A stretch of 64,000 nucleotides of DNA. It comes from Betaproteobacteria bacterium. GTDB lineage: Bacteria; Acidobacteriota; Vicinamibacteria; Vicinamibacterales; CAVVIG01. Made by a program: the position numbers and the translations under genes. Under the pieces are notes generated by a model. That model saw only the letters and a list, made by a program, of their open reading frames with translations, had not been told where the DNA came from and made no database searches. Positions within the stretch are counted from its first letter, which is position 1; every line of letters starts with the position of its first letter. The stretch spans positions 51,651 to 115,650 of the forward strand of contig JBLMXQ010000133.1 in NCBI GenBank assembly GCA_050257855.1, given 5' to 3'. This document shows, in pieces, positions 1-64,000 of the stretch.

Positions 1-2
1 AG

Positions 3-728
3 GCGCCGGAGTTGACGCGGGCGGAGCCTGCGTGGCGCGAAGCTGCGCGGGCGCTCGTGCGGCGTCTGCAGTTCGGGCTGTCGCGAAGGTGGCAGCCGGC
101 GCCGAGAGGACAGCGGTTCCATCTTCGCCGCACCCTGAGAGCCAGCCTGCAGACCGGCGGCGAGGCGTTGACCGTGCGATGGCTGCGGCGTCCCAGGCGC
201 ACTCCGAGATTCGTGCTGCTGATCGACGGCAGCCGCTCGATGGGCGCCTACGCACGGACCGCGCTTCGGATCGCGGTGGCGCTTGCGGGCGCGACGGTGC
301 GGCTGGAGGCGTTCACGTTCTCGACGGCGCTCCAGCGCGTGACGAACGACGTGCGGCGCGCGGCTGCGGGCGAAACACGCCCGCTCGAGCCTGCGCCGCA
401 TGCGTGGGCCGGCGGTACGAGCATCGGCCGCTGCCTCCGCGACTTCCTGCTGCAATTCGGCGCGCGCCTGGTCGGGCGAGACACGATCGTCGTGATCGTG
501 AGCGACGGCCTCGACGTCGGCGAGCCCGACGTGCTGCGCGCGGCCATGCGCGAGTTGCACCGGCGATCGGCCGGCGTCGTGTGGCTGAACCCTCTCCTCG
601 AGACGGCCGGCTACGAACCGAGCGCCGCCGGCATGCGCGCGGCACGGCCGTACATCACCACCTTTGCCTGCGTGAACGACCCGGCGGGGCTCGCGCGCCT
701 GTCGCGTCTCGTGCGCGCGCGGGCGTGA
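3..728 (+). CDS. VWA-domain protein, CoxE-like (3' part; 5' end runs off the window)
   Basis: The frame stays open to the window edge. VLLIDGSRSM ... GGTSIG ... IVVIVSDGLD is a MIDAS/VWA pattern as in CoxE-type partners of MoxR ATPases. GC3 is high. Confidence 0.65.
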   Translation, partial: APELTRAEPAWREAARALVRRLQFGLSRRWQPAPRGQRFHLRRTLRASLQTGGEALTVRWLRRPRRTPRFVLLIDGSRSMGAYARTALRIAVALAGATVRLEAFTFSTALQRVTNDVRRAAAGETRPLEPAPHAWAGGTSIGRCLRDFLLQFGARLVGRDTIVVIVSDGLDVGEPDVLRAAMRELHRRSAGVVWLNPLLETAGYEPSAAGMRAARPYITTFACVNDPAGLARLSRLVRARA

Positions 729-946
729 GCCTCGCGCGCCCTCGCCGCGCCGATTCGGCTCGTGCCGGGAACCCGTCGCCTTGCTCAGCCCGCCTCGACC
801 TGCACGCTGGTTCGGACGTCGTCTCTTTCCTTTGCCTGCCGCCCGGTCTGGTACGCGACGTGCGATCGGTATCTTTCGCGGCCGGGCGAGATGAAAGTCC
901 TCCCGGAAACGATGCGCACGGCGAGCGGCCGACAAGGTGCGAAGGC

Positions 947-1687
947 ATGAGTACGAGACAGGTCCGGTACGCGCTGGCGGGCGGGATGCTCGGCCTCGGA
1001 GCGCCGGCCGGTCTGCTGCTGTTCCGCTTGCTGCGGCGCGGGCTGTCGGTGCGCTCCGCCGGACGGGAAATCGGCGCGGATCTCGAGACCTACTTCTTCG
1101 CAGGCGCGTCGACCACTCTCGCGTTGGCGATGTTCGGCGGCATCCTGGGCCGGTTTGCCGACCGGCTGGCGCAGCTCGCCATGACCGATTCGCTGACACA
1201 CCTGTTCAACGCGCGTGCGTTCGACGAGCGCCTGCATCAGGAACTGGAACGGGCGGCTCGTTATCACGAGCCGCTGTCGCTGCTGATGATCGATCTCGAC
1301 GGCCTCAAGCGCGTCAACGACACATATGGGCACGAGGCGGGCGATGCGGCGCTTCGGTCGATTGCATCGGTCATCCGCCTGGGGCTGCGCGAGATCGACG
1401 TGGGCGCGCGTCTTGGCGGCGACGAGTTCGCCGTGCTCGCGCCCAGCACGGACGCGGAATCGGCGCTCGTGCTCGCCGAGCGGCTGCGCGCGCTCGTCGC
1501 GAAGCGAGCCGACGGCCGCACCGGCCGCGGCACGACCATCTCCATCGGGTCCGCTTCGCTCGCGCCCTCCGGCGGTCAGGTCGTCACGGCGACGGCCCTG
1601 ATGACCGCCGCCGACGAAGCGCTCTATCAGGCGAAGCGCCAGGGTGGAAACCGGGTGGTCACCATCGGGCGGCGGCATACGGCGTGA
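947..1687 (+). CDS. Membrane-anchored diguanylate cyclase (2 TM + GGDEF)
   Basis: In-frame ATG at 947 inside the longer spurious 32..1687 ORF. Two hydrophobic helices are followed by LSLLMIDLDGLKRVNDTYGHEAGD ... RLGGDEFAVL ... ADEALYQAKRQGGNRV. An RxxD I-site (REID) lies 5 residues before GGDEF. Confidence 0.85.
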   Translation: MSTRQVRYALAGGMLGLGAPAGLLLFRLLRRGLSVRSAGREIGADLETYFFAGASTTLALAMFGGILGRFADRLAQLAMTDSLTHLFNARAFDERLHQELERAARYHEPLSLLMIDLDGLKRVNDTYGHEAGDAALRSIASVIRLGLREIDVGARLGGDEFAVLAPSTDAESALVLAERLRALVAKRADGRTGRGTTISIGSASLAPSGGQVVTATALMTAADEALYQAKRQGGNRVVTIGRRHTA

Positions 1688-1785
1688 ACACGTCGCGCCG
1701 ATGAACGCGCTGGCGGCCGGGCGCGAGGGAGACGGAGACGGCGCTGGCAATGGCGCTGTTTGACCTCAGCACAGGAGCCACACCT

Positions 1786-2184
1786 ATGGCCGACCATGAC
1801 ACCGAGTCCATCAGCGGGCTGATACACAGCATCCTGGAAGACGCGCGCGGCCTGATTCGCGAGGAGATCGGACTGGCGCGCGCCGAAATTCGTGAAGAGT
1901 TCTCGAACATCCAGACGGCCGGGATTGCGTTCGGCGCGGCGGCGCTCGCGGCGTTCATCGGTGCGCTCCTGCTGTGCGGCGCCATCGGCGGAGCCGTCGC
2001 CCACCTCCTGCGCTGGCCGCCGTGGACCGGCTACGGCATCGTCGCGGTGCTGCTGCTCGGGAGTGCGTTTCTGCTGGTGCGCTACGGGAGACGGCGGCTC
2101 GCTGACGTTCGCGGTCTTCCGGTGACGACCGGGACCATCAAGGAGAACCTGGCGTGGATGCAGAGCAAGTCCGCCGGGAAATGA
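1786..2184 (+). CDS. Holin-X / phage-holin-3_6-like small membrane protein
   Basis: ATG 1786 lies 8 nt after AGGAG (1773-1777). An amphipathic N-terminus (LIREEIGLARAEIREE) is followed by two TM helices, the pattern of the putative Holin-X family. Assigned by eye. Confidence 0.55.
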   Translation: MADHDTESISGLIHSILEDARGLIREEIGLARAEIREEFSNIQTAGIAFGAAALAAFIGALLLCGAIGGAVAHLLRWPPWTGYGIVAVLLLGSAFLLVRYGRRRLADVRGLPVTTGTIKENLAWMQSKSAGK

Positions 2185-2241
2185 AGATCGCCAGGGCGTC
2201 GATCGATCGCCGGCGGGAGGCCGTGATGCGGCGCGGGCGGA

Positions 2242-2679
2242 TTACCAGCTGTTGAGGGCGAGGGCGGAATCGAGGCCGGGCAGATCGGCTCCCGCCGTGT
2301 GCACCGCCCGGGCGAACCCGTCGGCGACCGATTCGAGCGTATCGGCCTGGGCGGAGGCCTCGTAATCCTCGATGACGCGGAGCGGGTTGTTGAATTTCAT
2401 CGCTACCTGATATTGCGGGCCTGCCGAGGCGAGAGCCGTCAGCTGGCATCGCACGACCCGTCCCCGGAGCCGCTGAGAGGCGTCGGCCATCAGAATCTCG
2501 AGCTGGCCCTCGCTGCCCGGCCGCAGTCGCTGCCCGCAATCGAACAGGATTCCTCCGCTCGAGAGATTGATCACCTGCACCGTCTCGGAGGCCACGCGGG
2601 CACCGATGATCTGCGGCAGCTCGTTCAGCGGCCGTCGGGGAGACGATCGGCGGTCGGACGGATCCTTCAGAACCCCCAT
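2242..2679 (-). CDS. PilZ domain protein (c-di-GMP receptor candidate)
   Basis: RSSPR (RxxxR) is followed about 25 aa later by NLSSGG ((D/N)xSxxG). The start overlaps the stop of the upstream PAS gene by 13 nt. Confidence 0.7.
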   Translation of the reverse strand: MGVLKDPSDRRSSPRRPLNELPQIIGARVASETVQVINLSSGGILFDCGQRLRPGSEGQLEILMADASQRLRGRVVRCQLTALASAGPQYQVAMKFNNPLRVIEDYEASAQADTLESVADGFARAVHTAGADLPGLDSALALNSW

Positions 2680-4100
2680 TGCATCTCTCCATGTGTGTCT
2701 TGAGGCGGCGTTTCCCGACCGACCGTTTCGGTGGGCGTTTTCGGATCGACGGGCGATTCCCCGGTGATGGTGTCCCCGGCAGGTTTCTCCCGGGCGGACA
2801 CGTCTGCGAGCGATGCTTCCTGGCCCGGCGTCTCCAGGACCGACGTCTCATGAACAGGCGTCAGTTGAACGGAGTATTCCTGGAGGCGTATCTCCCGGAA
2901 GGGCAGCGCCTCGCCGCACGTCGTCGCCGCTTCCGGATCGGCCGGCGCGTGCGCGTCGGATTCCGTACGGATCTCTTCCACGTTCCCGCAGTCGTCGACC
3001 AGCCGCTCCACGCGGGCGCTCACGGCCTGCAGCGAGCCGAGGAGGCCGGCCAGTTTGCCCTGCCACTGCCTGCGCTGGTCGATGGCCTGCTCGACGCGCG
3101 TCCGTTCCGCCTCGCGGATACGCTCGATCTCTTCCTGGATGGCGAGCTGCGCTTCGGCCGTGCGGGCGAGCTCGTCTTCCAGCTCCCGGATATCCTGACG
3201 GAACTGTTCGCGCTCGCGCTGATGGCCCCGCTCCGCCTCTTCGAGCCTGATCCGGGACGTCTCGCGCTCCGCCGTCAGCTCCGCGGACAGGGCCGCCTCC
3301 CGGTGTTCGAGCTGGCCTACCTTTATTCGCAGCGCCTCGGCTTCGCCGACGAGCGCTTCGCGTTCGGCAGCCAGCGCCCCGTGTTCGGCAACCAGCGCTT
3401 CGCGCTCGAGCCGCCACTGGTTCGCCGCCTCTGCGTGCTCCGCCTCGGCGTCGATCAGTGCAGCCCGCATCCGATTCCGCGTCTCGCGAAGCGTGTCGCC
3501 GATCGTCTGCTGTTCGGCCTTGATTCTCGCGGAGAGCCGATCGCATTCCGCCCTGGACTCTCCGAGCGCCTGTTCCAGACCCGTGCGCTCGGCGATGTGC
3601 TGCGCCCGCACGGCGTCGGCCTGTTCGTGCATCTGCCGCAGCGCGGCGTTCAGACGCTCGCGATCGGTCACGTCCCAGGTCGCCCCGAGAAACGCTGCAG
3701 GCGCCACGCCTTCACGCGCGAGAGGAACCGCATGGGTCTCGACGGCGCATCTGGCGCCGTCCGGCTTCACGAGCGCATATTCGAGGGTGCCCGCCTTGCC
3801 GCGACAGACCTCCTCGACGAAGGCTCGGAACCGAGCGCGGTCCGGCGGTGCGAGGTGCGTCTCCAGCGTCTGGCCCAGGACCTGATCGAGCCGCCCAGCG
3901 CCGAGCAGGGCCATGGCGGAGCGATTCGCGGCCAGGATCCGGCCATCCGCATCGGCCAGCACGATGCTGACGGGCGCGGACTCGATGATCATTCTCAGGC
4001 GGAGCTCCACTGGTCCCGCGGTGGGCGCCGCTGTTTCATGACGGCCGCCGGCCGCCTCGTCGCGTTGAAGTTCGTGAACAGGGCTCATCGGTCGCACCAT
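2667..4100 (-). CDS. PAS domain protein with long coiled-coil and Pro/Thr/Glu-rich tail
   Basis: N-terminal PAS-like block (IIESAPVSIVLADADGRILAANRSAMALLG ... GATWDVTDRERL). It is followed by about 230 aa of heptad-like E/R/A/L-rich sequence. Co-oriented with and overlapping the PilZ gene. Confidence 0.7.
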   Translation of the reverse strand: MVRPMSPVHELQRDEAAGGRHETAAPTAGPVELRLRMIIESAPVSIVLADADGRILAANRSAMALLGAGRLDQVLGQTLETHLAPPDRARFRAFVEEVCRGKAGTLEYALVKPDGARCAVETHAVPLAREGVAPAAFLGATWDVTDRERLNAALRQMHEQADAVRAQHIAERTGLEQALGESRAECDRLSARIKAEQQTIGDTLRETRNRMRAALIDAEAEHAEAANQWRLEREALVAEHGALAAEREALVGEAEALRIKVGQLEHREAALSAELTAERETSRIRLEEAERGHQREREQFRQDIRELEDELARTAEAQLAIQEEIERIREAERTRVEQAIDQRRQWQGKLAGLLGSLQAVSARVERLVDDCGNVEEIRTESDAHAPADPEAATTCGEALPFREIRLQEYSVQLTPVHETSVLETPGQEASLADVSAREKPAGDTITGESPVDPKTPTETVGRETPPQDTHGEMQWGF

Positions 4101-4594
4101 CCCGAGCTTTTATCGGCACCGCCGTGCACAGGGACCAGCCGTATCCATTCTCATCGGCCCACTATTCGACATGACTCGAGACGACTCTAGAGCAATTATA
4201 CGCGCGCTGTGGCAATCCCGGCAGAATTTTTTTTCGCGGACGGGACTATTGGGCGGCATGTCCTGTTTCGGAACAGTGCCAACGCCAGCTTGTGCAAGAA
4301 CGCTGCATACGCATCCCGCGGCGATTGTCTGCGTGCGGCCGGCGTCCGCGGGGCACCCCGGTCGCTGCCGCGAGCCGGTGGATCGATCGACGGGCGCGCG
4401 ACGGGGCTCCCCAAAATATTTTGAATAGAAACTAAATTGATCCATGCTGGTTCGCGGCGGCGCCGGCGCCCCTTCGTCTTGGGCGGAGAGCCATCTGCAC
4501 GCGGCTGCGCTCGTCAGCGTTCGCCCGTCGCGGAGCGGACGCACAAAAGTCTTCCCCGCGGAAGATTTGGTCTCGACAGTTTTGTCACGTCGTC

Positions 4595-6007
4595 GTGTCG
4601 CGTTCAGCAGCTCTACCTTATGGTAGCCTTCGTACTGCAGACGTCATGGCGTTCCCCCACGTCCATTACGCCGCCGAGAGCCCGCCGCAGTACGTACTGC
4701 TGGCGAGCGATGACCTGGCGCAGGCCGCGAAATGGCTCGCGGCTATCGGAGAAACCGGCGCGGAGATTCGCATCGCTCACGACGGCGAACGCGGCCTCGA
4801 GATTCTCGCCCGTACCGGCGCTCCGATCCTTCTCATCACCGATCTGGCCCTGCCCAACAAGGACGGCTTCGCGCTCGCCGAAGCGCTGCGTCAGCGCAGC
4901 GGACCAGACACCTCGATCCTCATCGGCGTGTCGCGGTGTCGCGAGCTGCTGGACCGCGCCCGCGCGCGACGCGATCTCGGCTTCGCGGCCGTGCTGTCCG
5001 CCTCGGACGTCGATGCGCTGGGCGTGGCCGTCCGGCGCGCGCTCCGGTCCATCCGCGTTCCCGCGCAGCCGCAGGCCGTCGTCTCGCCGGCGTCGGATCG
5101 ATCGGCGGTCGAGTCCGTGATGCGCGAGATCGCCGACGAAGCGGTGCGCCTCACGCGCGTCCCCGGCGTGGTGCTGTATCTGCAGGCCGGTTCCTCCGAG
5201 CGATTCCGAGCGAACCTCACCTGGGTCTCCGAGAAGGACAGGCGATCGCCGCTGTCGACCGCGCACGTGTTCCGCACGATGGTCGAGTCGGTTCGCGGCA
5301 TCGTCGCCACGGCGATTCCCGGCGAGCAGCACGGCAAGGCGATCGGCGTCCTCTGTGTGTTCGATATCGGACCGCTCGCGCTCGGCGCGCGCGAGATCGA
5401 CGCCCTTCGCGATCTGGCGGGTCGCGCCGGACGGAGGCTGCAGCAACTGGTCGAGAGGGCGGTTCCGGAGCGCCACGAGTTCTCGCTCGCGCCCTCGCCG
5501 TCGCTGCCGCCGACCGACATCGCGGCGCTCTCGCGCCTGGCTCTCGCCGACCCGCTCACCGGCCTGGCCAACCGCCGGGGTGGGGAACTGTCCATCGATC
5601 GGGAAGTCGCGCGCGCCCGCCGGGAGGGCCGTCCCCTGAGCGTGCTCTTCCTCGACGTGGATCGGTTCAAGATCATCAACGACGTGGGCGGTCATCTTCT
5701 CGGCGATCACGTCCTGCGGGGAGTGAGCGAGACGCTGACGCGCGTGCTCAGACGTTCGGATCTCGCGATTCGCTGGGGTGGGGAGGAGTTCGTCGTCATC
5801 CTGCCGAACGTCCGGCTGCAGGAGGCGCGGCGCGTGGCCGAGCGGGTCCGCGTCGCGATGCAGGACATCCAGCTCGACAGCTCCCGCGTGACCGTCTCGG
5901 GGGGTGTCGCCGAAATGACCGAGGACGAAGACTTCACGAGCGTCCTCAAGCGCGCCGACGATCAGCTTCGGGCGGCCAAACAGCAGGGTCGAAACCGGAT
6001 CTTCTGA
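4595..6007 (+). CDS. Receiver-like / GAF-like / GGDEF diguanylate cyclase (GGEEF)
   Basis: LLASDD ... ILLITDLALPNKDGFAL is receiver-like. The C-terminal part is LSVLFLDVDRFKIINDVGGHLLGD ... RRSDLAIRWGGEEFVVIL ... ADDQLRAAKQQGRNR. The start is uncertain (GTG 4595 or ATG 4646). Confidence 0.8.
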   Translation: MSRSAALPYGSLRTADVMAFPHVHYAAESPPQYVLLASDDLAQAAKWLAAIGETGAEIRIAHDGERGLEILARTGAPILLITDLALPNKDGFALAEALRQRSGPDTSILIGVSRCRELLDRARARRDLGFAAVLSASDVDALGVAVRRALRSIRVPAQPQAVVSPASDRSAVESVMREIADEAVRLTRVPGVVLYLQAGSSERFRANLTWVSEKDRRSPLSTAHVFRTMVESVRGIVATAIPGEQHGKAIGVLCVFDIGPLALGAREIDALRDLAGRAGRRLQQLVERAVPERHEFSLAPSPSLPPTDIAALSRLALADPLTGLANRRGGELSIDREVARARREGRPLSVLFLDVDRFKIINDVGGHLLGDHVLRGVSETLTRVLRRSDLAIRWGGEEFVVILPNVRLQEARRVAERVRVAMQDIQLDSSRVTVSGGVAEMTEDEDFTSVLKRADDQLRAAKQQGRNRIF

Positions 6008-6100
6008 CGCCCTGCGCCCATGCCGGGGTTTGGACCCGCCAGACCGCCCTACACAGACGGGGCGCCGGGCCGATAAACCAGGCAACGGAGAGCTCATCAT

Positions 6101-6610
6101 ATGGATGCCTGGCGCCCTGTGAACCCTGTGACCCCCAGTCCGCGGCCGGGCTACGTGCCGCTGCCGCGCTCGACCACCTCGAGGCAACCGAGCGTGCTGC
6201 CGGCCGACGCCTTCTCGCTGGCGCTCGATCTGGAATTGAAGCGCGCCAGACTGTCCCGCGGGGCCTTCACCCTGGTCGTCTTCGAAGCGACCCGCCCCTC
6301 CGACGACGGCTGGACGGGTGACGCGGCCGCGGCGAAGGAGTTGTGTCGTGTCATCCGCGCGTGCGTGCGGGAGGCCGACCTTCTCGGCGAGACCGGAAAC
6401 GGTACGCTGACGCTCGTGCTCGCCGACGCCGGCGCCAAAGACTCGCAACGAGCCATCACGCGGCTCATTTCACGCGTCGAGGCCTCCGATCTGCTGCAGT
6501 CCCGCCAGCTGACGGTCGGAGTGGCGTCGTTCCCCGATCAGGGGTTCGATGCCGACTCGCTCCGGCAGCGGGCCAGATCGCGGCTCGTCGTCATCGGCGC
6601 GCACGCCTGA
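6101..6610 (+). CDS. Degenerate GGDEF-like domain protein (A-site lost, RxxD retained)
   Basis: Collinear with the GGDEF fold: LELKRARLSRGAFTLVVFE ... CVREADLLGETGNGTLTLVLADAG ... TVGVASFPDQG. GNGTL sits where GGDEF should be, and READ lies 5 residues upstream of it. Confidence 0.55.
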   Translation: MDAWRPVNPVTPSPRPGYVPLPRSTTSRQPSVLPADAFSLALDLELKRARLSRGAFTLVVFEATRPSDDGWTGDAAAAKELCRVIRACVREADLLGETGNGTLTLVLADAGAKDSQRAITRLISRVEASDLLQSRQLTVGVASFPDQGFDADSLRQRARSRLVVIGAHA

Positions 6611-6957
6611 CGGGCTGAGCGGTAACGTCACCGTCGGGCTGCCTCCGGTCCGCAGCTTGCATCGCGCCGGGCCCGCAGGACCTGAGGCCTCGACGGATCC
6701 GCTCGATCCGCTCGACCCGCTCGACGCGCAGCAGATCGTGATTGAGTACGCGCGGCTCCTCGAGCGCGACATCAGCGAGAATCGCCACCCGGCGCGCGTT
6801 GACAGCCTTCCGTACGCAAAACCGATCATCAAGTCGGCCATCCGGACGTCGGCGACGCAGCTCGCGGCCTCCGGTCAGCTCTCGGACGAGCTTCGCGACG
6901 ACCGAGGACATGGAGGTACTCCGCGCAGAGTTCCGGAGCTTCTTCGAACCCGCCTGA
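6549..6957 (+). pseudogene. Hypothetical small protein gene with an apparent frameshift near 6896-6908
   Basis: The high-GC3 frame (..QQIVIEYARLLERDISENRHPARVDSLPYAKPIIKSAIRTSATQLAASGQLSDELRDD) loses coding character after about 6900. High GC3 resumes in the neighbouring frame (TEDMEVLRAEFRSFFEPA, stop 6955-6957). The start is unclear. Confidence 0.35.
6696..6725 (+). repeat. 9-bp tandem repeat (GATCCGCTC, about 3.3 copies) encoding DPLDPLDPLD
   Basis: Read directly: gatccgctc gatccgctc gacccgctc gac. Confidence 0.8.
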
Positions 6958-6970
6958 TCACGCTCGACGG

Positions 6971-7799
6971 TTGAGGCCAGGCCGTCGGTCTTCAGGACAC
7001 GTGTGCCATGTCCGCGATTTCCAGCCGATCGTCGCGTATCTGTTCACCGAGTACAAGTGCAACCTCGATTGCCACTACTGCTACTCATTCGACAACCGCG
7101 TCAAAGGCATGACCGAGGAGGTGGCGCGCGTCTCGCTGGACTGGCTGCACTCGACGACCTGCCGGGTGCTCGCGTTGATGGGCGGCGAAGTGATCCTCCG
7201 GCCGAAGTTCTTGCACAAGGTCGTCTATTACGCGGCGAAGAGGGGGGTCTGGATCTAAGCCGAAGGCGCTCACGCCGATTCGCTCGTACTTCGAGCACCT
7301 GGCGAAGAAGCAGTACCGCTACGGTTACACGGTCTTCTTCAACATCAACATCTGCCGCAACAACCTCGACGACGTGAGAGAGCTGACCGAGATCGCGCAC
7401 GACCACAAGATCTCGACCGACTATCACATCAACGAGGGAGCCGCTCGTCGAGCAGCCGCACTTCAAGCACCTGGGCGGGAACCCGACCTACTTCCGCCTC
7501 GCGGCGCGCACCACGAGCCGTGGAACTGCCGCGCGGGGCAGAACACGGTCATCATCCGCGTCGACGGCACGCTGGCGCCCTGCTTTCCGATGTACTCGGC
7601 GTCGCACGACCGGGGAGTCGTCGGCGAGCCGAAGTTCGACCGCGCGCAGCTCCTGGACATGAAAGCGACGTGCGAGCCGAACTGCTTCTCGACGCTGAAT
7701 CACATCGTCGGCTGGTGCTACAACGACGCCCGTGTCGTCAGGTGGCTGGCGCGACAGGCGCTGCACGGGTTCCAGGGCGTGCGCGGCAACTTCGAATAG
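6971..7799 (+). pseudogene. Radical SAM (SPASM/twitch-like C-terminus) gene, disrupted
   Basis: The N-terminal part carries CNLDCHYC (CxxxCxxC) and ends at TAA 7256-7258, just after a G6 run (7242-7247). The sequence continues in another frame (KPKALTPIRSYFEHLAKKQYRYGYTVFFNINICRNNLDDVRELTEIAHDHKISTDYHINE). A further frame change lies near 7437-7500 before WNCRAGQNTVIIRVDGTLAPCFPMY ... CEPNCFSTLNHIVGWCY. Confidence 0.6.
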
Positions 7800-7944
7800 C
7801 GGCCGCCGCGGCGGGCCTGCCGCCGCGGGCGCAGACCGGTGCCCGCCAGGCGCGGCCGGATCCCACCGTGCTGGCCGATGCGAGCCGGCGTGGCTCGGGG
7901 GGCAGTGTAAGCGACTGACAGGGAAGAACATAGCTGAGCAGCAC

Positions 7945-7973
7945 TTGCTATTCGATGTCGATTGGGCTAATAT
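7945..7973 (+). promoter_or_regulatory. Sigma-70-type promoter candidate for the suf operon (TTGCTA-N17-TAATAT)
   Basis: TTGCTA at 7945-7950, a 17-nt spacer, and TAATAT at 7968-7973, 34 nt before the sufA ATG. It lies in a locally AT-richer stretch. A CCGACC/GGTCGG inverted repeat (7974-7979 / 7998-8003) follows. Confidence 0.45.
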
Positions 7974-8006
7974 CCGACCAAGAAAGTCGTATATCCAGGT
8001 CGGGCC

Positions 8007-8333
8007 ATGATTGAGATCACGCCACGTGCGGCCGCGCAGATTCAACGAATGCTCGCGAAGCGGAGCAGGGACGAACGTGGTCTGCGGATTGGCGTCAAGG
8101 CCGGCGGTTGCTCGGGATTCGAGTACACGTTCGCCTGGGAATCGTCGCCGCGGGACACCGACGCCGTGTTCGAGGGAGCAGACGGCGCGAAGGTCTTCGT
8201 GGATCCGAAGAGCCTGCGCGTGCTCGACGGGACCGTGCTGGACTACGACACGAGCCTGTTGAGCAAGGGCTTCATCTTCAACAACCCGCACGCGAAGAGC
8301 ACCTGCGGGTGCGGAGCGTCGTTCAGTGTCTGA
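8007..8333 (+). CDS. sufA: A-type Fe-S cluster carrier (HesB/IscA/SufA family)
   Basis: GLRIGVKAGGCSGFEY ... FIFNNPHAKSTCGCGASFSV is the canonical C-x(n)-CGCG motif. It is the first gene of the suf cluster. Confidence 0.9.
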   Translation: MIEITPRAAAQIQRMLAKRSRDERGLRIGVKAGGCSGFEYTFAWESSPRDTDAVFEGADGAKVFVDPKSLRVLDGTVLDYDTSLLSKGFIFNNPHAKSTCGCGASFSV

Positions 8334-8349
8334 GGCTCGTCGCTGTGAG

Positions 8350-8402
8350 CCGACAGCCGAAAGCCGACAGCGAGCCGAGAGCCGATAGCCGACAGCTGAG
8401 AG
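8350..8402. repeat. Heptamer tandem repeat CCGANAG (7 units plus one 4-nt interruption) in the sufA-sufB spacer
   Basis: Read directly: ccgacag ccgaaag ccgacag cgag ccgagag ccgatag ccgacag ctgagag. Confidence 0.8.
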
Positions 8403-8411
8403 CTATTCACC

Positions 8412-9849
<1,438 letters not shown>

Positions 9850-9857
<8 letters not shown>

Positions 9858-10605
9858 TCCGCTCCTCGTCGTCCACGACCTGCACGTCCGCGCCGGCGGG
9901 CGCGAGATTCTGCGCGGGATCGATCTGTCGATCGACGCGGGCCGCGTGCACGCCATCATGGGGCCGAACGGCTCGGGCAAGAGCACGCTGGCGCAGGCGC
10001 TGGCGGGCCATCCCGAGTACGAGGTGACGAAGGGCACGGTCCGCTACAGAGGGCAGGACCTGCTGGCCATGGATCCGGAGACGCGCGCGCGGGAAGGCGT
10101 GTTCATGGCGTTCCAGTATCCGGTTGAGATCCCCGGCGTCAACAATGCGTACTTCCTGAAGTCGGCGCTCAACGCCGTCCGGAAGCACCGTGGCGAAGAG
10201 GAGCTCGACGCGATGGAGTTCATTGCCCTCGTGCGCGAGCGCATGAAGCGCCTCGGGATCGACGAGACGCTCATGAACCGGGCGGTCAACGAAGGCTTTT
10301 CGGGCGGCGAGAAGAAGCGTAACGAGATCTTCCAGATGGCCGTGCTCGAGCCGACGCTGGCCATTCTCGACGAGACCGATTCCGGCCTCGACATCGACGC
10401 GCTGAAGATCGTCGCGCACGGCGTGAACACGATGCGGAGTCCGGACCGCGCCATGCTCGTCGTGACGCACTACCAGCGCCTCCTCGACTACATCGTGCCC
10501 GACGTCGTCCACGTCCTTACCGAGGGCCGGATCGTGCGGTCGGGCGGCAAGGAGCTCGCCCTCGAGCTCGAAGAGAAGGGCTATGGCTGGCTCGACGTTG
10601 CGTGA
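9850..10605 (+). CDS. sufC: Fe-S cluster assembly ATPase SufC
   Basis: Walker [10 protein letters not shown], signature [11 protein letters not shown], Walker [13 protein letters not shown]. Its TTG start overlaps the sufB end by 8 nt. Confidence 0.95.
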
Positions 10606-11944
10606 CCCGTACGCCGCCGAGGCCGAGCGGCTCGCCGCCGGACGCGCCGGCGACCCCGCGTGGGTGAAGCGCGCGCGGGTCGAGGCGCTCGAGCGCTTCG
10701 ACCGGCTCGGCTTTCCGACTACTCGCGACGAGGACTGGCGCTTCACGAACGTGGCGGCGATTGCCGAAGGGGAGTTCGTTCTGCCGCGCAACGGCGCGTC
10801 CCGCCTGACGCGCGCCGATCTGACGCGCTTCGAGTGGGCCGGCCCGCGCGCCGCGACGCTGGTGTTCGTCAACGGCCGCTACGCCGAAGGGCTGTCGCGG
10901 GTCGGCGACCTGCCGGCCGGCGTGCGCGTCGAGAGCCTGGCTCGCGCCATCGCCGAGGGGCGCACCGAGGTCGAGCGGCATCTCGGGCATGCGGCCGACG
11001 GCGAGCGCCATGCCTTCACCGCCCTGAACACGGCCTTCCTCGCCGACGGCGCCTTCGTGCACGTGCCCGAGGCGGCAGTGGTCGAGGCGCCGGTTCACCT
11101 GGTCTTCCTGGCGGGCGGCGATGAGCCCGTGCCAGGGATGGCGCACCCTCGCGTGCTCGTGGTGATGGGTGCGACGAGCCAGGCGACGATCGTCGAAACC
11201 CATGCGGCTGCCGGGCCGGACCGCTATCTGACCAACGCCGTCACCGAGGTCCTTGCGGGCGAGGGCGCGACGGTCCACCACTACCACGTGCAGCGCGGGA
11301 ACGCGGCCGGCCTTCACGTCGCCTCGCTGTACCTGCGCGCGTCGCGCGACGCCACGCTGTTCTGCCACTCCGCCACGCTCGGCGGCGCGCTGGTTCGCAA
11401 CAACGTCAACGTGGTCCTGGACGGCGAGGGCGCCGGCTGCACCCTGAACGGGCTGTACCTGAGCGACGGCATCGGCCTGGTCGACAACCACACCGTCATC
11501 GACCACGCGCGGCCGCATTGTGCCAGCCGCGAGCTCTACAGCGGCGTCCTCGCCGGCAACGGGCGCGCGGTCTTCAACGGCAGGATCGTGGTCAGGCCGG
11601 ATGCGCAGAAGACCGACGCGAAGCAGACGAGCAAGGCGCTGCTCCTCTCGGAGGACGCGCAGATCAACGCGAAGCCCGAGCTCGAAATCTTCGCGAACGA
11701 CGTCAAGTGCACGCACGGCGCTGCGGTCGGCCAGATCGACGACGAGGCGATCTTCTACCTCCGCGCCCGCGGGATCGGCGAGCAGGACGCGCGCCACATG
11801 CTGGTCCGGGCGTTTGCGGCCGGCGTGCTGAGCCAGATGCCGCTCGCGGCGCTGCGGACACGCCTCGACGAGGACCTCCTTGCGCGCCTGCCCGGGACGT
11901 CCCTGCCGGCCCGCGGGGCGCGGCCCGAACGGGGAGAGGCATGA
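10583..11944 (+). CDS. sufD: Fe-S cluster assembly protein SufD
   Basis: 453 aa. The C-terminal block is KALLLSEDAQINAKPELEIFANDVKCTHGAAVGQIDDEAIFYLRARG. It overlaps both sufC and sufS. Confidence 0.9.
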   Translation: MAGSTLRDPYAAEAERLAAGRAGDPAWVKRARVEALERFDRLGFPTTRDEDWRFTNVAAIAEGEFVLPRNGASRLTRADLTRFEWAGPRAATLVFVNGRYAEGLSRVGDLPAGVRVESLARAIAEGRTEVERHLGHAADGERHAFTALNTAFLADGAFVHVPEAAVVEAPVHLVFLAGGDEPVPGMAHPRVLVVMGATSQATIVETHAAAGPDRYLTNAVTEVLAGEGATVHHYHVQRGNAAGLHVASLYLRASRDATLFCHSATLGGALVRNNVNVVLDGEGAGCTLNGLYLSDGIGLVDNHTVIDHARPHCASRELYSGVLAGNGRAVFNGRIVVRPDAQKTDAKQTSKALLLSEDAQINAKPELEIFANDVKCTHGAAVGQIDDEAIFYLRARGIGEQDARHMLVRAFAAGVLSQMPLAALRTRLDEDLLARLPGTSLPARGARPERGEA

Positions 11945-13188
11945 GCCTCGCCATCAGGCCGCCTGAAACCGGTTTCGACGTGCAGGGCGCCCGGCAGGAC
12001 TTTCCCATCCTGCGTGAGGCCGTGCACGGCCGGCCCCTCGTCTACCTCGACAACGCCGCGACGACGCAGAAGCCGCAGGTGGTCGTGGAGCGGCTCGTGC
12101 GCTTCTACCTCCAGGAGAACGCCAACGTGCACCGCGGCGTGCACCTCCTGAGCGAGCGCGCCACCGACGCGTACGAGGACGCCAGGACGACAGTCGCTCG
12201 GTTCCTGCACGCGGCGGACGCGAAGGAGATCGTGTTCGTCCGCGGCACGACCGAAGCGATCAACCTCGTCGCCAGCACCTACGGCCGCACGCACGTCGGT
12301 CCCGGCGACGAGATCGTGCTCACCGCCATGGAGCATCACTCGAACATCGTGCCGTGGCAGATGCTGTGCGAGGGAACGGGCGCGCGGCTGCGCGTCGTGC
12401 CGATGACCGACGAGGGCGAATTGCGGCTGGACGAGTACGAGCGGCTGCTGTCCGATCGGACGAAGATCGTCTCCGTGGTCCACGTGTCCAACGCGCTCGG
12501 CACCGTCAATCCGGTCGGCGACATCGTGCGGATCGCCCACGCGCGCGGCGTGCCGGTCCTCGTCGACGGCGCGCAGGCGGTGGCGCACATGGCGGTCGAC
12601 GTCCAGGCGCTCGGCTGCGATTTCTACGCGTTCTCAGGCCACAAGGTGTTCGGCCCGACCGGTATCGGCGTGCTCTACGGCAGGGCCTCCCTGCTCCAGG
12701 GCATGCCGCCGTACCAGGGCGGCGGCGACATGATCAGCTCCGTGGCGTTCGAGCGGACGCTGTACAACGCAGTGCCGCACAGGTTCGAGGCGGGCACGCC
12801 GAACGTCGCCGGGGCGGTCGGGCTCGCCTCCGCGCTCGACTACCTCCGCGCGAAGGGGATCGACGGCATCGCCGCGCACGAGCACGACGTGCTGGCGTAC
12901 GGCACCGACGTGCTGTCGCAGATTCCCGGCCTGCGCCTCACCGGCACGGCCGCCGACAAGGCTGGCATCCTCGCATTCGTTCTCGAGGGCGTCCATCCGC
13001 ACGACATCGGCACGATCCTCGATCGCGAGGGTGTGGCCATTCGGACCGGCCACCACTGCTGCCAGCCGCTCATGGAGCGGCTCGGAGTTCCCGCGACGGC
13101 GCGGGCCTCGCTGGCCCTGTACAACACGCGCGAGGAGATCGACGTCATGGCGGCAGCGCTCCACCGGGCGCGCGAGGTGTTCGCGTGA
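11941..13188 (+). CDS. sufS: Cysteine desulfurase SufS (class V aminotransferase)
   Basis: In-frame ATG 11941 (ATGA overlap with sufD). FPILREAVHGRPLVYLDNAATTQKP ... FSGHKVFGPTGIGVLYG ... RTGHHCCQPL. Confidence 0.93.
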   Translation: MSLAIRPPETGFDVQGARQDFPILREAVHGRPLVYLDNAATTQKPQVVVERLVRFYLQENANVHRGVHLLSERATDAYEDARTTVARFLHAADAKEIVFVRGTTEAINLVASTYGRTHVGPGDEIVLTAMEHHSNIVPWQMLCEGTGARLRVVPMTDEGELRLDEYERLLSDRTKIVSVVHVSNALGTVNPVGDIVRIAHARGVPVLVDGAQAVAHMAVDVQALGCDFYAFSGHKVFGPTGIGVLYGRASLLQGMPPYQGGGDMISSVAFERTLYNAVPHRFEAGTPNVAGAVGLASALDYLRAKGIDGIAAHEHDVLAYGTDVLSQIPGLRLTGTAADKAGILAFVLEGVHPHDIGTILDREGVAIRTGHHCCQPLMERLGVPATARASLALYNTREEIDVMAAALHRAREVFA

Positions 13189-13631
13189 ACGCCGACCTGC
13201 AGGATCTCTACCGCGAGGTGATCCTCGACCACAATCGGCGCCCGCGCAACTTCCGCGCGATGGAGCAGGGCCTGAAGGCGGAGGGCTACAACCCGCTCTG
13301 CGGCGACCGCCTGACCGTCTACCTGCGGGTGGAGAACGGCCGAATCGAGGACGCGAGCTTTCAGGGCAGCGGATGTGCGATCTCGAAGGCGTCGGCGTCG
13401 CTGATGACTGAAGCGGTCAAGGGCAAGACGCGTGAAGAGGCCGCCGCGCTCTTCAACCGGTTCCAGCGGATGATTACGCGCGCTCCGGACGAGCCGGTCG
13501 ACGACCTCGGCAAGCTGTCGGTGTTCGCCGGCGTGCGCCAGTTTCCGGTGCGCGTCAAGTGTGCCAGCCTGGCGTGGCATACGCTGCAGTCGGCCCTCCA
13601 GGCGCGAGGCGAGATGGCGTCGACGGAATGA
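13185..13631 (+). CDS. sufU: SUF-type NifU/IscU-like scaffold or sulfur acceptor SufU
   Basis: GTG 13185 overlaps the sufS stop (GTGA). YNPLCGD ... GSGCAISKASASLM ... VKCASLAW. Confidence 0.88.
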   Translation: MNADLQDLYREVILDHNRRPRNFRAMEQGLKAEGYNPLCGDRLTVYLRVENGRIEDASFQGSGCAISKASASLMTEAVKGKTREEAAALFNRFQRMITRAPDEPVDDLGKLSVFAGVRQFPVRVKCASLAWHTLQSALQARGEMASTE

Positions 13632-14029
13632 AAGAAATACCTGTCGTGCAGAATCCGGAACAGCCTGCGTCGGTCGGCCCGGGGCCGGAGGAAACGGCCG
13701 CGATGACGAGCGACCCCGAGCGCAGCGCCGAGCTTCAGCCGCTCGTCGTCGACGAGCTGAAGAAGGTGTTCGACCCGGAGATCCCGGTGAACATCTACGA
13801 TCTCGGCCTCATCTACGACGTCATCGTGGACCGATCCTCCGCGGTCGGCATCCGCATGACGCTGACGGCGCCCGCCTGTCCCGCGGCGCAGTCGCTGCCG
13901 GTCGAGGTCAGGAATCGAGTCGCCGCGCTCCCGGGAGTCAGCGACGTGAAGGTCGACGTCGTGTGGGATCCTCCGTGGGACCGCGACCGCATGTCCGACG
14001 CGGCGAAGCTGCAGCTCGGAATTTTCTGA
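13628..14029 (+). CDS. sufT: DUF59/SufT-type Fe-S assembly protein
   Basis: ATG 13628 overlaps the sufU stop. DPEIPVNIYDLGLIYDV ... MTLTAPACPAAQSLP ... VVWDPPW is the DUF59 signature. Confidence 0.85.
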   Translation: MKEIPVVQNPEQPASVGPGPEETAAMTSDPERSAELQPLVVDELKKVFDPEIPVNIYDLGLIYDVIVDRSSAVGIRMTLTAPACPAAQSLPVEVRNRVAALPGVSDVKVDVVWDPPWDRDRMSDAAKLQLGIF

Positions 14030-14064
14030 CGGGCGTCGATCCGGTCGGCTGGTGCAGGCGGCAG

Positions 14065-14086
14065 CCTTCGGCCGATACGGCCGAGG
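14065..14086. terminator. Hairpin between convergent sufT and the outer-membrane protein gene
   Basis: CCTTCGGCCG-ATA-CGGCCGAGG (9 bp stem with one bulge). There is no clear U-tract. Confidence 0.3.
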
Positions 14087-14142
14087 CGCCGGCGCAGATC
14101 GGCCCGCCCATCTCGCGCGTGCGGGATTCGAACCGCCGGCGC

Positions 14143-17100
14143 TCAGAACCCGGGCGCAAGGTTGAACTGAAAGATCCAGCCCTGTCCCGGCCGCTGCATG
14201 GGGCGCACGAAGTCGAACTGGCCGACGGCGACCCCGAAGCCCAGCCGCACGGTGACGCCCACACTCGAGACCCCGTGACGTGTGCCGCCGAAGATCGCGG
14301 GCTTCTCGCCGCTCGACCAGGCGACTCCGCCGTCGGCGAACAGCGCGAGCTCGACCGGCAGCGGGCCGTACATGCGCTGCGACACGCCGAACGGGCGCAG
14401 CAACGGGAATCTGAACTCGATGTTGCCGACGAGCATCCGGCTCCCGAGCAGCCGGTCGAACGCCGGGCACTGGCTCGTTGCGTCGGGCACGCATTCGGTG
14501 GCGTCGAAGCTGTTGACGTCGTACCCCCGCACCAGCGTCGGGTATCCGATGTACAGCGGATAGAGCCGCGGATCCTCGCCCCCGCCTCCGTAGCGGCCGT
14601 AGTGCAGCCCGCGCACCGCGAGGGTGTAGAACGGGAGCGGCATGAAGTATCGCCGGTAGTCGCCGAGCACGCTCGTGAAGGAGACCGAGCCGAACGTCGG
14701 GGCCGCTTCGATCCGGTACCGCTCTCCGCGTACCGGGCTGGTCGCCCCGAAGCTCGAGGTGTCGTTCACGAAGGCGGCCGCCGACGTTCCCAGCGTCAGC
14801 GACTGGGCCAGCGACGTCTCGCTGGTGTCATCCAGGACGACCTCGCCCGTGGACAACGAGTACGCGGTCGTGCGCACGATCTGATCGAATGCGACCTGGG
14901 TGACGCCCCCGCTCAGCTCGAAGCGCCGGCTGCGGCTCAACGGGTACGCGGCCATCGCGGAGGCATTCCGTTCGGTCTGCCGGTAGATGATCGTCCGGTC
15001 GACCTGGACCGGCTCGCCATCCGGCATGGTTCCCGTCCCGATCTGGAATCCTCCGCTCAGATATGGCACCTGCCCCGCCACCACACCCCAGTTCCAGCGG
15101 CGCGCCTGGTTGAAGTAGCCCACCTGCGCCGCCGTATCCTTCGCGCTGAAGTTGCCGCCGATTCCGGAGCTGAACTCCACGGCGGTGACGAGCGAGTGAT
15201 TGCCCAGCATGTCGCCGAAGGCGAACGCCACGCCGCCGCCGAACGCCGGGCCGAACCGGCTGGCGCCGATGGCGATCATCGGCTGGCCGACGGCTTCGAG
15301 GGAGAGCTTCGGCGCGTATCTCCGTGTGGGATAGGTCGGCGACTCGGGAAGGCCAAACGTCGCGTTATCGAGCAGCGCGGCGACGTCGCTGGGGCGTCTG
15401 TCGATCGGCGGCAGCACGGCGGCGTTTCCCGCTGCTGCGGCCCTGGCCGCGCCGATCTTCCCCGGCTCCGCAACGTAGATGTTGTACTGGCCGTCCTCGT
15501 AGACGCTGAACGCCGCCGCGCCGGTCTGCGACGCGATGGACGCGGCGGGGCTCGTCTGCGTGATGCCACTCAGCCCGGTCGCGACGCTGGTGAGTTGCGT
15601 CACGCTGCCACTCGCCAGTTCGATCCGGAACAGATTCGATATGCCGCCGGGATTGGCGACGAAGTACAGCAGGCGTCCGTCGGGCGACCACTGCGGATTG
15701 ATGTGCATCGAGTCGCCGGCCGCCGGCAGCGGATCGATCCGCCCGGTGTCCACGTCGGCGAGCGCGAGTCGATACGTCCCCATCGCGAGCGAAGGCAGGT
15801 CGGTCGTGAAGCGGTCGGTGGCGAACGCGATCCGGCGTCCGTCGGGCGACCAGGCCGGCTGCAGTTCGGCGTACGCGTCGTCGGTCAGGCGGCGAAGGTG
15901 CGAGGCGGCGAGATCGTAGACGTACAGATCGGTGAGACCCTGGCGCATACCCGTGAAGGCGACCGCAGATCCGTCGGGCGCCCACGTCGGGTTGAAGATC
16001 TCGTCGACGTCGCGGATGGGCACCTCGCGCTCGGTGCGGCCCGACTCGACGTCGAAGATCGCGAGCACGGGGCGCCCCGAGACGATCGTCGCGACCGCGA
16101 GACGGCGGCTGGTCCTGTCCCACGCGCCGGCAGAGTAGATGAACTGCAGGCTCGTGAAGTGCGGGTTGCTGGCGGTGCTCGTCAGCCTGCGGACGACGCG
16201 GCCGGTCGCCGTCTCCGCGACGTACAGTTCAATCGAAAACAGCTCCCGCGAGGACAGAAACGCGATCCAGCGGCCGTCGGGGCTGATCGCCGGTCCGATG
16301 TTCAGGTCGCCGCCCAGCCCTGCGCCCTTGATGACGAGGCGGGCTGTCCGATCGGCCGGCGTCGCCGACGCGATCACCGGCGCGTACGCCTGGCGGATCG
16401 CCGCCTGCCAGTCCTTCGACAGCACGTCCTTCTTCACCTCGAGCACCTTCTCGCACGCCACTTCGACGTCGCCTGACGCCGCGGCCGCCGCGAACATCCG
16501 GCGGATCACGGCGTCTCCCCAGCGTCCCCCGACGTAGGCCCAGAACGCCTGGCCCCAGCGGTACGGGAAGTACTTCGGGTCGTTCAGCGTGTCGATGGTC
16601 GGCAGTTCGTCGTGCTGCACGGCGTCCCGGAGCCACATCGCGGTGTTCGGATCGACCGGCCCGACCGACAGGTATTCCGCCATGCCTTCGATGAACCACA
16701 GCGGCAGGCGGTCGGCGCCGCTCATCCCGGACGTCGCATTCGGTCCGCTCGTGAGGTCGAACTGAAACGCGTGGACGAGCTCGTGGCCGATCACGTGATC
16801 GGTGTCGGCGAGTGGCCCCCCGAGCGGCAGCACGATCCGGCGCCGGAGGCCCTCGGTGACGCCGCCGGTCCCTTCGCTGAGCTCGCCCTGGATGACGTTG
16901 GTCTGCTCGAAGTCCGCGTGCGACGCGTAGAGCACCAGCGGCTGGCGTCCGCGCAACTCGTGGCCGAAGACGCGCGCCAGCCGTGCGCGCCAGCGTTCGG
17001 CGAGCCGCGCGCTGATCTCGACGCCCGCCCGCTCCTCCGGATAGAAGTAGATGTCGAAGTGCTCGGTCTCGAGCACCTCGAAGCGGAGGTCCTTGTACTG

Positions 17101-17202
17101 GACCTTGTTGCGCCCGAAATATTGTGCCGACGCCGGCGCGGCCGCCAGCAGGGTGGACAGCACCGCGGCCAGCGCCGCGGCGATGCGGAAGCCGGTGCGC
17201 AT
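14143..17202 (-). CDS. Secreted fusion protein: HExxH peptidase-like N-domain + TolB/PD40 beta-propeller repeats + C-terminal Omp85/surface-antigen-like beta-barrel
   Basis: Signal peptide ...AAAPASAQ, then HVIGHELVHAFQ. Repeated PD40-like units are present (PAISPDGRWIAFLS, PTWAPDGSAVAF, PAWSPDGRRIAFAT, PQWSPDGRLLYFV). The C-terminus has alternating beta-strand sequence ending ...GWIFQFNLAPGF. Confidence 0.75.
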   Translation of the reverse strand: MRTGFRIAAALAAVLSTLLAAAPASAQYFGRNKVQYKDLRFEVLETEHFDIYFYPEERAGVEISARLAERWRARLARVFGHELRGRQPLVLYASHADFEQTNVIQGELSEGTGGVTEGLRRRIVLPLGGPLADTDHVIGHELVHAFQFDLTSGPNATSGMSGADRLPLWFIEGMAEYLSVGPVDPNTAMWLRDAVQHDELPTIDTLNDPKYFPYRWGQAFWAYVGGRWGDAVIRRMFAAAAASGDVEVACEKVLEVKKDVLSKDWQAAIRQAYAPVIASATPADRTARLVIKGAGLGGDLNIGPAISPDGRWIAFLSSRELFSIELYVAETATGRVVRRLTSTASNPHFTSLQFIYSAGAWDRTSRRLAVATIVSGRPVLAIFDVESGRTEREVPIRDVDEIFNPTWAPDGSAVAFTGMRQGLTDLYVYDLAASHLRRLTDDAYAELQPAWSPDGRRIAFATDRFTTDLPSLAMGTYRLALADVDTGRIDPLPAAGDSMHINPQWSPDGRLLYFVANPGGISNLFRIELASGSVTQLTSVATGLSGITQTSPAASIASQTGAAAFSVYEDGQYNIYVAEPGKIGAARAAAAGNAAVLPPIDRRPSDVAALLDNATFGLPESPTYPTRRYAPKLSLEAVGQPMIAIGASRFGPAFGGGVAFAFGDMLGNHSLVTAVEFSSGIGGNFSAKDTAAQVGYFNQARRWNWGVVAGQVPYLSGGFQIGTGTMPDGEPVQVDRTIIYRQTERNASAMAAYPLSRSRRFELSGGVTQVAFDQIVRTTAYSLSTGEVVLDDTSETSLAQSLTLGTSAAAFVNDTSSFGATSPVRGERYRIEAAPTFGSVSFTSVLGDYRRYFMPLPFYTLAVRGLHYGRYGGGGEDPRLYPLYIGYPTLVRGYDVNSFDATECVPDATSQCPAFDRLLGSRMLVGNIEFRFPLLRPFGVSQRMYGPLPVELALFADGGVAWSSGEKPAIFGGTRHGVSSVGVTVRLGFGVAVGQFDFVRPMQRPGQGWIFQFNLAPGF

Positions 17203-17428
17203 GGCGCGTCCTCCAACTCCTGTGCCGGGTTTCCGTCAGCGGCTCGCGCCCGTAGCCGGTTCGGAGGCGGCCGATCGGCGGGGAAGTCGTCGATCGCACC
17301 GAACGACTGCAAATGCGCTGCCTCGCCAGGCGTCCGTGGAGTGGTGAAGGGCGGCGGGCGTCGCTGATTGCGGCCGGCGGCAGTCGCTTTGCAGCTCGCG
17401 AGGGTGTCCTTCGGGCACGGAAGCCGCG

Positions 17429-18784
17429 ATGCAGCCGACGTTCAGCCCCGCCCTGTTCACCGATCTTTACGAGCTCACGATGCTTCAGGCCTATTTCGAG
17501 GAGCAGATGCGCGAGCGCGCCGTCTTCAGCCTGTTCGTGCGCCGGCTGCCCCCTCGTCGCAACTACCTCCTTGCCTGCGGGCTGGACGACGTGCTGGCGT
17601 TCCTCGAAACGCTGCGTTTCGATCGGCCGGCGCTCGCGTATCTCGAGTCGCTGGGGACGTTCTCGGCCTCCTTCCTGGCCTTTCTGGAACAGCTGCGCTT
17701 CACCGGCGATGTCCATGCCGTGCCCGAGGGCACGCCGGTGTTCCCGAACGAGCCGCTCGTCGAGGTCGAGGCGCCGATCGCCGAGGCGCAACTCGTCGAA
17801 GCGTTCGTGATGAATCAGATTCACCTCCAGACGGTGCTCGCCTCGAAGGCCGCGCGCGTCGTCGAGGCGGCGCAGGGGCGCAGAATCGTCGATTTCGGGT
17901 TGCGACGGATGCACGGCACCGATGCCGGCCTCAAGGCCGCGCGCGCGTTTCACATTGCGGGCGTTCACGCGACGTCGAACGTCGCCGCCGGCCAGGCGTA
18001 CGGCATTCCGATCGCCGGCACGCTCGCGCACAGCTATGTCCAGGCACATGACGACGAGTACGAGGCGTTCCGAGCCTTCGCGCGCACGTTCCCCGAAACG
18101 GTCCTTCTCGTGGATACGTACGACACGCTGGCGGGCGTCCGCCACGTGATCGATCTGGCGCGCGAGCTCGGCCCGGGGTTCCGCATCAGCGGCGTGCGCC
18201 TCGACTCCGGCGATCTGGGCGATCTCGCCGTTCGTGCGCGCAGGATGCTCGACGCCGCTGGCCTCCGCGGCGTCACCGTGTTCGCGAGCGGCGGCCTCGA
18301 CGAGAACGAGATCGCGCGGCTCCTGGCTACCGGAGCGCCGATCGACGGTTTCGGGGTGGGCACCGACATGGGCGTGTCCCGTGACGCGCCGAGCCTCGAC
18401 ATCGCGTACAAGCTGGTCGAGTACGCGGGTCGGCCGCGTCTCAAGCTCTCGACGGGGAAGGCGCTCCTGCCCGGACGCAAACAGGTCTTTCGTGTCGAAC
18501 GCGACGGCGTCGCCGACCACGACGTGCTGGCGCTTCGCGACGAGGCGCCGTGCGGCCGGGCGATGCTGCAGCAGGTGATGGCCGGTGGCCGCCGGTGCGC
18601 GGCCGGGCGGGCGAGTCTGGACGAGGCGCGCGCCCGCGCCAGGGAGCAGATCGGCAGGCTGCCGCTCCGCCTCCGCGGTCTGGACGAGGCGCGCCCGCCG
18701 TACGCCGTGGAGCCGAGCGCGGCGCTCCTCCGCGAGCGCGATGCCTTGAGAGACCGGTACGAATCGGAAGGAGCGCATCGGTGA
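17429..18784 (+). CDS. pncB: Nicotinate phosphoribosyltransferase
   Basis: 451 aa. [16 protein letters not shown] at the N-terminus, then [11 protein letters not shown] ... VRLDSGDL ... ASGGLDE. Confidence 0.88.
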
Positions 18785-19215
18785 CGTCGTCGGTGGTTTC
18801 GAACACGTGGGAGCATTTCGCGCACGGCGCGGATATCGGGGTACGGGGGGTTGGCCCGAGCAGAGCCGCGGCCTTCGAGCAGGCCGCCCTTGCGTTGACC
18901 GCCGTGATCACGGACGCGAAGTCGGTGCGCCCGGAGACGCCGGTCGCCATTGCGTGTGACGCGCCCGACGACGGCCTGCTGCTGGTCGACTGGCTCAACG
19001 CGCTCGTCTACGAAATGGCGACGCGGCACATGCTGTTCTCGGCGTTCGTCGTCTCGATCGAGGGATCGCGGCTCGAGGCGACGGCGTGGGGCGAGCCGGT
19101 CGACCGCGTTCGCCACGAGCCGGCGGTCGAGATCAAAGGGGCCACCTACACGGCGCTGCGGGTCGAGCGCGGCGCCGACGGCGCCTGGCTCGCCCAGTGC
19201 GTGGTCGACGTCTGA
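18781..19215 (+). CDS. Archease (RtcB activator)
   Basis: GTG 18781 overlaps the pncB stop (GTGA). [14 protein letters not shown] ... [12 protein letters not shown] is typical of archease. It lies directly upstream of rtcB. Confidence 0.8.
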
Positions 19216-19264
19216 TCGATGGGTGCGAGGCTCGAGCCGGGCGCCGGGATCGCAGGAGCACATC

Positions 19265-20695
19265 ATGGATCTTTCGCTGCTGACCCGCCGGTCCGACACC
19301 GAATGGTGGATCGAGCCGCGTCCGCCGATGCGCGTTCCCGGGATCATCTACGCCAGTGAAGGTCTCGTGAAGGAGATGGACGCGAAGGTCTACGAGCAAG
19401 TGGCGAACGTGGCGGCGCTGCCCGGCATCGAACGGGCCTCGTACGCGATGCCGGACGCGCACTGGGGCTACGGGTTCCCCATCGGCGGGGTTGCGGCCTT
19501 CGACGCCGACCGCGGCGGCGTCGTCTCGGCGGGCGGCGTCGGCTTCGACATCTCGTGCGGCGTCCGCCTGCTCCACACGGGCCTGACGGCGACGCAGTTC
19601 GAGCCGCTGGCGAAGCGCGCGGCCGACGAGTTGTCGCGGAGCGTGCCGGCCGGCGTCGGCAGCGTCGGACGGGTGCACCTCGATGCCGCGGAGATGGACG
19701 CCATGCTGGCCGGCGGCGCCCGGTGGGCGGTCGAACGGGGATACGGCGACGAGGCCGATCTCGAGCGGATCGAGGAGCGCGGGTGCATGAGCGGCGCGAA
19801 GGCCGACGAAGTCTCGGACCACGCGAAGAAGCGGCAGCGCGACGAGATGGGCACGCTCGGATCCGGGAACCACTACCTCGAGGTGCAGCGGGTGGTTCAG
19901 GTGTTCGACCCGAAGGTGGCCGCCGCCTTCCGCCTCCGCGAGAACGACATTGTCGTCAGCATTCATTGCGGGTCGCGTGGTCTCGGCCACCAGATCGGAA
20001 CCGAGTTCCTGAAGCGCATGGCCGTGGCCGCCTCGCAGTACGGCATCGACCTGCCCGACCGCGAGCTCGCCTGCGCGCCGATCGACTCGCCCCTCGGGCA
20101 GTCGTATCTCGGAGCGATGCGGGCCGCCATCAACTGCGCTCTCGCGAACCGCCAGATCATCACGCACCTCGTGCGCCGCGCGTTTGCCAGTCTGGCGCCG
20201 GAGGCCGGGCTGACGCTCCTGTACGACGTGTCGCACAACACCTGCAAGGTCGAGTCGCACCAGCTGGACGGTCGCCTCAAACAGCTCTTCGTCCACCGCA
20301 AGGGCGCCACGCGCGCGTTCGGTCCCGGACATCCCGATCTGCCGCCGGTGTTCGCCTCGATCGGCCAGCCGGTCCTGATCGGCGGCACGATGGGCACGGC
20401 GTCCTACGTGCTGGTCGGTGAGCGCGGCGGCCTCGAGCGGTCGTTCGGCTCGTCATGCCACGGCGCCGGCCGCAGCATGAGCCGCCACGCCGCCGTCAGG
20501 CAGTGGCGCGGGCGGGAGGTGGTCGACGACCTCGCGCGCCGCGGCATCCTCGTTCGAAGCCCCTCCTCGCGGGGCGTCGCCGAAGAGGCGCCGGGCGCCT
20601 ACAAGGACGTGACGGCCGTTGTCGATGCGGCGGAGCGGGCCGGCCTGTCGCGAAAAGTCGCGCGGCTCGAGCCGCTCGTCTGCATCAAAGGGTGA
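19265..20695 (+). CDS. rtcB: RNA 3'-phosphate/5'-OH ligase RtcB
   Basis: AMPDAHWGYGFPIGGVAAFD ... GGVGFDISCGVRL ... GSGNHYLEVQ ... IHCGSRGLGHQ ... SSCHGAGR are the conserved RtcB metal and GMP-histidine blocks. Confidence 0.93.
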   Translation: MDLSLLTRRSDTEWWIEPRPPMRVPGIIYASEGLVKEMDAKVYEQVANVAALPGIERASYAMPDAHWGYGFPIGGVAAFDADRGGVVSAGGVGFDISCGVRLLHTGLTATQFEPLAKRAADELSRSVPAGVGSVGRVHLDAAEMDAMLAGGARWAVERGYGDEADLERIEERGCMSGAKADEVSDHAKKRQRDEMGTLGSGNHYLEVQRVVQVFDPKVAAAFRLRENDIVVSIHCGSRGLGHQIGTEFLKRMAVAASQYGIDLPDRELACAPIDSPLGQSYLGAMRAAINCALANRQIITHLVRRAFASLAPEAGLTLLYDVSHNTCKVESHQLDGRLKQLFVHRKGATRAFGPGHPDLPPVFASIGQPVLIGGTMGTASYVLVGERGGLERSFGSSCHGAGRSMSRHAAVRQWRGREVVDDLARRGILVRSPSSRGVAEEAPGAYKDVTAVVDAAERAGLSRKVARLEPLVCIKG

Positions 20696-20699
20696 CGCG

Positions 20700-21416
20700 A
20701 TGCTGATCTTCGTGCTGATCGGCTTCGGCATCGTGGCGCTGGCCCATACCATGCCGGCCCCGTTCGCGCTCGACGCCATGGCCGGCGATCGCGCGGTCTG
20801 GCACATGCCGCGGGACGGCTCGCCGACCGTGTACCTCACCTACGACGACGGACCGAATCCGTCGACGACCCCGGATTTGCTCGACGTGCTTGCCCGCGAG
20901 GGCGTGCACGCGACGTTCTTCCTGATCGATCGCCACGTCACCGACGAGACCGCTCCCATCGTCAGAAGGATGTTCGACGAAGGGCATGCCGTGGCGCTGC
21001 ACTCGGCGAGCCGGGCCCTGCTGTTGAAGTCACCATCGGAGCTGGCACGCACACTGACCGCCGCGGCCGACCGCATCGAGGCGATGGCGGGAGGCCGCCC
21101 GTGCCGCGCGTTCCGGCCGCATGGCGGGTGGCGCAGCGGCCAGATGTACGCGGCGCTGCGGCGGATCGACTACCGGCTGGTCGGCTGGGGCTGGATGCTG
21201 TGGGACGTCGACTGGTTCCGGCCGCGCACGGCGGACCGCATCGTCGCGCGCATCGCGCCGCGCGTGTCGGCGGGCGACATCGTCGTCATGCACGACGGCG
21301 ACGAATCCGCTCCGCGAGCGGAGCAGCGGCAGACGGTGGACGCGACGCTGCGGCTCGTCCGCACGCTTCGCACCCGCGGGTTTGAATTCGGCACCGTCTG
21401 TCGGAATGGCGGCTAA
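20700..21416 (+). CDS. Polysaccharide deacetylase (NodB homology domain) with N-terminal TM helix
   Basis: ATG 20700 lies 4 nt after the rtcB stop. VYLTYDDGP ... HATFFLI ... HAVALHS ... IVVMHDG. Confidence 0.8.
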   Translation: MLIFVLIGFGIVALAHTMPAPFALDAMAGDRAVWHMPRDGSPTVYLTYDDGPNPSTTPDLLDVLAREGVHATFFLIDRHVTDETAPIVRRMFDEGHAVALHSASRALLLKSPSELARTLTAAADRIEAMAGGRPCRAFRPHGGWRSGQMYAALRRIDYRLVGWGWMLWDVDWFRPRTADRIVARIAPRVSAGDIVVMHDGDESAPRAEQRQTVDATLRLVRTLRTRGFEFGTVCRNGG

Positions 21417-21485
21417 ACCGACCGGAAAACCGGCTCGTCCGCACACCTTGATTGCGGCTTCCCGTCAGGTGCCGCCGTGCGGCGC

Positions 21486-21500
21486 TGGAACCATGATTGC
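21486..21500 (+). promoter_or_regulatory. Weak sigma-54-type element (TGGAAC-N5-TTGC) upstream of the sigma-factor gene
   Basis: GG and GC are correctly spaced, and the -12 C lies 25 nt before ATG 21525. There is one mismatch in the -24 box. Confidence 0.3.
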
Positions 21501-21524
21501 GTACGCTGCTCGAGAGGGCCTGCC

Positions 21525-23093
21525 ATGACACGCTCTGACGACAGCAGCGCGACGCGATTGACCCTCGAAGGCGAACTGGAGCGGCTCCTCGAGCTCCACG
21601 GCACGCGCCCGTCCGCCGATCCGCCTTCGCCGGCGCCGTCCGATCCACCAGCGGAATTCGTGGCGGCAGCGGACGACAACGAGGCGCCCCGCCAGGGTGC
21701 GTGGCGCGAATGGGAGAGCCCTGCGGAGGAAGAGGCGGTGCACGAAGAGGCACGTGCCGCCGACCTCGAGCCGATCCGCACATACCTGAACGAGATGGCG
21801 CGCGTACCGCTGCTCACGCGCGATCAGGAAGTCGAGATCGGCCGGCGTATCGAGACCGCTCAGAGAAACCTCTTCGGTGTGCTGGCGACGATTCCCTTCG
21901 CGGTGCGACGGCTCGTCCGGCTGGCCGATCGCATCGGACGGCAGGAAGCGGCGTTCGAGGAGCTAATCGTGTTCCCCGAGGGGCGTGAGGTGGACGTCGC
22001 GGAAGCGCTCGCCATTCTGCGCGCCTTTGGCCGCGTGGACCGGCTCGCGCACGAGCTGGACGATCTCCGGCGGAAGGTGCACGACCGTCGTCTGGCAGCG
22101 TCGACGCGGGCGACCTGCAAACGCCGGATTGCGCGCGCCGAGCGCGACCTGCACACCCTGCTGCTGGCACAGCACGTCAAGCCGGCGGTCCTCGACACGC
22201 TGGTGGACGAACTCCGGCCGCTCGCTGCCGCGCTGGACGCCGTGGATCAGGAGCGGGACTCGTCGGCCCGCCGCGCGCGGGTCAAGGCGCTCGAGGCGCA
22301 GATCGGCCTTGCGCGGAAGGATTTCGAGGAGGCGTTCGCCCGCGCGCTCGAGCACGACGAGGACATCCGCCGCGCGAAGAGGACGCTCATCGAGGCCAAC
22401 CTCCGGCTCGTCGTCTCGATCGCGAAGCGGTACACGGGCCGGGGCCTGTCGCTGCTGGATCTCGTCCAGGAAGGCAATCTGGGCCTCATGAAGAGCGTCG
22501 AGCGCTTCCAGTACCGGCGCGGGTTCAAGTTCTCTACCTACGCTACGTGGTGGATCCGGCAGGCCGTCACGCGTGCCATCGCCGACCTCGGGCGGACGAT
22601 CCGCCTGCCCGTTCACGCCGCCGACGCGCTGTCTCAGATCGACAAGGCGCGACGTGCGCTGCGTGACGAGCTCCGCCGGGAGCCGACGGTCCGGGAAGTG
22701 GCCGACCGTGCGGATATCGTGCCCGACAAGGTGGAGTTCCTGCTGCGCGCGCGGGCCGAGCCGTACTCGCTCGACATGCCGGTCGGCGAGGAGACCCCGC
22801 TCGCCGACTTCCTGACGCTCGAAGGCCCCTCGCCCGAGGAGCTGACGCTCGGCCGCGATCTGCAGACGCGCATCCGCGGCTATCTCGGGAAGCTGTCCGA
22901 TCGCGAGCGCGACATCATCAAGTTGCGGTACGGCATCGGCACCGGCCGCGAGCACTCGCTCGAAGAGATCAGCCGCCGGTACGCGCTCAGCCGCGAGCGC
23001 ATCCGCCAGATCGAGACGTCGGCGATGAGGAAGCTGCGGACTTCCTGGACCGTCTTCGGCGTCCGTCCGGGCCATCAGCGCAGGACAGGATAG
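21525..23093 (+). CDS. Sigma-70 family RNA polymerase sigma factor, RpoD-like (group 1/2)
   Basis: [27 protein letters not shown] ... [16 protein letters not shown] ... [43 protein letters not shown] ... [18 protein letters not shown]. Confidence 0.88.
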
Positions 23094-23183
23094 CGGCAGC
23101 TCCGCCTGGCGGCTTCCCGGCGTCGCGCCGGAAACTCGTCGCCCCCGCCGGTCCCTGGGTGCCTCTGGCCGATCTGCGCCAGG

Positions 23184-23843
23184 CTAGCCGCGCACCGGCG
23201 CCGGCGACGATTTCGGTGGGACGGGGCGGCGACCTCGCCGCGGGTGCAGGACCCTGACCGTGCTCGCCTGCGGTCCTTTTTCGCCGGGCTCCTCCACGAA
23301 CGACACGGGGGCGCCCACCGTCAGGCGATCGAACGCATCCCTCAGGACGCTGCTCTTCTGAAAGTACACCTCGTGCCCGTCCTCCGCCTCGATGTAGCCG
23401 TACTCGTCCACCGGAAACAGCCGGACGATGCGGCCTTGCGGCTGGCGTTCAAGCGTCTTCACCGCGCCGCGCTGCCGGCGTGCGGCGTCCTGGAGACGTC
23501 GCCGCGCGGCGTCGAACGCCTCGCGCACGGCCACGTAGGCATGCTTTCGCTCCGGGTCGACTTCGTCCTCTTTCGCGCTCTTCGTCGCTTCGACATCCCG
23601 GGCGGTGGCGTGCAGTCCGGCCTCGCGGGTAATGACGATCTCTTCACCCGGTATGGTGAGATCGATCCTCACGTGGTACCGGTTGCCGGCCTCGTGATGG
23701 CGATGGGCGAGCTCTACCAGCACGCGGCAGCCCATGATGGAGGGATAGTAGGTTTCCAGCCGCGCCATGTGCGCGCGGATGTCTGCCTCGAGCGCCGCCG
23801 AAGGCGCGAGACCGCGGAATGTGATGCCTGGCGTGACCTGCAT
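23184..23843 (-). CDS. HPF/RaiA-like ribosome-associated domain fused to a cold-shock-like (CSD/OB) domain
   Basis: The start is taken at MQVTPGITFRG. The N-terminus matches the HPF/YfiA pattern (ADIRAHMARLETYYPSIMGCRVLVE...YHVRIDLTIPGEEIV). The C-terminus is GRIVRLFPVDEYGYIEAEDGHEVYFQKSSV...GAPVSFVEEPGEKGPQA. Confidence 0.65.
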   Translation of the reverse strand: MQVTPGITFRGLAPSAALEADIRAHMARLETYYPSIMGCRVLVELAHRHHEAGNRYHVRIDLTIPGEEIVITREAGLHATARDVEATKSAKEDEVDPERKHAYVAVREAFDAARRRLQDAARRQRGAVKTLERQPQGRIVRLFPVDEYGYIEAEDGHEVYFQKSSVLRDAFDRLTVGAPVSFVEEPGEKGPQASTVRVLHPRRGRRPVPPKSSPAPVRG

Positions 23844-23929
23844 GATCGCAACCTTTCCTGTCCACCTGTCCGGCCCGCGAACGTCGCGAGGCCGGCGCAC
23901 GGCGCTGTTCGCGCACGCCCTGGGAAATT

Positions 23930-23945
23930 TGCAAACGATGCACCA
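23930..23945 (-). promoter_or_regulatory. Weak sigma-54-type element on the minus strand (TGGTGC-N5-TTGCA) upstream of the HPF-CSD gene
   Basis: The reverse complement of tgcaaacgatgcacca has correct GG/GC spacing but two mismatches in the -24 box. It lies about 77 nt from the start codon. Confidence 0.25.
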
Positions 23946-24055
23946 CGCTGGCCCTGGCGTTCAGGCAGGCGGACGATCGCCGGCCCGCCGCCTGCGACGA
24001 ATTTCCGGCAGGGCGGCGTGCCGTTAGGACCGACATGCGGAGCGCGATTTCCGTC

Positions 24056-24070
24056 TGGCACTGCAGTTGC
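24056..24070 (+). promoter_or_regulatory. Sigma-54 promoter (TGGCAC-tgcag-TTGC), full consensus
   Basis: Exact TGGCAC-N5-TTGC. The -12 C lies 32 nt before ATG 24102, and GGGAGG (24091-24096) lies in between. Confidence 0.65.
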
Positions 24071-24101
24071 GAATCAGGAACATGGGATCCGGGAGGTCAA
24101 C

Positions 24102-24560
24102 ATGATTGTCAAGGAGCTGATGAACACGCGCGTGGCGACCTGTCCGGCCGACGGCGATCTTGCCTCGGCTGTCGCCACGATGCACGATCGGGGCTGTGGC
24201 TTCCTGCCGGTGGTCGACGCGAATGCCACCCTCGTGGGAGTCGTCACCGACCGGGACATCTGCATGGCGGTCGGGATCAGCCACCGGGCGCTCGATCGCA
24301 TTTCGGTCAAAGAGGCGATGTCTCACCCGGTGTTCTCGTGCGTGGCGGACGAGAACGTCAAGACCGCGCTCGTGACCATGGCGAACCACCACGTCAGGCG
24401 GCTGCCGGTCATCAACCGGAGCGGCCATCTCGAAGGAGTACTGTCATTCGACGACGTCGTCCAGGCTCCGCACCGGCGCGGATCTCCCACTGCCGACGAC
24501 ATCGTGGACGCGCTGAGGCGCATCTGCAGTCGCAGGCCGATCGAGGCTGTCACGGCGTAG
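24102..24560 (+). CDS. CBS-pair domain protein
   Basis: Two CBS repeats: VKELMNTRVATCPADGDLASAVATMHDRGCGFLPVVD...LVGVVTDRDI and VKEAMSHPVFSCVADENVKTALVTMANHHVRRLPVIN...LEGVLSFDDV. Confidence 0.85.
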   Translation: MIVKELMNTRVATCPADGDLASAVATMHDRGCGFLPVVDANATLVGVVTDRDICMAVGISHRALDRISVKEAMSHPVFSCVADENVKTALVTMANHHVRRLPVINRSGHLEGVLSFDDVVQAPHRRGSPTADDIVDALRRICSRRPIEAVTA

Positions 24561-24569
24561 GCGATGCGG

Positions 24570-24857
24570 CTATGCCCGGGGCGCCGCGCGCTCCCGGCTC
24601 TCGCGGGTGCCGGATGGCAGCTTCGAGGCCAGGTACGCGACGGCGCCGTCGAGCGTGTACAGGCGGGCGTAGTCGGCTTCTGGGATGTCCACGCCGAGCC
24701 GCTCGTGCAGCGCGACAACGAAATTGAGGAAGTCCATCGAGTCGAGATCGAGCTGCTCGCGGAGCATCGTCCCGGCCTCAATCGACGCTGGCTCCACCTC
24801 GGGCGCTATCCGCGTGAGCGCCTCGAGGACCACGCTCCTGATCTCGTCCGCCGTCAT
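24570..24857 (-). CDS. Acyl/peptidyl carrier protein (ACP-like, 95 aa)
   Basis: LREQLDLDSMDFLNFVVALHERLGVDIPEADY is a DSx phosphopantetheine-serine helix-II pattern. The ATG overlaps the E2 stop (ATGA at 24854-24857). Confidence 0.75.
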   Translation of the reverse strand: MTADEIRSVVLEALTRIAPEVEPASIEAGTMLREQLDLDSMDFLNFVVALHERLGVDIPEADYARLYTLDGAVAYLASKLPSGTRESRERAAPRA

Positions 24858-26020
24858 AGCCGCTCCGGCTTCTGCAGCCAGCCGTCGACGGCCGTGAGAA
24901 ACGTGCCGCCGCGGTGGCCGTCGCTCGCCCGATGGTCGGCCGAGAGCGTCGCCGTCAGCAGCGGCCGCGCCTCGATGCCGCGCGGTCCGGCCCAGGGACG
25001 CGCCGAGATCTTCCCGAACCCGACGATCGCGACCTGTGGCGGGTAGATGATGCCGAACGCCGCCTCGACGCCCTGATCGCCGAGGTTCGTCACCGTGATC
25101 GTCGGATCCGAGAGCTCCGAGCTTCGGAGCGATCCGGCGCGCGCGCGGCTGACGAGATCGTGCAGCTTCCGCATCAGCGTCGTCAGATCCAGCGTGTTCG
25201 CGTCGTGCAACGCGGGCGCGACCAGGCCGCCGCCGCGAAGGGAGATGGCGCATCCGACGTGGATGCCGGCGCCCTTGCGGAACGCGCCGTCGATCCAGTA
25301 GCCGTTCAAATCGGGCACGTCACGCAGCGCCAGCGCGACCGATTTGATCAGCAGGGCTGTCGGGAGAAGACGATCGGCCATCGGCCGCTTCTCGTTCTCG
25401 GCGCGTAGCCAGGCGAGCGCCACGCTCATGTCGACCGTCGTCGACAGGTAGTAGTGCGGGATCTCACGTTTCGACCGCGCCATGGCGGCTGCGATTGCGG
25501 TCCGCATCTGAGCGGCGCGATCGGGTGCCGCCGGGGCCCGGCCCGGCGGCGTCCGCGATGCCGCAGCGGCTCGCTCGACGTCCGCGCTCGTGATCGCGCT
25601 CTGCGTGCCCGTGCCCGCCACCTGCGCCAGATCGACGCCGCGCTCCGCCGCGATCCGGCGCGCGAGCGGCGAGACGCGCACGCGGCCGCCCTCGGGCGGC
25701 CCCGCGACCATGGGCTCCGGGCCCGCGACCGTCGGCTGTGGCCCCGCGACCGTCGGCGGCGATGGAGCGGCGGGTTCCCGCGACTCCGGACCCCGGATCA
25801 CGGCCAGCACGGCTCCGACCGGCACTTTCTCGCCCGGCTGAACGACGGTGTGATCGAGCACGCCATCCTCGAACACTTCGATCTCGATGGCGCCCTTCTG
25901 AGTGTCGACGACGGCGATGATGTCGCCCCGCGCGAGGCGGTCGCCGGGCTGCTTCAGCCATTGGACCAGCGTGCCGGCTTCCATGTCCGCACCGAGCGCC
26001 GGCATCCGGAATTCACTCAT
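24854..26020 (-). CDS. 2-oxoacid dehydrogenase E2 (dihydrolipoamide acyltransferase): lipoyl + PSBD + catalytic domains
   Basis: Lipoyl domain ...[27 protein letters not shown]-repeat linker. [27 protein letters not shown]. Catalytic ...[18 protein letters not shown]. Confidence 0.9.
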
Positions 26021-26992
26021 GGCGACCCGCCACTTCGCGCGCCGCCGCTGCGATCGTCGCGGGCTGGGGGAGTGCGGCCTCCTCGAGATGCCGGGGATAC
26101 GGGATTGGCACCTCGGCGCTGCAGACGCGGGCGATCGGCGCGTCGAGGTCGTAGAATGCCTGTTCCACGAGGCGAGCGACGATCTCCGCCGACAGGCTGC
26201 CGCTCTTCCAGCCTTCGTCGATCACGACCGCACGGTGCGTCTTCCGGACCGAGGCCGCCACCGTCGGCATGTCGAGCGGACGCAGGCAGCGGAGGTCGAT
26301 CACCTCCGCGTCGATGCCGTCCGCGGCGAGGCTCTCGGCCGCCTGAAGCGTCTTGCCGAGCGTGCCGCCGTAGGTGACCAGCGTCACGTGTCGGCCCTCC
26401 CGCCGCACGGCCGCGCGATCGATGTCCACCGGGCCCGCATCGTCAGCGAGCTGGCCCTCCACGTTGTACAGCGCCTGGTGCTCGAAGATCAGAACCGGGT
26501 CGGGGTCTTCGAGCGCCGTCCACAGCATGCCGCGCGCATCCTCGAGGGTGGCGGGCGCGAGGATCCGGAGTCCGGGGATGTGCGCGTACCAGCCTTCCAG
26601 GCTGTGCGCGTGCTGTGCGGCGAGCTGCCGTCCGGCGCCGGTGGCCATGCGGATGACGAGCGGGATGTTGAACTGCCCGCCCGACATGTGGCGGATGGTC
26701 GCCGCATTGTTGACGATCTGATCGAGCGCCAGGAAGCTGAAGTTGACCGTCATCACCTCGACGATCGGCCGCATGCCGCCGAGCGCCGCGCCGATGCCGG
26801 CGCCGACGAACGTCGATTCCGAGAGCGGCGTGTCGCGGATGCGCTCGGGGCCGAACTCGGCGAGCAACCCCTTGCTCACAGCGTAGGTTCCACCGTACTT
26901 GCCCACGTCCTCGCCCATCAGGAACACGCGCGCGTCCTTCGCGAGCGCCTCCCGATGGGCGGCGCGCACGGCCTCGCGATACGTGGTCGTGG

Positions 26993-26996
<4 letters not shown>
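26013..26996 (-). CDS. 2-oxoacid (pyruvate/acetoin-type) dehydrogenase E1 beta subunit
   Basis: GTG 26996 ([10 protein letters not shown]). [20 protein letters not shown] ... [29 protein letters not shown] ... It overlaps the E1alpha stop and the E2 start. Confidence 0.9.
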
Positions 26997-32122
<5,126 letters not shown>

Positions 32123-32131
32123 GAGATCGCC

Positions 32132-33847
32132 ATGGAGAACATCGAAATCGCCAGGACGTTCGACGAGGTCGCCGACCTGCTCGAGATCCAGGGCGCCAAT
32201 CCGTTTCGCGTGCGCGCGTATCGGAACGCGGCGCGAACGGTCGGGACGCTCGGAACGCCGGTCGCGACGATCCTCGAGAACGACGGCCACGCGCTCGAGG
32301 AGCTCCCCGGCATCGGGGCCGACCTCGCCGGCAAGATCGAGAAGATGTGCCGGACGGGCGATCTGCCGCTGCTGTCGCAGCTCACGCGCAAGACCCCCGA
32401 GGGCGTCGTAGCCATGCTGCGTATTCCGGGCGTCGGCCCCAAGCGCGCGATGCTGATCTACCGCAAGCTCGGCGTGAAGACGCTGCCGCAGCTCGAGAAG
32501 GCCGCGCGCGCCGGCCGCCTCGCGCGCGTCCGCGGTCTGGGCAAGGCACTCGAGCGCAGCATCCTGCGCGGCATCGCTCAGGACAAGGCGCACGTCGCAC
32601 GGATGCCGCTGGCCGAGGCCGAGGCATTCATCCGGCCGCTCATCGCGATGCTGCAGGCGGCGCCGGGCGTGAAGCAGCTCAGCGTCGCGGGCAGCCTCAG
32701 GCGCCGGCGCGAGACGGTCGGCGACGTCGACCTCCTGGCCGCGTCGGCCGACGCCTCCCCCGTCGCCGACGTGTTTCTCGCGTACGCGGATGTGAAGCAG
32801 GTGCTCGCGCGTGGCGGCACGAAGTGCTCGGTCGTCCTTCGCTCGGGGCTCCAGGTCGACCTGCGGATCGTGCCGGAGGCCTCCTACGGCGCCGCGCTCC
32901 ATTACTTCACCGGCTCGAAGGCGCACAACATCGCGATCCGTCTGCTTGGCGTGAAGGGACACCTGAAGATCAACGAGTACGGCGTGTTCCGCGGCACGCG
33001 GCGCGTGGGCGGCCGCCTCGAGACCGAGGTGTTCGAAGCCGTCGGCCTGCCGTGGATTCCGCCCGAGTTGCGCGAGAACCAGGGCGAGATCGAGGCCGCG
33101 CGCGAAGGCCGGCTTCCACGCCTCGTCGAGATCGGACAGATCCGCGGCGATCTGCAGATGCATACCGACGCGACCGACGGGAAGAACACGCTGGCCGAGA
33201 TGGTCGCCGCAGCGCGCACCCGGGGCTACGAGTACGTAGCGATCACAGATCACACGAAGGCGGTCCGTGTGGCGGGCGGCATGTCGAAGGCGGGGTTCCA
33301 CAGGCAGTCGCGCGCCATCGACGCGCTTCGGAAGCGGGCGTCCAGCCCTGTCGTCCTCAAGGGCGCCGAGGTCGACATCCTCGAGGATGGCTCGCTCGAT
33401 CTGGACGACGACACGCTGGCCGAATTCGACGTCGTGATTGCCGCGGTCCACTCGCGCTTCAACATGACGAAGTCGGCGATGACGCGGCGCATCGTCCGGG
33501 CCCTGCGGCATCCGCGCGTCCACGTCCTCGGCCATCCCACCGGCCGCCTTCTCGGACGGCGCGAGCCGTATCCGATCGACATGGGGGAGATCATCAAGGT
33601 CGCGCGCGACCACGGCGTCCTGCTCGAGATCAACGCCCAGCCGGACCGGCTCGATCTGAACGACCTTCACATTCAGATGGCGCGGGAGGCAGGGGTGAAG
33701 CTGGTCGTGAACACGGACGCGCACCGGATTCAGGAGCTCGATTACATGCGGTACGGCGTCGACCAGGCGCGGCGCGGCTGGTGCGAAGCCAGCGACATCG
33801 CGAACACCTGCCGCGCGGACGCCCTGCGAAAACTGATCGCGAAGTGA
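32132..33847 (+). CDS. polX: Family X DNA polymerase with C-terminal PHP domain (PolX)
   Basis: N-terminal HhH (GANPFRVRAYRNAAR). Palm GSLRRRRETVGDVDLL. PHP: DLQMHTDATDG ... YVAITDHT ... HVLGHPTGR ... LEINAQPDRLD. It starts 9 nt after the ligA stop. Confidence 0.92.
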   Translation: MENIEIARTFDEVADLLEIQGANPFRVRAYRNAARTVGTLGTPVATILENDGHALEELPGIGADLAGKIEKMCRTGDLPLLSQLTRKTPEGVVAMLRIPGVGPKRAMLIYRKLGVKTLPQLEKAARAGRLARVRGLGKALERSILRGIAQDKAHVARMPLAEAEAFIRPLIAMLQAAPGVKQLSVAGSLRRRRETVGDVDLLAASADASPVADVFLAYADVKQVLARGGTKCSVVLRSGLQVDLRIVPEASYGAALHYFTGSKAHNIAIRLLGVKGHLKINEYGVFRGTRRVGGRLETEVFEAVGLPWIPPELRENQGEIEAAREGRLPRLVEIGQIRGDLQMHTDATDGKNTLAEMVAAARTRGYEYVAITDHTKAVRVAGGMSKAGFHRQSRAIDALRKRASSPVVLKGAEVDILEDGSLDLDDDTLAEFDVVIAAVHSRFNMTKSAMTRRIVRALRHPRVHVLGHPTGRLLGRREPYPIDMGEIIKVARDHGVLLEINAQPDRLDLNDLHIQMAREAGVKLVVNTDAHRIQELDYMRYGVDQARRGWCEASDIANTCRADALRKLIAK

Positions 33848-33860
33848 GCACGCCAAAATA

Positions 33861-33878
33861 TTGACGGCTTTCCGTCAA
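33861..33878 (+). terminator. Perfect hairpin TTGACGG-cttt-CCGTCAA just after the polX stop
   Basis: 7-bp stem with a 4-nt loop, 14 nt downstream of the stop, inside an AT-richer patch (ccaaaatatt). There is no U-tract, so it could equally be an operator. Confidence 0.35.
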
Positions 33879-33935
33879 GCTTGGCGACAACTCGTCAGCA
33901 AGGGCGTTCTTTGCCCATGATCATCGGCGGCCGGG

Positions 33936-33950
33936 CGGCACGTGGCTTGC
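33936..33950 (+). promoter_or_regulatory. Sigma-54-type promoter (cGGCAC-gtggc-TTGC) upstream of the tandem USP gene
   Basis: GGCAC-N5-TTGC. The -12 C lies 38 nt before ATG 33988, with GGGGAGG in between. Confidence 0.55.
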
Positions 33951-33987
33951 GCTCCTATTGCCTGACGGGGGGCGTGGGGAGGTTGTC

Positions 33988-34881
33988 ATGGTGGAGATTC
34001 GACGCATTCTGTGTCCAATCGATTTCTCGGACTGCTCGCGCCGGGCGCTGCAGCATGCCGTTGCGATCGCGAAGTGGTACGAGTCGCACATCACCGCGCT
34101 TCACGTGATCCGCCCGGTCTTCATTCCGCAGCCGCCCGTGCTCTTCGCGGCGCCGGCCAAAGCCGCCACCAGCGCCGATCGTGACGCGCTCGAACAGGAG
34201 CTTCGCGGCTGGCTCGAGCCGGCAAAGCAGGCGGGCGTCAAGGCCGACCTGGTCTTCGACGAGGGGGTTCCGGCGTCGCGGATCGTCGATCACGTGAGCA
34301 AGCTTCAGGCGGACCTGATCGTCATGGGCACGCACGGAACGAGCGGACTCGAACGGTTCATGCTCGGCTCCGTCGCCGAGAGGGTCCTGCGGACCGCAGG
34401 CTGTCCTGTGATGACCGTCCCGCCGCCCGTGACGGGCGCCGGGAGGATTCCGTACACGAAGATCCTCTGCCCGGTGGACTTCTCAGATTCTTCGCTGACG
34501 GCGTTACAGTACGCCTTCTCGCTGGCGAAGGAGTCCGACGCGCGGGTCACGATCCTTCACGTCTTCGAATGGCCGGCCGAGGCCGAGATGCCGATCCAGG
34601 GGTTCGACGTGCCCGAGTACCGCCGCCTGATCGAAGGTGACGCGCGCGCGCGTCTCGATGCCCTGGTGACCGACGACGTTCGCGTCTGGAGCAAGCCGGA
34701 AACGCGAGTGGCTCATGGAAAACCGTACCGGCGGATTCTGGAGGCGGCCGAGGCGGACGGCGCCGATCTCATCGTCATGGGCGTCCACGGGAGAAATCCG
34801 CTGGATATGGCGCTCTTCGGATCGACGACGAATCATGTCGTCCGGCGCGCGCCGTGCCCGGTGCTGACGCTGAAGCAGTAG
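33988..34881 (+). CDS. Tandem universal stress protein (two UspA domains)
   Basis: ILCPIDFSDCSRRAL...ADLIVMGTHGTSGLERFMLGSVAERVLRTAGCPVMTV, repeated as ILCPVDFSDSSLTAL...ADLIVMGVHGRNPLDMALFGSTTNHVVRRAPCPVLTL. Confidence 0.88.
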   Translation: MVEIRRILCPIDFSDCSRRALQHAVAIAKWYESHITALHVIRPVFIPQPPVLFAAPAKAATSADRDALEQELRGWLEPAKQAGVKADLVFDEGVPASRIVDHVSKLQADLIVMGTHGTSGLERFMLGSVAERVLRTAGCPVMTVPPPVTGAGRIPYTKILCPVDFSDSSLTALQYAFSLAKESDARVTILHVFEWPAEAEMPIQGFDVPEYRRLIEGDARARLDALVTDDVRVWSKPETRVAHGKPYRRILEAAEADGADLIVMGVHGRNPLDMALFGSTTNHVVRRAPCPVLTLKQ

Positions 34882-35032
34882 CTAGCCAGCAGCCTGCCCG
34901 CGCGCGCAGGCCCGTTCGCGCGCGCGGGTGACAAGTCGCGGCTCACGTCTCGTGGCCGCACCTCACGCAGAGGCAGGATGCCGGGATATCGCTGCCGGAT
35001 AACCGGCACCGCGCCGGGATCCGAATGACCGG

Positions 35033-35878
35033 TCAGGCCGGGACCTTGTCCAGCTGCGCTTCCCCCTCCCGGCCGCGGACGATTCGGGTACCCGCGAGCG
35101 GGCCCCTGTCCGCCGTCACGACCGTGCACTGGCGCTCGCCCCGGCCGTCTTCCCAGTAGATGACGACCCAGTCGTCCGTGCGGCCCAGGCGGTGCGCGAG
35201 CGAGGTATTGGAGAAGAGCGCCGTGTAATGGCGCCGGCCGCGCGTCGTGTGCAGGATGGGAAGCCAGGCGACGTGCGACGGGTTGAACCGGCGCGGCGCG
35301 ATCTTGACGAGTGCTCCCGCAGCGGCCTTCTCGCGATATTCCCGATCCACGTCGAGAATCTCCCCGACCGGCGGCGGCGCGCCGCGGCCGGACGCGGGCG
35401 GGCGGACGCGGTCGAGGCGGTGCGCGAGCGAGTCGCGGATGCCGGCGAGACGCTTTGCGCCGAACCCGGGCACCTGCTCGAGCCGCCCGTCGTGAGCAGC
35501 CGCCTCGAGCTCCTCGAGCGTGTCGATGCCGAGGTCGTGATGCAGGCGATCGGCCAGGCCACGCCCGACCCCGGGGACCGACGCGAGGAGCCTGACGGGA
35601 TCGCTTTCGCCGCGGAGCCGTTCGAGCATCGCCAGCCGGCCGCGCGCCAGCAGGTCACGGATGGCGCGCGCGATGCCCTCGCCGACGTCGGGCAGCGCCT
35701 CGAGGCCGTCGAGCCCCTCCTGCTTCAGGATGTCGGCGACGGGGCCCGGGAGGCGCCGGACCGTCTCGCTCGCGCGACGATACGCGCGCACGCGGAAGCG
35801 ATTGGCGCCTTGCGCCTCCAGCAGCCGCGCGACCTCGTCGAGCCGGTCGGCCACGTCCTCGTTCAGGCGCTCCGTCAT
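35033..35878 (-). CDS. PolX N-terminal-like helix-hairpin-helix DNA-binding protein lacking palm and PHP domains
   Basis: Collinear with the first 150 aa of the neighbouring PolX ([22 protein letters not shown] ... [12 protein letters not shown] ... [12 protein letters not shown] ... [12 protein letters not shown]). An unrelated 120-aa C-terminus follows. No GDxD catalytic motif is present. Confidence 0.6.
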
Positions 35879-36040
35879 CGTCTCCTCGACAGCCAGCCGA
35901 CGCAAGCGCGATACCGCCTCGGCGGGGCGCCGGCGGGGCCATACGCCCGGAGTCTCAGCAGGGTCCTTGCAACGGTCACCCTCGAACGGCGGCAGTGTGC
36001 CGGTGTCCCGGCGCGGCCGCGTGTCAATGGAGGAGCTGCC

Positions 36041-37669
36041 GTGGCCCACAAACATCTGCTCGTGCAGTCCGCGGCCCGAGAAAAGATTCTGCGGGGCGCG
36101 CTGGCGCTGGCCGACGCCGTGCGGGTCACTCTGGGCCCGAAGTCGAAGTGCGTGCTGATCGAGAAGAAGTGGGGCCGTCCGATCGTCTGCAACGACGGCG
36201 TGACCATCGCGCGCGAGTTCGAGCTCGAGGACCACGAGGAGAATCTCGGCGCACAGGTGATCCGGCAGGCGGCCGAGCGCACCGGTGAGCTGGTCGGCGA
36301 CGGCACGACGACCTCGACGCTGATCGCCGCCTCGATCTTCCGCGAAGGCGTCAGGAACATCGCGGCCGGGGCGAGCGCGATCGAGCTGAAGCGCGGCCTC
36401 GACCGCGGCCTGCAGGCGGTCGTGTCCCGCCTCAAGGAGCTGTCGCGACCCGTAGCCGACCGACGGCAGCGCGTGCAGGTGGCGACGATCTCGGCCCACA
36501 ACGACCAGACGATCGGCGAAATCGTCGCCGACGCGCTGGAAAAGGTCGGCGCCGAGGGCACGACCTCAGTCGAGGAGGCGAAGGGCACCGAGACGACCGT
36601 CGAGGTCGTCGAGGGGATGCGACTCGATCGCGGCTATCTGTCGCCCTATTTCATCACCGACGCCGAGAAGATGAGGGCCGTCCTCGACGAACCGGCCGTG
36701 CTCCTCTACGAGAAGAAGATCAGCACGATGACGGACTTGCTGCCGCTGCTCGAGCAGATCGCGAAGAGCGGCCAGGCGCTCCTCGTCGTCGCCGACGACG
36801 TCGAAGGCGATGCCCTGGCAACGCTCGTCGTCAACAAGGTTCGGGGCATCCTGCCGTGCGTGGCCGTCAAGGCGCCGGGTTATGGCGACCGCAGGCGCGC
36901 GATGCTCGAGGATCTGGCGATCCTCACGGGCGGCCGGCTGATTGCCGAGGAGCTGGGCGTCAAGCTGGCGAGCGTGACGCCGGACGACCTCGGACATGCC
37001 AGGCGCGTCGTCGCCGACAAGGAGACGACGACCATCGTCGGCGGCGCCGGCGGGAAGGCGGCGATCGACGGGCGCGCCAGCGAAATCCGGGCGCAGATCA
37101 AAACCGCCACGTCCGATTACGACCGCGAGAAGCTCGAAGAGCGGCTCGCGAAGCTGACCGGGGGCGTCGCCGTGATCCGGGTCGGTGCGCCGTCGGAAGC
37201 CGAGCTGAAGAACCGGCGCGAGGCCTTCGACGACGCGATCAGCGCGACGAAAGCGGCGATGGCGGAAGGGATCGTGCCCGGCGGCGGGCTCGCGCTCCTG
37301 CGCGCCATCGACGCGGTCGAGCGCGACGCGGCCGCCTGCAGCGGCGACGAGCGGACCGGCGTGCTGATTCTCGAGCGCGCGCTCGAGGCGCCGACGCGGC
37401 AGATCGCCGAGAACTCCGGCTGGGACGGCGGCGTTGTCGTCGACCGGATGCGCAGCGGCAGCGGCGCGTACGGATTCGACGCGGGCCGGGGCACCTACGT
37501 GGATCTCGTCGAGGCCGGCATCGTCGATCCGACGAAGGTCGTACGGGTGGCTCTCGAGAACGCGGTGTCGGTTGCCAGCGTTCTCCTGCTGACGGAAGCG
37601 ACGCTCACCGAGGTTCCCGAGGCGAAGCACGAGATGCACGACATGGCGGAGTCGGCGGAAAGCGCTTGA
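36041..37669 (+). CDS. groEL: Chaperonin GroEL paralog (no adjacent groES)
   Basis: GTG 36041 lies 7 nt after [21 protein letters not shown] ... [13 protein letters not shown] ... GDGTTTSTL ... [25 protein letters not shown] ... [12 protein letters not shown] ... [10 protein letters not shown]. The C-terminus ends [16 protein letters not shown], not a GGM repeat. Confidence 0.9.
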
Positions 37670-37683
37670 AGTCGACGCACGGC

Positions 37684-37712
37684 TTGACAACGGGGGAGAG
37701 GAGGCGTATTCG
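37684..37712 (+). promoter_or_regulatory. Promoter-like element TTGACA-N17-TATTCG inside the groEL/hsp20 spacer
   Basis: Perfect -35 hexamer at 37684-37689, 15 nt after the groEL stop. 17-nt spacer. The -10 matches 3 of 6 positions. Confidence 0.3.
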
Positions 37713-37749
37713 TAAATGTAGCCACGCCACTCCAGACGTGGAGGTTCTC

Positions 37750-37794
37750 ATGAGCGAACCGCCGGGCTGGCAGGGCGTGCGTCGCGACCGGTAG
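37750..37794 (+). other. Candidate 14-codon small ORF (MSEPPGWQGVRRDR) with strong Shine-Dalgarno
   Basis: GGAGG at 37740-37744, a 5-nt spacer, ATG 37750, TAG 37792-37794. No homology is inferable. Confidence 0.25.
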
Positions 37795-37911
37795 AAGAAC
37801 AATCGTCAGACCGATCCGACGTGCGCGAGCGATGACGCACGACAATCGACGTCGACAGAATCACTAAGAAGATCCAGGCTCCTGCCTGGAGGCGTGTTCA
37901 ACACGCACGAG

Positions 37912-37950
37912 ACGCCCGAATCCCGAGCGCCCGCTCGGGACCGGGCGTTT
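37912..37950 (+). terminator. Rho-independent-type terminator (two-tier GC stem followed by TTT)
   Basis: ACGCCCG-aat-CCCGAGCG-cc-CGCTCGGG-ac-CGGGCGT then TTcctt. Only the plus strand has the T-run. Confidence 0.45.
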
Positions 37951-37961
37951 CCTTCGTCAGG

Positions 37962-38528
37962 CTACTTCTTCCCTGACGAGCCTTCGCCGATCTCGAGACG
38001 CCGCCCCCGCCGCACCTGCTCGGGCGGCGCCGGCATGGTGATTTCGAGCACGCCGTCCCCGAACTTCGCTTTCGCCTGATCGGTCATCGCGCCCTCAGGC
38101 AGCGGGATCACACGATAGAAACTGCCGTAGCTGCGCTCGGACCGATACACACCCTCGCGCTCTTCTTCGTGCTCGCGCCTGCGCTCGCCCTGGATCGTGA
38201 TGGAGTCGTCGGTGACGTCGACCGACACGTCGTCCTTGCCGAGGCCTGGAAGGTCGGCGCGCACAACCAGTTCATTGTTGCGGTGGAAGATCTCGACTTC
38301 CGGCGCCCAGGCCTGCAGTTCGGTGCCCGCCCTGCGCCACGGGGAGCGGAGCAGGCTGCCCGCCCGCGGAGCCATCAGCCCGCGGCCGACGCCGAAGTCG
38401 TCGAACACGCGGTCCATCTCGTCGACGAAACGCTCGAGCATGCGGAACGGGCCCGCGTCCAGGAATGGATCCCTGCGAGCGAGGCCGCGCTGCTCCCGCT
38501 GAGCCACATCGGTGCGTTTCTCGGCCAT
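37962..38528 (-). CDS. Small heat-shock protein, Hsp20/alpha-crystallin family
   Basis: The start is taken at MAEKRTD (GGAGGA lies 7 nt upstream). WAPEVEIFHRNNELVVRADLPGLGKDDVSVDVTDDSITIQGER ... GSFYRVIPLPEGA ... AKFGDGVLEITMP. Confidence 0.9.
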   Translation of the reverse strand: MAEKRTDVAQREQRGLARRDPFLDAGPFRMLERFVDEMDRVFDDFGVGRGLMAPRAGSLLRSPWRRAGTELQAWAPEVEIFHRNNELVVRADLPGLGKDDVSVDVTDDSITIQGERRREHEEEREGVYRSERSYGSFYRVIPLPEGAMTDQAKAKFGDGVLEITMPAPPEQVRRGRRLEIGEGSSGKK

Positions 38529-38566
38529 ACCGTCCTCCAGTCTTCTGGGTTCGTGCTTCCGTGTTG

Positions 38567-38595
38567 TCGAGGGATTCAGGCGGCCGTCGTGCAAG
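38567..38595 (-). promoter_or_regulatory. Heat-shock-type promoter candidate (CTTGCA-N16-CCCTCGA) upstream of hsp20
   Basis: On the minus strand: CTTGCA (38595-38590), 16 nt, then CCCTCGA (38573-38567), 38 nt before the ATG. It resembles the CTTGAA / CCCCATnT sigma-32 pattern. Confidence 0.3.
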
Positions 38596-38713
38596 CGGTG
38601 AGCCATGGCGACCGGGCCCTGAGGCGCGGCAACGCCGGAGTCGACGCCGTGGCGCTGTCAGGTTGCCGTGCAGTGTGCGAGTGAAAGGTGTAGCAGGGGC
38701 CTACGCGCGTGAC

Positions 38714-39367
38714 TCACTCGGCCGCTGCTCGAGGCTCACGATCCGCGAAGCGCGGACCCGCGGTCGTGGAGAGCGTCGTGAAGGTCGCTCCGGCGTCGCG
38801 CATGGCCGCCATCGCTCTGCTCACGTCGCCAGGATGAACGTCGATGCCGGCAATGCCGTCCGTCAACACGGTGGCGTCGAGCCCGGCACGCCGCGCGTCG
38901 AGGACCGACGTCCGGACGCAGTAGTCGGTCGTGAGACCGCCGATATAGAGATGCCCGATCCCCCGCTTCCGAAGATCCTCGAGGAGCGGCTTCCCGGACT
39001 CCGTGCGTCCGTCGAACGCCGAATAGCCGGGCCGCGTCGGGTCGTCGCCCTTGCTGATCAGGATCGCCGACGCCGGCAGGTGAAGGTCCGGATGGAACGC
39101 CGCGCCCTCGGAGTGCTGAACGCAGTGAGGCGGCCACTCGCCGCCGTACTGCTTGAAATGGCTCGTTACCGCCGGGTGCCAGTCGCGCGAGACGTAGATC
39201 GGCAGCCCCTGGTCGATCGCCGCTTCGATATACCGATTGAGCACCGGCACGACGCGATCACCTTCTGGCACGGCCAGGGAACCCCCGGGACAGAAGTCGC
39301 GCTGAACGTCGACGACCAGCAGGGCGGAGTGCGCTGCCCGTGCCCCGGGCCCGACCGGCTTTCCCAT
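38714..39367 (-). CDS. pncA: Nicotinamidase / isochorismatase-family hydrolase
   Basis: ALLVVDVQRDFCPGGSLAV ... SRDWHP ... PPHCVQHSEGA ... YIGGLTTDYCVRTSVLDA has the catalytic D, K and C pattern of PncA. Confidence 0.85.
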   Translation of the reverse strand: MGKPVGPGARAAHSALLVVDVQRDFCPGGSLAVPEGDRVVPVLNRYIEAAIDQGLPIYVSRDWHPAVTSHFKQYGGEWPPHCVQHSEGAAFHPDLHLPASAILISKGDDPTRPGYSAFDGRTESGKPLLEDLRKRGIGHLYIGGLTTDYCVRTSVLDARRAGLDATVLTDGIAGIDVHPGDVSRAMAAMRDAGATFTTLSTTAGPRFADREPRAAAE

Positions 39368-39529
39368 GGCTTTCAGGCTATCTCCGGATTCTCCGGGCTG
39401 CAACCACGACGGTCCTGACCCGCCAGGGGCCGTCTCCGCCGCCGAGAGCGCCTGCCGGATTTCCGGCACCAGCGCATCCTGGTCCCCGGCAATCTCAGAA
39501 AATCGAGCGGTTCGGGCGTATCCGTGGCC

Positions 39530-39544
39530 CGGCACGACCGTTGC
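39530..39544 (+). promoter_or_regulatory. Sigma-54-type promoter (cGGCAC-gaccg-TTGC) upstream of the Cys-rich hypothetical gene
   Basis: GGCAC-N5-TTGC. The -12 C lies 33 nt before ATG 39577, with GGAGGAG at 39567-39573. Confidence 0.55.
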
Positions 39545-39576
39545 GGTCCCTTTTTGGCACAAGCCGGAGGAGACGC

Positions 39577-39942
39577 ATGACCAGAACGATTGATTCCCGC
39601 GGGGCGGCGCACAGCGCCGAACAACTGATGGAAGCGGCAGCGGAAGGCCAGTTCTCAACCCAGGTGCTCGCCGGTCTTCTGAACGAACAGGCGCGGCATG
39701 CGTTTCTCGAGACGTGCGCTCGCATCGAGCGGACGTACACCGAAGCATGCCCGACCGTCAACGAACCGTGTCTCGCGTCGGGCTGCTCCTTGGAGGGCAC
39801 GAACGAGATTTGCCTGCAGCCGCTCCTCGCGGCGGACGGCGACTATCTGCGCGCCTGCGCGGCGGAATGGATTAAGCTGTTTCGCAGGCCCGAGAACCGC
39901 GCCGACTTCTGGCAGGCCGGTTCGCCACTGATCGAGCACTGA
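39577..39942 (+). CDS. Hypothetical 121-aa cysteine-rich protein
   Basis: Strong SD plus ATG, high GC3, and seven Cys (..LETCARIERTYTEACPTVNEPCLASGCSLEGTNEICLQ...LRACAAEW). I recognise no family. Confidence 0.55.
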   Translation: MTRTIDSRGAAHSAEQLMEAAAEGQFSTQVLAGLLNEQARHAFLETCARIERTYTEACPTVNEPCLASGCSLEGTNEICLQPLLAADGDYLRACAAEWIKLFRRPENRADFWQAGSPLIEH

Positions 39943-40034
39943 CGCGGTCCGTTCCCCGGGCGTCCGAGACTGGGCGATACTGAGGGAGGCGCGGGCGGGT
40001 GCCTCAGCCGCAGCGGTCGGCGACCGGCTGCGAT

Positions 40035-40049
40035 CGGCACGCTCATTGC
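40035..40049 (+). promoter_or_regulatory. Sigma-54-type promoter (cGGCAC-gctca-TTGC) abutting the cfa start
   Basis: GGCAC-N5-TTGC. The -12 C is at 40049, only 14 nt before ATG 40063. This would imply a nearly leaderless mRNA and argues against GTG 40054 as the start. Confidence 0.45.
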
Positions 40050-40053
40050 GCTC

Positions 40054-41283
40054 GTGTTCGTCATGCCAGACGGCCACTTTCTCTACCCAGCACCCACGTT
40101 CTCCCGCCAGGCGGCGACGTGGCGCTCGACGCCGATTGACCGCTGGGCCGTGTCGCGCATTCACCAGCACGTCGCCAGCGCACGGCTGCGCTTCGTGCTG
40201 TGGGACGGATTCGAGATCCCTTCCGCGTCCGGCCCGCCGGTTGCGGCCATCCACTTCAAGAACCGTTCGGCGCTGTACAGCTGGCTCTGGAATCCGGAGC
40301 TGTACTTCGGCGAAGCCTACATGTTCGGGTCCGTGGAGGTCCGGGGCGACCTCGTCGACACGCTGGTGGAGGTGTATCGCGCGCTCGAGGACGCCGGGCC
40401 GTCGCGGCCGCGGTGGTGGCGCTCGAACGACATCTCGACGTCGCGAGCCAATGTGCACCACCACTACGATCTGGGCAACGATTTCTATCGCCTGTGGCTC
40501 GATCGCGAGTTGTTGTACACGTGCGCGTATTTCCCGACCCCGGCGTACGGCCTCGAAGACGCACAGCGTGCCAAGATGAATCTGGTGTGCCGCAAGCTGG
40601 CGCTGCAGGAGGGGGAGCGCGTGCTGGAGGCCGGTTGCGGCTGGGGGGCGCTCGCGCTGTTCATGGCGAGGCACTACGGCGTGTCGGTCACCGCCTGCAA
40701 CCTCTCGCATGAACAGATCGCGTATGCGCGCGAGCGCGCGGCTCAGGAAGGCCTCGCCGGCCGTGTCGAGTTCGTCGAGGACGACTATCGCAATATGCGC
40801 GGCGAGCACGACGTGTTCGTGTCGGTCGGTATGCTCGAGCACGTGGGCCTTCCGGACTACCCGACGTTCGGCAACCTCATCGACCGCACGATCGGCCGTC
40901 ACGGCCGCGGCCTGCTCCACTTCATCGGTCGGGACGCGTCGCTGCCGCTCAATCCGTGGATCCGTCGCCGAATCTTCCCGGGGGCCTATCCGCCGACACT
41001 GCGCGAGGTCTTCGACCGCGTGCTCGAGCCCCACACCCTGTCGGTGCTCGACGTCGAAAACCTGCGCCTGCACTACGCCACGACCCTCGACCACTGGCGC
41101 CGGCGATACGAGAATGCCGTCGACCGGATTCGATCGATGTTCGACGAGCCGTTCGTGCGCGCCTGGCGCCTGTACCTCGCGGGGTCGCAGGCTGCCTTCA
41201 CGACCGGCAGCCTGCAGCTGTTCCAGGTCGTGTTCGCCCGCGGCGGCAGCAACTCCATTCCCTGGACCCGCCGGTCCGGGTGA
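40054..41283 (+). CDS. cfa: Cyclopropane-fatty-acyl-phospholipid synthase family SAM methyltransferase
   Basis: HYDLGNDFYRLWLDRELLYTCAYF ... LEAGCGWGALALFMA ... FVSVGMLEHVG ... LHYATTLDHWRRRY. The start may be ATG 40063. Confidence 0.88.
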   Translation: MFVMPDGHFLYPAPTFSRQAATWRSTPIDRWAVSRIHQHVASARLRFVLWDGFEIPSASGPPVAAIHFKNRSALYSWLWNPELYFGEAYMFGSVEVRGDLVDTLVEVYRALEDAGPSRPRWWRSNDISTSRANVHHHYDLGNDFYRLWLDRELLYTCAYFPTPAYGLEDAQRAKMNLVCRKLALQEGERVLEAGCGWGALALFMARHYGVSVTACNLSHEQIAYARERAAQEGLAGRVEFVEDDYRNMRGEHDVFVSVGMLEHVGLPDYPTFGNLIDRTIGRHGRGLLHFIGRDASLPLNPWIRRRIFPGAYPPTLREVFDRVLEPHTLSVLDVENLRLHYATTLDHWRRRYENAVDRIRSMFDEPFVRAWRLYLAGSQAAFTTGSLQLFQVVFARGGSNSIPWTRRSG

Positions 41284-41298
41284 CACGCTGCGTGGCGT

Positions 41299-42063
41299 TC
41301 AACCGCCGGTTCCTTCCGCGTCGGCCCGCGCCGCTTCGAGCGCCCGCGTGAGCCGCCGCCAGTGGGAGCCCTGCCAGTAGACCCGTCCGCAGGCGGCGCA
41401 GCGGCGGAACCGATCGTAGTACGCGCGGGTGCGCGGCAGCAGCGCGGCGTCCACTTCGGCCTTCGGGACGTCGCGCAGCACCCCGTTGCATCGGGTGCAG
41501 CGCGAGAACGGCCGAATCGGCAGCGGACCGAACCGGCGCAACACCTCCACGAGCTGATCGTGCGGCCGGGTCGCGCGGAGGAAGCAGCCGTGCGCGACGA
41601 TGCTGCGCTTGAGGAGCGCCTGGTCGCGCGTGAGCAGGACCCGCTGTTCCCGCGCCGAGATCTGCGCCAGGTCCGCGTCGCCGGCGTCGTTGCGGTAGGC
41701 GGTGTCGAACCCGGCCAGACGCAGCCGCCTGGCCAGCGCGCCGAGGTGAACGTCGGCCACGAACCGGATTGGCTCTGGCGGCGTGACGCGCACGCGGCTC
41801 AGCGCATCGATGTCGAGCGAGACGAATCGTGGAAATACCGCGATGCGATCGCCGGACCGCACGACGTAATCGAACCGGACCGGCGATCCGTCCACGAGGA
41901 CGAGGTCGATTTCGGGATGCGGGACGCCGATCGCTTCGACGACGTCCTTCACGGCAGCGCGCCTTTTGAGGACGATCCGCCCTGTCACCTGCCGCCGCGC
42001 CGGCGTAAGGAAGTCGTTGAGCGGGCCGTAGATTCTGACGGTGACTTCGAGCATCTGAAGCAA
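41299..42063 (-). CDS. Mut7-C-type RNase (PIN-like) domain protein with N-terminal ubiquitin-like domain and C-terminal Zn ribbon
   Basis: N-terminus: VTVRIYGPLNDFL...VKDVVEAIGVPHPEIDLVLVDG...GDRIAVFP (beta-grasp-like). Then FVADVHLGALARRLRLAGFD...LLTRD. Then CTRCNGVL...CAACGRVYWQGSHW. Confidence 0.7.
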   Translation of the reverse strand: MLQMLEVTVRIYGPLNDFLTPARRQVTGRIVLKRRAAVKDVVEAIGVPHPEIDLVLVDGSPVRFDYVVRSGDRIAVFPRFVSLDIDALSRVRVTPPEPIRFVADVHLGALARRLRLAGFDTAYRNDAGDADLAQISAREQRVLLTRDQALLKRSIVAHGCFLRATRPHDQLVEVLRRFGPLPIRPFSRCTRCNGVLRDVPKAEVDAALLPRTRAYYDRFRRCAACGRVYWQGSHWRRLTRALEAARADAEGTGG

Positions 42064-42072
42064 CCCCGAGCG

Positions 42073-42093
42073 CCGACGGCCGAGAGCCGACGG
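42073..42093. repeat. Three CCGANNG heptamers (ccgacgg ccgagag ccgacgg) in the Mut7-C/treS divergent spacer
   Basis: Read directly. It shares CCGAGAGCCGA with the 8350-8402 array. Confidence 0.6.
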
Positions 42094-42121
42094 CTATGCT
42101 GATGTGATAGCTTGACATGTT

Positions 42122-43789
42122 GTGGCTGCGATGCGACGGAGCGGGGGCGGCGCCGACCCGCAGTGGTACAAGGACGCGGTCATCTACGAGCTTCCCGTCA
42201 AGTCCTTCTGCGACAGCAACGGCGACGGCATCGGCGACTTTCGTGGCCTCAGCGGCAAGCTCGACTACCTGCGCGACCTCGGCGTCACGTGCCTCTGGCT
42301 CCTCCCGTTCTTCCCCTCGCCGCTCAGAGACGACGGCTACGACATCGCCGACTACGTGGGCGTGCACCCGAGCTACGGCACGCTCGACGATTTCAAGCGG
42401 TTCCTCGACGACGCTCACGAACGCCATCTGCAGGTCGTCGTCGAGCTCGTGCTCAACCACACCTCCGACCAGCATCCGTGGTTCCAGCGCGCGCGGTCCT
42501 CGCCTCCAGGATCTGCCGAGCGCGACTACTACGTCTGGAGCGACACGGACCAGCGGTATCGCGATGCCCGCATCATCTTCCTCGATGCCGAACGCTCCAA
42601 CTGGACGTGGGACCAGGAGGCGCAGGCGTACTATTGGCACCGCTTCTTCCATCACCAGCCCGATCTCAACTACGACAACCCGGCCGTGGTCGCCGAGATG
42701 CTCGGCGTGCTCGATTTCTGGCTGGACCTCGGCGTCGACGGCTTCCGTCTGGACGCCGTGCCGTATCTGGTGGAGCGCGACGGCACCAGCTGCGAGAACC
42801 TGGCCGAGACGCACGTCCTGATCAAGGCGATCCGGCGGCATCTCGACGCGCGCAGTCCCGGACGACTCCTCCTGGCCGAAGCCAATCAGCCGCCGGCGGA
42901 AGTCCGCGCGTACTTCGGCGACGGCGACGAATGCCACATGGCCTATCACTTCCCGGCGATGCCGCGCATCTTCATGGCGCTGCACCTCGAGGACCGGGAG
43001 CCGATCGTCGACGTGATGGAGCGCACCCCGCCGATCCCGGAGAGCTGCCAGTGGGCACTCTTCCTGCGCAATCACGACGAGCTCACCCTCGAAATGGTGA
43101 CCGACGATGAACGCGACTACATGTATCTGGCGTACAGCCTCGATCCCCACGCGCGGCTGAACCTCGGGATCCGGCGCCGGCTGGCGCCCCTCGCCGGGAA
43201 CAGCCGGCGCCGGATCGAGCTGCTGAACGCGCTGCTGTTCTCGTTTCCGGGCACGCCGATCATCTACTACGGCGACGAGATCGGGATGGGCGACAATCTG
43301 TATCTCGGCGATCGCAATGGCGTCCGCACCCCCATGCAGTGGACGAGCGATCGCAACGCCGGCTTCTCCCGCGCAGACCCGGAGCGGCTGTACAGTCCCG
43401 TGATCATGGACGCCGTGTACGGCTATCAGGCCATCAACGTCGAAGCGCAGGACAGCGACAGCGCGTCGCTGCTGCACTGGATGCGGAACATGATCCGGCT
43501 CCGGCGGATGTTCAAGGTGTTCGGCCGCGGCACGATCGAGTTCCTGCAGCCGGCGAACCGCAAGGTGCTGTCCTACATCCGCCGGTTCGGCGACGACGTC
43601 ATCCTGTGCGTCGCGAATCTTTCGCGGTGGGCGCAGCCCGCGGAGCTCGACCTGCGCGCGTTCGCCGGATCGACGCCGGTCGAGATGCTCGGGTACACCG
43701 AGTTTCCCCCGATTGGCGAGCTGCCGTACTTCCTGACGCTTGGGCCGTATGGTTTCTACTGGTTCGAACTCCAGCGCCCCCGCGCCTGA
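42122..43789 (+). CDS. treS: Trehalose synthase (maltose alpha-D-glucosyltransferase), GH13
   Basis: [29 protein letters not shown] ... [10 protein letters not shown] ... LLAEANQ ... [22 protein letters not shown] ... [13 protein letters not shown]. There is no fused maltokinase domain. Confidence 0.93.
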
Positions 43790-45017
43790 GGCCCCGGCCG
43801 CGCGCGCCGACCTGGTCGTCGCGGTGATGACCCTCGACGACGCCCGGACGATCGGTGCGGTGCTGCGCGCGGCGATGGACGCCTTTGCGCGGCAGTTCAG
43901 CTCACAAGAGGCGCGCATCCTGATGGCCGACGCGCGGTCGACCGACGGGACGCGCCAGGTGGCGCGCGACGCGGCCGGTGCCGCACTCGTGGAAGTGGAG
44001 TATCCGGTGCCGGCGACGCTGCCCGAGATGCCGTATCACGGGCATCCGGGCAGAGCCGGCGCGCTGAGGGCGATTCTGCAGGCGGCCTTCGCTCTGGGCG
44101 CCCGGGCGTGCGCGGTCGTCGATGCCCGGCTGGACGCGCCGACGCCGGAGCGGATCGAGCGGCTGATCGGTCCCGTGCTCGCCGACGGCTTCGACTACGT
44201 GTCGCCGTACTACACCCGCCGGGCGCACGAAGGCGCCATCACCAAGGGCATCGTGTACCCGATGTTCCGCGCGCTCTACGGCGTCCGCCTGCGGCAGCCG
44301 GTCGCCGGCGAGTTCGGCTGCTCGGCGCGCGCGATGGCGCACTATCTGGAACAGGACTTCTGGGACGTCGAGCACGCGCAGTCGGGCATCGACCTGTGGC
44401 TCGCGGTCGAGGCCGCCTGCAGCGCGTTTCGAGTCTGCGAGGCGCCACTGGGAGCGTACCGGACCACGGCGCGCGATGCCGGGGTCGACATGAGCACGAC
44501 GCTCGCCCAGATCGTCGGAGCGCTGTTCGCCGATCTCGAGTACCGCGTGGACTTCTGGCAGCGCTGCCGCGGATCGGTGCCGGTCCCGGTCGTGGGGACG
44601 GCGCCGGCCGCAGCCGGCGAGGAGTCGCCGGTGCCGGTGGACGGCCTGATCGACTCGTTCCGGCTCGGCTACCGGGAACTGCACGCGATCTGGACGTCCG
44701 TGCTGCCGCCCCGAACGATTCTGGATCTGCGGCGGCTCACCGACGCGCCGCTCGAGCGCTTCCGGTTTCCCGATCGGCTCTGGGCCGGCATCGTGTACGA
44801 CTTCGCGCTCGGGTACGGGTTGCGCGTCATGCCGCGCGATCACCTGCTGCGATCGCTGGCGCCGCTCTACAGCGGCTGGCTGGCGTCGTTCGTCCTCGAG
44901 ACCGGTGGCGCCGCGCGCTTCCGGGTCGAGGAGCGCGTCGAGCAGATCGGCGTCGCGTTCGAGGCGGAGAAGCGGCAGCTCATCTCGGGCTGGCGCTGGC
45001 CGGAGCGTCCGAGATAG
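43749..45017 (+). CDS. GT-A-fold glycosyltransferase-like protein (possibly a glycosyl-glycerate-type compatible-solute synthase)
   Basis: [19 protein letters not shown] ... [12 protein letters not shown] ... [10 protein letters not shown] (DxD-like) ... The start (ATG 43749 or TTG 43740) overlaps the treS 3' end. The specific activity is only a guess from the treS context. Confidence 0.5.
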
Positions 45018-45046
45018 ATTCACGGGTCGCGCGGGAGGGAGCAGCC

Positions 45047-45745
45047 ATGTGGGAACAGGTTGACCTGATTCTGCGGCAGGCGATGCGTCAGATTGCCGAC
45101 AACGTCGCGAACTTCCTGCCAGGCGTGCTGGTGGCGCTGTTCCTGGTCCTGGTGACCTTCGTCGTGGCGACGCTGGTGCGTGTGATCATCGTGCGTGCGC
45201 TGCGCGGGCTCGAGCGGCGCGGCCGCGCGGACCCGTTCGGCTTCGCGGCGCTGGCCGGCTGGCCGCCGTCGGCCAACCCGCCGGTGACGGCCGGACGGAT
45301 CGCCTACTGGACCATCGTCGTGCTGGGCCTGCTGGCCAGCCTGACGGCGCTGAACGCGACGATTCCGTCGCGGCTCGCGCTGTCCGTGTTCGGCTACGTG
45401 CCGCATCTGCTGGCAGCGCTCGTCATCCTGATCGTCGGGGCCATCACGGCCCGGTTCCTCGCCCGTTCCGTGCTCATCGGCGCGGTGAACATGCACCTCC
45501 GATCGGCGCGCCTGCTGAGTCTCACGGTGAAGTGGCTGGTCCTGCTCGTCGCGGTGGCGATGGCGCTCGAGCACCTCGGCATCGGCCGGACGGTCCTCCT
45601 GCTCGCCTTCGGCATCATCTTCGGCGGGATCGTCTTCGCGGCCGCGCTGGCCGTCGGCCTCGGCGCGAGAGACGCGGTGGCGCGCGCGCTCGAGCGTCAG
45701 CTGCAGGAGCCGGCGCGCGACGGCGAGCCGATCGATCACGTGTAA
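45047..45745 (+). CDS. Multi-pass membrane protein with repeated conserved-TM-helix motif (MscS-associated type)
   Basis: Four to five hydrophobic helices with a repeated IxGAITARFLARSV / LLLAFGIIFGGIVFAAALAVGLGARD pattern. SD GGGAGGGAG lies upstream. Confidence 0.55.
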   Translation: MWEQVDLILRQAMRQIADNVANFLPGVLVALFLVLVTFVVATLVRVIIVRALRGLERRGRADPFGFAALAGWPPSANPPVTAGRIAYWTIVVLGLLASLTALNATIPSRLALSVFGYVPHLLAALVILIVGAITARFLARSVLIGAVNMHLRSARLLSLTVKWLVLLVAVAMALEHLGIGRTVLLLAFGIIFGGIVFAAALAVGLGARDAVARALERQLQEPARDGEPIDHV

Positions 45746-47472
45746 TCGGCGACCGCCGTCATGCCGCGCTCCCCGAGCGCGCGCAGCACGTCCGACTTCG
45801 TCACGACGCCCTCGAGGGTTCCGGCCGCCGACGTCACGAACAGCAGGTGATGGCCCCGCTGGTCCATCAGCAGCCTGAGCACTTCCATCAGATCGCAGTC
45901 GGGCGGCACGTGGGGCACCGAGCGATCGGCCAGCGAGCCGGCCGTCGTCTCGCTCCAGCGGTCGGACGGGAGCCGGGCGAGGGCCTGTGTGGCGAGCACT
46001 CCGATGGGATGACGCCCGTCGAACACCGGATAGACCGTGTGCGCGTGGCGCGATCCGAAGCTGCTGGCGAACTCGCGGAGCGAGGCCGACGCCGGGACCG
46101 AGACGACGTTCCGCTGCATCACCTCGCTGACCGGAACGTGGCGGAGGCCGGCCACCTTGACGGTCTCGTGGAGCCGCTGGTCGCCCGACACCGACGCCTC
46201 CCCGGAAACCGCGTAGGCCACTGCGGCGCCGATGAGCGTCGGAATGATGTAGGCGTGGCCGCCGGTCGCCTCGGCGACGAAGACGACCGCGGTCAGCGGC
46301 GTCTTGTAGCAGCCGGCGATGAACGCGGCCATGCCGACCGCGGCGTACAGGTCCACGACGGGACTGCCGACGACCGATTGCGCGAACGCCACACCGAACG
46401 TGCCGCCGGCCAGGAAGATCGGCACGAACATCGCGCTCACGCCGCCCGCGCCGAGCGAGGCGATCGTCGCGGCCAGCTTGAACACGCCGAACGCCACGAG
46501 CTCCACGGTTCCGTGCGCCTTCAGCAGGATGTCCGGGACCGCCTCGTAGTTGGGGCCAATCGGCACGAGGGGGCCGGGGAAGAGCCGCAGGAACACCAGA
46601 CCGCACACGCCGGTCAGGGCGCCGCCGACCGCCATCTTGAGCCAGTGCGGCGCCGACTGGCGGACGGCGAACGAGCGCGCGCGGCGGAACGTGATGGCGA
46701 ACACCATGGCGACGAGCCCGCAGACGACGCCGAGCAGCGCCGACCAGACGAGGTCGCGTCCGCTGAAGGTCTCGCCGGCGAGGAAGTTGAACACCGGCTG
46801 CGCGCCGAGGAACGACGCCAGCGTCACGTAGGCGACGACCGACGCGATGAGCGAGGGCAGCAGGGCTTCGTGCGCGAGGTCGTCCTTGTACGGCATCTCG
46901 AGCGCGAAGACGAGACCGGTGAGCGGCGCCCGGAACACGGCCGCCATGCCCGCCGCGGCGCCGCTGATGAGCATGATGCGCCGATCGCGCGGCTCGAGCC
47001 GGAAACGCCGCAGGCGCGCCCACAGCCAGGAGCCGAGGGCGCCGCCGCCGTAGATGCTCGGTCCCTCGAGCGCCGCGCTCCCGCCGAGGCCGACGGTCGC
47101 GACCGCCGCCACCAGCTTCGGCACGAACGGCCTCATCTGCACGTGCCCCTGGTGCTCGTGGTAGGAGCGGATGATCTCCTCGGTCGAGTGCTCGTCCGGG
47201 TCCGGCGTCGCGTACTGCATGATGAGCCCGGCGACGACGAACCCGGCCGTGAGGCCCGGGACGATGACGATCGGATGCGCCAGGTAGTACCGCAGCACGG
47301 GCGGCCACATCCAGTAGAGGATCACCTTCGCGATGAGCGTGATGACGAGGCCGGTGACACCCCCGATGATCGGTGCGACGATCAGCCACTTGTGCAGGTC
47401 GCGTGAATAGGTCGCGGAGAGATCTTCGTGGATGAGCGCGGTGTACTTCCGGAGGCGCTGATGGGCGGACAT
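45736..47472 (-). CDS. ClC-family chloride/proton channel with C-terminal CBS pair
   Basis: GLGGSAALEGPSIYGG (GSGIPE-like) ... GVSAMFVPIFLAGGTFG ... then two CBS-like repeats. The start is ATG 47472 (the alternative TTG 47487 lies inside an AT palindrome). Confidence 0.85.
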   Translation of the reverse strand: MSAHQRLRKYTALIHEDLSATYSRDLHKWLIVAPIIGGVTGLVITLIAKVILYWMWPPVLRYYLAHPIVIVPGLTAGFVVAGLIMQYATPDPDEHSTEEIIRSYHEHQGHVQMRPFVPKLVAAVATVGLGGSAALEGPSIYGGGALGSWLWARLRRFRLEPRDRRIMLISGAAAGMAAVFRAPLTGLVFALEMPYKDDLAHEALLPSLIASVVAYVTLASFLGAQPVFNFLAGETFSGRDLVWSALLGVVCGLVAMVFAITFRRARSFAVRQSAPHWLKMAVGGALTGVCGLVFLRLFPGPLVPIGPNYEAVPDILLKAHGTVELVAFGVFKLAATIASLGAGGVSAMFVPIFLAGGTFGVAFAQSVVGSPVVDLYAAVGMAAFIAGCYKTPLTAVVFVAEATGGHAYIIPTLIGAAVAYAVSGEASVSGDQRLHETVKVAGLRHVPVSEVMQRNVVSVPASASLREFASSFGSRHAHTVYPVFDGRHPIGVLATQALARLPSDRWSETTAGSLADRSVPHVPPDCDLMEVLRLLMDQRGHHLLFVTSAAGTLEGVVTKSDVLRALGERGMTAVADYT

Positions 47473-47485
47473 CTGAACGGACTTC

Positions 47486-47509
47486 AATTATATAGGAGTC
47501 CATATAATT
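47486..47509. promoter_or_regulatory. AT-rich perfect inverted repeat AATTATAT-N8-ATATAATT at the ClC gene 5' end
   Basis: Read directly. On the minus strand it contains TATAAT (47492-47487), 14 nt before ATG 47472. Confidence 0.4.
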
Positions 47510-47545
47510 CTCCGAAGGACGCCGGGCGTTCGAGGAGGGGAGCGG

Positions 47546-47569
47546 CGGGCGCCCCGGTCGGGGCGCCCG
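47546..47569 (-). terminator. GC-rich hairpin (GGGCGCCCC-ggtc-GGGGCGCCC) downstream of the DUF302 gene
   Basis: 9-10 bp perfect stem, 9 nt after the stop at 47578. The U-tract is weak. Confidence 0.4.
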
Positions 47570-47577
47570 ACCGGACG

Positions 47578-47988
47578 TCACCTGGCCGATTCGAGGGCCG
47601 TGAGCGCGCGGCGGAGCTTGCTGTCGGCCTCCTGCGCGACCGCCTGCAGTTCGGCGTTCGGACCGACCGTGCCGAGCGCGGCGAGCGGCGCGATGGCCGC
47701 GACGACGCTCTTGCCGGCCCCGTCCTCGTAGACCACGACGTTGCAGGGCAGCAGCAGCCCGATCTCGAGTTCCGCGTGCAGCGCGCGGTCGGCGAGCGGC
47801 GGGTTGCACGCGCCGAGGATGACGTATTTCCGGAACGTGCGATCGAGCTTCGTTTTGAGCGTCTGCTGCACGTCGATGGTCGTCAGGACGCCGAAGCCTT
47901 CTGCCTTGAGCGCGTCGGTCGCCCGCTGGAGGGCCGTGTCGAACGGGACCGAAAGGGAGACGCGCAGTCCGTATTTCGATTCGTGCAT
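47578..47988 (-). CDS. DUF302 domain protein
   Basis: ALKAEGFGVLTTIDVQQTLKTKL...YVILGACNPPLA...LLLPCNVVVYE is the DUF302 pattern. Confidence 0.75.
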   Translation of the reverse strand: MHESKYGLRVSLSVPFDTALQRATDALKAEGFGVLTTIDVQQTLKTKLDRTFRKYVILGACNPPLADRALHAELEIGLLLPCNVVVYEDGAGKSVVAAIAPLAALGTVGPNAELQAVAQEADSKLRRALTALESAR

Positions 47989-48127
47989 GGATTCACCTCG
48001 TCATGATGTCGTCACACCTCAATTGTCGGACGAAACGCGGCGGAGCCGCCCCGAAATGGTGAGCGGATCGGCACGGCGGCGTGCAGCAGTGCTTCGTTGG
48101 CCTCTTCCTGCAAACTGATCCATAATC

Positions 48128-48574
48128 ATGGCGCGCATGCGACGGATTCTCTTCGCGTCGGATTTCTCGCCGGCTTCACGCCGGGCCTTTGCCACGGCCC
48201 TGCGGATGGCGCGCGCGAACCGCGCGAAGCTGAGTGTGCTTCACGTGATCACGCCGATTGCCGCGATCCCGACCGACCCGGCCGCGCCCGTGACGCTGTG
48301 GCAGGAGATCGAGCGGAGCACGCGCGCGTGGGCGACGGGGCAGGTCAAGCGGCTGGTTGCGCGCGCCCGGAAGGCCGGTGTCCGGGCCGAAGGGCTCCTG
48401 CGCGAGGGCGCGCCGGCCGAGACCGTCGTCCGCACGGCCCGATCCACGCGGGCCGACCTCATCGTCATCGGCACGCACGGGCGTACCGGGCTGTCGCGGA
48501 TGTTCGTCGGCAGCGTCGCCGCACGCGTGGTGGCGACCGCGCCGTGTCCTGTGGTCACAGTCCGCGGCCGGTAG
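48128..48574 (+). CDS. Universal stress protein (single UspA domain)
   Basis: ILFASDFSPASRRAF ... ADLIVIGTHGRTGLSRMFVGSVAARVVATAPCPVVTV. Confidence 0.88.
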   Translation: MARMRRILFASDFSPASRRAFATALRMARANRAKLSVLHVITPIAAIPTDPAAPVTLWQEIERSTRAWATGQVKRLVARARKAGVRAEGLLREGAPAETVVRTARSTRADLIVIGTHGRTGLSRMFVGSVAARVVATAPCPVVTVRGR

Positions 48575-48583
48575 GGGCCCGGG

Positions 48584-48613
48584 TTTCGAGCGGCGTCCGA
48601 TCCCGCCTATAAT
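48584..48613 (+). promoter_or_regulatory. Sigma-70-type promoter candidate for phoD (TTTCGA-N18-TATAAT)
   Basis: Perfect TATAAT at 48608-48613, 27 nt before ATG 48641. A CCTCGC/GCGAGG hairpin lies in the leader. Confidence 0.4.
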
Positions 48614-48640
48614 CGCCTCGCATTCATCCGCGAGGTCCGC

Positions 48641-50206
48641 ATGTCCCCGACGCTCTCGCACTGGTACGAGTTGTACGGACGACACATCAGCCGGCGCGAT
48701 TTCCTGCGCGTCGGCCGCGACGTGGCTGGCCTGCTCGCGCTGGCATCGCTGCCGGGGGACGCCGTCGCCGAGGCGCGCGCCACCGCGAACCCGTTCACGC
48801 TCGGCGTCGCGTCGGGCGATCCGGTCCCGGACGGCGTGGTGCTGTGGACGCGGCTCGACGCCGGCGCAATCGGCCATGTCACGGCGACGTCGGTCCAGTG
48901 GGAGGTGGCCACGGACGATCGCTTCCGGCGGATCGTGCGCCGCGGATCGAGGGTTGCGCCGGCTGCGCTCGGATATTCGGTCCACGCAGAGGTCGACCGG
49001 CTCGAGCCGGGCCGCGAGTACTGGTACCGCTTCATGACGGGCGGCCAGGTCAGCGCCGTCGCACGGACCAGGACGGCGCCTCCCGCAGACGCCTCGAATG
49101 ACCGCGTGAGGTTCGCGTTCATCTCGTGCCAGAACTACGAGCACGGGTACTACACGGCGTTCCGCCACCTCGCCGAGGAGCCCGTGGACGCCATCGTCCA
49201 TCTTGGCGACTACATCTACGAGAAGCGGTTCGCGTCGGCGCCCGCGGTGCGCGAGCACGAGGCCGGCGAGGTGTTCACGCTCGATCAGTACCGGGCGCGC
49301 TATGCGCTGTATCGCGCCGACCCCGATCTGCAGGCGGCCCACTCGGTGTGTCCGTGGATCGTGACGAACGACGATCACGAGGTCGCCAACAACTGGGCCG
49401 GGCCGTTCGCGGAGGACACGTCGGTGCCGCAGGACCAGTTCCTCCTGCGGCGCGCCGCTGCGTTCCAGGCGTACTACGAGTTCATGCCGCTGCGGCGCAC
49501 GTCGCTGCCGCACGGGCCGTGGATGCAGATCTACCGCCGGCTGGAGTTCGGCCGGCTCCTGCGGTTCCACGTGCTCGACACGCGGCAGTTCCGGTCGGAC
49601 CAGGCGTGCGGCGACGGCAGCAAGCCGCGGTGCGCGGACGTCTTCGACTCGAAGCGGACGATGATGGGGCCGGAGCAGGAGCGATGGCTGGCCGAGGGGC
49701 TGCGCCGGTCGCCGGCGCGGTGGAACGTGCTCGCCAATCAAGTGATGATCGCGCAGACGAAGAGGCTGGCCAGGGGCGAACCGGTGTTCTCGATGGACAA
49801 GTGGGACGGCTACGTGCCGGCGCGGGACCGCCTGATGACGCTGCTCGGCGACCCGCGCGTCTCGAACCCGGTCGTCGTCACGGGCGACATCCACACGAAC
49901 TGGGTCGCGGATCTGAAGATGGACTATGACGACGCGAAATCGGCCGTCGTCGGCGCGGAGTTCGTGGGGACGTCGATGACGTCCGGCGGCGACGGCACCG
50001 ACGCGGACACCAGCCGTGTGCAGGCGCTCAACCCGCACGTGAAGTTCTTCAACGCGCGCCGCGGTTACGTGACCGTCGACGTGACGCCGTCACGGTGCAC
50101 CAGCACGTATCGCTGCGTCCCGTACGTCAGCCGCCCCGGCGCGCCGATCGAGACAAGCGGCACGTTCGTGGTCGAGGACGGCCGGCGCGGCGTGCAGGCG
50201 GGCTGA
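48641..50206 (+). CDS. phoD: Alkaline phosphatase D family (PhoD) with Tat signal
   Basis: SRRDFLRVG twin-arginine motif. FTLGVASGDP ... FISCQNYEHGYY ... VHLGDYIYE ... VTNDDHEVANNW ... GDIHTNWV. Confidence 0.9.
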   Translation: MSPTLSHWYELYGRHISRRDFLRVGRDVAGLLALASLPGDAVAEARATANPFTLGVASGDPVPDGVVLWTRLDAGAIGHVTATSVQWEVATDDRFRRIVRRGSRVAPAALGYSVHAEVDRLEPGREYWYRFMTGGQVSAVARTRTAPPADASNDRVRFAFISCQNYEHGYYTAFRHLAEEPVDAIVHLGDYIYEKRFASAPAVREHEAGEVFTLDQYRARYALYRADPDLQAAHSVCPWIVTNDDHEVANNWAGPFAEDTSVPQDQFLLRRAAAFQAYYEFMPLRRTSLPHGPWMQIYRRLEFGRLLRFHVLDTRQFRSDQACGDGSKPRCADVFDSKRTMMGPEQERWLAEGLRRSPARWNVLANQVMIAQTKRLARGEPVFSMDKWDGYVPARDRLMTLLGDPRVSNPVVVTGDIHTNWVADLKMDYDDAKSAVVGAEFVGTSMTSGGDGTDADTSRVQALNPHVKFFNARRGYVTVDVTPSRCTSTYRCVPYVSRPGAPIETSGTFVVEDGRRGVQAG

Positions 50207-50215
50207 GGCTCCTGG

Positions 50216-51304
50216 TCACTTCCTGACGTATTTCTTGACGTCCTTCTGGCCGACTTCCGCGCCGTAGATGTTGCCTGCCGGATCGACCGCGATGCCCTCG
50301 GCGGAACTCGTGCCGGTCGCGTGCGCGACCGGGTCCGGGATGAAATACTTCACCGAGCCGTCCTTCGCGCTGCCGATGCGAATTCCGCGCTTCCAGCCGT
50401 CATGGTTCTTCGACACCGATTCGGATTCCGAGTCGGCCACGTAGATCGTGTCGTCCCCGGTGATGACGATGCCGCTCGGTCGGCTGAACTGCTTCCATTC
50501 GGTGATGTAGTTCCCGTCCTGATCGAAGATCTGAATCCGGTTGTTGCTGCGGTCCCCGACGAACAGACGTCCTTCCGCGTCGAGTGCGAGCGTGTGCGGC
50601 TGATCGAACTCGCCGGGACCCGTGCCGCGCTTGCCCCAGCTCTTGATCAGCTTGCCGTCCTTCGAGAACTTGAAGATCCGGTCGACCGGCGCGCCGTGCC
50701 CCTGCGCGACGAAGATGTTCCCGTCCGGCGCCACGAGGACGGCGTTCGGCTGGTAGAAGAAGTCCGGCGCCGCGGCGCCGCCCTTCCTGCCGAGCGTCAT
50801 CAGCAGCTTGCCGTCGGGGCTGAACTTGAAGATCTGGTGACCGCGGGTAGCGCCGGGCCGTGGAATCACCGGGGCTCCCGGGGCCTGCCCCCTCTGCGGG
50901 CGCGGGGCATCGTCCTGGTCGTCGGTCACCCAGACGTTGCCGTCGGGATCGACGTCGATGCCGTGCGGGAAGACGAAGAGGCCCGCGCCGAAGGCCTTCA
51001 CGAGCTGGCCTGAGGGATCGAACTTCAGCACGACCGGCAGGTCCGAGTGCAGGCAGCTGTTCGCGCCGCAGCGCTCGGCGACCCAGATGCTGCGGCCGTC
51101 CTTGTCGATTGCGACGGCGCTGGTCGATCCCCACGTGCGGCCGGGCGGCATCTGGAGGAAGTTCTCGACCGTCCGGTACGGGTTCGGCAGGTCATTCGTC
51201 GGCTTGACGGCGTCGCCCTGTGCCCAGGCCGTCACGCCGATCAAGACGAGCGCCGCCGCCGTGCGAATGCTCACCGCCCGCAGATCCGCTCGACCTCGTG
51301 CCAT
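50216..51304 (-). CDS. Secreted NHL-repeat beta-propeller protein (peptidyl-alpha-hydroxyglycine lyase-like)
   Basis: A signal peptide is followed by repeated xxPHGIDVDPDGNVWVTD / PNAVLVAPDGNIFVA / PHTLALDAEGRLFVGD / PSGIVITGDDTIYVAD / AEGIAVDPAGNIYGAE blades. Confidence 0.75.
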   Translation of the reverse strand: MARGRADLRAVSIRTAAALVLIGVTAWAQGDAVKPTNDLPNPYRTVENFLQMPPGRTWGSTSAVAIDKDGRSIWVAERCGANSCLHSDLPVVLKFDPSGQLVKAFGAGLFVFPHGIDVDPDGNVWVTDDQDDAPRPQRGQAPGAPVIPRPGATRGHQIFKFSPDGKLLMTLGRKGGAAAPDFFYQPNAVLVAPDGNIFVAQGHGAPVDRIFKFSKDGKLIKSWGKRGTGPGEFDQPHTLALDAEGRLFVGDRSNNRIQIFDQDGNYITEWKQFSRPSGIVITGDDTIYVADSESESVSKNHDGWKRGIRIGSAKDGSVKYFIPDPVAHATGTSSAEGIAVDPAGNIYGAEVGQKDVKKYVRK

Positions 51305-51408
51305 CGTGTCTCCCTCCAGGACCCGGGGAGTATATCAACGGCGCCGGAAATCCGGCATCGGACTCTCGTCAGTCAGTGCCTGACGGCCCAAGGGCGCGTC
51401 CCGTACGG

Positions 51409-51423
51409 TGGCAGGCCGGTTGC
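51409..51423 (+). promoter_or_regulatory. Sigma-54-type promoter (TGGCAG-gccgg-TTGCA) upstream of the LolA-like/ABC operon
   Basis: TGGCAg-N5-TTGCA. The -12 C lies 27 nt before ATG 51450. Confidence 0.55.
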
Positions 51424-51449
51424 AGCTCAGGTTGACGTCACCCACGGCC

Positions 51450-52199
51450 ATGAACGCGATCCTTTCGGCGGCCGCCGGCCTGCTCGCCCTCGCTCTCCCG
51501 CTGGCCGGCGCTCCGCGGCAGCCGAACGTGGATCGGCTGCTGCAACACCTCGACGACCTCTACCGGTCCACGAGCAGCATCGCGCGGATGGAGATCCTCG
51601 TCACCACGCCGCGGACGACGCGGAGCCTTCGCATGAAGGCGTGGACGAAGGGCGAGGACCGCGTGCTCGTCGTGATCGAGGCGCCGGCCCGCGAAGCGGG
51701 CACGGCAACGCTCCGCGTGGCCGACAACCTGTGGAACTACCTGCCGCGAATCGCGCGCACGATCCGCGTGCCGCCGTCCGCGATGCTCGGCTCGTGGATG
51801 GGAACCGACTTCACGAACGACGATCTCGTGAAGGAGTCGTCGCTCAGGAAGGACTTCGACGCCCGGATCGATCGCCGAAGTGATGCGCCGCCCGGCTGGT
51901 GGCTCGTCCTCGACGTGAAGCCGGGCGCGGTGGGCCGCTGGAATCGGATCGATCTGCTCGTCGACGACGAGCAGCTGCCGGTCGAGGAGCGGTTCTTCGA
52001 TCGCAAGGGGCGTCTCGCGCGCACCATGCGCTTCGACGACGTGCGGGTGCTCGGCGGGCGGCGCATGCCGGCACGCTTCACGCTGACGCCGGCCGACACC
52101 GAGGGCCAGCGCACACAACTGCGGTATCTCGAGGCGCAGTTCGACATCGCCGTGCCGGAGGACACGTTCAGCCTCTCGAGACTCGAGCAGCACCGATGA
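51450..52199 (+). CDS. Outer-membrane lipoprotein-sorting (LolA-like) periplasmic protein
   Basis: A signal peptide (LLALALPLAGA) is followed by MEILVTTPRTTRSLRMKAWTKGEDRVLVVIEAPAREAGTATLRV.DNLWNYLPRI..TIRVPPS.MLGSWMGTDFTNDDLV, the LolA_like family pattern. Confidence 0.75.
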   Translation: MNAILSAAAGLLALALPLAGAPRQPNVDRLLQHLDDLYRSTSSIARMEILVTTPRTTRSLRMKAWTKGEDRVLVVIEAPAREAGTATLRVADNLWNYLPRIARTIRVPPSAMLGSWMGTDFTNDDLVKESSLRKDFDARIDRRSDAPPGWWLVLDVKPGAVGRWNRIDLLVDDEQLPVEERFFDRKGRLARTMRFDDVRVLGGRRMPARFTLTPADTEGQRTQLRYLEAQFDIAVPEDTFSLSRLEQHR

Positions 52200-53425
52200 A
52201 CCGGAGCACGTGGCGCATCGCCTGGCGGAGTCTCTGGCGCAACCGCCGGCGCACGGCGCTGGCGCTGGCCGCGATCGGGCTCTCGGTCGCCCTGGTCCTG
52301 CTCTACGACTCCGTGCTCCGCGCCTACGGCGACTGGATGGTCGAGACGATCACGGGGCCGATGCTCGGCCATGTGCAGGTGCATGCGCCGGGCTGGCGCC
52401 GCGATCGGTCGATGGACCGGACCATCCGCGGCGTGCCGGACCTGCTCGCGGCGTTGCGGCGGGATCCCGCGGTGGCAGGCGCGACGGCGCGCGTGTACGC
52501 GCCGGCACTCGCCGCGCGATCCGAGGAGGGATTTACGGTCGTCGTGCTGGGCATCGATCCGCGCCTCGAGACGGGGCCGGCGCGGCTGCTCACCTCCGAT
52601 GTTCCGCCCATCGAGGGCCGGCGCGTCCTCCTCGGGCGCGCGCTCGCGGACCAGATGGGCGTCCACCCGGGCGATACGCTCGCGATCGTCGGGCAGGCGG
52701 CGGATGGCTCGACGGCGAACGACCTCTACACGGTCGCCGGTCTCGCCCAGACGCCGCTCGATCTGGTGAACCGACAGGGCGTCGTGATGGATCTGGCCGA
52801 AGCGCAGGCCCTGTTCGCGATGCCTGGCGAAGCGCACGAGATCGTGGTGCATGCCGTGCGTCCGGACGATGCCGCGCGGCTCGCCGCGGCGCTCCGCGGC
52901 TGGCCGGCGCTCTCCCATCTCGAAGTCCTCGACTGGCGGACTCTGTCCCCGGAGATGGTGAGTCTCGTCGAGATCGTGCAGGTGGCGTGGGTGGTCGTGC
53001 TCGGTCTCGTGTTCGTGGCTGCCGCGGCCGGCGTCGCCAACACGATGCTGATGGCCACTTTCGAACGCACCCGTGAGTTCGGCATGCTTCTCGCCCTCGG
53101 CACCGCACCGGCCCGCATCGTCCAGATGATTCTCGCCGAATCGGTCGCCCTCGGCGCCATCGGCGCGGTGTGCGGAACCGCGGTTGCCGTGGCGCTGGTC
53201 GCCGCCGTGCACAGCACCGGCATCGACTATGCGACGCTGACCGGCGGTGGACCGTCGGAGCTGTCGTTTGCCGGCCTCCACTGGTCGCTCCGGCTCTACC
53301 CGACGCTGGCCGTCGTGGACGTCGCGCGCGCGGCCGCTGCCGTCGTGATCACGTCGATAGCCGCCGCGGCGTGGCCCGCGATCCGTGTCGCGCGCCTGCA
53401 GCCCGCGGCGGCGCTGAGGGCCTGA
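52196..53425 (+). CDS. ABC transporter permease, FtsX/MacB-type (4 TM with large periplasmic loop)
   Basis: WRIAWRSLWRNRRRTALALAAIGLSVAL ... the C-terminal FtsX block REFGMLLALGTAPARIVQMILAES ... ATGA overlap with the upstream gene. Confidence 0.85.
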   Translation: MNRSTWRIAWRSLWRNRRRTALALAAIGLSVALVLLYDSVLRAYGDWMVETITGPMLGHVQVHAPGWRRDRSMDRTIRGVPDLLAALRRDPAVAGATARVYAPALAARSEEGFTVVVLGIDPRLETGPARLLTSDVPPIEGRRVLLGRALADQMGVHPGDTLAIVGQAADGSTANDLYTVAGLAQTPLDLVNRQGVVMDLAEAQALFAMPGEAHEIVVHAVRPDDAARLAAALRGWPALSHLEVLDWRTLSPEMVSLVEIVQVAWVVVLGLVFVAAAAGVANTMLMATFERTREFGMLLALGTAPARIVQMILAESVALGAIGAVCGTAVAVALVAAVHSTGIDYATLTGGGPSELSFAGLHWSLRLYPTLAVVDVARAAAAVVITSIAAAAWPAIRVARLQPAAALRA

Positions 53426-54657
53426 TGCCGGTCTCGACGACCTACGCGCTGCGCAGCATCGGCCGCAACGCCCGGCGGACCGCGCTGTCGGTGGTCGGCA
53501 TCGGGATCGGGTGCGCGCTCGCGCTGTTGATGGAGAGCATGAACCGGGGCCGCGACGAGCTCTTCGCGCGCACGGCCGCGTACAGCGGTGTCGGCCACGT
53601 CCGCGTGGTCCCGGCCAGGTGGCAGGAGCGGCGGGACCCGAGATTGCGTCTGGCCGACTGGCGGGCGGACCTGTCCGCCGCCCGCGCGCTGCCCGGCGTA
53701 TCAGCCGCCACGGTACGGGCGCGAACCCAGGCACTGCTGGCCATGGGGACGCACGTCGTGCCGGTGGAGATGACCGGCGTCGAGGCCGCCGCTGAGCCGG
53801 CGACGAACCGCTTCGTGCGGCGCGTCGCCTCGGGCCGCTACCTGCGGCCCGGTGAGCGCGACGCGGTGGTCATCGGCAGGGCGATCGCGGATCGACTCCG
53901 CGCCGACGTGGACGACGACGTGCTGGCGACCGCCGTCGGTGCGGGGGGACGCTTCGAGAGCATGATGCTCCGCGTTGCCGGCATCGTCGAGACCGGCAGC
54001 GAGGAGATCGACGCCGGGCTCTGCCAGGTGTCGGTCGACGACGTGGAACGCCTTACCGGACTGGCCGGCGGCGGCGAGATCGTGGTGATGCTGACGGACT
54101 GGCGCACGCTGCACGCCGCGCGGGACGCCCTGGCCGGACGGCTGCGAACCGGCGACGTGGTGCTGACGTGGGAGGACATCACGCCCGAGATGAAAGGGCA
54201 CATCGAGCAGGACAACGCATCCTCGCGGTTCGTCAGCGCCGTCATCCTGCTGATCGTGCTCCTCGGGGTCGCGAGCGCGCAGCTCGCCGCGGTGCTGGAG
54301 CGCCGCAGGGAATTCGCGGTCCTCGCGGCTCTCGGGATGCGGGCCAGCACGATGGCGCGGATCGTGCTGCAGGAAGCGGCCACGCTCGGAGTCGCCGGCG
54401 CCCTCGTCGGCCTCGCGATCGGAGGCCCGCTCGTCTGGCAGTTCGCGCGCGTGGGGCTCGACCTTCGACGCTACATGGGAGGGAGCTACACGTTCCAGGG
54501 GGTGCTGATCGAGCCGATCATCTACGGCGACATCGGCTCCTGGATCGTGGTGTACGTGTTCGTGGTGGCGATCGCCGCGACGATGGTCGCCTCGCTGTAC
54601 CCGGCCTGGTTCGCGGCGCGCACCGAGCCGGCGGCCGCGCTGCGGGTGGCGCAATGA
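53425..54657 (+). CDS. ABC transporter permease, FtsX/MacB-type (second copy)
   Basis: YALRSIGRNARRTALSVVGIGIGCAL ... REFAVLAALGMRASTMARIVLQEA ... The ATG overlaps the upstream stop by 1 nt. Confidence 0.85.
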   Translation: MPVSTTYALRSIGRNARRTALSVVGIGIGCALALLMESMNRGRDELFARTAAYSGVGHVRVVPARWQERRDPRLRLADWRADLSAARALPGVSAATVRARTQALLAMGTHVVPVEMTGVEAAAEPATNRFVRRVASGRYLRPGERDAVVIGRAIADRLRADVDDDVLATAVGAGGRFESMMLRVAGIVETGSEEIDAGLCQVSVDDVERLTGLAGGGEIVVMLTDWRTLHAARDALAGRLRTGDVVLTWEDITPEMKGHIEQDNASSRFVSAVILLIVLLGVASAQLAAVLERRREFAVLAALGMRASTMARIVLQEAATLGVAGALVGLAIGGPLVWQFARVGLDLRRYMGGSYTFQGVLIEPIIYGDIGSWIVVYVFVVAIAATMVASLYPAWFAARTEPAAALRVAQ

Positions 54658-55400
54658 GCGGCGAGATCATCAGCGCACGCGGGCTGACCAAGACGTTCAG
54701 CCAGGGCGCAACCGAGGTGCACGCGCTTCGCGGCGTCGATCTCGAGGTGGGCGCCTCGGAGTTTCTCGCGCTCGTCGGGCCATCCGGAAGCGGAAAGACG
54801 ACGCTGCTCAATCTGATCGGCGCGCTCGATGCCCCCACGTCGGGTCAGCTCCTCGTGCTCGGGCGCGCCGTCGCCGCCCTCACGCGCGCCGAGCGTGCGG
54901 AGCTGCGCCTGCGCTCGATCGGCTTCGTGTTCCAGGCGTACAACCTCGTGCCGGTCCTGACGGCGCTCGAAAACGTCGAGTTCGTGCTCGAGCTCCAGGG
55001 CGCCGGGCGCGATCGGCGGCATCGTGCCCGCGAGGTCCTCGCCGAGCTCGGCCTGTCGGATCTCGCCGACCGCCGGCCGGGTGAGCTGTCCGGCGGGCAG
55101 CAGCAGCGCGTGGCGGTGGCCCGCGCCGTCGCCGCGCGCCCTGCGCTCGTCCTGGCCGACGAGCCGACGGCGAATCTCGACGGCGAGAACGCAGAGACGC
55201 TCATGCACCTGATGCGCGATCTGCGCGACCGCCACGGGATGACGTTCGTGTTCTCCACCCACGACCCGCGCGTCGTCACCCACGCCGTCCGTGTCGTCAC
55301 GCTCGTGGACGGGCGCGTCGTGCGCGACGAGCTGAAGCCAGGCGAGCCGCCGCACGAGATCCTGCCGGGCATCGGCCGCGGCGCCGCAGCGGAGGCGTGA
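54654..55400 (+). CDS. ABC transporter ATP-binding protein (LolD/MacB-ATPase-like)
   Basis: GPSGSGKTTLLN, LSGGQQQRVAVARAV, LVLADEPTANLD. ATGA overlap with the upstream permease gene. Confidence 0.9.
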   Translation: MSGEIISARGLTKTFSQGATEVHALRGVDLEVGASEFLALVGPSGSGKTTLLNLIGALDAPTSGQLLVLGRAVAALTRAERAELRLRSIGFVFQAYNLVPVLTALENVEFVLELQGAGRDRRHRAREVLAELGLSDLADRRPGELSGGQQQRVAVARAVAARPALVLADEPTANLDGENAETLMHLMRDLRDRHGMTFVFSTHDPRVVTHAVRVVTLVDGRVVRDELKPGEPPHEILPGIGRGAAAEA

Positions 55401-55401
55401 C

Positions 55402-56625
55402 GTGCGCCCGCGCGCCGCCGCCGCGGTGCTGGCGACGGCGCTCGCCGCCGCGCCGGCGGCGAAGGCCCAGGAGTCGGGCGCCGGGCCGGCGCTGACGCTG
55501 CGCACGTCGTTGAAGGGCAGCATCCTGCTGACGCGCGCTCCCGACGATCCCGAGCTGTTTCCCCAGCGCGATTCCGCGACGACGTTGTGGCGGATCCGCT
55601 TCGAGCCGTCGATCCGCCCCACGCCGAGCCTGACCGTGACGATCGCCTACGAACAGCGGCTGCGGTTCGCGTCGGCGCCGGCCGGCTTTCAGAGCGCCGC
55701 CGCGCTGCCATCCGAGGCTCCCGCGCCGTACCGAATCCGTCAGCTCGACTGGACGCTGTCCGACGGCGCACGCTCGTCGTGGCGACACGAGGTCGACCGG
55801 GCGCTGGTCGCCTGGCGCCTGCCCAAGGCGGAGATCACGGCAGGTCGCCAGGCCATCGGCTGGGGTCGGGGCGTGATGTTCGGCGCCGTCGACCTGTTCG
55901 CGCCGTTCTCGCCGGTCGAGGCCGACCGTGAATGGCGCCGCGGCGTGGACGCCGTGCGCGCCGACGTCAGGCTCGCCGCTCGCGTCTCGCTCGACACGGT
56001 CGGTGCGTTCGGGCGGACGATCGACACCTCGGTCTTTGCGGCGCGCCTGCGAGGATACGCCGGGCGCGCGGACGTCGAGGTGGTCGGCGGCCGCCGCGCC
56101 CGCGACGACTTCGGCGGGCTGACGGCGTCGGCCGCAGTGGGCGACACCGAGCTTCACGGCGAGACGGCGGTGTTTCGCACGCCCGAGAGGGGCACGGTCG
56201 TCAAGGCCGTCGCCGGCGGGTCCTATCGTCTGCCGATCGGCACCGGGGTGCTCGTATTCGGTGAATATCAGTACTCGGGATTCGGCGCGACCAGCGCCGC
56301 GGCCATCCTGCCGCTGCTGGCCGATCCCGCATTTCAGGAGCGCTACCTGCGCGGCGACACGCAGACGCTCGGGCGCCACGCCGTCGGGGTGCTGCTGACC
56401 AGCGAGTGGTCTCCGTCACTCTCGCTCGGCGGCCAGTGGCTGCACAATCCGGTCGACGGCTCCGGCATCGTGGTCCCGTCGGCCACCTTCGTGCTGGGGG
56501 ATCGACTTTCGATCCTGGCGAACGTGTACCTGGCGTACGGACGGCGTCCCGAGGGATGGCAACTCGCCACGGAGTACGGCGCGGGCGGGATGTCGGGTTT
56601 CCTGCAGGTCCGGTTCTATAACTAA
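55402..56625 (+). CDS. Hypothetical secreted protein, probable outer-membrane beta-barrel
   Basis: Starts 1 nt after the ABC ATPase stop. Signal peptide ...AAAPAAKAQ. Alternating-hydrophobicity strands occur throughout (TLWRIRFEPSI, SLTVTIAYEQRLRF). The C-terminus is GFLQVRFYN. Confidence 0.5.
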   Translation: MRPRAAAAVLATALAAAPAAKAQESGAGPALTLRTSLKGSILLTRAPDDPELFPQRDSATTLWRIRFEPSIRPTPSLTVTIAYEQRLRFASAPAGFQSAAALPSEAPAPYRIRQLDWTLSDGARSSWRHEVDRALVAWRLPKAEITAGRQAIGWGRGVMFGAVDLFAPFSPVEADREWRRGVDAVRADVRLAARVSLDTVGAFGRTIDTSVFAARLRGYAGRADVEVVGGRRARDDFGGLTASAAVGDTELHGETAVFRTPERGTVVKAVAGGSYRLPIGTGVLVFGEYQYSGFGATSAAAILPLLADPAFQERYLRGDTQTLGRHAVGVLLTSEWSPSLSLGGQWLHNPVDGSGIVVPSATFVLGDRLSILANVYLAYGRRPEGWQLATEYGAGGMSGFLQVRFYN

Positions 56626-56634
56626 GATACGGGG

Positions 56635-57777
56635 GTGATTGCTTCCCGCCGGGTGCGGCTCCTCGAGTTCGCCGTCGACCACTCCCTCGTCCTGCCCGTC
56701 GGCGCCATCGTCGCTCTCGTGTGGGCGAACACGAGGCCCGAGACGTACCAGCGGTTTTCGCACGCGCTGCTCTTCGCGGTCAACGACGTCGCGATGGTCT
56801 TCTTCTTCGCGCTCGCCACCAAGGAAGTCGTCGAGGCAACGGCGCCCGGCGGCGCCCTGCACACGTGGCGCCGCGCGGCGCTGCCCGTGGTCGCCGCCAC
56901 CGGCGGCATGATCGGCCCGGCGCTCATCTATCTGCTGGCGGTGCATTTCTGGGGCCGGCCGGTGCTGACGCGCGGGTGGGCGATTCCCTGCGCGACCGAC
57001 ATCGCGTTCAGCTATCTCGTGGCGCGCGGCATCTTCAGGCGCCACCCGGCTATTCCGTTCCTCCTCCTCCTCGCCATCGCAGACGATGCGCTCGGACTGA
57101 TCATCCTGGCGGTGTTCTACCCGATCGGCGAGCTCCACCTGTTCCAGGCCTCCCTGCTGATGGCAGCCGCCCTGTCCGTCTCGTACGTCATCCGGCAGCG
57201 GAAGGCGAGGAGCTTCTGGCCGTACATCGTCGCGGGCGGCAGCTTTTCCTGGGCGGCGCTGTACGTCGGCGGCCTCCATCCGGCGCTCGCGCTCGTGCCG
57301 ATCGTCCCGTTCCTGCCGCACGCCGCGCGCGATCCCGGGCTGTTCATCGAGGCGCCGCCGACCGCGCACGACACCCTGAGCGAGTTCGAGCGCTCGTGGA
57401 AGTACCCGGTCCAGGTCGTCCTGTTCTTCTTCGGGCTCGTGAACGCCGGCGTGCCCCTTCAGCAGGTCGGCGTCGGGACATGGGCCGTGCTGATCGCGAT
57501 ACTGGCGGGCAAGCCGATCGGCATCATCGCGTCGGTCGTCGCCGCGGTTCTGGCCGGCCTTCGTCTGCCGGCCAGGCTGAGCTGGGCGGACCTCGTCGTC
57601 GTCGGCTTTGCCGCTGCGATCGGGTTCACCGTCGCGCTGTTCTTCGCGACGGCCGCGTTTCCCGTCGGGCCGCTGCTCGACGAGACGAAGATGGGGGCGC
57701 TCCTGAGCGTCGGCGGATCGATTGTGGCGTTTGCCGCGGCGGCGCTGCTGCGGGTCGGGCGCTTCGAGAGGAGCTGA
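56635..57777 (+). CDS. nhaA: Na+/H+ antiporter NhaA
   Basis: VNDVAMVFFFALATKEV ... GWAIPCATDIAFSYLV ... LLLAIADDALGLIILAVFY ... are NhaA signature blocks. Confidence 0.9.
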   Translation: MIASRRVRLLEFAVDHSLVLPVGAIVALVWANTRPETYQRFSHALLFAVNDVAMVFFFALATKEVVEATAPGGALHTWRRAALPVVAATGGMIGPALIYLLAVHFWGRPVLTRGWAIPCATDIAFSYLVARGIFRRHPAIPFLLLLAIADDALGLIILAVFYPIGELHLFQASLLMAAALSVSYVIRQRKARSFWPYIVAGGSFSWAALYVGGLHPALALVPIVPFLPHAARDPGLFIEAPPTAHDTLSEFERSWKYPVQVVLFFFGLVNAGVPLQQVGVGTWAVLIAILAGKPIGIIASVVAAVLAGLRLPARLSWADLVVVGFAAAIGFTVALFFATAAFPVGPLLDETKMGALLSVGGSIVAFAAAALLRVGRFERS

Positions 57778-57789
57778 GGCGGTCCGGGA

Positions 57790-58170
57790 TTACTGCTTGC
57801 CGGGCGGCGGGACGTCCTTGACGATGAAGACCTTCTCGCCCGGCCGGATCAGGCCGAGCTCGCGGCGCGCGAGCTCCTCGATGGCGTTGGGATCGTCGCG
57901 CAGGCGGCGGGCCCGGTCGCGGAGGCGCGCGTTCTCCGCGCGCTCCTGTGCGATGCTGGCCGCCAGCCGGTCGTATTCTTCGCGCGCGCGCAGGGTCGCC
58001 AGGAGGCCGCGGTCGCCGACGAGCGTGTTGACGACGATGAGCGCGGAAACGAAAAGCAGCGCCCACCGTATGGCCCGGCGGAATCCGCTCGCCTCGCCGT
58101 TCGCCGTGCGGCGTGTCGACGTCTCGGTTTCGATCGCGCGCTTCGCCACTGACGAAGAACAGTACAACAA
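57790..58170 (-). CDS. ftsB: Septum formation initiator FtsB/DivIC family
   Basis: One TM helix, then a coiled coil and ...DPNAIEELARRELGLIRPGEKVFIV. The start is uncertain. Confidence 0.75.
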   Translation of the reverse strand: MLYCSSSVAKRAIETETSTRRTANGEASGFRRAIRWALLFVSALIVVNTLVGDRGLLATLRAREEYDRLAASIAQERAENARLRDRARRLRDDPNAIEELARRELGLIRPGEKVFIVKDVPPPGKQ

Positions 58171-58265
58171 CGGCCCGCGAAGTACAAGTCCGAAACTGCG
58201 GCAGAGCTGCGGTGGATTCCGGAGTGCGGACGTCCGGCCGGGCGGCCGCAGCCGAAGGACGGAAC

Positions 58266-58607
58266 ATGCCAGATACCGATACCGATGTGGTGGTGGTTCT
58301 CACGACGCTGCCGGCCGGGGAGACCGGCGACGAGGCGGTGGCGTTCGCCCGCGCGCTCGTCGACGAGCGGCTGGCCGCATGCGTCAGCGCGTTCGCGCCG
58401 ATGACGTCGGTCTACCGATGGAAGACCGCCGTCGAAACCGAGGCCGAACGACAGGTCGTCGTCAAGACGACCCGCTCGCAGCTCCCGCGTCTCGAAGCGC
58501 GCCTCCGCGCGCTGCACCCTTACGAGTTGCCCGAGCTGATCGTGCTGTCCGCCGCGGCCGGCAAGGCGTACGGGGACTGGGTGAGGGACGCCGTCTCGGA
58601 TCGGTAG
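58266..58607 (+). CDS. cutA: Divalent-cation tolerance protein CutA
   Basis: VVVLTTLP....A..FARALVDERLAACV......SVYRWK..VE...E..VVVKT ... HPYE.PE is the CutA1 pattern. Confidence 0.85.
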   Translation: MPDTDTDVVVVLTTLPAGETGDEAVAFARALVDERLAACVSAFAPMTSVYRWKTAVETEAERQVVVKTTRSQLPRLEARLRALHPYELPELIVLSAAAGKAYGDWVRDAVSDR

Positions 58608-58677
58608 GGGCGTCCAGAGATCCGGCCGCTCGGGAAGACGTGCGCGCGTACCCGAGCACTCTCGTCAGGTGCCGCTC

Positions 58678-59364
58678 TCAGCGAATCGATCCTTCTGACC
58701 CCCTGGGCTCCCGTGGGAGAACGGAGCGGCGGCGGCGAATTACGAACTCCACCGCCATCGGGAGCACCGAGACGATGACGATCCCGATGGTCACGAGCGA
58801 GAAGTTCTGCCGGACGACGGGCACGTTGCCGAACAGGAACCCGCCGCCGAGGCACAGGGCCACCCAGCCGACGGCGCCCGCCATGTTGTAGACGCCGAAC
58901 GCGGGCGGCGACATCCGCGCGGCCCCGGCGACGAAGGGTACGAAGGTCCGCACGATCGGCACGAACCGCCCCAGCACCACTGCCTTCCCGCCGTATTTCT
59001 CGAAGAACACGTGTGCCCGGTCGAGGTGCTCCTGGTTGAGGAGCCGGTGCGACAGCGCCGACCGATCGCGCGCGCTGAACACGCGCGGCCCGATTGCGCG
59101 GCCGATGCTGTAGTTGATGGTATTGCCGGCGAAGGCTGCGAGCGCGAGCAGGCCGAAGGCAATCGGCGCGCTCAGCGCGCCGGTCGCGCAGAGGGTCCCC
59201 GTGGCGAACAGGAGCGAGTCGCCCGGCAGGAACGGGGTGACGACGAACCCGGTCTCCGAGAACACGATCGCGAAGAGCAGGCCGTACACCCACGCGCCGT
59301 AGGCGTTGACGAACTCGAGCAGGTGTCGGTCCGAGTGCAGGAAGAAGTCGAGAACGGCCGCCAT
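58678..59364 (-). CDS. dedA: DedA-family membrane protein
   Basis: FSETGFVVTPFLPGDSLLFATG ... YGGKAVVLGRFVPIVRTFVPFVAGAARM. The start overlaps the upstream stop by 1 nt. Confidence 0.88.
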   Translation of the reverse strand: MAAVLDFFLHSDRHLLEFVNAYGAWVYGLLFAIVFSETGFVVTPFLPGDSLLFATGTLCATGALSAPIAFGLLALAAFAGNTINYSIGRAIGPRVFSARDRSALSHRLLNQEHLDRAHVFFEKYGGKAVVLGRFVPIVRTFVPFVAGAARMSPPAFGVYNMAGAVGWVALCLGGGFLFGNVPVVRQNFSLVTIGIVIVSVLPMAVEFVIRRRRSVLPREPRGSEGSIR

Positions 59365-60539
59365 CAGACGTGTTCGAGCGCCTGGGTCAGGTCTTCCTGC
59401 AGGTCCTCGACATCCTCGATGCCGGCGGAGATGCGGACCAGGCCGTCCGTGATGCCGAGCGCCGCCCGGCGTTCGGGCGGCACCGACGCGTGCGTCATCG
59501 ACGCCGGGTGGCAGATGAGCGTCTCGACGCCGCCGAGGCTCTCGGCGAGCGCGTGCAGCCGCACGTGGTTCAGCAGCTGCCGGGCGGCCTCGAGCGACCC
59601 GAGCTCGAACGAAAGCATGCCGCCGAACCCGCGCATCTGGCGCTTCGCCAGCTCGTGCTGCGGGTGCGTCGCGAGCCCGGGATAGTACACCTTCTGCACC
59701 TTGGGATGCTTTGCCAGGAACTCGGCGAGCGCCAGGCCGTTCGCGTTGTGCTGCCGCATCCGCAGCGGCAGCGTCTTCGTGCCGCGCAGCACGAGCCAGG
59801 AGTCCCACGGGCTCAGAATCGCGCCTTCGGCGTTCTGCACGAACTTCAGCCAGGCGATGTCGTCTTCCCGCGTCGCGATGACGACGCCGCCGACGCTGTC
59901 GCTGTGGCCGTTGAGATACTTCGTGGTGCTGTGCGTGACGAGATCCGCGCCGAGCTCGATCGGCCGCTGAATGTAGGGGCTGGCGAACGTGTTGTCGACC
60001 ACGAGCCGGATGTCGCGGCGGTGCGCGAGCTCGGCGGCCGCCCTCAGGTCCGTCAGCTTGAACATCGGGTTGGTCGGCGTCTCGACGAACAGCATGCGCG
60101 TCGCCGGCGTGACGGCCCGCTCCACGGCGGCGAGGTCGGACGTGTCGACGTAGGAGAACGCCAGCTGGTAGCGCGTCAGCACCTTGTCGAACAGCCGGAA
60201 CGTGCCGCCGTACGTATTGTCCGAGACGATGACGTGATCGCCAGACCGGAGCATCGTGGCGATGGCCCCGATGGCCGCCATGCCCGACGCGAAGGCGAAC
60301 GCGGCCCGGCCCGATTCGATGGCCGCCAGGTTGCCCTCGAGCGCCTGTCGCGTCGGATTCTGCGTCCGCCCGTACTCGAAGCCCTTGTGCCTGCCGAGCT
60401 CCTCCTGCACGTACGTCGACGTCGCGTAGATAGGCGTGATGATGGCGCCGGTCGACGGGTCGGGCTCCTGCCCGGCATGCAGACACAGCGTACTGAACCG
60501 CACCTTGGTCGTCAGCTTCACGATCCCGATACGATACAT
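59364..60539 (-). CDS. Cys/Met-metabolism PLP enzyme (cystathionine gamma-synthase / gamma-lyase / beta-lyase family)
   Basis: STLCLHAGQEPDPSTGA...PIY.TSTY ... YGRTQNPTRQALE ... HSTTKYLNGHSDSVGG (PLP lysine) ... SLGGVETLI.HPASMTH. Confidence 0.88.
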   Translation of the reverse strand: MYRIGIVKLTTKVRFSTLCLHAGQEPDPSTGAIITPIYATSTYVQEELGRHKGFEYGRTQNPTRQALEGNLAAIESGRAAFAFASGMAAIGAIATMLRSGDHVIVSDNTYGGTFRLFDKVLTRYQLAFSYVDTSDLAAVERAVTPATRMLFVETPTNPMFKLTDLRAAAELAHRRDIRLVVDNTFASPYIQRPIELGADLVTHSTTKYLNGHSDSVGGVVIATREDDIAWLKFVQNAEGAILSPWDSWLVLRGTKTLPLRMRQHNANGLALAEFLAKHPKVQKVYYPGLATHPQHELAKRQMRGFGGMLSFELGSLEAARQLLNHVRLHALAESLGGVETLICHPASMTHASVPPERRAALGITDGLVRISAGIEDVEDLQEDLTQALEHV

Positions 60540-60565
60540 CTGTTAATATCGCAAAGTCCACGCTC

Positions 60566-62869
60566 ATGGCTCTGTCCCGCACCTCCGGATCACGATCGCG
60601 CGGGTCGATGCCCCCGCCGGTGGATCGACCTGACGGCGTGCGCTACGCGCTGCTGCGCACGCTGCCCGGGCGCGCCATCGTCGTCGGCGTCGTGGTGCGG
60701 ATTGCCGTCTGGCTCGTCGGTCTCGCCGCCGGCGCCGTGCCGTCGTTTCTGCGCGTCGTTGACACGGTGGCGGGGCTCGCGATCATCGCGGGCGCCGCGT
60801 ATTTCCTTTTCCGGCTCGCCGTGCTCGCCAAGCGGCGGCTGCTGTGGCGCGTCCGCCGCAAGCTGATTCTCTCCTACATCTTCATCGGCTTCATCCCGGC
60901 GATCCTCATCGTCGCGTTCTTCCTGCTGTCCGGACTGCTCCTCTTCTACAACTTCAGCTCGTACCTCGTGCAGACGCGGCTCCGGTCGCTGTCGGATCAG
61001 GCGAGGTTCTTCGCCGAGAGCACCGCGCTCGAGATCCAGCGGGGCGGGGGGCGCGACGCGGCGGCCGTGATTGCGCGCAAGCAGTCGAATGCGGCGGCCG
61101 AGTACCCCGGCGTGTCGATCGCCGTCGTCCCGGCCAGGCGCGACTGTCCCGCGACGGCGGCCACCGCCGGCGTGCTGTCGCCCGCGAGCACGATCGCGGC
61201 CGGACCGTGGGCGCACGTGGACGCGCCCCGCGAGATCCCCGGATGGATCGGCTGCGGCGGATGGTCCGGACTGCTCGCGTACACGCACTCGGCGGTTCCG
61301 GGCGCCAGCCAGCCGGATTCCCTCGTGATCGGCGGCGCCCGCGTGGCCATCGCCGGCGATCGCCAGACGGAGATGCTGGTCCGCGCCGTGGCGTTTCCCG
61401 ACGCGGCGCATCCGGCCTATGCGGTGGTCGTCGACCTGCTCGTGAGCTCGGAGCTGAAGCAGCAGTTGCGGAGCGAGACCGGCGTCCAGATGAAGGGCGT
61501 CAGCGCCGCGAGCACCGACCAGGACGTCAAGCCGCTCGAAGGCCGCGCGCCGGCGGAGCCGGCTGCCGCTCCGCCCTCCGCCAGAAGAGCCGGCCCGCCG
61601 TCGGTCAGCTTCCTCGAGTTCCGCGACTGGCAGAACGGGAAGGCCGGCACGCTCGTGGTCTCGACCGAGCTCAGCATCGCCGACATCTACAACCGCATCT
61701 CGGCCGTTCCCGGGATGAACAACCGCAACTTCGGCGAGGCGCTGCTGTTCGCGCTGCTCGTCGTCGTCGGCGGCCTGTTCCTCATCATCGAGATCGTGGC
61801 GCTCATCGCGGGCCTGGCGCTCGCCAAGTCGATCACGGGATCGGTGCACGAGCTGTTCACGGGCACCGAGCGTGTGCGCCAGGGGGACTTCACGCACAAG
61901 ATTGCGGTCAAGGCGCAGGACCAGCTCGGCGAGCTGGCCGAGTCGTTCAACTCGATGACCGCCAGCATCGAGGACCTGCTGCGCCAGGCGGCCGAGAAGA
62001 AGCGGCTCGAGGAGGAGCTGCGGATCGCGCACGAGATCCAGATGTCGCTGCTGCCGCAGGGACGCCTCGAGATGGCCGGCCTCTCGGTCACCGCGCTGTG
62101 CGTGCCCGCGCGCGAGGTGGGCGGCGACTACTACGACTTCCTGCCGCTCGGGGATCACCGCCTCGGCGTCCTGATCGCGGACGTCTCCGGCAAGGGGACG
62201 TCGGCGGCGCTCTACATGGCGGAGCTGAAGGGCCTCGTGCTGTCGCTCAGCCGCATTCACACCTCGCCTCGCGATCTGCTGGTCATGGCCAACCGGATCA
62301 TCGCGGAGCACCTCGACGCCCGCAGCTTCATCACGATGACCTACGCCGTCATCGATCTCGATGCGCGGACGATGACGTACGCGCGGGCGGGGCACACGCC
62401 GCTCATCTACGTGCCGGGGCCGGGCTGGGACGACGTGCCGATCGACGGCGGGCTCGTGGAGGGCGGCTCGGACGGGAACGGGCCCGCGGATCGGCACGCG
62501 CGCATCCTCGCGCCGGACGGTCTCGTGCTCGGGCTCAAGATCGACAACGGCGAAATGTTCGAGCGGCTGCTCCAGGAGCAGACGATTCCGCTGCACGCGG
62601 GCGACCTGTGCCTCTTCTTCACCGACGGGATTACCGAGGCGATGAACGACCGCGACGACTGCTTCGGCGAGACGCGGCTCGGCGCGATCGTCCAGGAACA
62701 CGCACACCTGCCGGCGGACGAGCTGCGGGAGCGCGTCCTGCGGGAGATCGAGGCGTTCGTGGGCGATGCCCCCCAGCACGACGACATGACGATGATTCTG
62801 CTGAAGATCGAGGAGTTCGGCGCGCCGGCCGACCAGCGGTACGCCGAGGCCGGTCACCAGGTTGCCTGA
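60566..62869 (+). CDS. Membrane sensor protein phosphatase: multi-TM / periplasmic region / HAMP / PP2C (SpoIIE-RsbU type)
   Basis: N-terminal TM helices. HAMP: ITGSVHELFTGTERVRQGDFTHKIAVKAQDQLGELAESFNSMTASI. PP2C: AHEIQMSLLP ... GGDYYDF ... VLIADVSGKGTSAALYMA ... LFFTDGITEA ... QHDDMTMILLKI. Confidence 0.85.
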   Translation: MALSRTSGSRSRGSMPPPVDRPDGVRYALLRTLPGRAIVVGVVVRIAVWLVGLAAGAVPSFLRVVDTVAGLAIIAGAAYFLFRLAVLAKRRLLWRVRRKLILSYIFIGFIPAILIVAFFLLSGLLLFYNFSSYLVQTRLRSLSDQARFFAESTALEIQRGGGRDAAAVIARKQSNAAAEYPGVSIAVVPARRDCPATAATAGVLSPASTIAAGPWAHVDAPREIPGWIGCGGWSGLLAYTHSAVPGASQPDSLVIGGARVAIAGDRQTEMLVRAVAFPDAAHPAYAVVVDLLVSSELKQQLRSETGVQMKGVSAASTDQDVKPLEGRAPAEPAAAPPSARRAGPPSVSFLEFRDWQNGKAGTLVVSTELSIADIYNRISAVPGMNNRNFGEALLFALLVVVGGLFLIIEIVALIAGLALAKSITGSVHELFTGTERVRQGDFTHKIAVKAQDQLGELAESFNSMTASIEDLLRQAAEKKRLEEELRIAHEIQMSLLPQGRLEMAGLSVTALCVPAREVGGDYYDFLPLGDHRLGVLIADVSGKGTSAALYMAELKGLVLSLSRIHTSPRDLLVMANRIIAEHLDARSFITMTYAVIDLDARTMTYARAGHTPLIYVPGPGWDDVPIDGGLVEGGSDGNGPADRHARILAPDGLVLGLKIDNGEMFERLLQEQTIPLHAGDLCLFFTDGITEAMNDRDDCFGETRLGAIVQEHAHLPADELRERVLREIEAFVGDAPQHDDMTMILLKIEEFGAPADQRYAEAGHQVA

Positions 62870-63812
62870 TCTCGTCGTCATCTTCCGGACGCATTCAGAC
62901 ATCGAGGCGAGCATCGTCCGCGGCCTGCTCGAGACGCACGGCGTCCCGTCCGTGCTTTCGTCGGACGTTCCGCACTCGGTGTTTCCGCTGACGGTCAGCT
63001 CGCTGGGCGAGGTGCGGCTCGCGGTCCACACGTCCGACGTCGACGAGGCGCGGCGGATCATCGAGAGCCACCGGACCAATCTCGACACCCGGAAGCTCGT
63101 GCGCCTGCGCGACGAGTTCGAGGCGCTGGAGCGCGCCATCGGCTACCGGTTCCGCGACCGCGGGCTCCTCGAGCATGCGATGACGCACACGTCGCGGGCC
63201 AACGAGGACGTGAGCGGCGGCGTCCTCGACAACGAGTCGCTCGAGTTCCTCGGCGACGCCGTGCTCGGCTTCGTGATCGCCGACATCATGTTCAGGGAGT
63301 TTCCCGACTTCGACGAAGGCCAGAAGTCGAAGACGAAGGCGTCGCTCGTCTCGACGGCGACGCTGGCGCGCCAGGCCGAGCGGCTGAACCTCGGCGAGCA
63401 CCTGCTCCTCGGGCGGGGCGAGGAGAAGACCGGCGGCCGCCGCAAGCAGGCGCTGCTCGCCGACGGCTACGAAGCGCTGATCGCGGCGCTCTATCTCGAC
63501 GGCGGCATCGAGCAGGCGCGCGCGTTCGTCGTCCGGGAGTTCGGCGAGCAGATCGCCCGCGTCCGCCGCCTCGGTGTCTCGGTCGAGGACTACAAGTCGG
63601 CGCTGCAGGAGCATCTGCAGTCGCACAACGTTCCCCTGCCGGAGTACCGCCTCGCCGGCACCATCGGGCCGGATCACCGCAAGCTGTTCCAGGTGGAGGT
63701 GGTCGTCGGCGGCGAGGCCGTGGCGGCGGCCAGCGGGTCGAGCAAGAAGGAAGCGGAGCAGGAAGCCGCGCGGCTCGCGCTCGAGAAGCTTCGCCTCAGT
63801 CGATCTCGATGA
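62862..63812 (+). CDS. rnc: Ribonuclease III with about 75-aa N-terminal extension (DUF2007-like small alpha/beta domain)
   Basis: RNase III signature NESLEFLGDAVLG ... ADGYEALIAALYLDGG. dsRBD: DYKSALQEHLQ ... GPDHRKLFQVEV ... GSSKKEAEQEAAR. The N-terminus VVIFRTHSDIEASIVRGLLETHGVPSVLS....VRLAVHTSDVDEARRIIES is in the same frame. The TTG start overlaps the phosphatase stop by 8 nt. Confidence 0.85.
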   Translation: MPDLVVIFRTHSDIEASIVRGLLETHGVPSVLSSDVPHSVFPLTVSSLGEVRLAVHTSDVDEARRIIESHRTNLDTRKLVRLRDEFEALERAIGYRFRDRGLLEHAMTHTSRANEDVSGGVLDNESLEFLGDAVLGFVIADIMFREFPDFDEGQKSKTKASLVSTATLARQAERLNLGEHLLLGRGEEKTGGRRKQALLADGYEALIAALYLDGGIEQARAFVVREFGEQIARVRRLGVSVEDYKSALQEHLQSHNVPLPEYRLAGTIGPDHRKLFQVEVVVGGEAVAAASGSSKKEAEQEAARLALEKLRLSRSR

Positions 63813-63999
63813 TCCCCGACGACGATGCGGCCATCGCGTACTGGTTCTCCTGCGGCGCGGGAGGCTGCGGGAGGCGCGGGAGCGCGTAGCGGTGCACCTC
63901 GCGCGCGAGGTCGTCTTCGGTCGGGGCGGTCGGACGGCAGTGCAGTCGGACCCAGACGCGCAGCAGGGGGTCGGCGAAGCTGTAGCGCTTCTGTCGCGA
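63795..63999 (-). CDS. 3' end of an unidentified gene (5' part beyond the window)
   Basis: High-GC3 minus-strand frame ...KRYSFADPLLRVWVRLHCRPTAPTEDDLAREVHRYALPRLPQPPAPQENQYAMAASSSGIIEID-stop (TGA = 63797-63795). It overlaps the rnc 3' end by 18 nt. It is absent from the ORF track because no start lies in the window. Confidence 0.4.
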
Positions 64000-64000
64000 T

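Follow-up and report, generated by a model that had tools for sequence, protein, structure and literature searches.

Sigma-54-type promoters with a putative shared enhancer, and a probable dormancy and low-oxygen regulon, in an uncultured soil acidobacterium

In a 64,000-nucleotide stretch of DNA (hereafter the window) from an uncultured soil Vicinamibacterales-like acidobacterium, sequence comparisons indicate that a family of -24/-12 motifs is a set of real sigma-54-type promoters, and we consider it probable that one NtrC-type activator acts with sigma-54 to drive a dormancy and low-oxygen regulon. An earlier note on this DNA had proposed a sigma-54 regulon of stress and envelope genes. The regulon idea is strengthened by a common upstream palindrome, but the gene set is broader than that scope, including DNA repair, ribosome hibernation and a sigma-70-family gene, and anaerobic and redox genes in relatives.

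The exact motif GGCAC-N5-TTGC occurs four times in the window (24057, 33937, 39531 and 40036), always on the plus strand, and all four copies are intergenic and oriented toward a start codon. Dinucleotide-preserving shuffles (100 runs) gave an expectation of 0.45, in line with the previous estimate of less than one chance occurrence, and none of the 100 reached 4; the by-eye composition behind that estimate, about 35% each for G and C, was also correct (window GC, 0.67-0.73). A weighted scan detected 12-13 -24/-12 sites in the window versus 1.3 expected, and the 12 upstream-sense matches compare with 1.3 expected and a maximum of 7 on resampling of the window's own intergenic regions (1000 runs). 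The best six weighted matches are all intergenic and point to a start codon, intergenic DNA making up 9% of the window. The sites follow the consensus nGGCAC(G)-N4-TTGC(A/T/G), are strand-specific and lie 12-100 nt ahead of start codons. Only the N5 spacing was enriched, both in the window (4 matches versus 0-1 at other spacings) and in relatives (21 versus 2-5).

All five elements tabulated earlier were found where they had been placed, including TGGCAG-N5-TTGCA at 51409, together with the weaker ones at 21486 (plus strand) and 23930-23945 (minus strand). Their distances to the ATG had each been counted one too high, the values from TTGC (TTGCA at 51409) to the start being 31, 37, 32, 13 and 26. 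That list was incomplete, having missed the PD40, NAPRT, acyl-CoA synthetase, LigA and Hsp20 sites and possibly the match at 35901-35916. The predicted promoters and palindromes are the following.

17224-17237: variant palindrome GCCGGGTTTCCGTC, 140 nt upstream of the NAPRT promoter
17308-17323, minus strand: lower-confidence PD40 promoter match AGGCAGCGCATTTGCA, 105 nt ahead of a PD40/peptidase-like gene (14143-17202)
17378-17393, plus strand: NAPRT promoter CGGCAGTCGCTTTGCA, 35 nt ahead of the NAPRT-archease-like-RtcB-deacetylase operon (17429-21416)
21421-21434, plus strand: palindrome ACCGGAAAACCGGC, 2 mismatches, 51 nt upstream of the sigma-70-family gene promoter
21486-21501, plus strand: weaker sigma-70-family gene promoter TGGAACCATGATTGCG, 23 nt ahead of the gene (21525-23093)
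23930-23945, minus strand: HPF-CSD promoter TGGTGCATCGTTTGCA, 86 nt upstream of the fusion gene (23184-23843)
23996-24009, minus strand: palindrome GCCGGAAATTCGTC, 2 mismatches, common to the divergent HPF (50 nt away) and CBS (46 nt away) promoters
24056-24071, plus strand: CBS promoter TGGCACTGCAGTTGCG, 30 nt ahead of the CBS-pair gene (24102-24560)
29905-29920, minus strand: acyl-CoA synthetase promoter CGGCGCATCGCTTGCA, 51 nt ahead of the gene (28063-29853)
29939-29952, no strand assigned: palindrome GCCGGAAGTCCGGC, 1 mismatch, 70 nt from the LigA promoter
30023-30038, plus strand: LigA promoter AGGCCGAAATCTTGCA, 29 nt ahead of LigA (30068-32122), which PolX (32132-33847) follows
33861-33878, no strand assigned: perfect 18-bp palindrome TTGACGGCTTTCCGTCAA, 59 nt upstream of the USP promoter
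33936-33951, plus strand: USP promoter CGGCACGTGGCTTGCG, 36 nt ahead of the tandem USP gene (33988-34881)
35901-35916, minus strand: lower-confidence match CGGTATCGCGCTTGCG, 22 nt ahead of a 281-aa helix-hairpin-helix-like gene (35033-35878)
38590-38605, minus strand: Hsp20 promoter TGGCTCACCGCTTGCA, 61 nt ahead of Hsp20 (37962-38528)
39454-39467, no strand assigned: exact palindrome GCCGGATTTCCGGC, 62 nt upstream of the Cys-rich-gene promoter
39530-39545, plus strand: Cys-rich-gene promoter CGGCACGACCGTTGCG, 31 nt ahead of the 121-aa gene (39577-39942)
40035-40050, plus strand: cfa promoter CGGCACGCTCATTGCG, TTGC 13 nt from the cfa ATG at 40063
51343-51356, no strand assigned: exact palindrome GCCGGAAATCCGGC, 52 nt upstream of the LolA-operon promoter
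51409-51424, plus strand: LolA-operon promoter TGGCAGGCCGGTTGCA, 25 nt ahead of the LolA-like gene (51450-52199)

Two comparisons suggested in the earlier note spoke for the promoters. Across 26 acidobacterial loci the motif occurred at 0.77 per kb in upstream sense, against 0.097 per kb elsewhere in intergenic DNA and 0.029 per kb within coding DNA. Its density ahead of genes is thus about 27 times that inside them, and the motifs are kept ahead of orthologs in diverged relatives. The window shares an identical HPF-CSD 16-mer with four loci whose flanks have diverged (L004, L006, L008 and L009); cfa and the HPF gene are divergent in L006, and in L009 the gene at the cfa position shows the same arrangement. 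Near-identical AGGCCGGAATCTTGCA heads a BON-YkuD-LigA-PolX operon in L004 and, in L011, a gene of similar size (218 aa), and 15 of the 16 positions of the LigA-operon 16-mer match. Orthologs of the CBS (68% identity; L156 and L204), cfa (67%; L147), Cys-rich (49%; L120) and USP genes were located behind composites of palindrome and promoter, and Hsp20 and AMP-binding genes recur behind the motif in relatives. In the window, a GGGAGG Shine-Dalgarno lies between the CBS promoter and its gene, LolCE/FtsX-type permease genes follow the LolA-like gene, and the sigma-70-family gene scores below the RpoD equivalog cut-offs. The acyl-CoA synthetase gene is followed by 2-oxoacid dehydrogenase E2 (24854-26020) and ACP-like (24570-24857) genes, and the two uncharacterised genes at 26013-28012 between synthetase and E2 presumably encode E1 subunits.

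A palindrome of 14-16 bp, (T)GCCGGAAATCCGGC(A), is found 46-70 nt ahead of 7-8 window promoters, that is, about eight of the 12-13, and would seem to be where a single NtrC-type activator docks. At up to 2 mismatches it occurs seven times in the window (0.15 expected), each time in intergenic DNA. Its centre precedes the predicted start site by about 74, 84, 95 or 104 bp and thus lies on one helix face, the CBS (46 nt) and NAPRT spacings being off-phase exceptions. Close relatives carry the palindrome together with the promoters, and in non-acidobacterial loci it lies mostly in coding DNA, as if by chance. The HPF/CBS element, near which a second, weaker copy occurs (24042-24055), is conserved in L006, L008, L009 and L010; the USP palindrome is an enhancer variant that differs at 3 positions of the 14-mer, among them one symmetric pair; and the NAPRT variant is seen again in L015 and, in L004, close to the NAPRT gene. 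Further weak palindromes lie 69 nt from the acyl-CoA synthetase promoter (29990-30003) and 82 nt upstream of the match at 35901-35916 (35999-36012), and in L003 palindromes accompany the GGTATC variant in two instances. Another palindrome (34994-35007) sits in a convergent gap without a promoter. At most promoters one 14-bp site is present, whereas two or three are common in NtrC-type enhancers. No palindrome was found upstream of the Hsp20 promoter or within 200 nt of the cfa promoter, and these two, PD40 and NAPRT have none at the usual distance. The Hsp20, cfa and PD40 sigma-54 promoters, and probably NAPRT-RtcB, may well use other activators.

A metagenome scan for palindrome plus promoter yielded at least 120 composite stretches, in which, since the scan pattern imposed both motifs, only spacing, A/T phasing and gene content are independent results. 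The spacers fall into groups of 40-41, 50-53 and 60-63 nt with a periodicity of 10.5-11 bp (R = 0.60, p ~1e-17, n = 108), and they contain phased A/T tracts, with peaks at 8, 18 and 28 nt on the upstream side of the promoter 16-mer. The enhancer is also present in related DNA ahead of genes for pyruvate:ferredoxin oxidoreductase, HypF, FeoB, a FixI-type ATPase and multihaem cytochromes, suggesting that the signal is likely oxygen, redox or energy limitation.

As noted earlier, no enhancer-binding protein is encoded in the window by Pfam scans of called genes and six-frame motif searches; the idea of an activator encoded outside it gained a strong candidate in related DNA. Composite stretches are about 10-fold enriched for enhancer-binding-protein genes. 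Such genes occur in 25 of 120 stretches versus 6 of 80 control loci, with several types (A, B and C) near composites. The main linked regulator, type A, is a highly conserved REC-Sigma54_activat-HTH_8 protein (REC-AAA+-HTH_8), NtrC4/NtrC1-like by sequence, with Aquifex NtrC1 and NtrC4 as its closest solved relatives. Its homologs are 83-88% identical, those named at NCBI being labelled Vicinamibacterales or Acidobacteria, and MAGs with the NCBI label Vicinamibacterales carry it. Type A orthologs, some of which have GAFTDA in place of GAFTGA, occur in 11 of 120 stretches, in 7 of them 3' of a same-strand composite, so the type A operon probably carries a composite itself. Its gene cluster also encodes a PAS-domain hybrid histidine kinase and adjoins type B, a REC-less AAA+-HTH_8 protein linked to 9 of 120 stretches. 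From this linkage, we infer that type A is the best candidate for the palindrome-binding activator, with its REC-less neighbour B as the alternative.

In the proposed mechanism, a dimer of the NtrC-family enhancer-binding protein (candidate A or B), which would be encoded elsewhere in the genome, would bind the palindrome, TGCCGGAAATCCGGCA. The PAS-domain hybrid histidine kinase of the type A gene cluster would phosphorylate the type A regulator; the phosphorylated regulator would oligomerise, contact the closed sigma-54 holoenzyme complex over a short, bent spacer and spend ATP to open the promoter. The window regulon would comprise a maintenance and dormancy set: the HPF-CSD ribosome hibernation factor, CBS-pair protein, tandem USP, Cys-rich protein, LigA-PolX, the acyl-CoA synthetase/2-oxoacid dehydrogenase operon, the LolA-like/ABC operon and the sigma-70-family factor, a second such factor that would form a cascade. 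In related DNA, the enhancer would also precede the regulator's own operon.

It is possible, though considerably less probable, that the sigma-54 promoters are real and the palindrome is bound by a CRP/FNR-family protein, another dimeric regulator or an architectural factor that modulates or bends the DNA, the ATPase activator acting from elsewhere or from solution. The 5-N4-5 layout resembles FNR boxes, the palindrome is usually single, helix-phased positions are also typical of class I CRP-type activation, type A in L209 has a CRP/FNR-family gene beside it, and in L003 an HTH_Crp_2 fragment is close to the HPF gene. However, CRP-like genes are linked to only 2 of 120 composites versus 11 for A and 9 for B, an upstream search gave no second conserved motif fit to be the true enhancer, and the palindrome sequence is unlike FNR or CRP boxes, with no FNR box at these promoters. 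Somewhat less likely still is that there is no single regulon, the sites representing the genome's sigma-54 promoter class, each with its own activator, and the palindrome being incidental to a few. The four promoters lacking it at the usual distance and the several activator types near composites are compatible with this; its recurrence at phased distances ahead of 7-8 window and at least 120 metagenome promoters, and its conservation ahead of the same genes across genomes, argue against it.

The sigma-54 assignment made in the earlier note was upheld: the consensus, the exact N5 spacing, the strand and position bias, the conservation at orthologs and the lack of -10 or sigma-70 elements all fit sigma-54 promoters. 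In a reading that we regard as very unlikely, the GG-N10-GC elements belong to the 5' leader or serve some other sigma factor or regulator, and a promoter immediately 3' of the palindrome starts transcription. Little is known of sigma-70 promoters in Acidobacteria; in the 40-nt spacing class, a regulator centred at -41.5 would put the start near the GGCAC box; and the presence of rpoN in the source organism is something that we infer, neither the window nor the 2.2 Mb of fetched loci having yielded the gene. Against this, the canonical sigma-54 consensus is matched exactly, no -10-like box was found in the spacers or 3' of the sites, no sigma-70 consensus promoter was found in 21350-41300, an Rfam search gave no match, and the sites show strong linkage to sigma-54 activator genes. 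That the motifs arose by chance or from the composition of GC-rich DNA can practically be dismissed: a loose 16-mer at 2 mismatches is not enriched over the whole window (21 versus 15.4 in shuffles), but enrichment, strand and position bias, conservation and the spacing periodicity controls refute this reading.

Among known systems, E. coli RtcR, a CARF-AAA+ protein, controls rtcBA with sigma-54. The window likewise has an RtcB RNA-ligase operon behind a -24/-12-type promoter (17378-17393), but without an adjacent RtcR gene, with the palindrome far upstream, and with NAPRT, archease-like and deacetylase genes in the operon. NtrC/glnAp2 is the paradigm of a sigma-54 promoter with an NtrC-family enhancer-binding protein. 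Shared with it are GG and GC doublets exactly 10 bp apart (consensus TGGCACG-N4-TTGCW here), an upstream palindromic enhancer, and a candidate activator with REC, GAFTGA AAA+ and HTH_8 domains and a histidine kinase gene in the cluster. Different from glnAp2, the enhancer here (GCCGGAAATCCGGC) is compact (14-16 bp), usually single and placed unusually near the promoter in discrete helical steps, with A/T tracts in phase and no obvious IHF site, and the regulon concerns stress and dormancy, not nitrogen.

The proposed regulon resembles mycobacterial DosR in gene content and Myxococcus NmpR in mechanism. The DosR (DevR) regulon of Mycobacterium tuberculosis contains tandem USPs, a CBS-pair protein, Hsp20/alpha-crystallin, an HPF-like factor and phosphoribosyltransferases, and DosR is a NarL/LuxR-type regulator acting at sigma-70-type promoters through a 20-bp palindromic box. 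The gene content is strikingly similar, and both systems repeat a GC-rich palindrome with an A/T centre ahead of many operons; the palindrome sequence differs, and -24/-12 promoters and linked AAA+ activators are found here, so that the likeness is one of function, not of family membership. NmpR of Myxococcus xanthus is an NtrC-like response regulator of a sigma-54-dependent regulon under oxygen limitation, which includes a CBS-domain gene, a USP gene and a P-type ATPase/cbb3 oxidase operon; the operon of the regulator is autoregulated, the input is a multi-kinase phosphorelay (NmpRSTU), and NmpR binds GCGCA-N5-TGCGC, usually at two sites 14-15 bp apart (PMC11841059). Common to it and the proposed regulon are sigma-54 with an NtrC-like regulator, a tie to oxygen limitation that is likely here, CBS, USP and P-type ATPase genes, and, probably, the regulator's own operon. 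Different from NmpR, the system here belongs to another phylum, has GCGCA-N5-TGCGC only at chance level, and adds ribosome hibernation, DNA repair, a sigma-70-family gene and envelope transport to the regulon.

The four GGCAC-N5-TTGC elements that the earlier note had tabulated by eye are all found in the window, at 24057, 33937, 39531 and 40036, each on the + strand, and the fifth element (51409) and the weaker ones (21486, + strand; 23930-23945, - strand) are present as described, confirming the observation of a -24/-12 motif family. The distances to the start codons had each been given one nucleotide too high, and a recount gave 31, 37, 32, 13 and 26 nt. The guess at base composition was sound (GC of the window 0.67-0.73), as was the expectation of less than one match by chance: dinucleotide-preserving shuffles gave 0.45 expected matches, and 0 of 100 shuffles reached four. 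When the gap in GGCAC-Nk-TTGC was varied, enrichment was observed at k = 5 only, both in the window (4 vs 0-1 at other spacings) and in 526 kb of related DNA (21 vs 2-5). Within the fuller form TGGCACG-N4-TTGCW, the GG and GC doublets are exactly 10 bp apart, as in sigma-54 promoters.

A gene map of the window was made from codon statistics and checked with Pfam, giving an intergenic share of 9%. In a weighted scan with TGGCACG-N4-TTGCW, the six best matches were all intergenic with a start codon 3-61 nt ahead, and the top matches lay in intergenic DNA on the sense strand with starts 3-105 nt away, which is a promoter-like position. Further sites were as follows.

Further -24/-12 sites in the window
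17308-17323, - strand, extra site from the weighted scan, not in the earlier note
17378-17393, + strand, extra site from the weighted scan, not in the earlier note
29905-29920, - strand, extra site from the weighted scan, not in the earlier note
30023-30038, + strand, extra site from the weighted scan, not in the earlier note
38590-38605, - strand, extra site from the weighted scan, not in the earlier note
35901-35916, - strand, weaker site

Twelve upstream-sense matches were observed, compared to a mean of 1.3 and a maximum of 7 in 1000 resampling runs using a first-order Markov model of each intergenic region separately. Alignment of the 12 sites revealed no conserved downstream box, including a -10-like one, and 0 sigma-70 consensus promoters were found in 21350-41300. 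Scans of the window for Rfam families and tRNAs were empty, and it therefore holds no known RNA element.

The exact protein HPF-CSD, an S30AE/HPF and cold-shock-domain fusion, is on record in an NCBI MAG labelled 'Betaproteobacteria bacterium'. This label is doubtful because every close relative found in genome collections is from Acidobacteriota, mostly Vicinamibacterales; it is probably wrong, and the source is probably a Vicinamibacterales-like acidobacterium. The related contigs L015 and L060, labelled Bifidobacteriaceae, look equally misplaced. Outside the window, 26 acidobacterial loci around HPF-CSD homologs were scored for the motif; at a score of at least 19, its density per kb was 0.77 upstream-sense, 0.097 in other intergenic DNA and 0.029 in coding DNA. 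Two checks that the earlier note had suggested thus turned out in its favour: the upstream-sense density exceeds that of coding DNA 27 to 1 (and that of other intergenic DNA 8 to 1), and the motifs are kept upstream of orthologs. The HPF-CSD promoter 16-mer, TGGTGCATCGTTTGCA, is identical in the window and in the related loci L004, L006, L008 and L009, while the HPF-CSD proteins of these five genomes are just 71-77% identical and the DNA flanking the 16-mer has diverged; it keeps its position at the operon head even with other genes inserted ahead of HPF. The LigA-operon 16-mer retains 15 of 16 positions in L004 and in another related locus, L011. The gene families behind the motif in relatives, namely HPF (5), CBS (4), phosphoribosyltransferase (4), AMP-binding (3), BON (3) and Hsp20 (2), repeat the set of the window.

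An alignment of the divergent HPF/CBS regions brought out a palindrome, GCCGGAAATCCGGC, that is absent from the earlier note. With at most 2 mismatches, seven copies occur in the window, all seven intergenic, vs 0.15 expected. Weaker copies included, it lies 46-70 nt upstream of the promoter 16-mer at eight window promoters.

Distance from the palindrome to the promoter 16-mer
CBS promoter, 46 nt
HPF-CSD promoter, 50 nt
sigma-70-family gene promoter, 51 nt
LolA-like operon promoter, 52 nt
tandem USP promoter, 59 nt
Cys-rich gene promoter, 62 nt
acyl-CoA synthetase promoter, 69 nt
LigA promoter, 70 nt

These promoters share an upstream sequence, as expected of an NtrC-family regulon, in which the activator site lies 70-150 bp from the start site. 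Close relatives likewise carry the palindrome between genes and together with a -24/-12 box; its matches in non-acidobacterial loci are mostly in coding DNA, as by chance. One copy, GCCGGATAACCGGC (2 mismatches, 34994-35007), stands where the USP gene and a minus-strand gene converge and has no promoter near it. A terminator hairpin was rejected as an explanation, the sites being upstream of promoters, often in divergent gaps, and, except for the USP palindrome variant, which was flagged on the wrong strand, without T-runs.

JGI metagenome contigs were then scanned with the pattern GCCGGAWWTCCGGC-N{38,68}-GGCAC-N5-TTGC, a composite of palindrome, spacer and -24/-12 box, which returned at least 120 stretches. 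The pattern imposes both motifs, and therefore the informative features are those not imposed by it. Among the matches listed (n = 108, deduplicated), the spacer lengths cluster at 40-41, 50-53 and 60-63 nt, 81 of the 108 falling within 10 of the 31 allowed lengths, with a Rayleigh statistic of 0.60 at a period of 10.5-11 bp (p ~1e-17). Counted from the predicted start site, the palindrome centre is at about -74, -84 or -95, and the 69-70 nt spacers of the window continue the metagenome series. Among the same listed matches, A/T peaks occur 8, 18 and 28 nt upstream of the 16-mer, a phasing that is the predicted signature of phased, intrinsically bent DNA, and the palindrome extends to cTGCCGGAAATCCGGCAg.

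Orthologs of window genes were found behind composites on unrelated contigs, namely of CBS (68% identity), cfa (67%), the Cys-rich gene (49%) and USP. Among the matches listed, composites also precede genes for a small GlutR_dimer-like protein (8), multihaem cytochromes (5-6), pyruvate:ferredoxin oxidoreductase (3), FeoB (3), HypF (3), FixI-type P-ATPase (3), cytochrome c (3) and BON (2), a content of anaerobic and redox flavour. In the metagenome stretch L152, the predicted 5' leader directly downstream of the composite at 6591-6659 (- strand) contains a tandem repeat of ~10 nt, GCAACTCGAA, with some five copies, the final ones of which read GCAACTCAAA.

Pfam on the called genes and six-frame motif searches agreed with the earlier note that no sigma-54 activator is encoded in the window. 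Enhancer-binding-protein signatures were detected in 25 of 120 listed composite stretches (0.70 Mb) vs 6 of 80 HPF-centred loci (1.45 Mb), a roughly ten-fold enrichment. The commonest type, regulator A (8152-9513 in the composite stretch L202), contains, in this order, REC, Sigma54_activat (PF00158), AAA lid and HTH_8 domains. Its orthologs (at least 75% identity) occur in 11 listed composite stretches, in 7 of which the composite lies 1.5-3.5 kb upstream of the gene and on its strand. Regulator A is highly conserved, with more than 120 clusters at 83-88% identity to the query; homologs that bear an NCBI name are 'sigma-54 dependent transcriptional regulator [Vicinamibacterales bacterium]' or similar entries under the label Acidobacteria, and the nearest solved relatives are Aquifex NtrC4 and NtrC1. 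In L202 and L208, the latter a Vicinamibacterales contig, a small protein and other genes are followed by REC, regulator A and then a PAS hybrid kinase, an order that fits an autoregulated operon; NifU and the REC-less AAA+-HTH_8 regulator B often lie between regulator A and the kinase. In L208 a separate -24/-12 box, preceded by CCGGAAA-type sites, belongs to the regulator operon, and composites on this contig stand ahead of a tandem-USP operon and a cytochrome bc-type operon. From this linkage to regulator genes, the palindrome, TGCCGGAAATCCGGCA, is the putative binding site of the candidate activator, regulator A or B.

Some regulator A orthologs (L095, L141, L151, L178, L186 and L202) have GAFTDA in place of the canonical GAFTGA, the sigma-54-contacting loop, which is kept in those of L101 and L140 and in the protein P0193. 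The first gene of the regulator operons behind the composite encodes a small conserved protein of one of two kinds (L208 9199-9393; L140, L182, L185; L095, L202 and others): the first is 64-79 aa long (MLDRQKLEALLSKRF...), and the second is a GlutR_dimer-like protein of 78-86 aa, followed by an amine-oxidase (protoporphyrinogen-oxidase-like) gene. On the acidobacterial contig L003, a gas-vesicle (gvp) cluster (13551-20533) adjoins an HPF-CSD gene; it holds a PAS hybrid kinase as well as a response regulator preceded by a -24/-12-type motif.

A non-AAA+ protein on the palindrome, for example of the CRP/FNR type, is an unlikely alternative to regulator A or B, though the 5-N4-5 layout of the palindrome would suit it, as would its usually single occurrence (a second palindrome-like site further upstream in just 15 of the 108 matches listed), and a CRP-like gene adjoins regulator A in the related stretch L209. 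Gene linkage, however, favours sigma-54 activators, CRP-like genes being linked in just 2 listed composite stretches, and no other enhancer candidate is present upstream of the composites, where no other conserved block was seen in the 108 listed cases. The FNR/FixK box TTGAT-N4-ATCAA is located at about -41.5 of sigma-70 promoters; none was found in the intergenic regions of these promoters. More doubtful still is a plain sigma-54 promoter class without a common regulator, which fits the four palindrome-less promoters but not the remaining ones. No palindrome was found at the Hsp20, cfa and PD40 promoters, and the NAPRT-RtcB promoter has a variant at 140 nt; palindrome-less promoters probably answer to other activators.

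A reading of the -24/-12 sites as anything other than sigma-54 promoters is hard to sustain. Searches with RpoN-box regular expressions, and with tblastn for an approximate E. coli RpoN query, found no rpoN in the window or in 2.2 Mb of related loci, a result uninformative on the source genome, but the N5-only enrichment and the sigma-54 activator genes linked to the sites speak against such a reading. A chance origin of the motifs is excluded by the enrichment, position, conservation and spacing controls. The sigma-54 regulon that the earlier note had envisaged is supported by spacing, conservation and a common phased palindrome; the motifs are predicted sigma-54 (-24/-12) promoters, and the genome would be expected to carry rpoN, to which the naming of sigma-54 interaction-domain regulators from Vicinamibacterales MAGs points indirectly.

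In the proposed mechanism, sigma-54 holoenzyme would occupy the -24/-12 box and, as gene linkage suggests, a dimer of regulator A (or B) the palindrome. Phosphorylation of the regulator by the PAS kinase would lead to its oligomerisation, the short bent spacer would bring the ATPase to the closed complex, and the promoter would open ~11-12 nt downstream of TTGC. A start at this distance would give leaders of 15-25 nt with a visible Shine-Dalgarno at the CBS, USP and Cys-rich genes. The signal, the weakest step, is probably oxygen, redox or energy limitation, judging from gene content. Those regulon genes that are present in the window resemble a maintenance programme of ribosome hibernation, nucleotide-binding stress proteins, DNA repair, acyl-lipid metabolism and envelope transport. 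They include a further sigma-70-family factor that scores under the RpoD equivalog cut-offs, and a sigma-54 promoter ahead of this gene would make a cascade. We tentatively propose that Vicinamibacterales may run a persistence and low-oxygen programme via one sigma-54-dependent master regulator, with a cis-code of palindrome, helix-phased bent spacer and -24/-12 box that is conserved enough for the whole regulon to be read from metagenomes. As a counterpart of DosR, this programme would comprise a new hibernation factor of the HPF-cold-shock-domain kind and a cascade from sigma-54 to a sigma-70-family factor.

In HPF-CSD (23184-23843, - strand), a C-terminal cold-shock domain replaces the usual dimerisation domain of long HPF; the family comprises 2409 database proteins of ~218 aa, mostly from soil metagenomes, with best matches 70-78% identical. 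At 17429-21416 (+ strand), genes for NAPRT, an archease-like 144-aa protein, RtcB and a polysaccharide deacetylase lie behind a -24/-12-type promoter, in parallel to the sigma-54/RtcR control of rtcBA in E. coli, although no RtcR gene is near the RtcB operon of the window. A nicotinamidase (38714-39250) and the NAD-dependent LigA are encoded in the same window as NAPRT, which together hints at an NAD-salvage theme. The cfa gene (site 40035-40065) starts at ATG 40063 or in-frame GTG 40054, and because this is just 13 (or 4) nt past the -12 TTGC, a transcript from its promoter would be leaderless or nearly so; ortholog alignment supports a start at this position. Alternatively, cfa may be read through from the promoter of the Cys-rich gene.

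A long + strand ORF at 35192-37669 was rejected as an artefact (stretch 35033-36045), GroEL homology beginning at ~36040, and no groES was found upstream of groEL. On the - strand, 35033-35878 encodes a 281-aa helix-hairpin-helix protein that by eye recalls the N-terminal part of PolX. Ahead of groEL lies GCAGGGTCCTTGCA (35958-35971), which recurs as GAGCAGGGTCCTTGCA ~56 nt upstream of the HPF-CSD gene in the related locus L012; both depart from the GG-N10-GC layout and could represent a different type of promoter or operator. The region 42131-50206 is an osmotic and dormancy-type gene run without the sigma-54 motif, encoding alpha-amylase-family (trehalose-synthase-like) and glucosyl-3-phosphoglycerate-synthase-like proteins, a small MscS-like channel, a ClC channel with CBS domains, DUF302, a single USP and PhoD.

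Vicinamibacterales rank with the most abundant bacteria of soils and with those least cultured. For this almost unstudied lineage, our analysis offers a defined cis-regulatory code (an enhancer sequence and strict rules of helical spacing), together with a named family of candidate activators and a predicted regulon, against which soil metatranscriptomes from flooding, drying or anoxia could be read; metagenomic DNA alone would suffice to predict regulon membership. The composites are also a clean natural case of short-range, face-of-the-helix enhancer action with predicted intrinsic bending. Our literature searches found no paper on an acidobacterial sigma-54 stress regulon or on the palindrome as a bacterial site, and Acidobacteria go unmentioned in the main text of a comparative sigma-54 paper from 2011.

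The mycobacterial DosR dormancy regulon is alike in gene content and differs in promoter class and regulator family. DosR is a NarL/LuxR-type regulator acting through a 20-bp box at sigma-70 promoters, whereas here a different palindrome accompanies -24/-12 promoters, and the linked regulators belong to the AAA+ activators. If the proposal is true, sigma-54 has come to control a dormancy gene set like that of DosR, a functional counterpart on different transcription machinery. The nearest described regulon is that of Myxococcus NmpR, which is sigma-54-dependent, hypoxia-linked and autoregulated, and includes CBS and USP genes and a P-type ATPase/cbb3 operon (PMC11841059). The NmpR site GCGCA-N5-TGCGC, however, occurs 14 times in the window vs 17.3 expected, with none at the promoters. 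The system would operate as NtrC-type, sigma-54 enhancer systems do, and because this mechanism class is textbook it is an extension and not a new principle; what is new is the regulon and its enhancer, the lineage, and how strictly the short-range spacing is phased.

Follow-up and report, generated by a model that had tools for sequence, protein, structure and literature searches.

A candidate gene for a structured small RNA with a putative mini-ORF, convergent with hsp20 in Acidobacteriota-like genomes

The groEL–hsp20 spacer and its features

The window (the whole 64 kb stretch of DNA analysed here) carries convergent groEL and hsp20 genes separated by a spacer of 292 nt (37670-37961), which is bounded by the groEL stop codon (TGA, 37667-37669) and the hsp20 stop codon (37962-37964, CTA on the plus strand). 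The 542-aa GroEL scored above the TIGR02348 cut-off and was identical to database protein P0001, and the 188-aa Hsp20 was identical to P0121; a collection of 5.8 billion proteins contained no GroEL relatives at 89-100% identity and no Hsp20 relatives at 78-100% identity. A first-pass annotation had described the spacer as a long convergent gap of 291 nt with reduced GC content. Every feature listed there was found in the sequence where it had been placed, and the length is corrected to 292 nt. The GC content is 62.3%, compared with 69.2% for the window, and the spacer is the longest convergent gap present, the others measuring -10, 9, 12, 15, 70, 90, 113 and 144 nt according to crude GC3-based gene calls. 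It also folds better than shuffled sequences on both strands (z = -4.2 on the plus strand and -4.0 on the minus strand). The features of the locus are as follows.

36041-37669, plus strand: groEL, a flanking gene outside the RNA family
37683-37689, plus strand: -35-like CTTGACA, with TTGACA at 37684-37689
37707-37712, plus strand: -10-like TATTCG (family consensus TAYnnG, then TA)
37720-37954, plus strand: predicted small RNA of ~235 nt, with a predicted start and the 3′ end placed at the T-run
37722-37741, plus strand: P1, 5′ hairpin CCACG/CGTGG, its 3′ arm overlapping the first two G of the Shine-Dalgarno sequence
37740-37744, plus strand: Shine-Dalgarno GGAGG, 5 nt before the ATG at 37750
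37750-37794, plus strand: mini-ORF MSEPPGWQGVRRDR, 14 codons plus TAG (37792-37794)
37759-37767, plus strand: Pro-Pro-Gly codons CCG CCG GGC, codons 4-6 of the mini-ORF
37775-37826, plus strand: P2 hairpin, GCGTGCGTCG ... CGACGTGCGC, with a hairpin here in every copy
37827-37872, plus strand: variable, purine-rich linker, differing in length and sequence between copies
37873-37890, plus strand: P3 hairpin TCCAGGC TCCT GCCTGGA, 7 bp, 99% of cells paired
37892-37906, plus strand: P4 hairpin GCGTGT TCA ACACGC, 5-9 bp, in all copies
37909-37954, plus strand: P5, two-tier terminator hairpin plus TTTCCTT, common to convergent hsp20
37962-38528, minus strand: hsp20, the convergent partner, adjoining the element in 20 of 21 loci

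A conserved element in metagenomic loci

With the spacer alone as query, nhmmer retrieved ~24 homologous loci (E down to 5e-17), and a homologous element of 170-270 nt was recognised in 21 distinct metagenomic loci, with two further truncated cases. The Logan contigs L006 and L007 were uninformative, because they are 100% identical to the window. A covariance model, R1, recovered 21 full-length copies at 124-185 bits; it matched the window at 37714-37956 (140 bits, E = 3e-37), gave 150.7 bits to L083, which lay outside its seed, and found no further full-length copies in 372 kb of loci and window. What the 21 distinct loci share is a unit made up of the promoter-like motif, Shine-Dalgarno sequence and ATG, ORF start, hairpins and terminator, and this supports the earlier proposal that an independent transcript about 230 nt long, whether sRNA, dual-function RNA or micro-protein gene, is encoded here. 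Neither the 64 kb window nor any of the loci contains a second copy, and internal repeats are limited to short, chance-like matches; a repeated or mobile element of the REP or MITE kind was rejected on the grounds of this single-copy occurrence. When viral contigs were scanned for the P3 pattern, two chance hairpin matches came up, neither of them the element.

The sequence had resisted assignment to an RNA family at first pass, and covariance-model searches agreed. Rfam 15 yielded no matches in the 64 kb window at gathering score, nothing above noise inside the spacer when 37400-38300 was searched at E up to 10, and no match at E up to 0.1 in ten other element-bearing loci. The sole match with E < 1, to RcsR1 inside hsp20, reached 21 bits where the threshold is 60. 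Membership in ROSE, 6S, tmRNA, SRP, RNase P, Acido-1, Acido-Lenti-1 and RcsR1 was rejected, as all fell below their gathering thresholds. On the best reading, this small-RNA family is previously undescribed and, judging from sequence comparison, would occur in soil Acidobacteriota-like (Vicinamibacterales-type) genomes.

The element lies directly 3′ of an hsp20 homologue, on the opposite strand, in 20 of the 21 loci, an adjacency that is partly by construction because 72 of the 88 fetched loci were retrieved through hsp20 and the sampling is biased accordingly. The remaining locus, L076, has an intact element and no hsp20 nearby. A convergent gene follows the terminator in every locus. Upstream neighbours vary (groEL, FMN reductase, metallophosphoesterase, dienelactone hydrolase, cation ATPase, RecQ), and in one clade the upstream gene (FMN reductase) is divergent, which argues that the element is independent of its neighbours.

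Covariation in the RNA body

The base of P2 is conserved (GCGCA/TGCGC), and its upper stems are clade-specific and unrelated in sequence, yet always fold; three pairs of this helix show compensatory changes. The linker holds an insertion in L027 and is A-rich immediately before P3 in many copies. P3 and P4 are near-invariant in sequence. P3 contains two pairs with compensatory changes and a loop that occurs as UCCU, UCUC, UCUU, UCCC or UCGU, and P4 has a compensatory variant in L070 (GCGCAT/ATGCGC). Over the helices, 93% of cells were paired, compared with 28-46% when partners were slid, and 11 pairs carried double changes, compared with 5.4±1.3 in shuffles (0 of 500 reached 11) and 1-4 in slid controls; the 93% and 11-pair figures come from a covariance-model alignment that is biased toward the model, and earlier MAFFT alignments agree with them. 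The stem-loops noticed in the single sequence are thus conserved among aligned relatives with compensatory substitutions. The structure did not discriminate between strands, either by minimum free energy (better on the plus strand in 8 of 20 copies) or by wobble pairs (13 G-U versus 7 A-C cells in the defined helices).

Promoter-like and terminator boundaries

Sequence conservation begins abruptly at CTTGACA. TTGACA is kept in all 21 copies and the preceding C in 20, and the distance to the -10-like hexamer is 17 nt in 20 copies and 18 nt in L017. Between the two hexamers the length is fixed and the sequence variable, a pattern that would point to a promoter rather than to an RNA. The TTGACA with TATTCG 17 nt downstream reported earlier matches the window exactly; a generic promoter scan of the window left this CTTGACA-N17-TATTCG site unflagged because the -10-like hexamer does not end in the canonical T. 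Each composite motif, that of the promoter included, occurs only once in the 64 kb window, with 0.01 and 0.00 matches expected; their weight derives from their conservation in relatives. A single TTGACA, or a single 14-codon ORF, would be unremarkable by chance. The RNA is predicted to start ~7-9 nt past the -10-like hexamer, at about position 37720. We found no promoter motif common to the element and either hsp20 or groEL; the hsp20 promoter is of the sigma-54 type.

At the opposite end, the boundary of conservation coincides with a predicted intrinsic terminator, P5. Its outer stem of 10-11 bp (ACGCCCGnn/nnCGGGCGT; arms 37909-37918 and 37942-37951 in the window) shows a GC to AU exchange at one pair in nine copies, and its inner stems (37921-37928 and 37933-37940) are unrelated in sequence between clades and always fold. 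The TTTCCTT tail lies at 37948-37954; a T-run follows P5 in ~10 of the 21 copies, and the tail is weaker in the others. The earlier statement that the T-run is on the plus strand only holds for this last hairpin and not elsewhere, as a scan detected terminator-like hairpins on the minus strand at 37890..37873 and 37821..37804. P5 is situated ~8-20 nt from the hsp20 stop codon, and the same hairpin stands 3′ of hsp20 in L021, L010 and L065, where the rest of the element is absent. Because P5 is retained in such loci, the hsp20 transcript most likely ends there.

These boundaries bear on the possibility that the element is the 3′UTR of hsp20, a minus-strand RNA continuing past the first hairpin, with the plus-strand "promoter" and "SD-ATG" being coincidental conserved RNA sequence. 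The position directly downstream of hsp20 in nearly all loci, the strand-symmetric helices, for which neither free energy nor G-U pairs favour the plus strand, and the two minus-strand terminator-like hairpins are all compatible with it. However, a minus-strand RNA would first meet the strong GC hairpin just past the hsp20 stop codon, would lack a defined 3′ end at TGTCAAG, and would leave the two hexamers at fixed distance across variable sequence without explanation; moreover, the minus-strand T-rich tails after P3 are not conserved, and L076 carries the element in the absence of hsp20. We therefore regard this explanation as quite unlikely.

The mini-ORF and its putative ribosome-binding site

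P1 is found in most copies (89% paired in helix 1), being replaced by an 8-bp hairpin of other sequence in L070 and by CUUCCG/CGGAGG in one clade, and it is missing from L012. In 16 of 21 copies GGAGG stands 5-7 nt ahead of the ATG, across a variable spacer; a degenerate Shine-Dalgarno sequence is seen in L066, L071, L011 and L017, and none in L012. The arrangement of GGAGG, five nucleotides, ATG and a 14-codon ORF described for the window is present as claimed, and its conservation is borne out by an invariant ATG, kept amid variable flanks, and an in-frame CCR-CCG-GRC in 21 of 21 copies. This triplet of codons varies only by CCA/CCG, which is synonymous, and by a change of GGC to GAC (Gly to Asp) in four copies (L016, L015, L066 and L083); L015 differs by the deletion of 3 nt. 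The ORF has 14 codons in seven copies, 13 in two, six in the eight copies of one clade, and 24, 26, 26 and 31 in the others. Its stop codon falls in the P2 apical loop in at least seven of the nine copies with 13-14 codons, and within the P2 interior in the window copy.

Among the 13 copies whose ORF extends beyond codon 6, ten encode Leu at codon 7 (CTG, TTG or CTA). Changes at codons 2-4 within subgroups are mostly synonymous (AGC/AGT, GAA/GAG, TCA/TCG, CCA/CCG), and codons 2-3 change freely between clades; a hand count of ~7 synonymous to at least 12 non-synonymous changes does not differ significantly from neutral expectation. The residues that are kept are P-P-G/D, plus the Leu at codon 7. 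PPG and PPD, the two versions given by codon 6, are both EF-P-dependent pause motifs (PMC4140641). From this comparison, the mini-ORF is probably translated, and on the best reading its only conserved residues would form an EF-P-type pause motif; the conserved "CCACCGGGC" could also reflect constraint on the RNA rather than on the peptide.

If the mini-ORF were instead a micro-protein gene, a 13-14-residue peptide (M-x-x-P-P-G-L-x-G/R-A-S...) would be the functional product and the RNA structure would be incidental. The conserved Shine-Dalgarno sequence, ATG and frame would suit such a gene, as would the retention of 13-14 codons in nine lineages, the use of three synonymous Leu codons at codon 7, and the G-A-S that comes next in most copies reading past codon 6. 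Yet the eight-copy clade has TAG at codon 7 with the downstream nucleotides still conserved, the frame of L066 is shifted compared with that of its sister L071, and the stop codon in the loop is lost in L016 and L017. The G-A-S codons fall on the conserved GCGCATC at the base of P2; two thirds of what is conserved is located beyond the ORF, on its 3′ side, and shows covariation at the RNA level. A micro-protein gene is accordingly very improbable, and the peptide is unlikely to be the effector, because in one clade the ORF stops after six codons and in others the frame shifts beyond codon 6.

Proposed working of the RNA

Taken together, we consider it fairly probable that the spacer contains a self-standing gene whose product is a structured small RNA of a new family, with a mini-ORF that is probably translated. 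Transcription would run from the CTTGACA-N17-TAYnnG promoter, starting ~7-9 nt beyond it, to the two-tier hairpin that also closes convergent hsp20. The transcript may be divided into a 5′ ribosome-loading module, in which a short hairpin lies partly over GGAGG ahead of the invariant AUG and the mini-ORF, and an RNA body of P2, P3, P4 and terminator that would be held by the compensatory substitutions. The most likely working would be that of a dual-function or "ribosome-sensing" riboregulator: ribosomes would begin translating the mini-ORF and halt for a time at its diprolyl motif; a ribosome paused there would shield the start codon together with the 5′ arm of P2, and the RNA body, acting elsewhere, would have its conformation or lifetime determined by the pause. 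No structural output of such pausing was visible, since masking a 30-nt ribosome footprint in the predicted folds never altered P3, P4 or the terminator.

The same result weighs on a leader-peptide attenuator, in which the position of the ribosome along the Pro-Pro-Gly codons would control terminator formation and, with it, the amount of antisense transcription running across hsp20. The succession of Shine-Dalgarno sequence, pause-motif mini-ORF, hairpins and terminator is the classical layout, as in the EF-P-sensitive mgtP and mgtL (PMC5299641, PMC6460261); hsp20 is the sole gene downstream, and in some copies ACCGGGC of the ORF is complementary to GCCCGGT in the 5′ arm of the terminator. This pairing, however, does not covary: it drops to 5 bp in GCCCGAC and GCCCGAA copies and is broken in the four GAC variants without a compensating change. 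The terminator stem is long (10-11 bp plus the inner helix) and stayed intact in 21 of 21 copies under footprint-constrained folding, and the gene beyond the terminator is convergent, not co-directional, in all 21 loci. An attenuator thus seems very unlikely.

Scarcely credible is the reading as only a long structured 3′UTR of groEL or a non-functional spacer: groEL transcripts would enter the element in this window, where no terminator separates it from the groEL stop codon (37669), but a neutral spacer is excluded by conservation and covariation, and the groEL alternative raised earlier fails as a general explanation because only this window has groEL immediately upstream. Among six groEL loci at 86-89% identity the element occurs in L076 alone, there 1 kb downstream of groEL behind two other genes, and the 3-10 kb fetched around groEL in L075, L077, L078, L079 and L080 contained none; L042 has convergent groEL and hsp20 with an unrelated spacer of 98 nt. 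In the present genome, groEL read-through probably covers the element and would be a second route to the same RNA, because the 14 nt from the groEL stop codon to the -35 hexamer contain no terminator.

The simplest reason for the linkage with hsp20 would be the shared bidirectional terminator, and an effect on hsp20 in cis, through 3′ overlap or transcriptional interference, is possible. Pairing in trans with the hsp20 translation-initiation region was rejected, as RNAduplex z-scores were ~0 and the duplexes implausible, and no conserved complementary 9-mers were found between the element and hsp20 mRNA. A more specific version, which we put forward as speculative and rather doubtful, is that of an "orphan leader", a free-standing RNA whose M-x-x-P-P-G/D mini-ORF senses translation-elongation capacity and, through ribosome pausing, gates either the activity or stability of a trans-acting body or the 3′ overlap with hsp20 mRNA. 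EF-P activity, prolyl-tRNA supply and temperature are candidate inputs for such a sensor. If true, it would link ribosome state to a chaperone locus and represent a stalling-peptide sensor uncoupled from any downstream cistron.

Comparison with known systems and significance

SgrS/SgrT, RNAIII/delta-haemolysin, SR1/SR1P and AzuCR are dual-function small RNAs. The element resembles them in being a predicted stand-alone gene with promoter and intrinsic terminator, in which a short Shine-Dalgarno-preceded ORF lies beside structured RNA, but its ORF is far shorter (6-31 codons) with only three conserved residues, and Rfam searches of the window and ten loci showed no sequence or model similarity. 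The leader ORFs of Salmonella mgtCBR and mgtA (mgtP and mgtL) contain proline codons and are EF-P-sensitive, ribosome pausing on them depending on EF-P and prolyl-tRNA (PMC5299641, PMC6460261). They are likewise very short, preceded by a Shine-Dalgarno sequence, and carry consecutive proline codons just 5′ of stem-loops. In contrast, they regulate a same-strand downstream gene by alternative stem-loops, whereas here only a terminator and a convergent gene lie downstream and no alternative pairing is supported.

DapZ and MicL are sRNAs embedded in 3′UTRs with their own promoters. The elements of the window, L070, L023, L015 and L083 similarly follow a co-directional gene and would share its terminator; unlike DapZ and MicL, the family has a divergent upstream gene in one clade, and its putative promoter is placed beyond the upstream coding sequence instead of within it. 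The heat-shock neighbourhood and the short hairpin partly occluding the Shine-Dalgarno sequence in most copies recall ROSE and fourU thermometers, but the element is downstream of hsp20 on the opposite strand rather than in the hsp20 5′UTR. A thermometer reading of P1 was rejected, as the Shine-Dalgarno sequence is free in L070 and L012 has no hairpin. P5 itself is like a bidirectional terminator, being A-rich on its 5′ side and T-rich on its 3′ side, lying between convergent units, and persisting after hsp20 in loci that lack the sRNA; a bidirectional terminator would nonetheless account for only the last 45 nt of the spacer.

Acidobacteriota are an abundant and largely uncultured soil phylum, and we know of no experimentally characterised small RNA from it. 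The locus offers a well-delimited sRNA candidate for this phylum, for which a covariance model and 21 sequences with covariation are ready, and it appears to be a recurring unannotated gene beside hsp20 that annotation pipelines have missed. What sets it apart is that a ribosome-binding site and a start codon, both conserved and well spaced, give access to nothing more than a diprolyl pause motif, in an RNA that has no downstream gene. Should the mini-ORF prove to be translated, this family would be a natural test case for ribosome-pausing regulation outside classical attenuation.

The groEL–hsp20 spacer in the window

The convergent groEL and hsp20 genes are separated by 292 nt, as read within window positions 37500-38200, and the spacer and its borders comprise the following features.

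37667-37669, plus strand: groEL stop codon, TGA
37684-37689, plus strand: TTGACA
37707-37712, plus strand: TATTCG, 17 nt beyond TTGACA
37740-37744, plus strand: GGAGG
37750, plus strand: ATG of the mini-ORF
37792-37794, plus strand: stop codon of the 14-codon ORF MSEPPGWQGVRRDR
37909-37951, plus strand: two-tier GC hairpin running into TTTCCTT
37962-37964, minus strand: end of hsp20

The first-pass annotation had described the spaced hexamers and the ORF opened by GGAGG and ATG (37740-37794), and both are present. It was also correct that the spacer is longer than the other convergent gaps in the window (-10 to 144 nt by crude GC3-based gene calls) and less GC-rich (62.3% vs 69.2% for the window). 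Its plus-strand terminator was recovered as the two-tier hairpin with TTTCCTT, but a generic scan also flagged two minus-strand hairpins that resemble terminators. The TTGACA/TATTCG site was not called by the generic promoter scan, because its second hexamer has no T at the last position. The spacer folded better than shuffled sequences on both strands (z about -4), and no part of it had a second copy elsewhere in the 64 kb. Searches of Rfam 15 returned no match in the whole window at the gathering score, and raising the limit to E = 10 brought no meaningful hit within the spacer; the element family is not in Rfam 15.

The encoded GroEL (542 aa, above the GroEL equivalog cut-off) and Hsp20 (188 aa) are the same as the database proteins P0001 and P0121, respectively. 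The crude calling also left long gene-free stretches at 1688-4645 and 39251-40053, which may be an artefact of the heuristic and not genuine non-coding DNA.

Distribution of the element among related loci

Among the 88 loci fetched, 72 were collected by hsp20 homology: 67 are metagenome contigs and 5 come from species-representative genomes, each a MAG of Vicinamibacterales or Acidobacteriota. Two Logan contigs carried the identical locus and were uninformative, and the nearest relatives of the window lineage in the collections were 78% (Hsp20) and 89% (GroEL) identical. Using the spacer as query, nhmmer identified a homologous stretch of ~230-280 nt in about two dozen loci, in each of which it immediately follows the hsp20 homologue and runs on the other strand. 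L076, which was fetched through groEL and lacks hsp20, also contains a copy, and a further lineage (L083-L087) was reached via another hsp20 homologue. The covariance model R1, seeded with 20 sequences, detected 21 distinct full-length copies (124-185 bits, E 1e-33 to 1e-50), including L083 from outside the seed, together with two copies cut off by contig ends and no other full-length match over 372 kb.

The element was missing from roughly 60% of the hsp20-homologue loci with enough downstream sequence, and was not found within 3-10 kb either side of groEL in five other groEL loci of 86-89% identity. A convergent groEL occurred in only one of the 72 hsp20-derived loci (L042), with an unrelated spacer of 98 nt. 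Because sampling came mostly through hsp20 (72/88), the association with hsp20 looks stronger than it is, and L076 shows that the element is able to stand away from this gene. In several element-less loci (L021 3564-3612; L010 874-911; L065), the terminator hairpin alone is kept, as ACGCCCGG...CCGGGCGTT directly past the hsp20 stop codon. These cases suggest that the terminator is a feature of hsp20 and that the small-RNA gene has joined it or been lost from it.

Conserved anatomy and covariation

Conservation begins abruptly at CTTGACA, which is followed by exactly 17 variable nucleotides (18 in L017) and by TAYnnG plus TA; P1, the first of five hairpins, starts about 8 nt beyond this promoter-like motif.

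P1, most copies: CCACG(T)/(A)CGTGG
P1, L070: unrelated 8-bp hairpin
P1, one clade: CUUCCG/CGGAGG
P1, L012: absent
P2: conserved base GCGCA/TGCGC, with clade-specific upper stems
Linker after P2: variable, often A-rich
P3: 7 bp, UUCUGGC-UCCU-GCCAGAA
P4: GCGUG...CACGC
P5: ACGCCCGnn (inner hairpin) nnCGGGCGU, with a T-run next in about half of copies

GGAGG follows P1 in 16 of the 21 copies, at a variable 5-7 nt from the ATG. Conservation of the small ORF held for its ATG (21/21) and for an in-frame CCR-CCG-GRC after one or two variable codons, varying only as CCA/CCG and, in four copies, GGC to GAC. It did not extend to length: seven lineages (window included) have 14 codons, two have 13, four have 24-31, and a clade of eight copies has 6, with TAG at codon 7. 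Of the 9 copies whose ORF has 13-14 codons, at least 7 carry the stop codon, mostly TGA, in the apical loop of P2; that of the window copy lies within P2. The distance between the end of P5 and the hsp20 stop is about 8-20 nt.

Alignment of related spacers, proposed earlier as a check for compensatory changes, revealed an excess of them. In a MAFFT alignment of the whole transcript with 36 designated pairs, 91% of cells were paired (slid controls, 28-48%), with 10 double-change pairs against 5.3±1.3 in shuffles (0/500). The model-derived alignment, which is biased toward the model as the two MAFFT alignments are not, yielded 93% paired cells (slid controls, 28-46%) and 11 double-change pairs (shuffles, 5.4±1.3, 0/500; slid, 1-4). 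P3 and P5 gave the same outcome when the 3′ domain was aligned on its own with MAFFT. The P2 upper stem and P5 inner stem are unalignably variable, yet fold in every copy.

Neighbouring loci

A sigma-54-type promoter, TGGCTCACCGCTTGCA (GG-N10-GC), lies at 38590-38605 on the minus strand, some 60 nt ahead of the start codon of hsp20, and the same motif precedes the hsp20 homologues in L015, L016 and L017; hsp20 may thus be enhancer-dependent, unlike small heat-shock genes of the sigma-32 or CIRCE type. The window groEL (36041-37669; 16 terminal residues not shown) has no groES ahead of it, and its 86-89% identical relatives (L078 10001-14299; L076 3001-5045) lie beside genes for universal stress proteins, another Hsp20, archease and RtcB, so that the neighbourhood resembles a stress or RNA-repair island more than a housekeeping groESL operon. 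NCBI labels P0001 and P0121 as ‘MAG: Betaproteobacteria bacterium’; all of their named close relatives are Vicinamibacterales or Acidobacteriota, and the Betaproteobacteria label of the bin is probably wrong.

L018 has a match to a group II intron catalytic domain (RF00029, 2727-2801, minus strand, 49 bits, above the gathering score), placed about 200 nt ahead of its hsp20 homologue. Short tandem repeats form clade-specific insertions: the unit is GGCTACTGAAGAACAGTGGTGGCTACTAAAAAACAGTAGGTAGC in the element linker of L027, and ACCGCTGGCGGTTGAAAAAC occurs about three times ahead of hsp20 in L040 and L048. In the six-codon-ORF clade, an NADPH-dependent FMN reductase gene is transcribed divergently (L027 3943-4509; also L025, L035, L049 and L052). 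Only about 45 nt separate its start codon from the -35 hexamer of the element; the two promoters must therefore overlap.

Gene status and strand

What the evidence supports is an element that is conserved, structured and delimited, and that is built like an independent small-RNA gene. The alternative of a long groEL 3′ UTR holds locally: in the window, the -35 hexamer starts 14 nt past the groEL stop with no terminator between, and therefore groEL mRNA probably reads through the element in this genome. It fails to explain the family.

The main uncertainty is the coding strand, which structure does not decide. We infer the plus strand because the conserved hexamers enclose a spacer of fixed length and variable sequence, a promoter-like rather than RNA-like mode of evolution, because SD, spacer and ATG share this property, and because this strand reads as a coherent gene, with a promoter where conservation begins and a hairpin plus T-run where it ends. 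A minus-strand RNA is less favoured: it would lack a signal for its 3′ end at the opposite limit of conservation, and the hairpin directly after the hsp20 stop appears to be that gene's own terminator, retained where the rest of the element is missing.

Possible translation of the mini-ORF

Taking the plus strand as coding, we lean slightly towards initiation by ribosomes at the mini-ORF. The ATG is invariant amid variable flanks and SD spacing is canonical; the frame is kept in every copy (L015 has a 3-nt deletion), codon 7 encodes Leu via three different codons, and changes within subgroups are mostly synonymous. Codon 6 tolerates two residues, yielding PPG or PPD, both EF-P-dependent pause motifs (PMC4140641). 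Against any translation, five copies have a degenerate SD or none, and codons 2-3 are free to vary between clades. Against a functional peptide, one clade stops at codon 7 with downstream nucleotides unchanged, L066 is frameshifted relative to L071, the loop stop codon is lost in L016 and L017, and the G-A-S codons overlie the P2 base. If initiation occurs, we estimate that translation and pausing would matter rather than the peptide.

Candidate mechanisms

Classical attenuation is unsupported, because it requires an antiterminator and the sole candidate, a pairing of the ORF's ACCGGGC with GCCCGGT of the P5 5′ arm, does not covary and is broken by the GAC variants. Ribosome-dependent refolding was not predicted: with a 30-nt footprint forced unpaired, modelled P3, P4 and P5 were unchanged in 21/21 copies. 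No conserved complementarity to hsp20 mRNA was detected beyond the shared terminator, and common regulation gained no support, the element's promoter motif not being found at hsp20 or groEL.

Transcription would start from the CTTGACA promoter and end at P5, a putative bidirectional terminator common to hsp20, and ribosomes may load on the diprolyl mini-ORF. The RNA would have a regulatory role, either trans-acting or linked to hsp20.

What the first reader, a model, noticed from the sequence alone, without database searches (positions are those of the whole stretch)
51409..56625. Five-gene, fully overlapping LolA-like / FtsX / FtsX / ABC-ATPase / putative beta-barrel operon behind a sigma-54-type promoter
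Seen in sequence:
- The operon encodes a periplasmic LolA-like protein, two paralogous FtsX/MacB-type permeases, an ATPase and a 407-aa signal-peptide protein with beta-strand periodicity.
- The genes are joined by an ATGA overlap, a 1-nt overlap, an ATGA overlap and a 1-nt gap.
- No membrane-fusion (HlyD-type) protein or TolC is present.

Established knowledge: LolCDE plus LolA moves lipoproteins to the outer membrane, and MacB-type pumps need a periplasmic adaptor.

Inference: here a LolA-like carrier and a dedicated outer-membrane barrel are hard-wired to the transporter. This suggests an envelope-spanning route for a hydrophobic cargo (lipoprotein, lipid or other) distinct from the housekeeping Lol system. 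The cargo and the role of the barrel protein are unknown.
Basis: partly seen in the sequence, partly recalled or inferred. Interest (0 to 1): 0.55.

Follow-up and report, generated by a model that had tools for sequence, protein, structure and literature searches.

The report
Lol-like transporter with its own barrel
A tightly packed five-gene unit encodes a Lol-type inner-membrane ABC extractor, a periplasmic LolA-like carrier and an uncharacterised 18-stranded outer-membrane barrel; the same unit recurs in genomes labelled as about a dozen bacterial phyla, so it is probably an unstudied route for moving a lipid-anchored molecule to the outer membrane.

Summary
Five + strand genes lie at 51450-56625, joined by ATGA, a 1-nt overlap, ATGA and a 1-nt gap. 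They encode:
- a PF17131 LolA-like periplasmic protein;
- two paralogous 4-TM FtsX permeases, 28.6% identical, whose best solved relatives are LolF, LolE and LolC;
- a LolD/MacB-class ATPase;
- a 407-aa protein that AlphaFold2 models as an ~18-strand beta-barrel (pLDDT 81.6).

The barrel belongs to a large family with no Pfam model (2009 clusters at 50% identity). It resembles DUF1302, AlgE and Occ barrels.

The five-gene order is kept in 57 of 58 genome loci with enough flank, under about 13 phylum-level labels. It also holds for barrels only 23-29% identical. Ralstonia and Burkholderia plasmids carry a rearranged version with a fused permease.

No flanking gene is conserved across phyla. NCBIfam LolCE and LolD cut-offs are not met.

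The sigma-54 site is a single one-mismatch match. It is not conserved, and no activator gene was found among the window ORFs scanned.

Best reading: an accessory, self-contained Lol-like route from inner to outer membrane; cargo unknown. Whether this genome also has a canonical Lol system could not be tested.

The parts
51409..51424 (+). sigma-54-like -24/-12 match TGGCAGgccggTTGCA (candidate only)
   Evidence: One mismatch to TGGCAC-N5-TTGCW. Three such matches occur in the window against 0.86 expected. It lies 26 nt upstream of the ATG at 51450 and overlaps the alternative GTG start at 51408. Comparable sites occur upstream of the module in only 3 of 58 related loci. No sigma-54 activator gene was found among the window ORFs scanned.
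51450..52199 (+). periplasmic LolA-superfamily protein (249 aa; PF17131 LolA_like / TP_0789-like), signal peptide, no lipobox
   Evidence: Pfam E 8e-39, 133.6 bits against a cut-off of 30. PDB sequence hits are 3bk5, 9tp6 and 3buu, E 3e-10 to 1e-9. There is one N-terminal hydrophobic segment. NCBI calls the 249-aa form 'outer membrane lipoprotein-sorting protein'. Orthologues in most related loci have AxA-type signal peptides ahead of the conserved mature N-terminus; read by eye, and the regex lipobox flags (5 of 58) fall in unbounded upstream ORF translation.
52196..53425 (+). FtsX/LolC-LolE-type permease 1 (409 aa; TM1, ~220-aa periplasmic domain, TM2-4)
   Evidence: Pfam FtsX. NCBIfam lolCE 97 bits against a cut-off of 362. 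Best PDB sequence hits are LolF and LolC/LolE; LolF aligns from about residue 75 to the C-terminus, while MacB aligns only in the TM part. Hydropathy was computed.
53425..54657 (+). FtsX/LolC-LolE-type permease 2 (410 aa), paralogue of permease 1 (28.6% identity)
   Evidence: Pfam MacB_PCD and FtsX. NCBIfam lolCE 106 bits against a cut-off of 362. Best PDB hit is LolE, E 4.5e-16, full length. Paralogy was measured. The two orthologue lines stay distinct in all related loci.
54654..55400 (+). ABC ATPase of the LolD/MacB/DevA class (248 aa)
   Evidence: Pfam ABC_tran E 9e-34. LolD TIGR02211 scores 211 bits against a cut-off of 308, and DevA 211 bits. All catalytic motifs are present.
55402..56625 (+). 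outer-membrane beta-barrel, ~18 strands, of a family with no Pfam model; most conserved element is loop L3 (res. 148-184, GRQAIGWGRG...DxFxPFxPxExDREWRxGVDA)
   Evidence: No Pfam or NCBIfam family. AlphaFold2 pLDDT 81.6, pTM 0.78. Foldseek best TM-scores are to 18-strand barrels: chitoporin 0.60, AlgE 0.55, OccAB4 0.52. The family has 2009 clusters at 50% identity. Weak DUF1302, Alginate_exp and Wzi hits occur in some members. Topology and conservation were analysed.

Best explanation
The five genes encode one self-contained, accessory trans-envelope export machine built on the Lol plan.

Proposed steps:
1. Two copies of the ATPase power a heterodimer of the two FtsX permeases, a type VII 'mechanotransmission' ABC transporter like LolCDE.
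2. The transporter pulls an amphipathic, probably lipid-anchored, molecule out of the outer leaflet of the inner membrane.
3. It hands the molecule to the soluble LolA-superfamily protein.
4. That carrier delivers the molecule to the dedicated 18-strand barrel in the outer membrane.
5. The barrel inserts the molecule into the outer membrane or exposes it on the surface. Because the barrel lumen is polar and conserved, the polar part of the cargo (polypeptide or glycan head group) would pass through the barrel while the lipid part enters the membrane.

Shown here:
- the identity and topology class of each part;
- the tight gene coupling;
- the conservation of the set;
- that the set does not meet the LolCDE equivalog criteria.

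Inferred:
- that the parts act together as a complex;
- the direction of transport;
- the carrier acting as a shuttle;
- the nature of the cargo.
For: - Part identities.
- The barrel: AlphaFold2 model and Foldseek matches; signal peptide, amphipathic strands, and short, poorly conserved predicted periplasmic turns against long conserved extracellular loops.
- Gene coupling: overlapping or abutting stop and start codons.
- Order LolA-like, FtsX1, FtsX2, ABC, barrel: kept in 57 of 58 genome loci with at least 4.3 kb of upstream flank. The records are labelled Acidobacteriota, Myxococcota, Gemmatimonadota, Latescibacterota, Planctomycetota, Verrucomicrobiota, Lentisphaerales, Eisenbacteria, Poribacteria, TA06, Fermentibacteria, Armatimonadota and 'Proteobacteria'.
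- Deep divergence: the association holds for barrels only 23-29% identical (L087, L088, L090).
- Independent rearrangement: on Ralstonia and Burkholderia plasmids the order is LolA-like, ATPase, fused double-FtsX permease, barrel. The genes again overlap, and the barrel matches the family profile with hhalign probability 100 and E 1.7e-48.
- Self-contained: no flanking gene is conserved beyond one clade.
- Not a LolCDE equivalog: 97-106 bits against 362 for LolCE, and 211 against 308 for LolD.
- Analogous pairings in the literature:
  - DUF1302 (18-strand barrel) with DUF1329 (LolA/LolB-like), co-fit with an RND exporter (bioRxiv 10.1101/072470) and predicted to form a complex with ipTM 0.84 (PMC13499233).
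  - Borrelia BBJ23-29: a LolA-like protein, a MacB-like ABC transporter and an Omp85 barrel (PMC13078400).
Against: - No physical interaction was tested or modelled; no multimer prediction is available here.
- The AlphaFold2 model of the LolA-like protein failed (pLDDT 37). Its fold rests on Pfam and PDB sequence matches only.
- The barrel's predicted periplasmic turns are 2-5 residues long and poorly conserved. There is no obvious conserved docking surface for a periplasmic carrier.
- The lumen is polar and charged, which does not suit a purely hydrophobic cargo.
- No cargo or biosynthetic gene is linked to the module, so the substrate is a guess.
- At least one distant barrel relative (P0207) sits next to an unrelated lipoprotein gene rather than an ABC transporter.
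- Many of the 58 loci are closely related Latescibacterota genomes and are not independent.
- Phylum labels come from MAG record titles and may be wrong, as this window's own label appears to be.
Confidence: 0.55

Rival explanations
1. It is this lineage's housekeeping lipoprotein pathway. The two permeases and the ATPase are its LolCDE, the PF17131 protein is its LolA, and the barrel replaces the missing LolB as the outer-membrane lipoprotein acceptor or insertase.
For: The permeases' best solved relatives are LolF, LolE and LolC, aligned over all or most of their length. The best NCBIfam hits are lolCE and LolD. Permease heterodimer plus LolA-superfamily partner is the Lol layout. LolB is known to be missing outside a few groups (PMC9963962). 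No other Lol-type gene lies in the 64-kb window.
Against: Scores are far below the equivalog cut-offs. The carrier is PF17131, not LolA PF03548. The pattern-limited genome scan confirmed the barrel in 171 stretches among 185,579 species genomes, which looks patchy for an essential pathway. A version sits on accessory plasmids of betaproteobacteria, which have LolABCDE (the latter is established knowledge). The polar barrel lumen is unlike a lipoprotein-acyl acceptor.
Confidence: 0.1
2. It is a MacAB-TolC-like efflux or secretion pump for a soluble or amphipathic small molecule or peptide. The barrel replaces TolC as the exit channel, and the LolA-like protein replaces the membrane-fusion adaptor.
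For: MacB_PCD and FtsX domains and a MacB/DevA-class ATPase are present. The barrel resembles substrate-specific channels (Occ, chitoporin, AlgE) and has a polar conserved lumen with inward-type loops L3 and L7. No cargo gene is linked, as expected for a general efflux function.
Against: No HlyD-type adaptor or TolC-family gene occurs in the window or in the conserved module. A ~25-kDa soluble LolA-fold protein cannot bridge the periplasm as a hexameric adaptor does (established knowledge). The ATPase is a separate protein, not fused as in MacB. The permeases align best with Lol proteins.
Confidence: 0.15
3. It handles outer-membrane lipid or hydrophobic-nutrient traffic in the inward or homeostatic direction, as Mla does (MlaA-porin, MlaC, MlaFEDB). 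The barrel admits or extracts a lipidic compound, the LolA-like protein carries it across the periplasm, and the ABC transporter takes it into or removes it from the inner membrane.
For: Barrel plus soluble lipid carrier plus ABC transporter is the Mla layout (established knowledge). DUF1302/DUF1329 mutants of P. putida have fitness defects on fatty esters (bioRxiv 10.1101/2020.07.04.188060). A LolA-like/MMPL protein is induced on long-chain alkanes in Thalassolituus (PMC6304351). The barrel looks like an uptake-type specific channel.
Against: Characterised type VII (MacB/LolCDE-type) transporters extract or expel, and none is known to import (established knowledge; PMC5985334 reviews the family). 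No catabolic genes are conserved next to the module.
Confidence: 0.12

Closest known systems
LolABCDE lipoprotein trafficking system (E. coli type; LolDF variant)
   Same: Both have two paralogous 4-TM permeases with large periplasmic domains and a separate LolD-class ATPase. Both have a soluble LolA-superfamily partner with a signal peptide. The best solved relatives of both permeases are LolF, LolE and LolC.
   Different: NCBIfam equivalog cut-offs are not met. The carrier belongs to PF17131, not the LolA family. The outer-membrane partner is an integral 18-strand barrel encoded in the operon, not the LolB lipoprotein. All parts sit in one operon.
DUF1302 / DUF1329 (+ BNR protein + RND exporter) clusters of Pseudomonadota
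   Same: An 18-strand barrel whose Foldseek neighbours are AlgE and Occ channels is paired with a LolA/LolB-like protein and an inner-membrane energised transporter (PMC13499233; bioRxiv 10.1101/072470). Members of the present barrel family give sub-threshold DUF1302 hits at the GRQ motif: 8 of 46 members, best 19.8 bits against a cut-off of 23.2.
   Different: The barrel is ~400 aa, while the DUF1302 profile is 541 positions, and it does not reach the Pfam cut-off. The carrier is PF17131, not DUF1329. The motor is a type VII ABC transporter, not an RND pump. There is no BNR protein.
Borrelia BBJ23-BBJ29 cluster (PMC13078400, computational description)
   Same: A LolA-like protein, a MacB/LolE-like ABC transporter and a dedicated outer-membrane barrel lie in one cluster. 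[quoted passage not shown]
   Different: The Borrelia barrel is Omp85-type, not an 18-strand porin-like barrel. Its permease is a homodimer of one gene. Two TPR chaperones are present. The cluster is restricted to Borrelia.
Mla and Lpt lipid transport systems
   Same: The logic is shared: an inner-membrane ABC complex, a periplasmic lipid-binding element, and an outer-membrane barrel component (MlaA-OmpC/F; LptDE).
   Different: The protein families are unrelated: MlaE/LptFG permeases, MlaC, and the LptA/LptC/LptD jellyroll. No homology was detected here.
MacAB-TolC / DevBCA-HgdD tripartite pumps
   Same: FtsX/MacB-type permease with a periplasmic core domain, and the same ATPase class.
   Different: No membrane-fusion adaptor and no TolC-family duct. 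The ATPase is not fused to the permease. A LolA-like protein and a porin-like barrel take their places.

Membership tests
LolCDE (canonical lipoprotein-releasing ABC transporter) | Permease passes the NCBIfam equivalog model TIGR02212 lolCE (cut-off 362 bits) | tested here: not met
   97.2 and 106 bits
LolCDE (canonical lipoprotein-releasing ABC transporter) | ATPase passes TIGR02211 LolD (cut-off 307.75 bits) | tested here: not met
   211.4 bits. DevA (210.8) and MacB (200.3) score about the same.
LolCDE (canonical lipoprotein-releasing ABC transporter) | Type VII ABC architecture: 4 TM helices with a large periplasmic domain between TM1 and TM2, two permease subunits and a separate ATPase | tested here: met
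   Hydropathy gives TM1 at about 20-40, then TM2-4 after residue 263-273 in both proteins. MacB_PCD and FtsX domains are present. Alignments to LolE and LolF cover all or most of the length.
LolCDE (canonical lipoprotein-releasing ABC transporter) | Partner chaperone is LolA (Pfam PF03548) recruited by the LolC hook | tested here: not met
   The partner matches PF17131 only. The hook could not be assessed because no usable model or complex prediction was available.
LolCDE (canonical lipoprotein-releasing ABC transporter) | It is the only, essential, Lol-type system of the genome | not testable with these tools
No other Lol-type gene lies in the window.
LolA_like / TP_0789-like (Pfam PF17131) | Score above the Pfam gathering cut-off (30 bits) over the whole domain | tested here: met
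   133.6 bits, profile positions 1-184 of 184. PDB sequence relatives are 3bk5, 9tp6, 3buu and 4z48.
MacAB-TolC tripartite efflux pump | HlyD-type membrane-fusion adaptor and TolC-family outer-membrane factor | tested here: not met
   Neither family appears in the module, in the 28 other window ORFs scanned, or as a conserved neighbour in the related loci.
MacAB-TolC tripartite efflux pump | ATPase domain fused to the N-terminus of the permease (MacB) | tested here: not met
   The ATPase is a separate 248-aa protein.
Outer-membrane beta-barrel protein (generic) | Signal peptide, even number of amphipathic antiparallel strands, short periplasmic turns and long external loops, aromatic residue at or near the C-terminus | tested here: met
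   The AlphaFold2 model has 18 strands if residues 116-140 count as one. Lipid-facing and lumen-facing residues alternate in every strand except b4, where both faces score equally; turns are 2-5 aa, loops reach 33 aa, and the C-terminus is ...RFYN. Foldseek probability is 1.0 to porins.
DUF1302 (Pfam PF06980) | Score above the gathering cut-off (23.2 bits) | tested here: not met
   The window protein gives no hit. Eight of 46 family members hit with E of 0.005 or weaker. The Ralstonia member scores 19.8 bits.
Alginate export AlgE family (Pfam PF13372) | Pfam match, and genetic linkage to polysaccharide synthesis genes | tested here: not met
   Only 3 of 46 members give weak hits. Structural TM-score to AlgE is 0.55. 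No polysaccharide genes are conserved next to the module; one locus has an inserted deacetylase and acetyltransferase.
Sigma-54-dependent promoter | GG-N10-GC element close to consensus at a suitable distance from the start codon, conserved among orthologous operons, with an enhancer-binding activator | tested here: inconclusive
   There is a one-mismatch match 26 nt upstream of the ATG. Sites with at most one mismatch occur in 3 of 58 related loci against ~0.33 expected. No Sigma54_activat gene was found among the window ORFs scanned. One distant barrel gene lies next to such an activator.

The most novel reading that the evidence does not exclude
The module is an unrecognised, widely distributed trans-envelope pathway that stands beside Lol, Lpt and Mla. 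A Lol-like extractor and a PF17131 carrier feed a new family of 18-strand barrels. The barrel acts as an outer-membrane translocon: it threads the polar part of a lipid-anchored cargo (a surface lipoprotein or a glycolipid) through its conserved charged lumen and releases the lipid anchor into the outer leaflet. The DUF1302/DUF1329 systems of Pseudomonadota would be the RND-driven sister of the same principle.
Probability: 0.25. Interest if true: 0.85.

Novelty: new variant of a known kind. Interest (0 to 1): 0.6.

Why it matters
Outside the well-studied Pseudomonadota it is still unclear how lipid-anchored molecules are inserted into, or exposed on, the outer membrane. LolB is missing from most phyla (PMC9963962).

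This operon permanently couples a Lol-type extractor and a LolA-type carrier to its own outer-membrane barrel, and it recurs in genomes labelled as about a dozen phyla. It is therefore a concrete, testable candidate for such a route.

It also defines a large outer-membrane protein family that has no Pfam model and is annotated only as 'hypothetical protein'.

A rearranged version occurs on plasmids of culturable Ralstonia and Burkholderia strains and in Anaeromyxobacter terrae SG22. Genetics, co-purification and ligand identification are therefore feasible.

Tried and rejected
- AlphaFold2 of the LolA-like protein, using 30 homologues about 72% identical to it, gave pLDDT 37. The model was unusable, so no fold search was run on it.
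- A profile of the barrel family found nothing among PDB sequences, even at E up to 10. The link to known barrels rests on Foldseek and on sub-threshold Pfam hits.
A narrower alignment (A3) was used instead. The genome survey is therefore biased towards members that keep the two motifs, and only the best 80 of 171 confirmed stretches were returned.
- A conserved sixth gene (regulator, biosynthesis or cargo) was sought by all-against-all BLAST of flanking ORFs. Only clade-level synteny was found.
- The 341-aa gene beside the distant barrel P0207 was tested as a possible hidden LolA-like partner. It gave no match to a LolA-like profile and has no Pfam family. It looks like an unrelated lipoprotein.
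- Sigma-54: considered as the real promoter and downgraded. No sigma-70-like site was found in the region either.
- The alternative GTG start at 51408 would give a more basic signal-peptide N-region and would swallow the sigma-54 site. It is not the form on record at NCBI. The start remains unproven.
- The 680-aa ATPase-barrel 'fusion' (P0042) is a read-through of two in-frame ORFs. The barrel keeps its own Met and signal peptide, so it was not taken as a true fusion.
- Literature searches for TP0789, PF17131, LolA-like with FtsX, and type VII ABC with LolA found no description of this five-gene module.

Full report
**What is in the sequence**

The window has about 70% G+C. On the + strand at 51450-56625 lie five ORFs:
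- a 249-aa protein at 51450-52199, with an alternative GTG start at 51408;
- two ~410-aa proteins at 52196-53425 and 53425-54657;
- a 248-aa protein at 54654-55400;
- a 407-aa protein at 55402-56625.

**Identity of the four known parts**

- Protein 1 matches Pfam PF17131 (LolA_like, renamed TP_0789-like in newer releases) over the whole profile, E 8e-39.
  - Its solved sequence relatives are structural-genomics 'outer membrane lipoprotein-sorting' proteins: 3bk5, 9tp6, 3buu and 4z48.
  - It has one N-terminal hydrophobic segment and no lipobox. By eye, orthologues in most related loci have AxA-type signal peptides, so it is a soluble periplasmic protein; the regex lipobox flags (5 of 58) fall in unbounded upstream ORF translation.
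- Proteins 2 and 3 are FtsX-type permeases with TM1, a ~220-aa periplasmic domain and TM2-4.
  - They are 28.6% identical to each other.
  - Their best solved relatives are LolF, LolE and LolC, aligned over all or most of their length. MacB mostly aligns only in the membrane part.
- Protein 4 is an ABC ATPase with all catalytic motifs. It scores equally well against the LolD, DevA and MacB models.
- None of these proteins reaches the NCBIfam equivalog cut-offs: lolCE scores 97 and 106 bits against 362, and LolD scores 211 against 308.

**The fifth protein**

It matches no Pfam or NCBIfam family. All 120 closest relatives are 'hypothetical protein' with no precomputed Pfam domain. The one exception is an artefactual 680-aa read-through from the ATPase gene.

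With a 40-sequence alignment, AlphaFold2 gives a confident model (pLDDT 81.6, pTM 0.78). It has 18 antiparallel strands if residues 116-140 are counted as one long strand.

Foldseek against the PDB returns only outer-membrane porins. The highest TM-scores are to 18-strand barrels: chitoporin 0.60, AlgE 0.55 and OccAB4 0.52.

The sequence behaves as an outer-membrane protein should:
- a signal peptide ending AKA|QE;
- alternating lipid-facing hydrophobic and lumen-facing polar residues in every strand except b4;
- turns of 2-5 residues on one side and loops of up to 33 residues on the other;
- a C-terminal ...RFYN.

Of 109 lumen-facing residues, 33 are charged, and 11 of those charged residues are conserved across the family. 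The most conserved element is loop L3 (residues 148-184, GRQAIGWGRG...DxFxPFxPxExDREWRxGVDA), followed by L8, L9 and L7. The short predicted periplasmic turns are poorly conserved. AlphaFold2 is least confident in L3 although it is the most conserved part. This may mean that L3 moves or contacts a partner; that is inference.

**Size and relations of the barrel family**

An exhaustive HMMER search finds 2009 clusters (at 50% identity) with E of 0.001 or better and 830 with E of 1e-10 or better.

A family profile finds nothing among PDB sequences.

Individual members give sub-threshold Pfam hits, all centred on the GRQ motif:
- DUF1302: 8 of 46 members;
- Alginate_exp: 3 of 46;
- Wzi: 2 of 46.

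A Ralstonia member reaches 19.8 bits against the DUF1302 cut-off of 23.2. The family is best described as a new sister of the DUF1302/AlgE-like 18-strand barrels, not a member of either.

**Conservation of the gene set**

A pattern scan of one genome per species confirmed 171 stretches that encode a barrel relative, and the best 80 were returned.

tblastn with the window's five proteins shows all five genes, same strand and same order, in 57 of the 58 loci with at least 4.3 kb upstream of the barrel. The exception is a broken duplicate on one contig.

The record titles name Acidobacteriota/Vicinamibacterales, Myxococcota (including the isolate Anaeromyxobacter terrae SG22, and Archangium), Gemmatimonadota, Latescibacterota, Planctomycetota, Verrucomicrobiota, Lentisphaerales, Eisenbacteria, Poribacteria, TA06, Fermentibacteria, Armatimonadota and 'Proteobacteria'. 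Many Latescibacterota loci are close relatives, and MAG labels can be wrong.

The two permease lines stay distinct everywhere, so the duplication is old. Each orthologue is 40-69% identical to its counterpart but about 25-30% identical to the paralogue.

Identity to the window proteins across loci:

| Protein | Identity range |
|---|---|
| ATPase | 64-86% |
| LolA-like | 46-77% |
| Permeases | 39-69% |
| Barrel | 42-63% |

Barrels only 23-29% identical to the window's are still linked to the same genes:
- L087 has the full order.
- L088 has the set with two unrelated genes inserted.
- L090 has an ABC ATPase gene directly upstream.
- One distant member, P0207, instead follows an unrelated lipoprotein gene.

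No flanking gene is shared beyond a single clade. The five genes are therefore the whole conserved unit.

**An independent rearrangement**

Plasmids of Ralstonia pickettii, R. insidiosa, Ralstonia sp. RRA.1 and Burkholderia thailandensis match the barrel. In the two inspected (R. pickettii, B. thailandensis) the order is:
1. LolA-like protein (PF17131, E 8e-57);
2. ABC ATPase;
3. one 830-aa permease made of two FtsX units;
4. a 381-aa 'hypothetical protein'.

These genes again overlap. The 381-aa protein aligns end to end with the barrel family profile, with hhalign probability 100 and E 1.7e-48.

The same four functions have thus been kept together through a reordering and a gene fusion. This is good evidence that they work together. 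These plasmids are accessory replicons of betaproteobacteria, a group known to carry the canonical LolABCDE. That argues the module class is not the housekeeping Lol system. The last step rests on established knowledge and was not tested here.

**The sigma-54 claim**

TGGCAGgccggTTGCA at 51409-51424 is a one-mismatch match to TGGCAC-N5-TTGCW, 26 nt before the ATG.
- The window holds three such matches against 0.86 expected, and 6 of 100 shuffles do as well.
- Upstream of the orthologous LolA-like genes, sites with at most one mismatch occur in 3 of 58 loci. About 0.33 would be expected from the background rate of the same loci, so there is mild enrichment but no conservation.
- No sigma-54 activator was found among the 28 other window ORFs scanned.
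- One distant barrel gene does lie next to such an activator.
- The site would lie inside the gene if the GTG at 51408 were the true start. NCBI's record uses the ATG.
- No sigma-70-like site was found in the region either.

The promoter is a candidate and nothing more.

**Surroundings**

Upstream lie a divergent NHL-repeat propeller gene, then PhoD, Usp, DUF302 and ClC genes.

Downstream, nhaA starts 9 nt after the barrel stop, with no terminator-like site between them. It is followed by DivIC and CutA genes.

The rest of the window holds housekeeping genes: Suf, RpoD, RtcB, LigA, GroEL and RNase III.

RpoD's best named relatives are Vicinamibacterales, Rokubacteria and Acidobacteriota at no more than 67% identity. 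The NCBI label 'Betaproteobacteria bacterium' for this MAG therefore looks wrong.

**How it most likely works**

Shown: a Lol-like type VII ABC transporter, a soluble LolA-superfamily protein and an outer-membrane barrel are encoded as one translationally coupled unit, and that unit is conserved as a set.

Inferred, by analogy with LolCDE-LolA:
1. The transporter extracts an amphipathic, lipid-anchored molecule from the inner membrane.
2. It loads the molecule onto the carrier.
3. The carrier delivers it to the barrel.

Because the barrel lumen is polar, charged and conserved, the barrel more likely passes a polar moiety (polypeptide or glycan head group) than a bare hydrophobic molecule. A stable barrel/LolA-like complex at the outer membrane, as predicted for DUF1302-DUF1329 (ipTM 0.84, PMC13499233), is an equally possible arrangement.

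The rivals are a housekeeping Lol system with a barrel in place of LolB, a TolC-less efflux pump, and Mla-like inward or homeostatic lipid traffic. They are listed with their tests in the rival explanations.

**Comparison with what is known**

The closest described analogues are:
- LolABCDE, which shares the motor and carrier classes.
- The DUF1302/DUF1329/BNR/RND clusters. These have the same barrel class and carrier superfamily but a different motor. Their function is unknown; export of an envelope component has been proposed (bioRxiv 10.1101/072470).
- The Borrelia BBJ23-29 cluster. It has the same motor and carrier classes but an Omp85 barrel, and has been described only computationally (PMC13078400).
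- A P. gingivalis operon (TetR, MMPL, LolA-like, hypothetical protein) strongly induced by haem limitation, which may be a further relative of the theme (PMC10470040).

Full-text searches found no paper describing this five-gene module or this barrel family. The library lacks most subscription journals.

**Verdict**

This is a new variant of a known kind of system, with an uncharacterised outer-membrane protein family at its end. Interest is 0.6.

Noticed in passing
window 21417-23093 (rpoD) and the whole window: The source MAG is labelled 'Betaproteobacteria bacterium' at NCBI. RpoD and all five module proteins have their nearest named relatives in Vicinamibacterales, Acidobacteriota, Rokubacteria or Anaeromyxobacter MAGs. 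RpoD is at most 67% identical to any other sequence, which suggests a mislabelled and poorly sampled lineage.
   Followed up: partly
window 56626-57777: An NhaA Na+/H+ antiporter gene starts 9 nt after the barrel stop codon, with no terminator-like site between them. It may be co-transcribed with the module in this genome. It is not a conserved neighbour in other loci.
   Followed up: partly
L002 / L004 8001-10043 (protein P0042): The ATPase ORF runs in frame into the barrel ORF without a stop, giving a 680-aa gene call. The barrel part keeps its own Met and signal peptide. This is probably a lost stop codon or an assembly error rather than a real fusion.
   Followed up: partly
L092 2733-9628 (Ralstonia pickettii pRp12D0) and L093 2706-9541 (Burkholderia thailandensis p1): A rearranged module (LolA-like, ATPase, fused 830-aa double-FtsX permease, 381-aa barrel) is followed in both plasmids by a UbiB/ABC1 atypical kinase gene. 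That family is linked to quinone and isoprenoid-lipid handling, so this is a possible hint about the cargo.
   Followed up: partly
L088 1452-9278: In a locus whose barrel is 29% identical to the window's, an Acetyltransf_6 gene and a polysaccharide deacetylase gene lie on the opposite strand between the LolA-like gene and the permease genes. A GlcNAc 2-epimerase gene lies upstream. This is the only glycan-related context seen.
   Followed up: no
L022 about 7100-7950: An Armatimonadota MAG has a gene with a prepilin-type N-terminal methylation motif (FTLIELLVV...) inserted between the ATPase and barrel genes.
   Followed up: no
L086 1493-2824: A distant barrel homologue (P0222, about 26% identical) lies next to a convergent sigma-54-dependent response regulator gene (Response_reg, Sigma54_activat, HTH_8). 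The contig is too short to show whether an ABC module is present.
   Followed up: no
window 24056-24071 (+) and 38590-38605 (-): Two further one-mismatch matches to the sigma-54 -24/-12 consensus occur elsewhere in the window.
   Followed up: no
window 43737-45017: A 426-aa ORF with coding-type GC3 (0.90) has no Pfam match at E of 1e-4 or better.
   Followed up: no
window 48128-48574 and 33865-34881; L001 3058-3918: Universal stress protein genes lie near the module in the window. One also lies directly upstream, divergently, of the module in a related contig. This may be coincidence.
   Followed up: no
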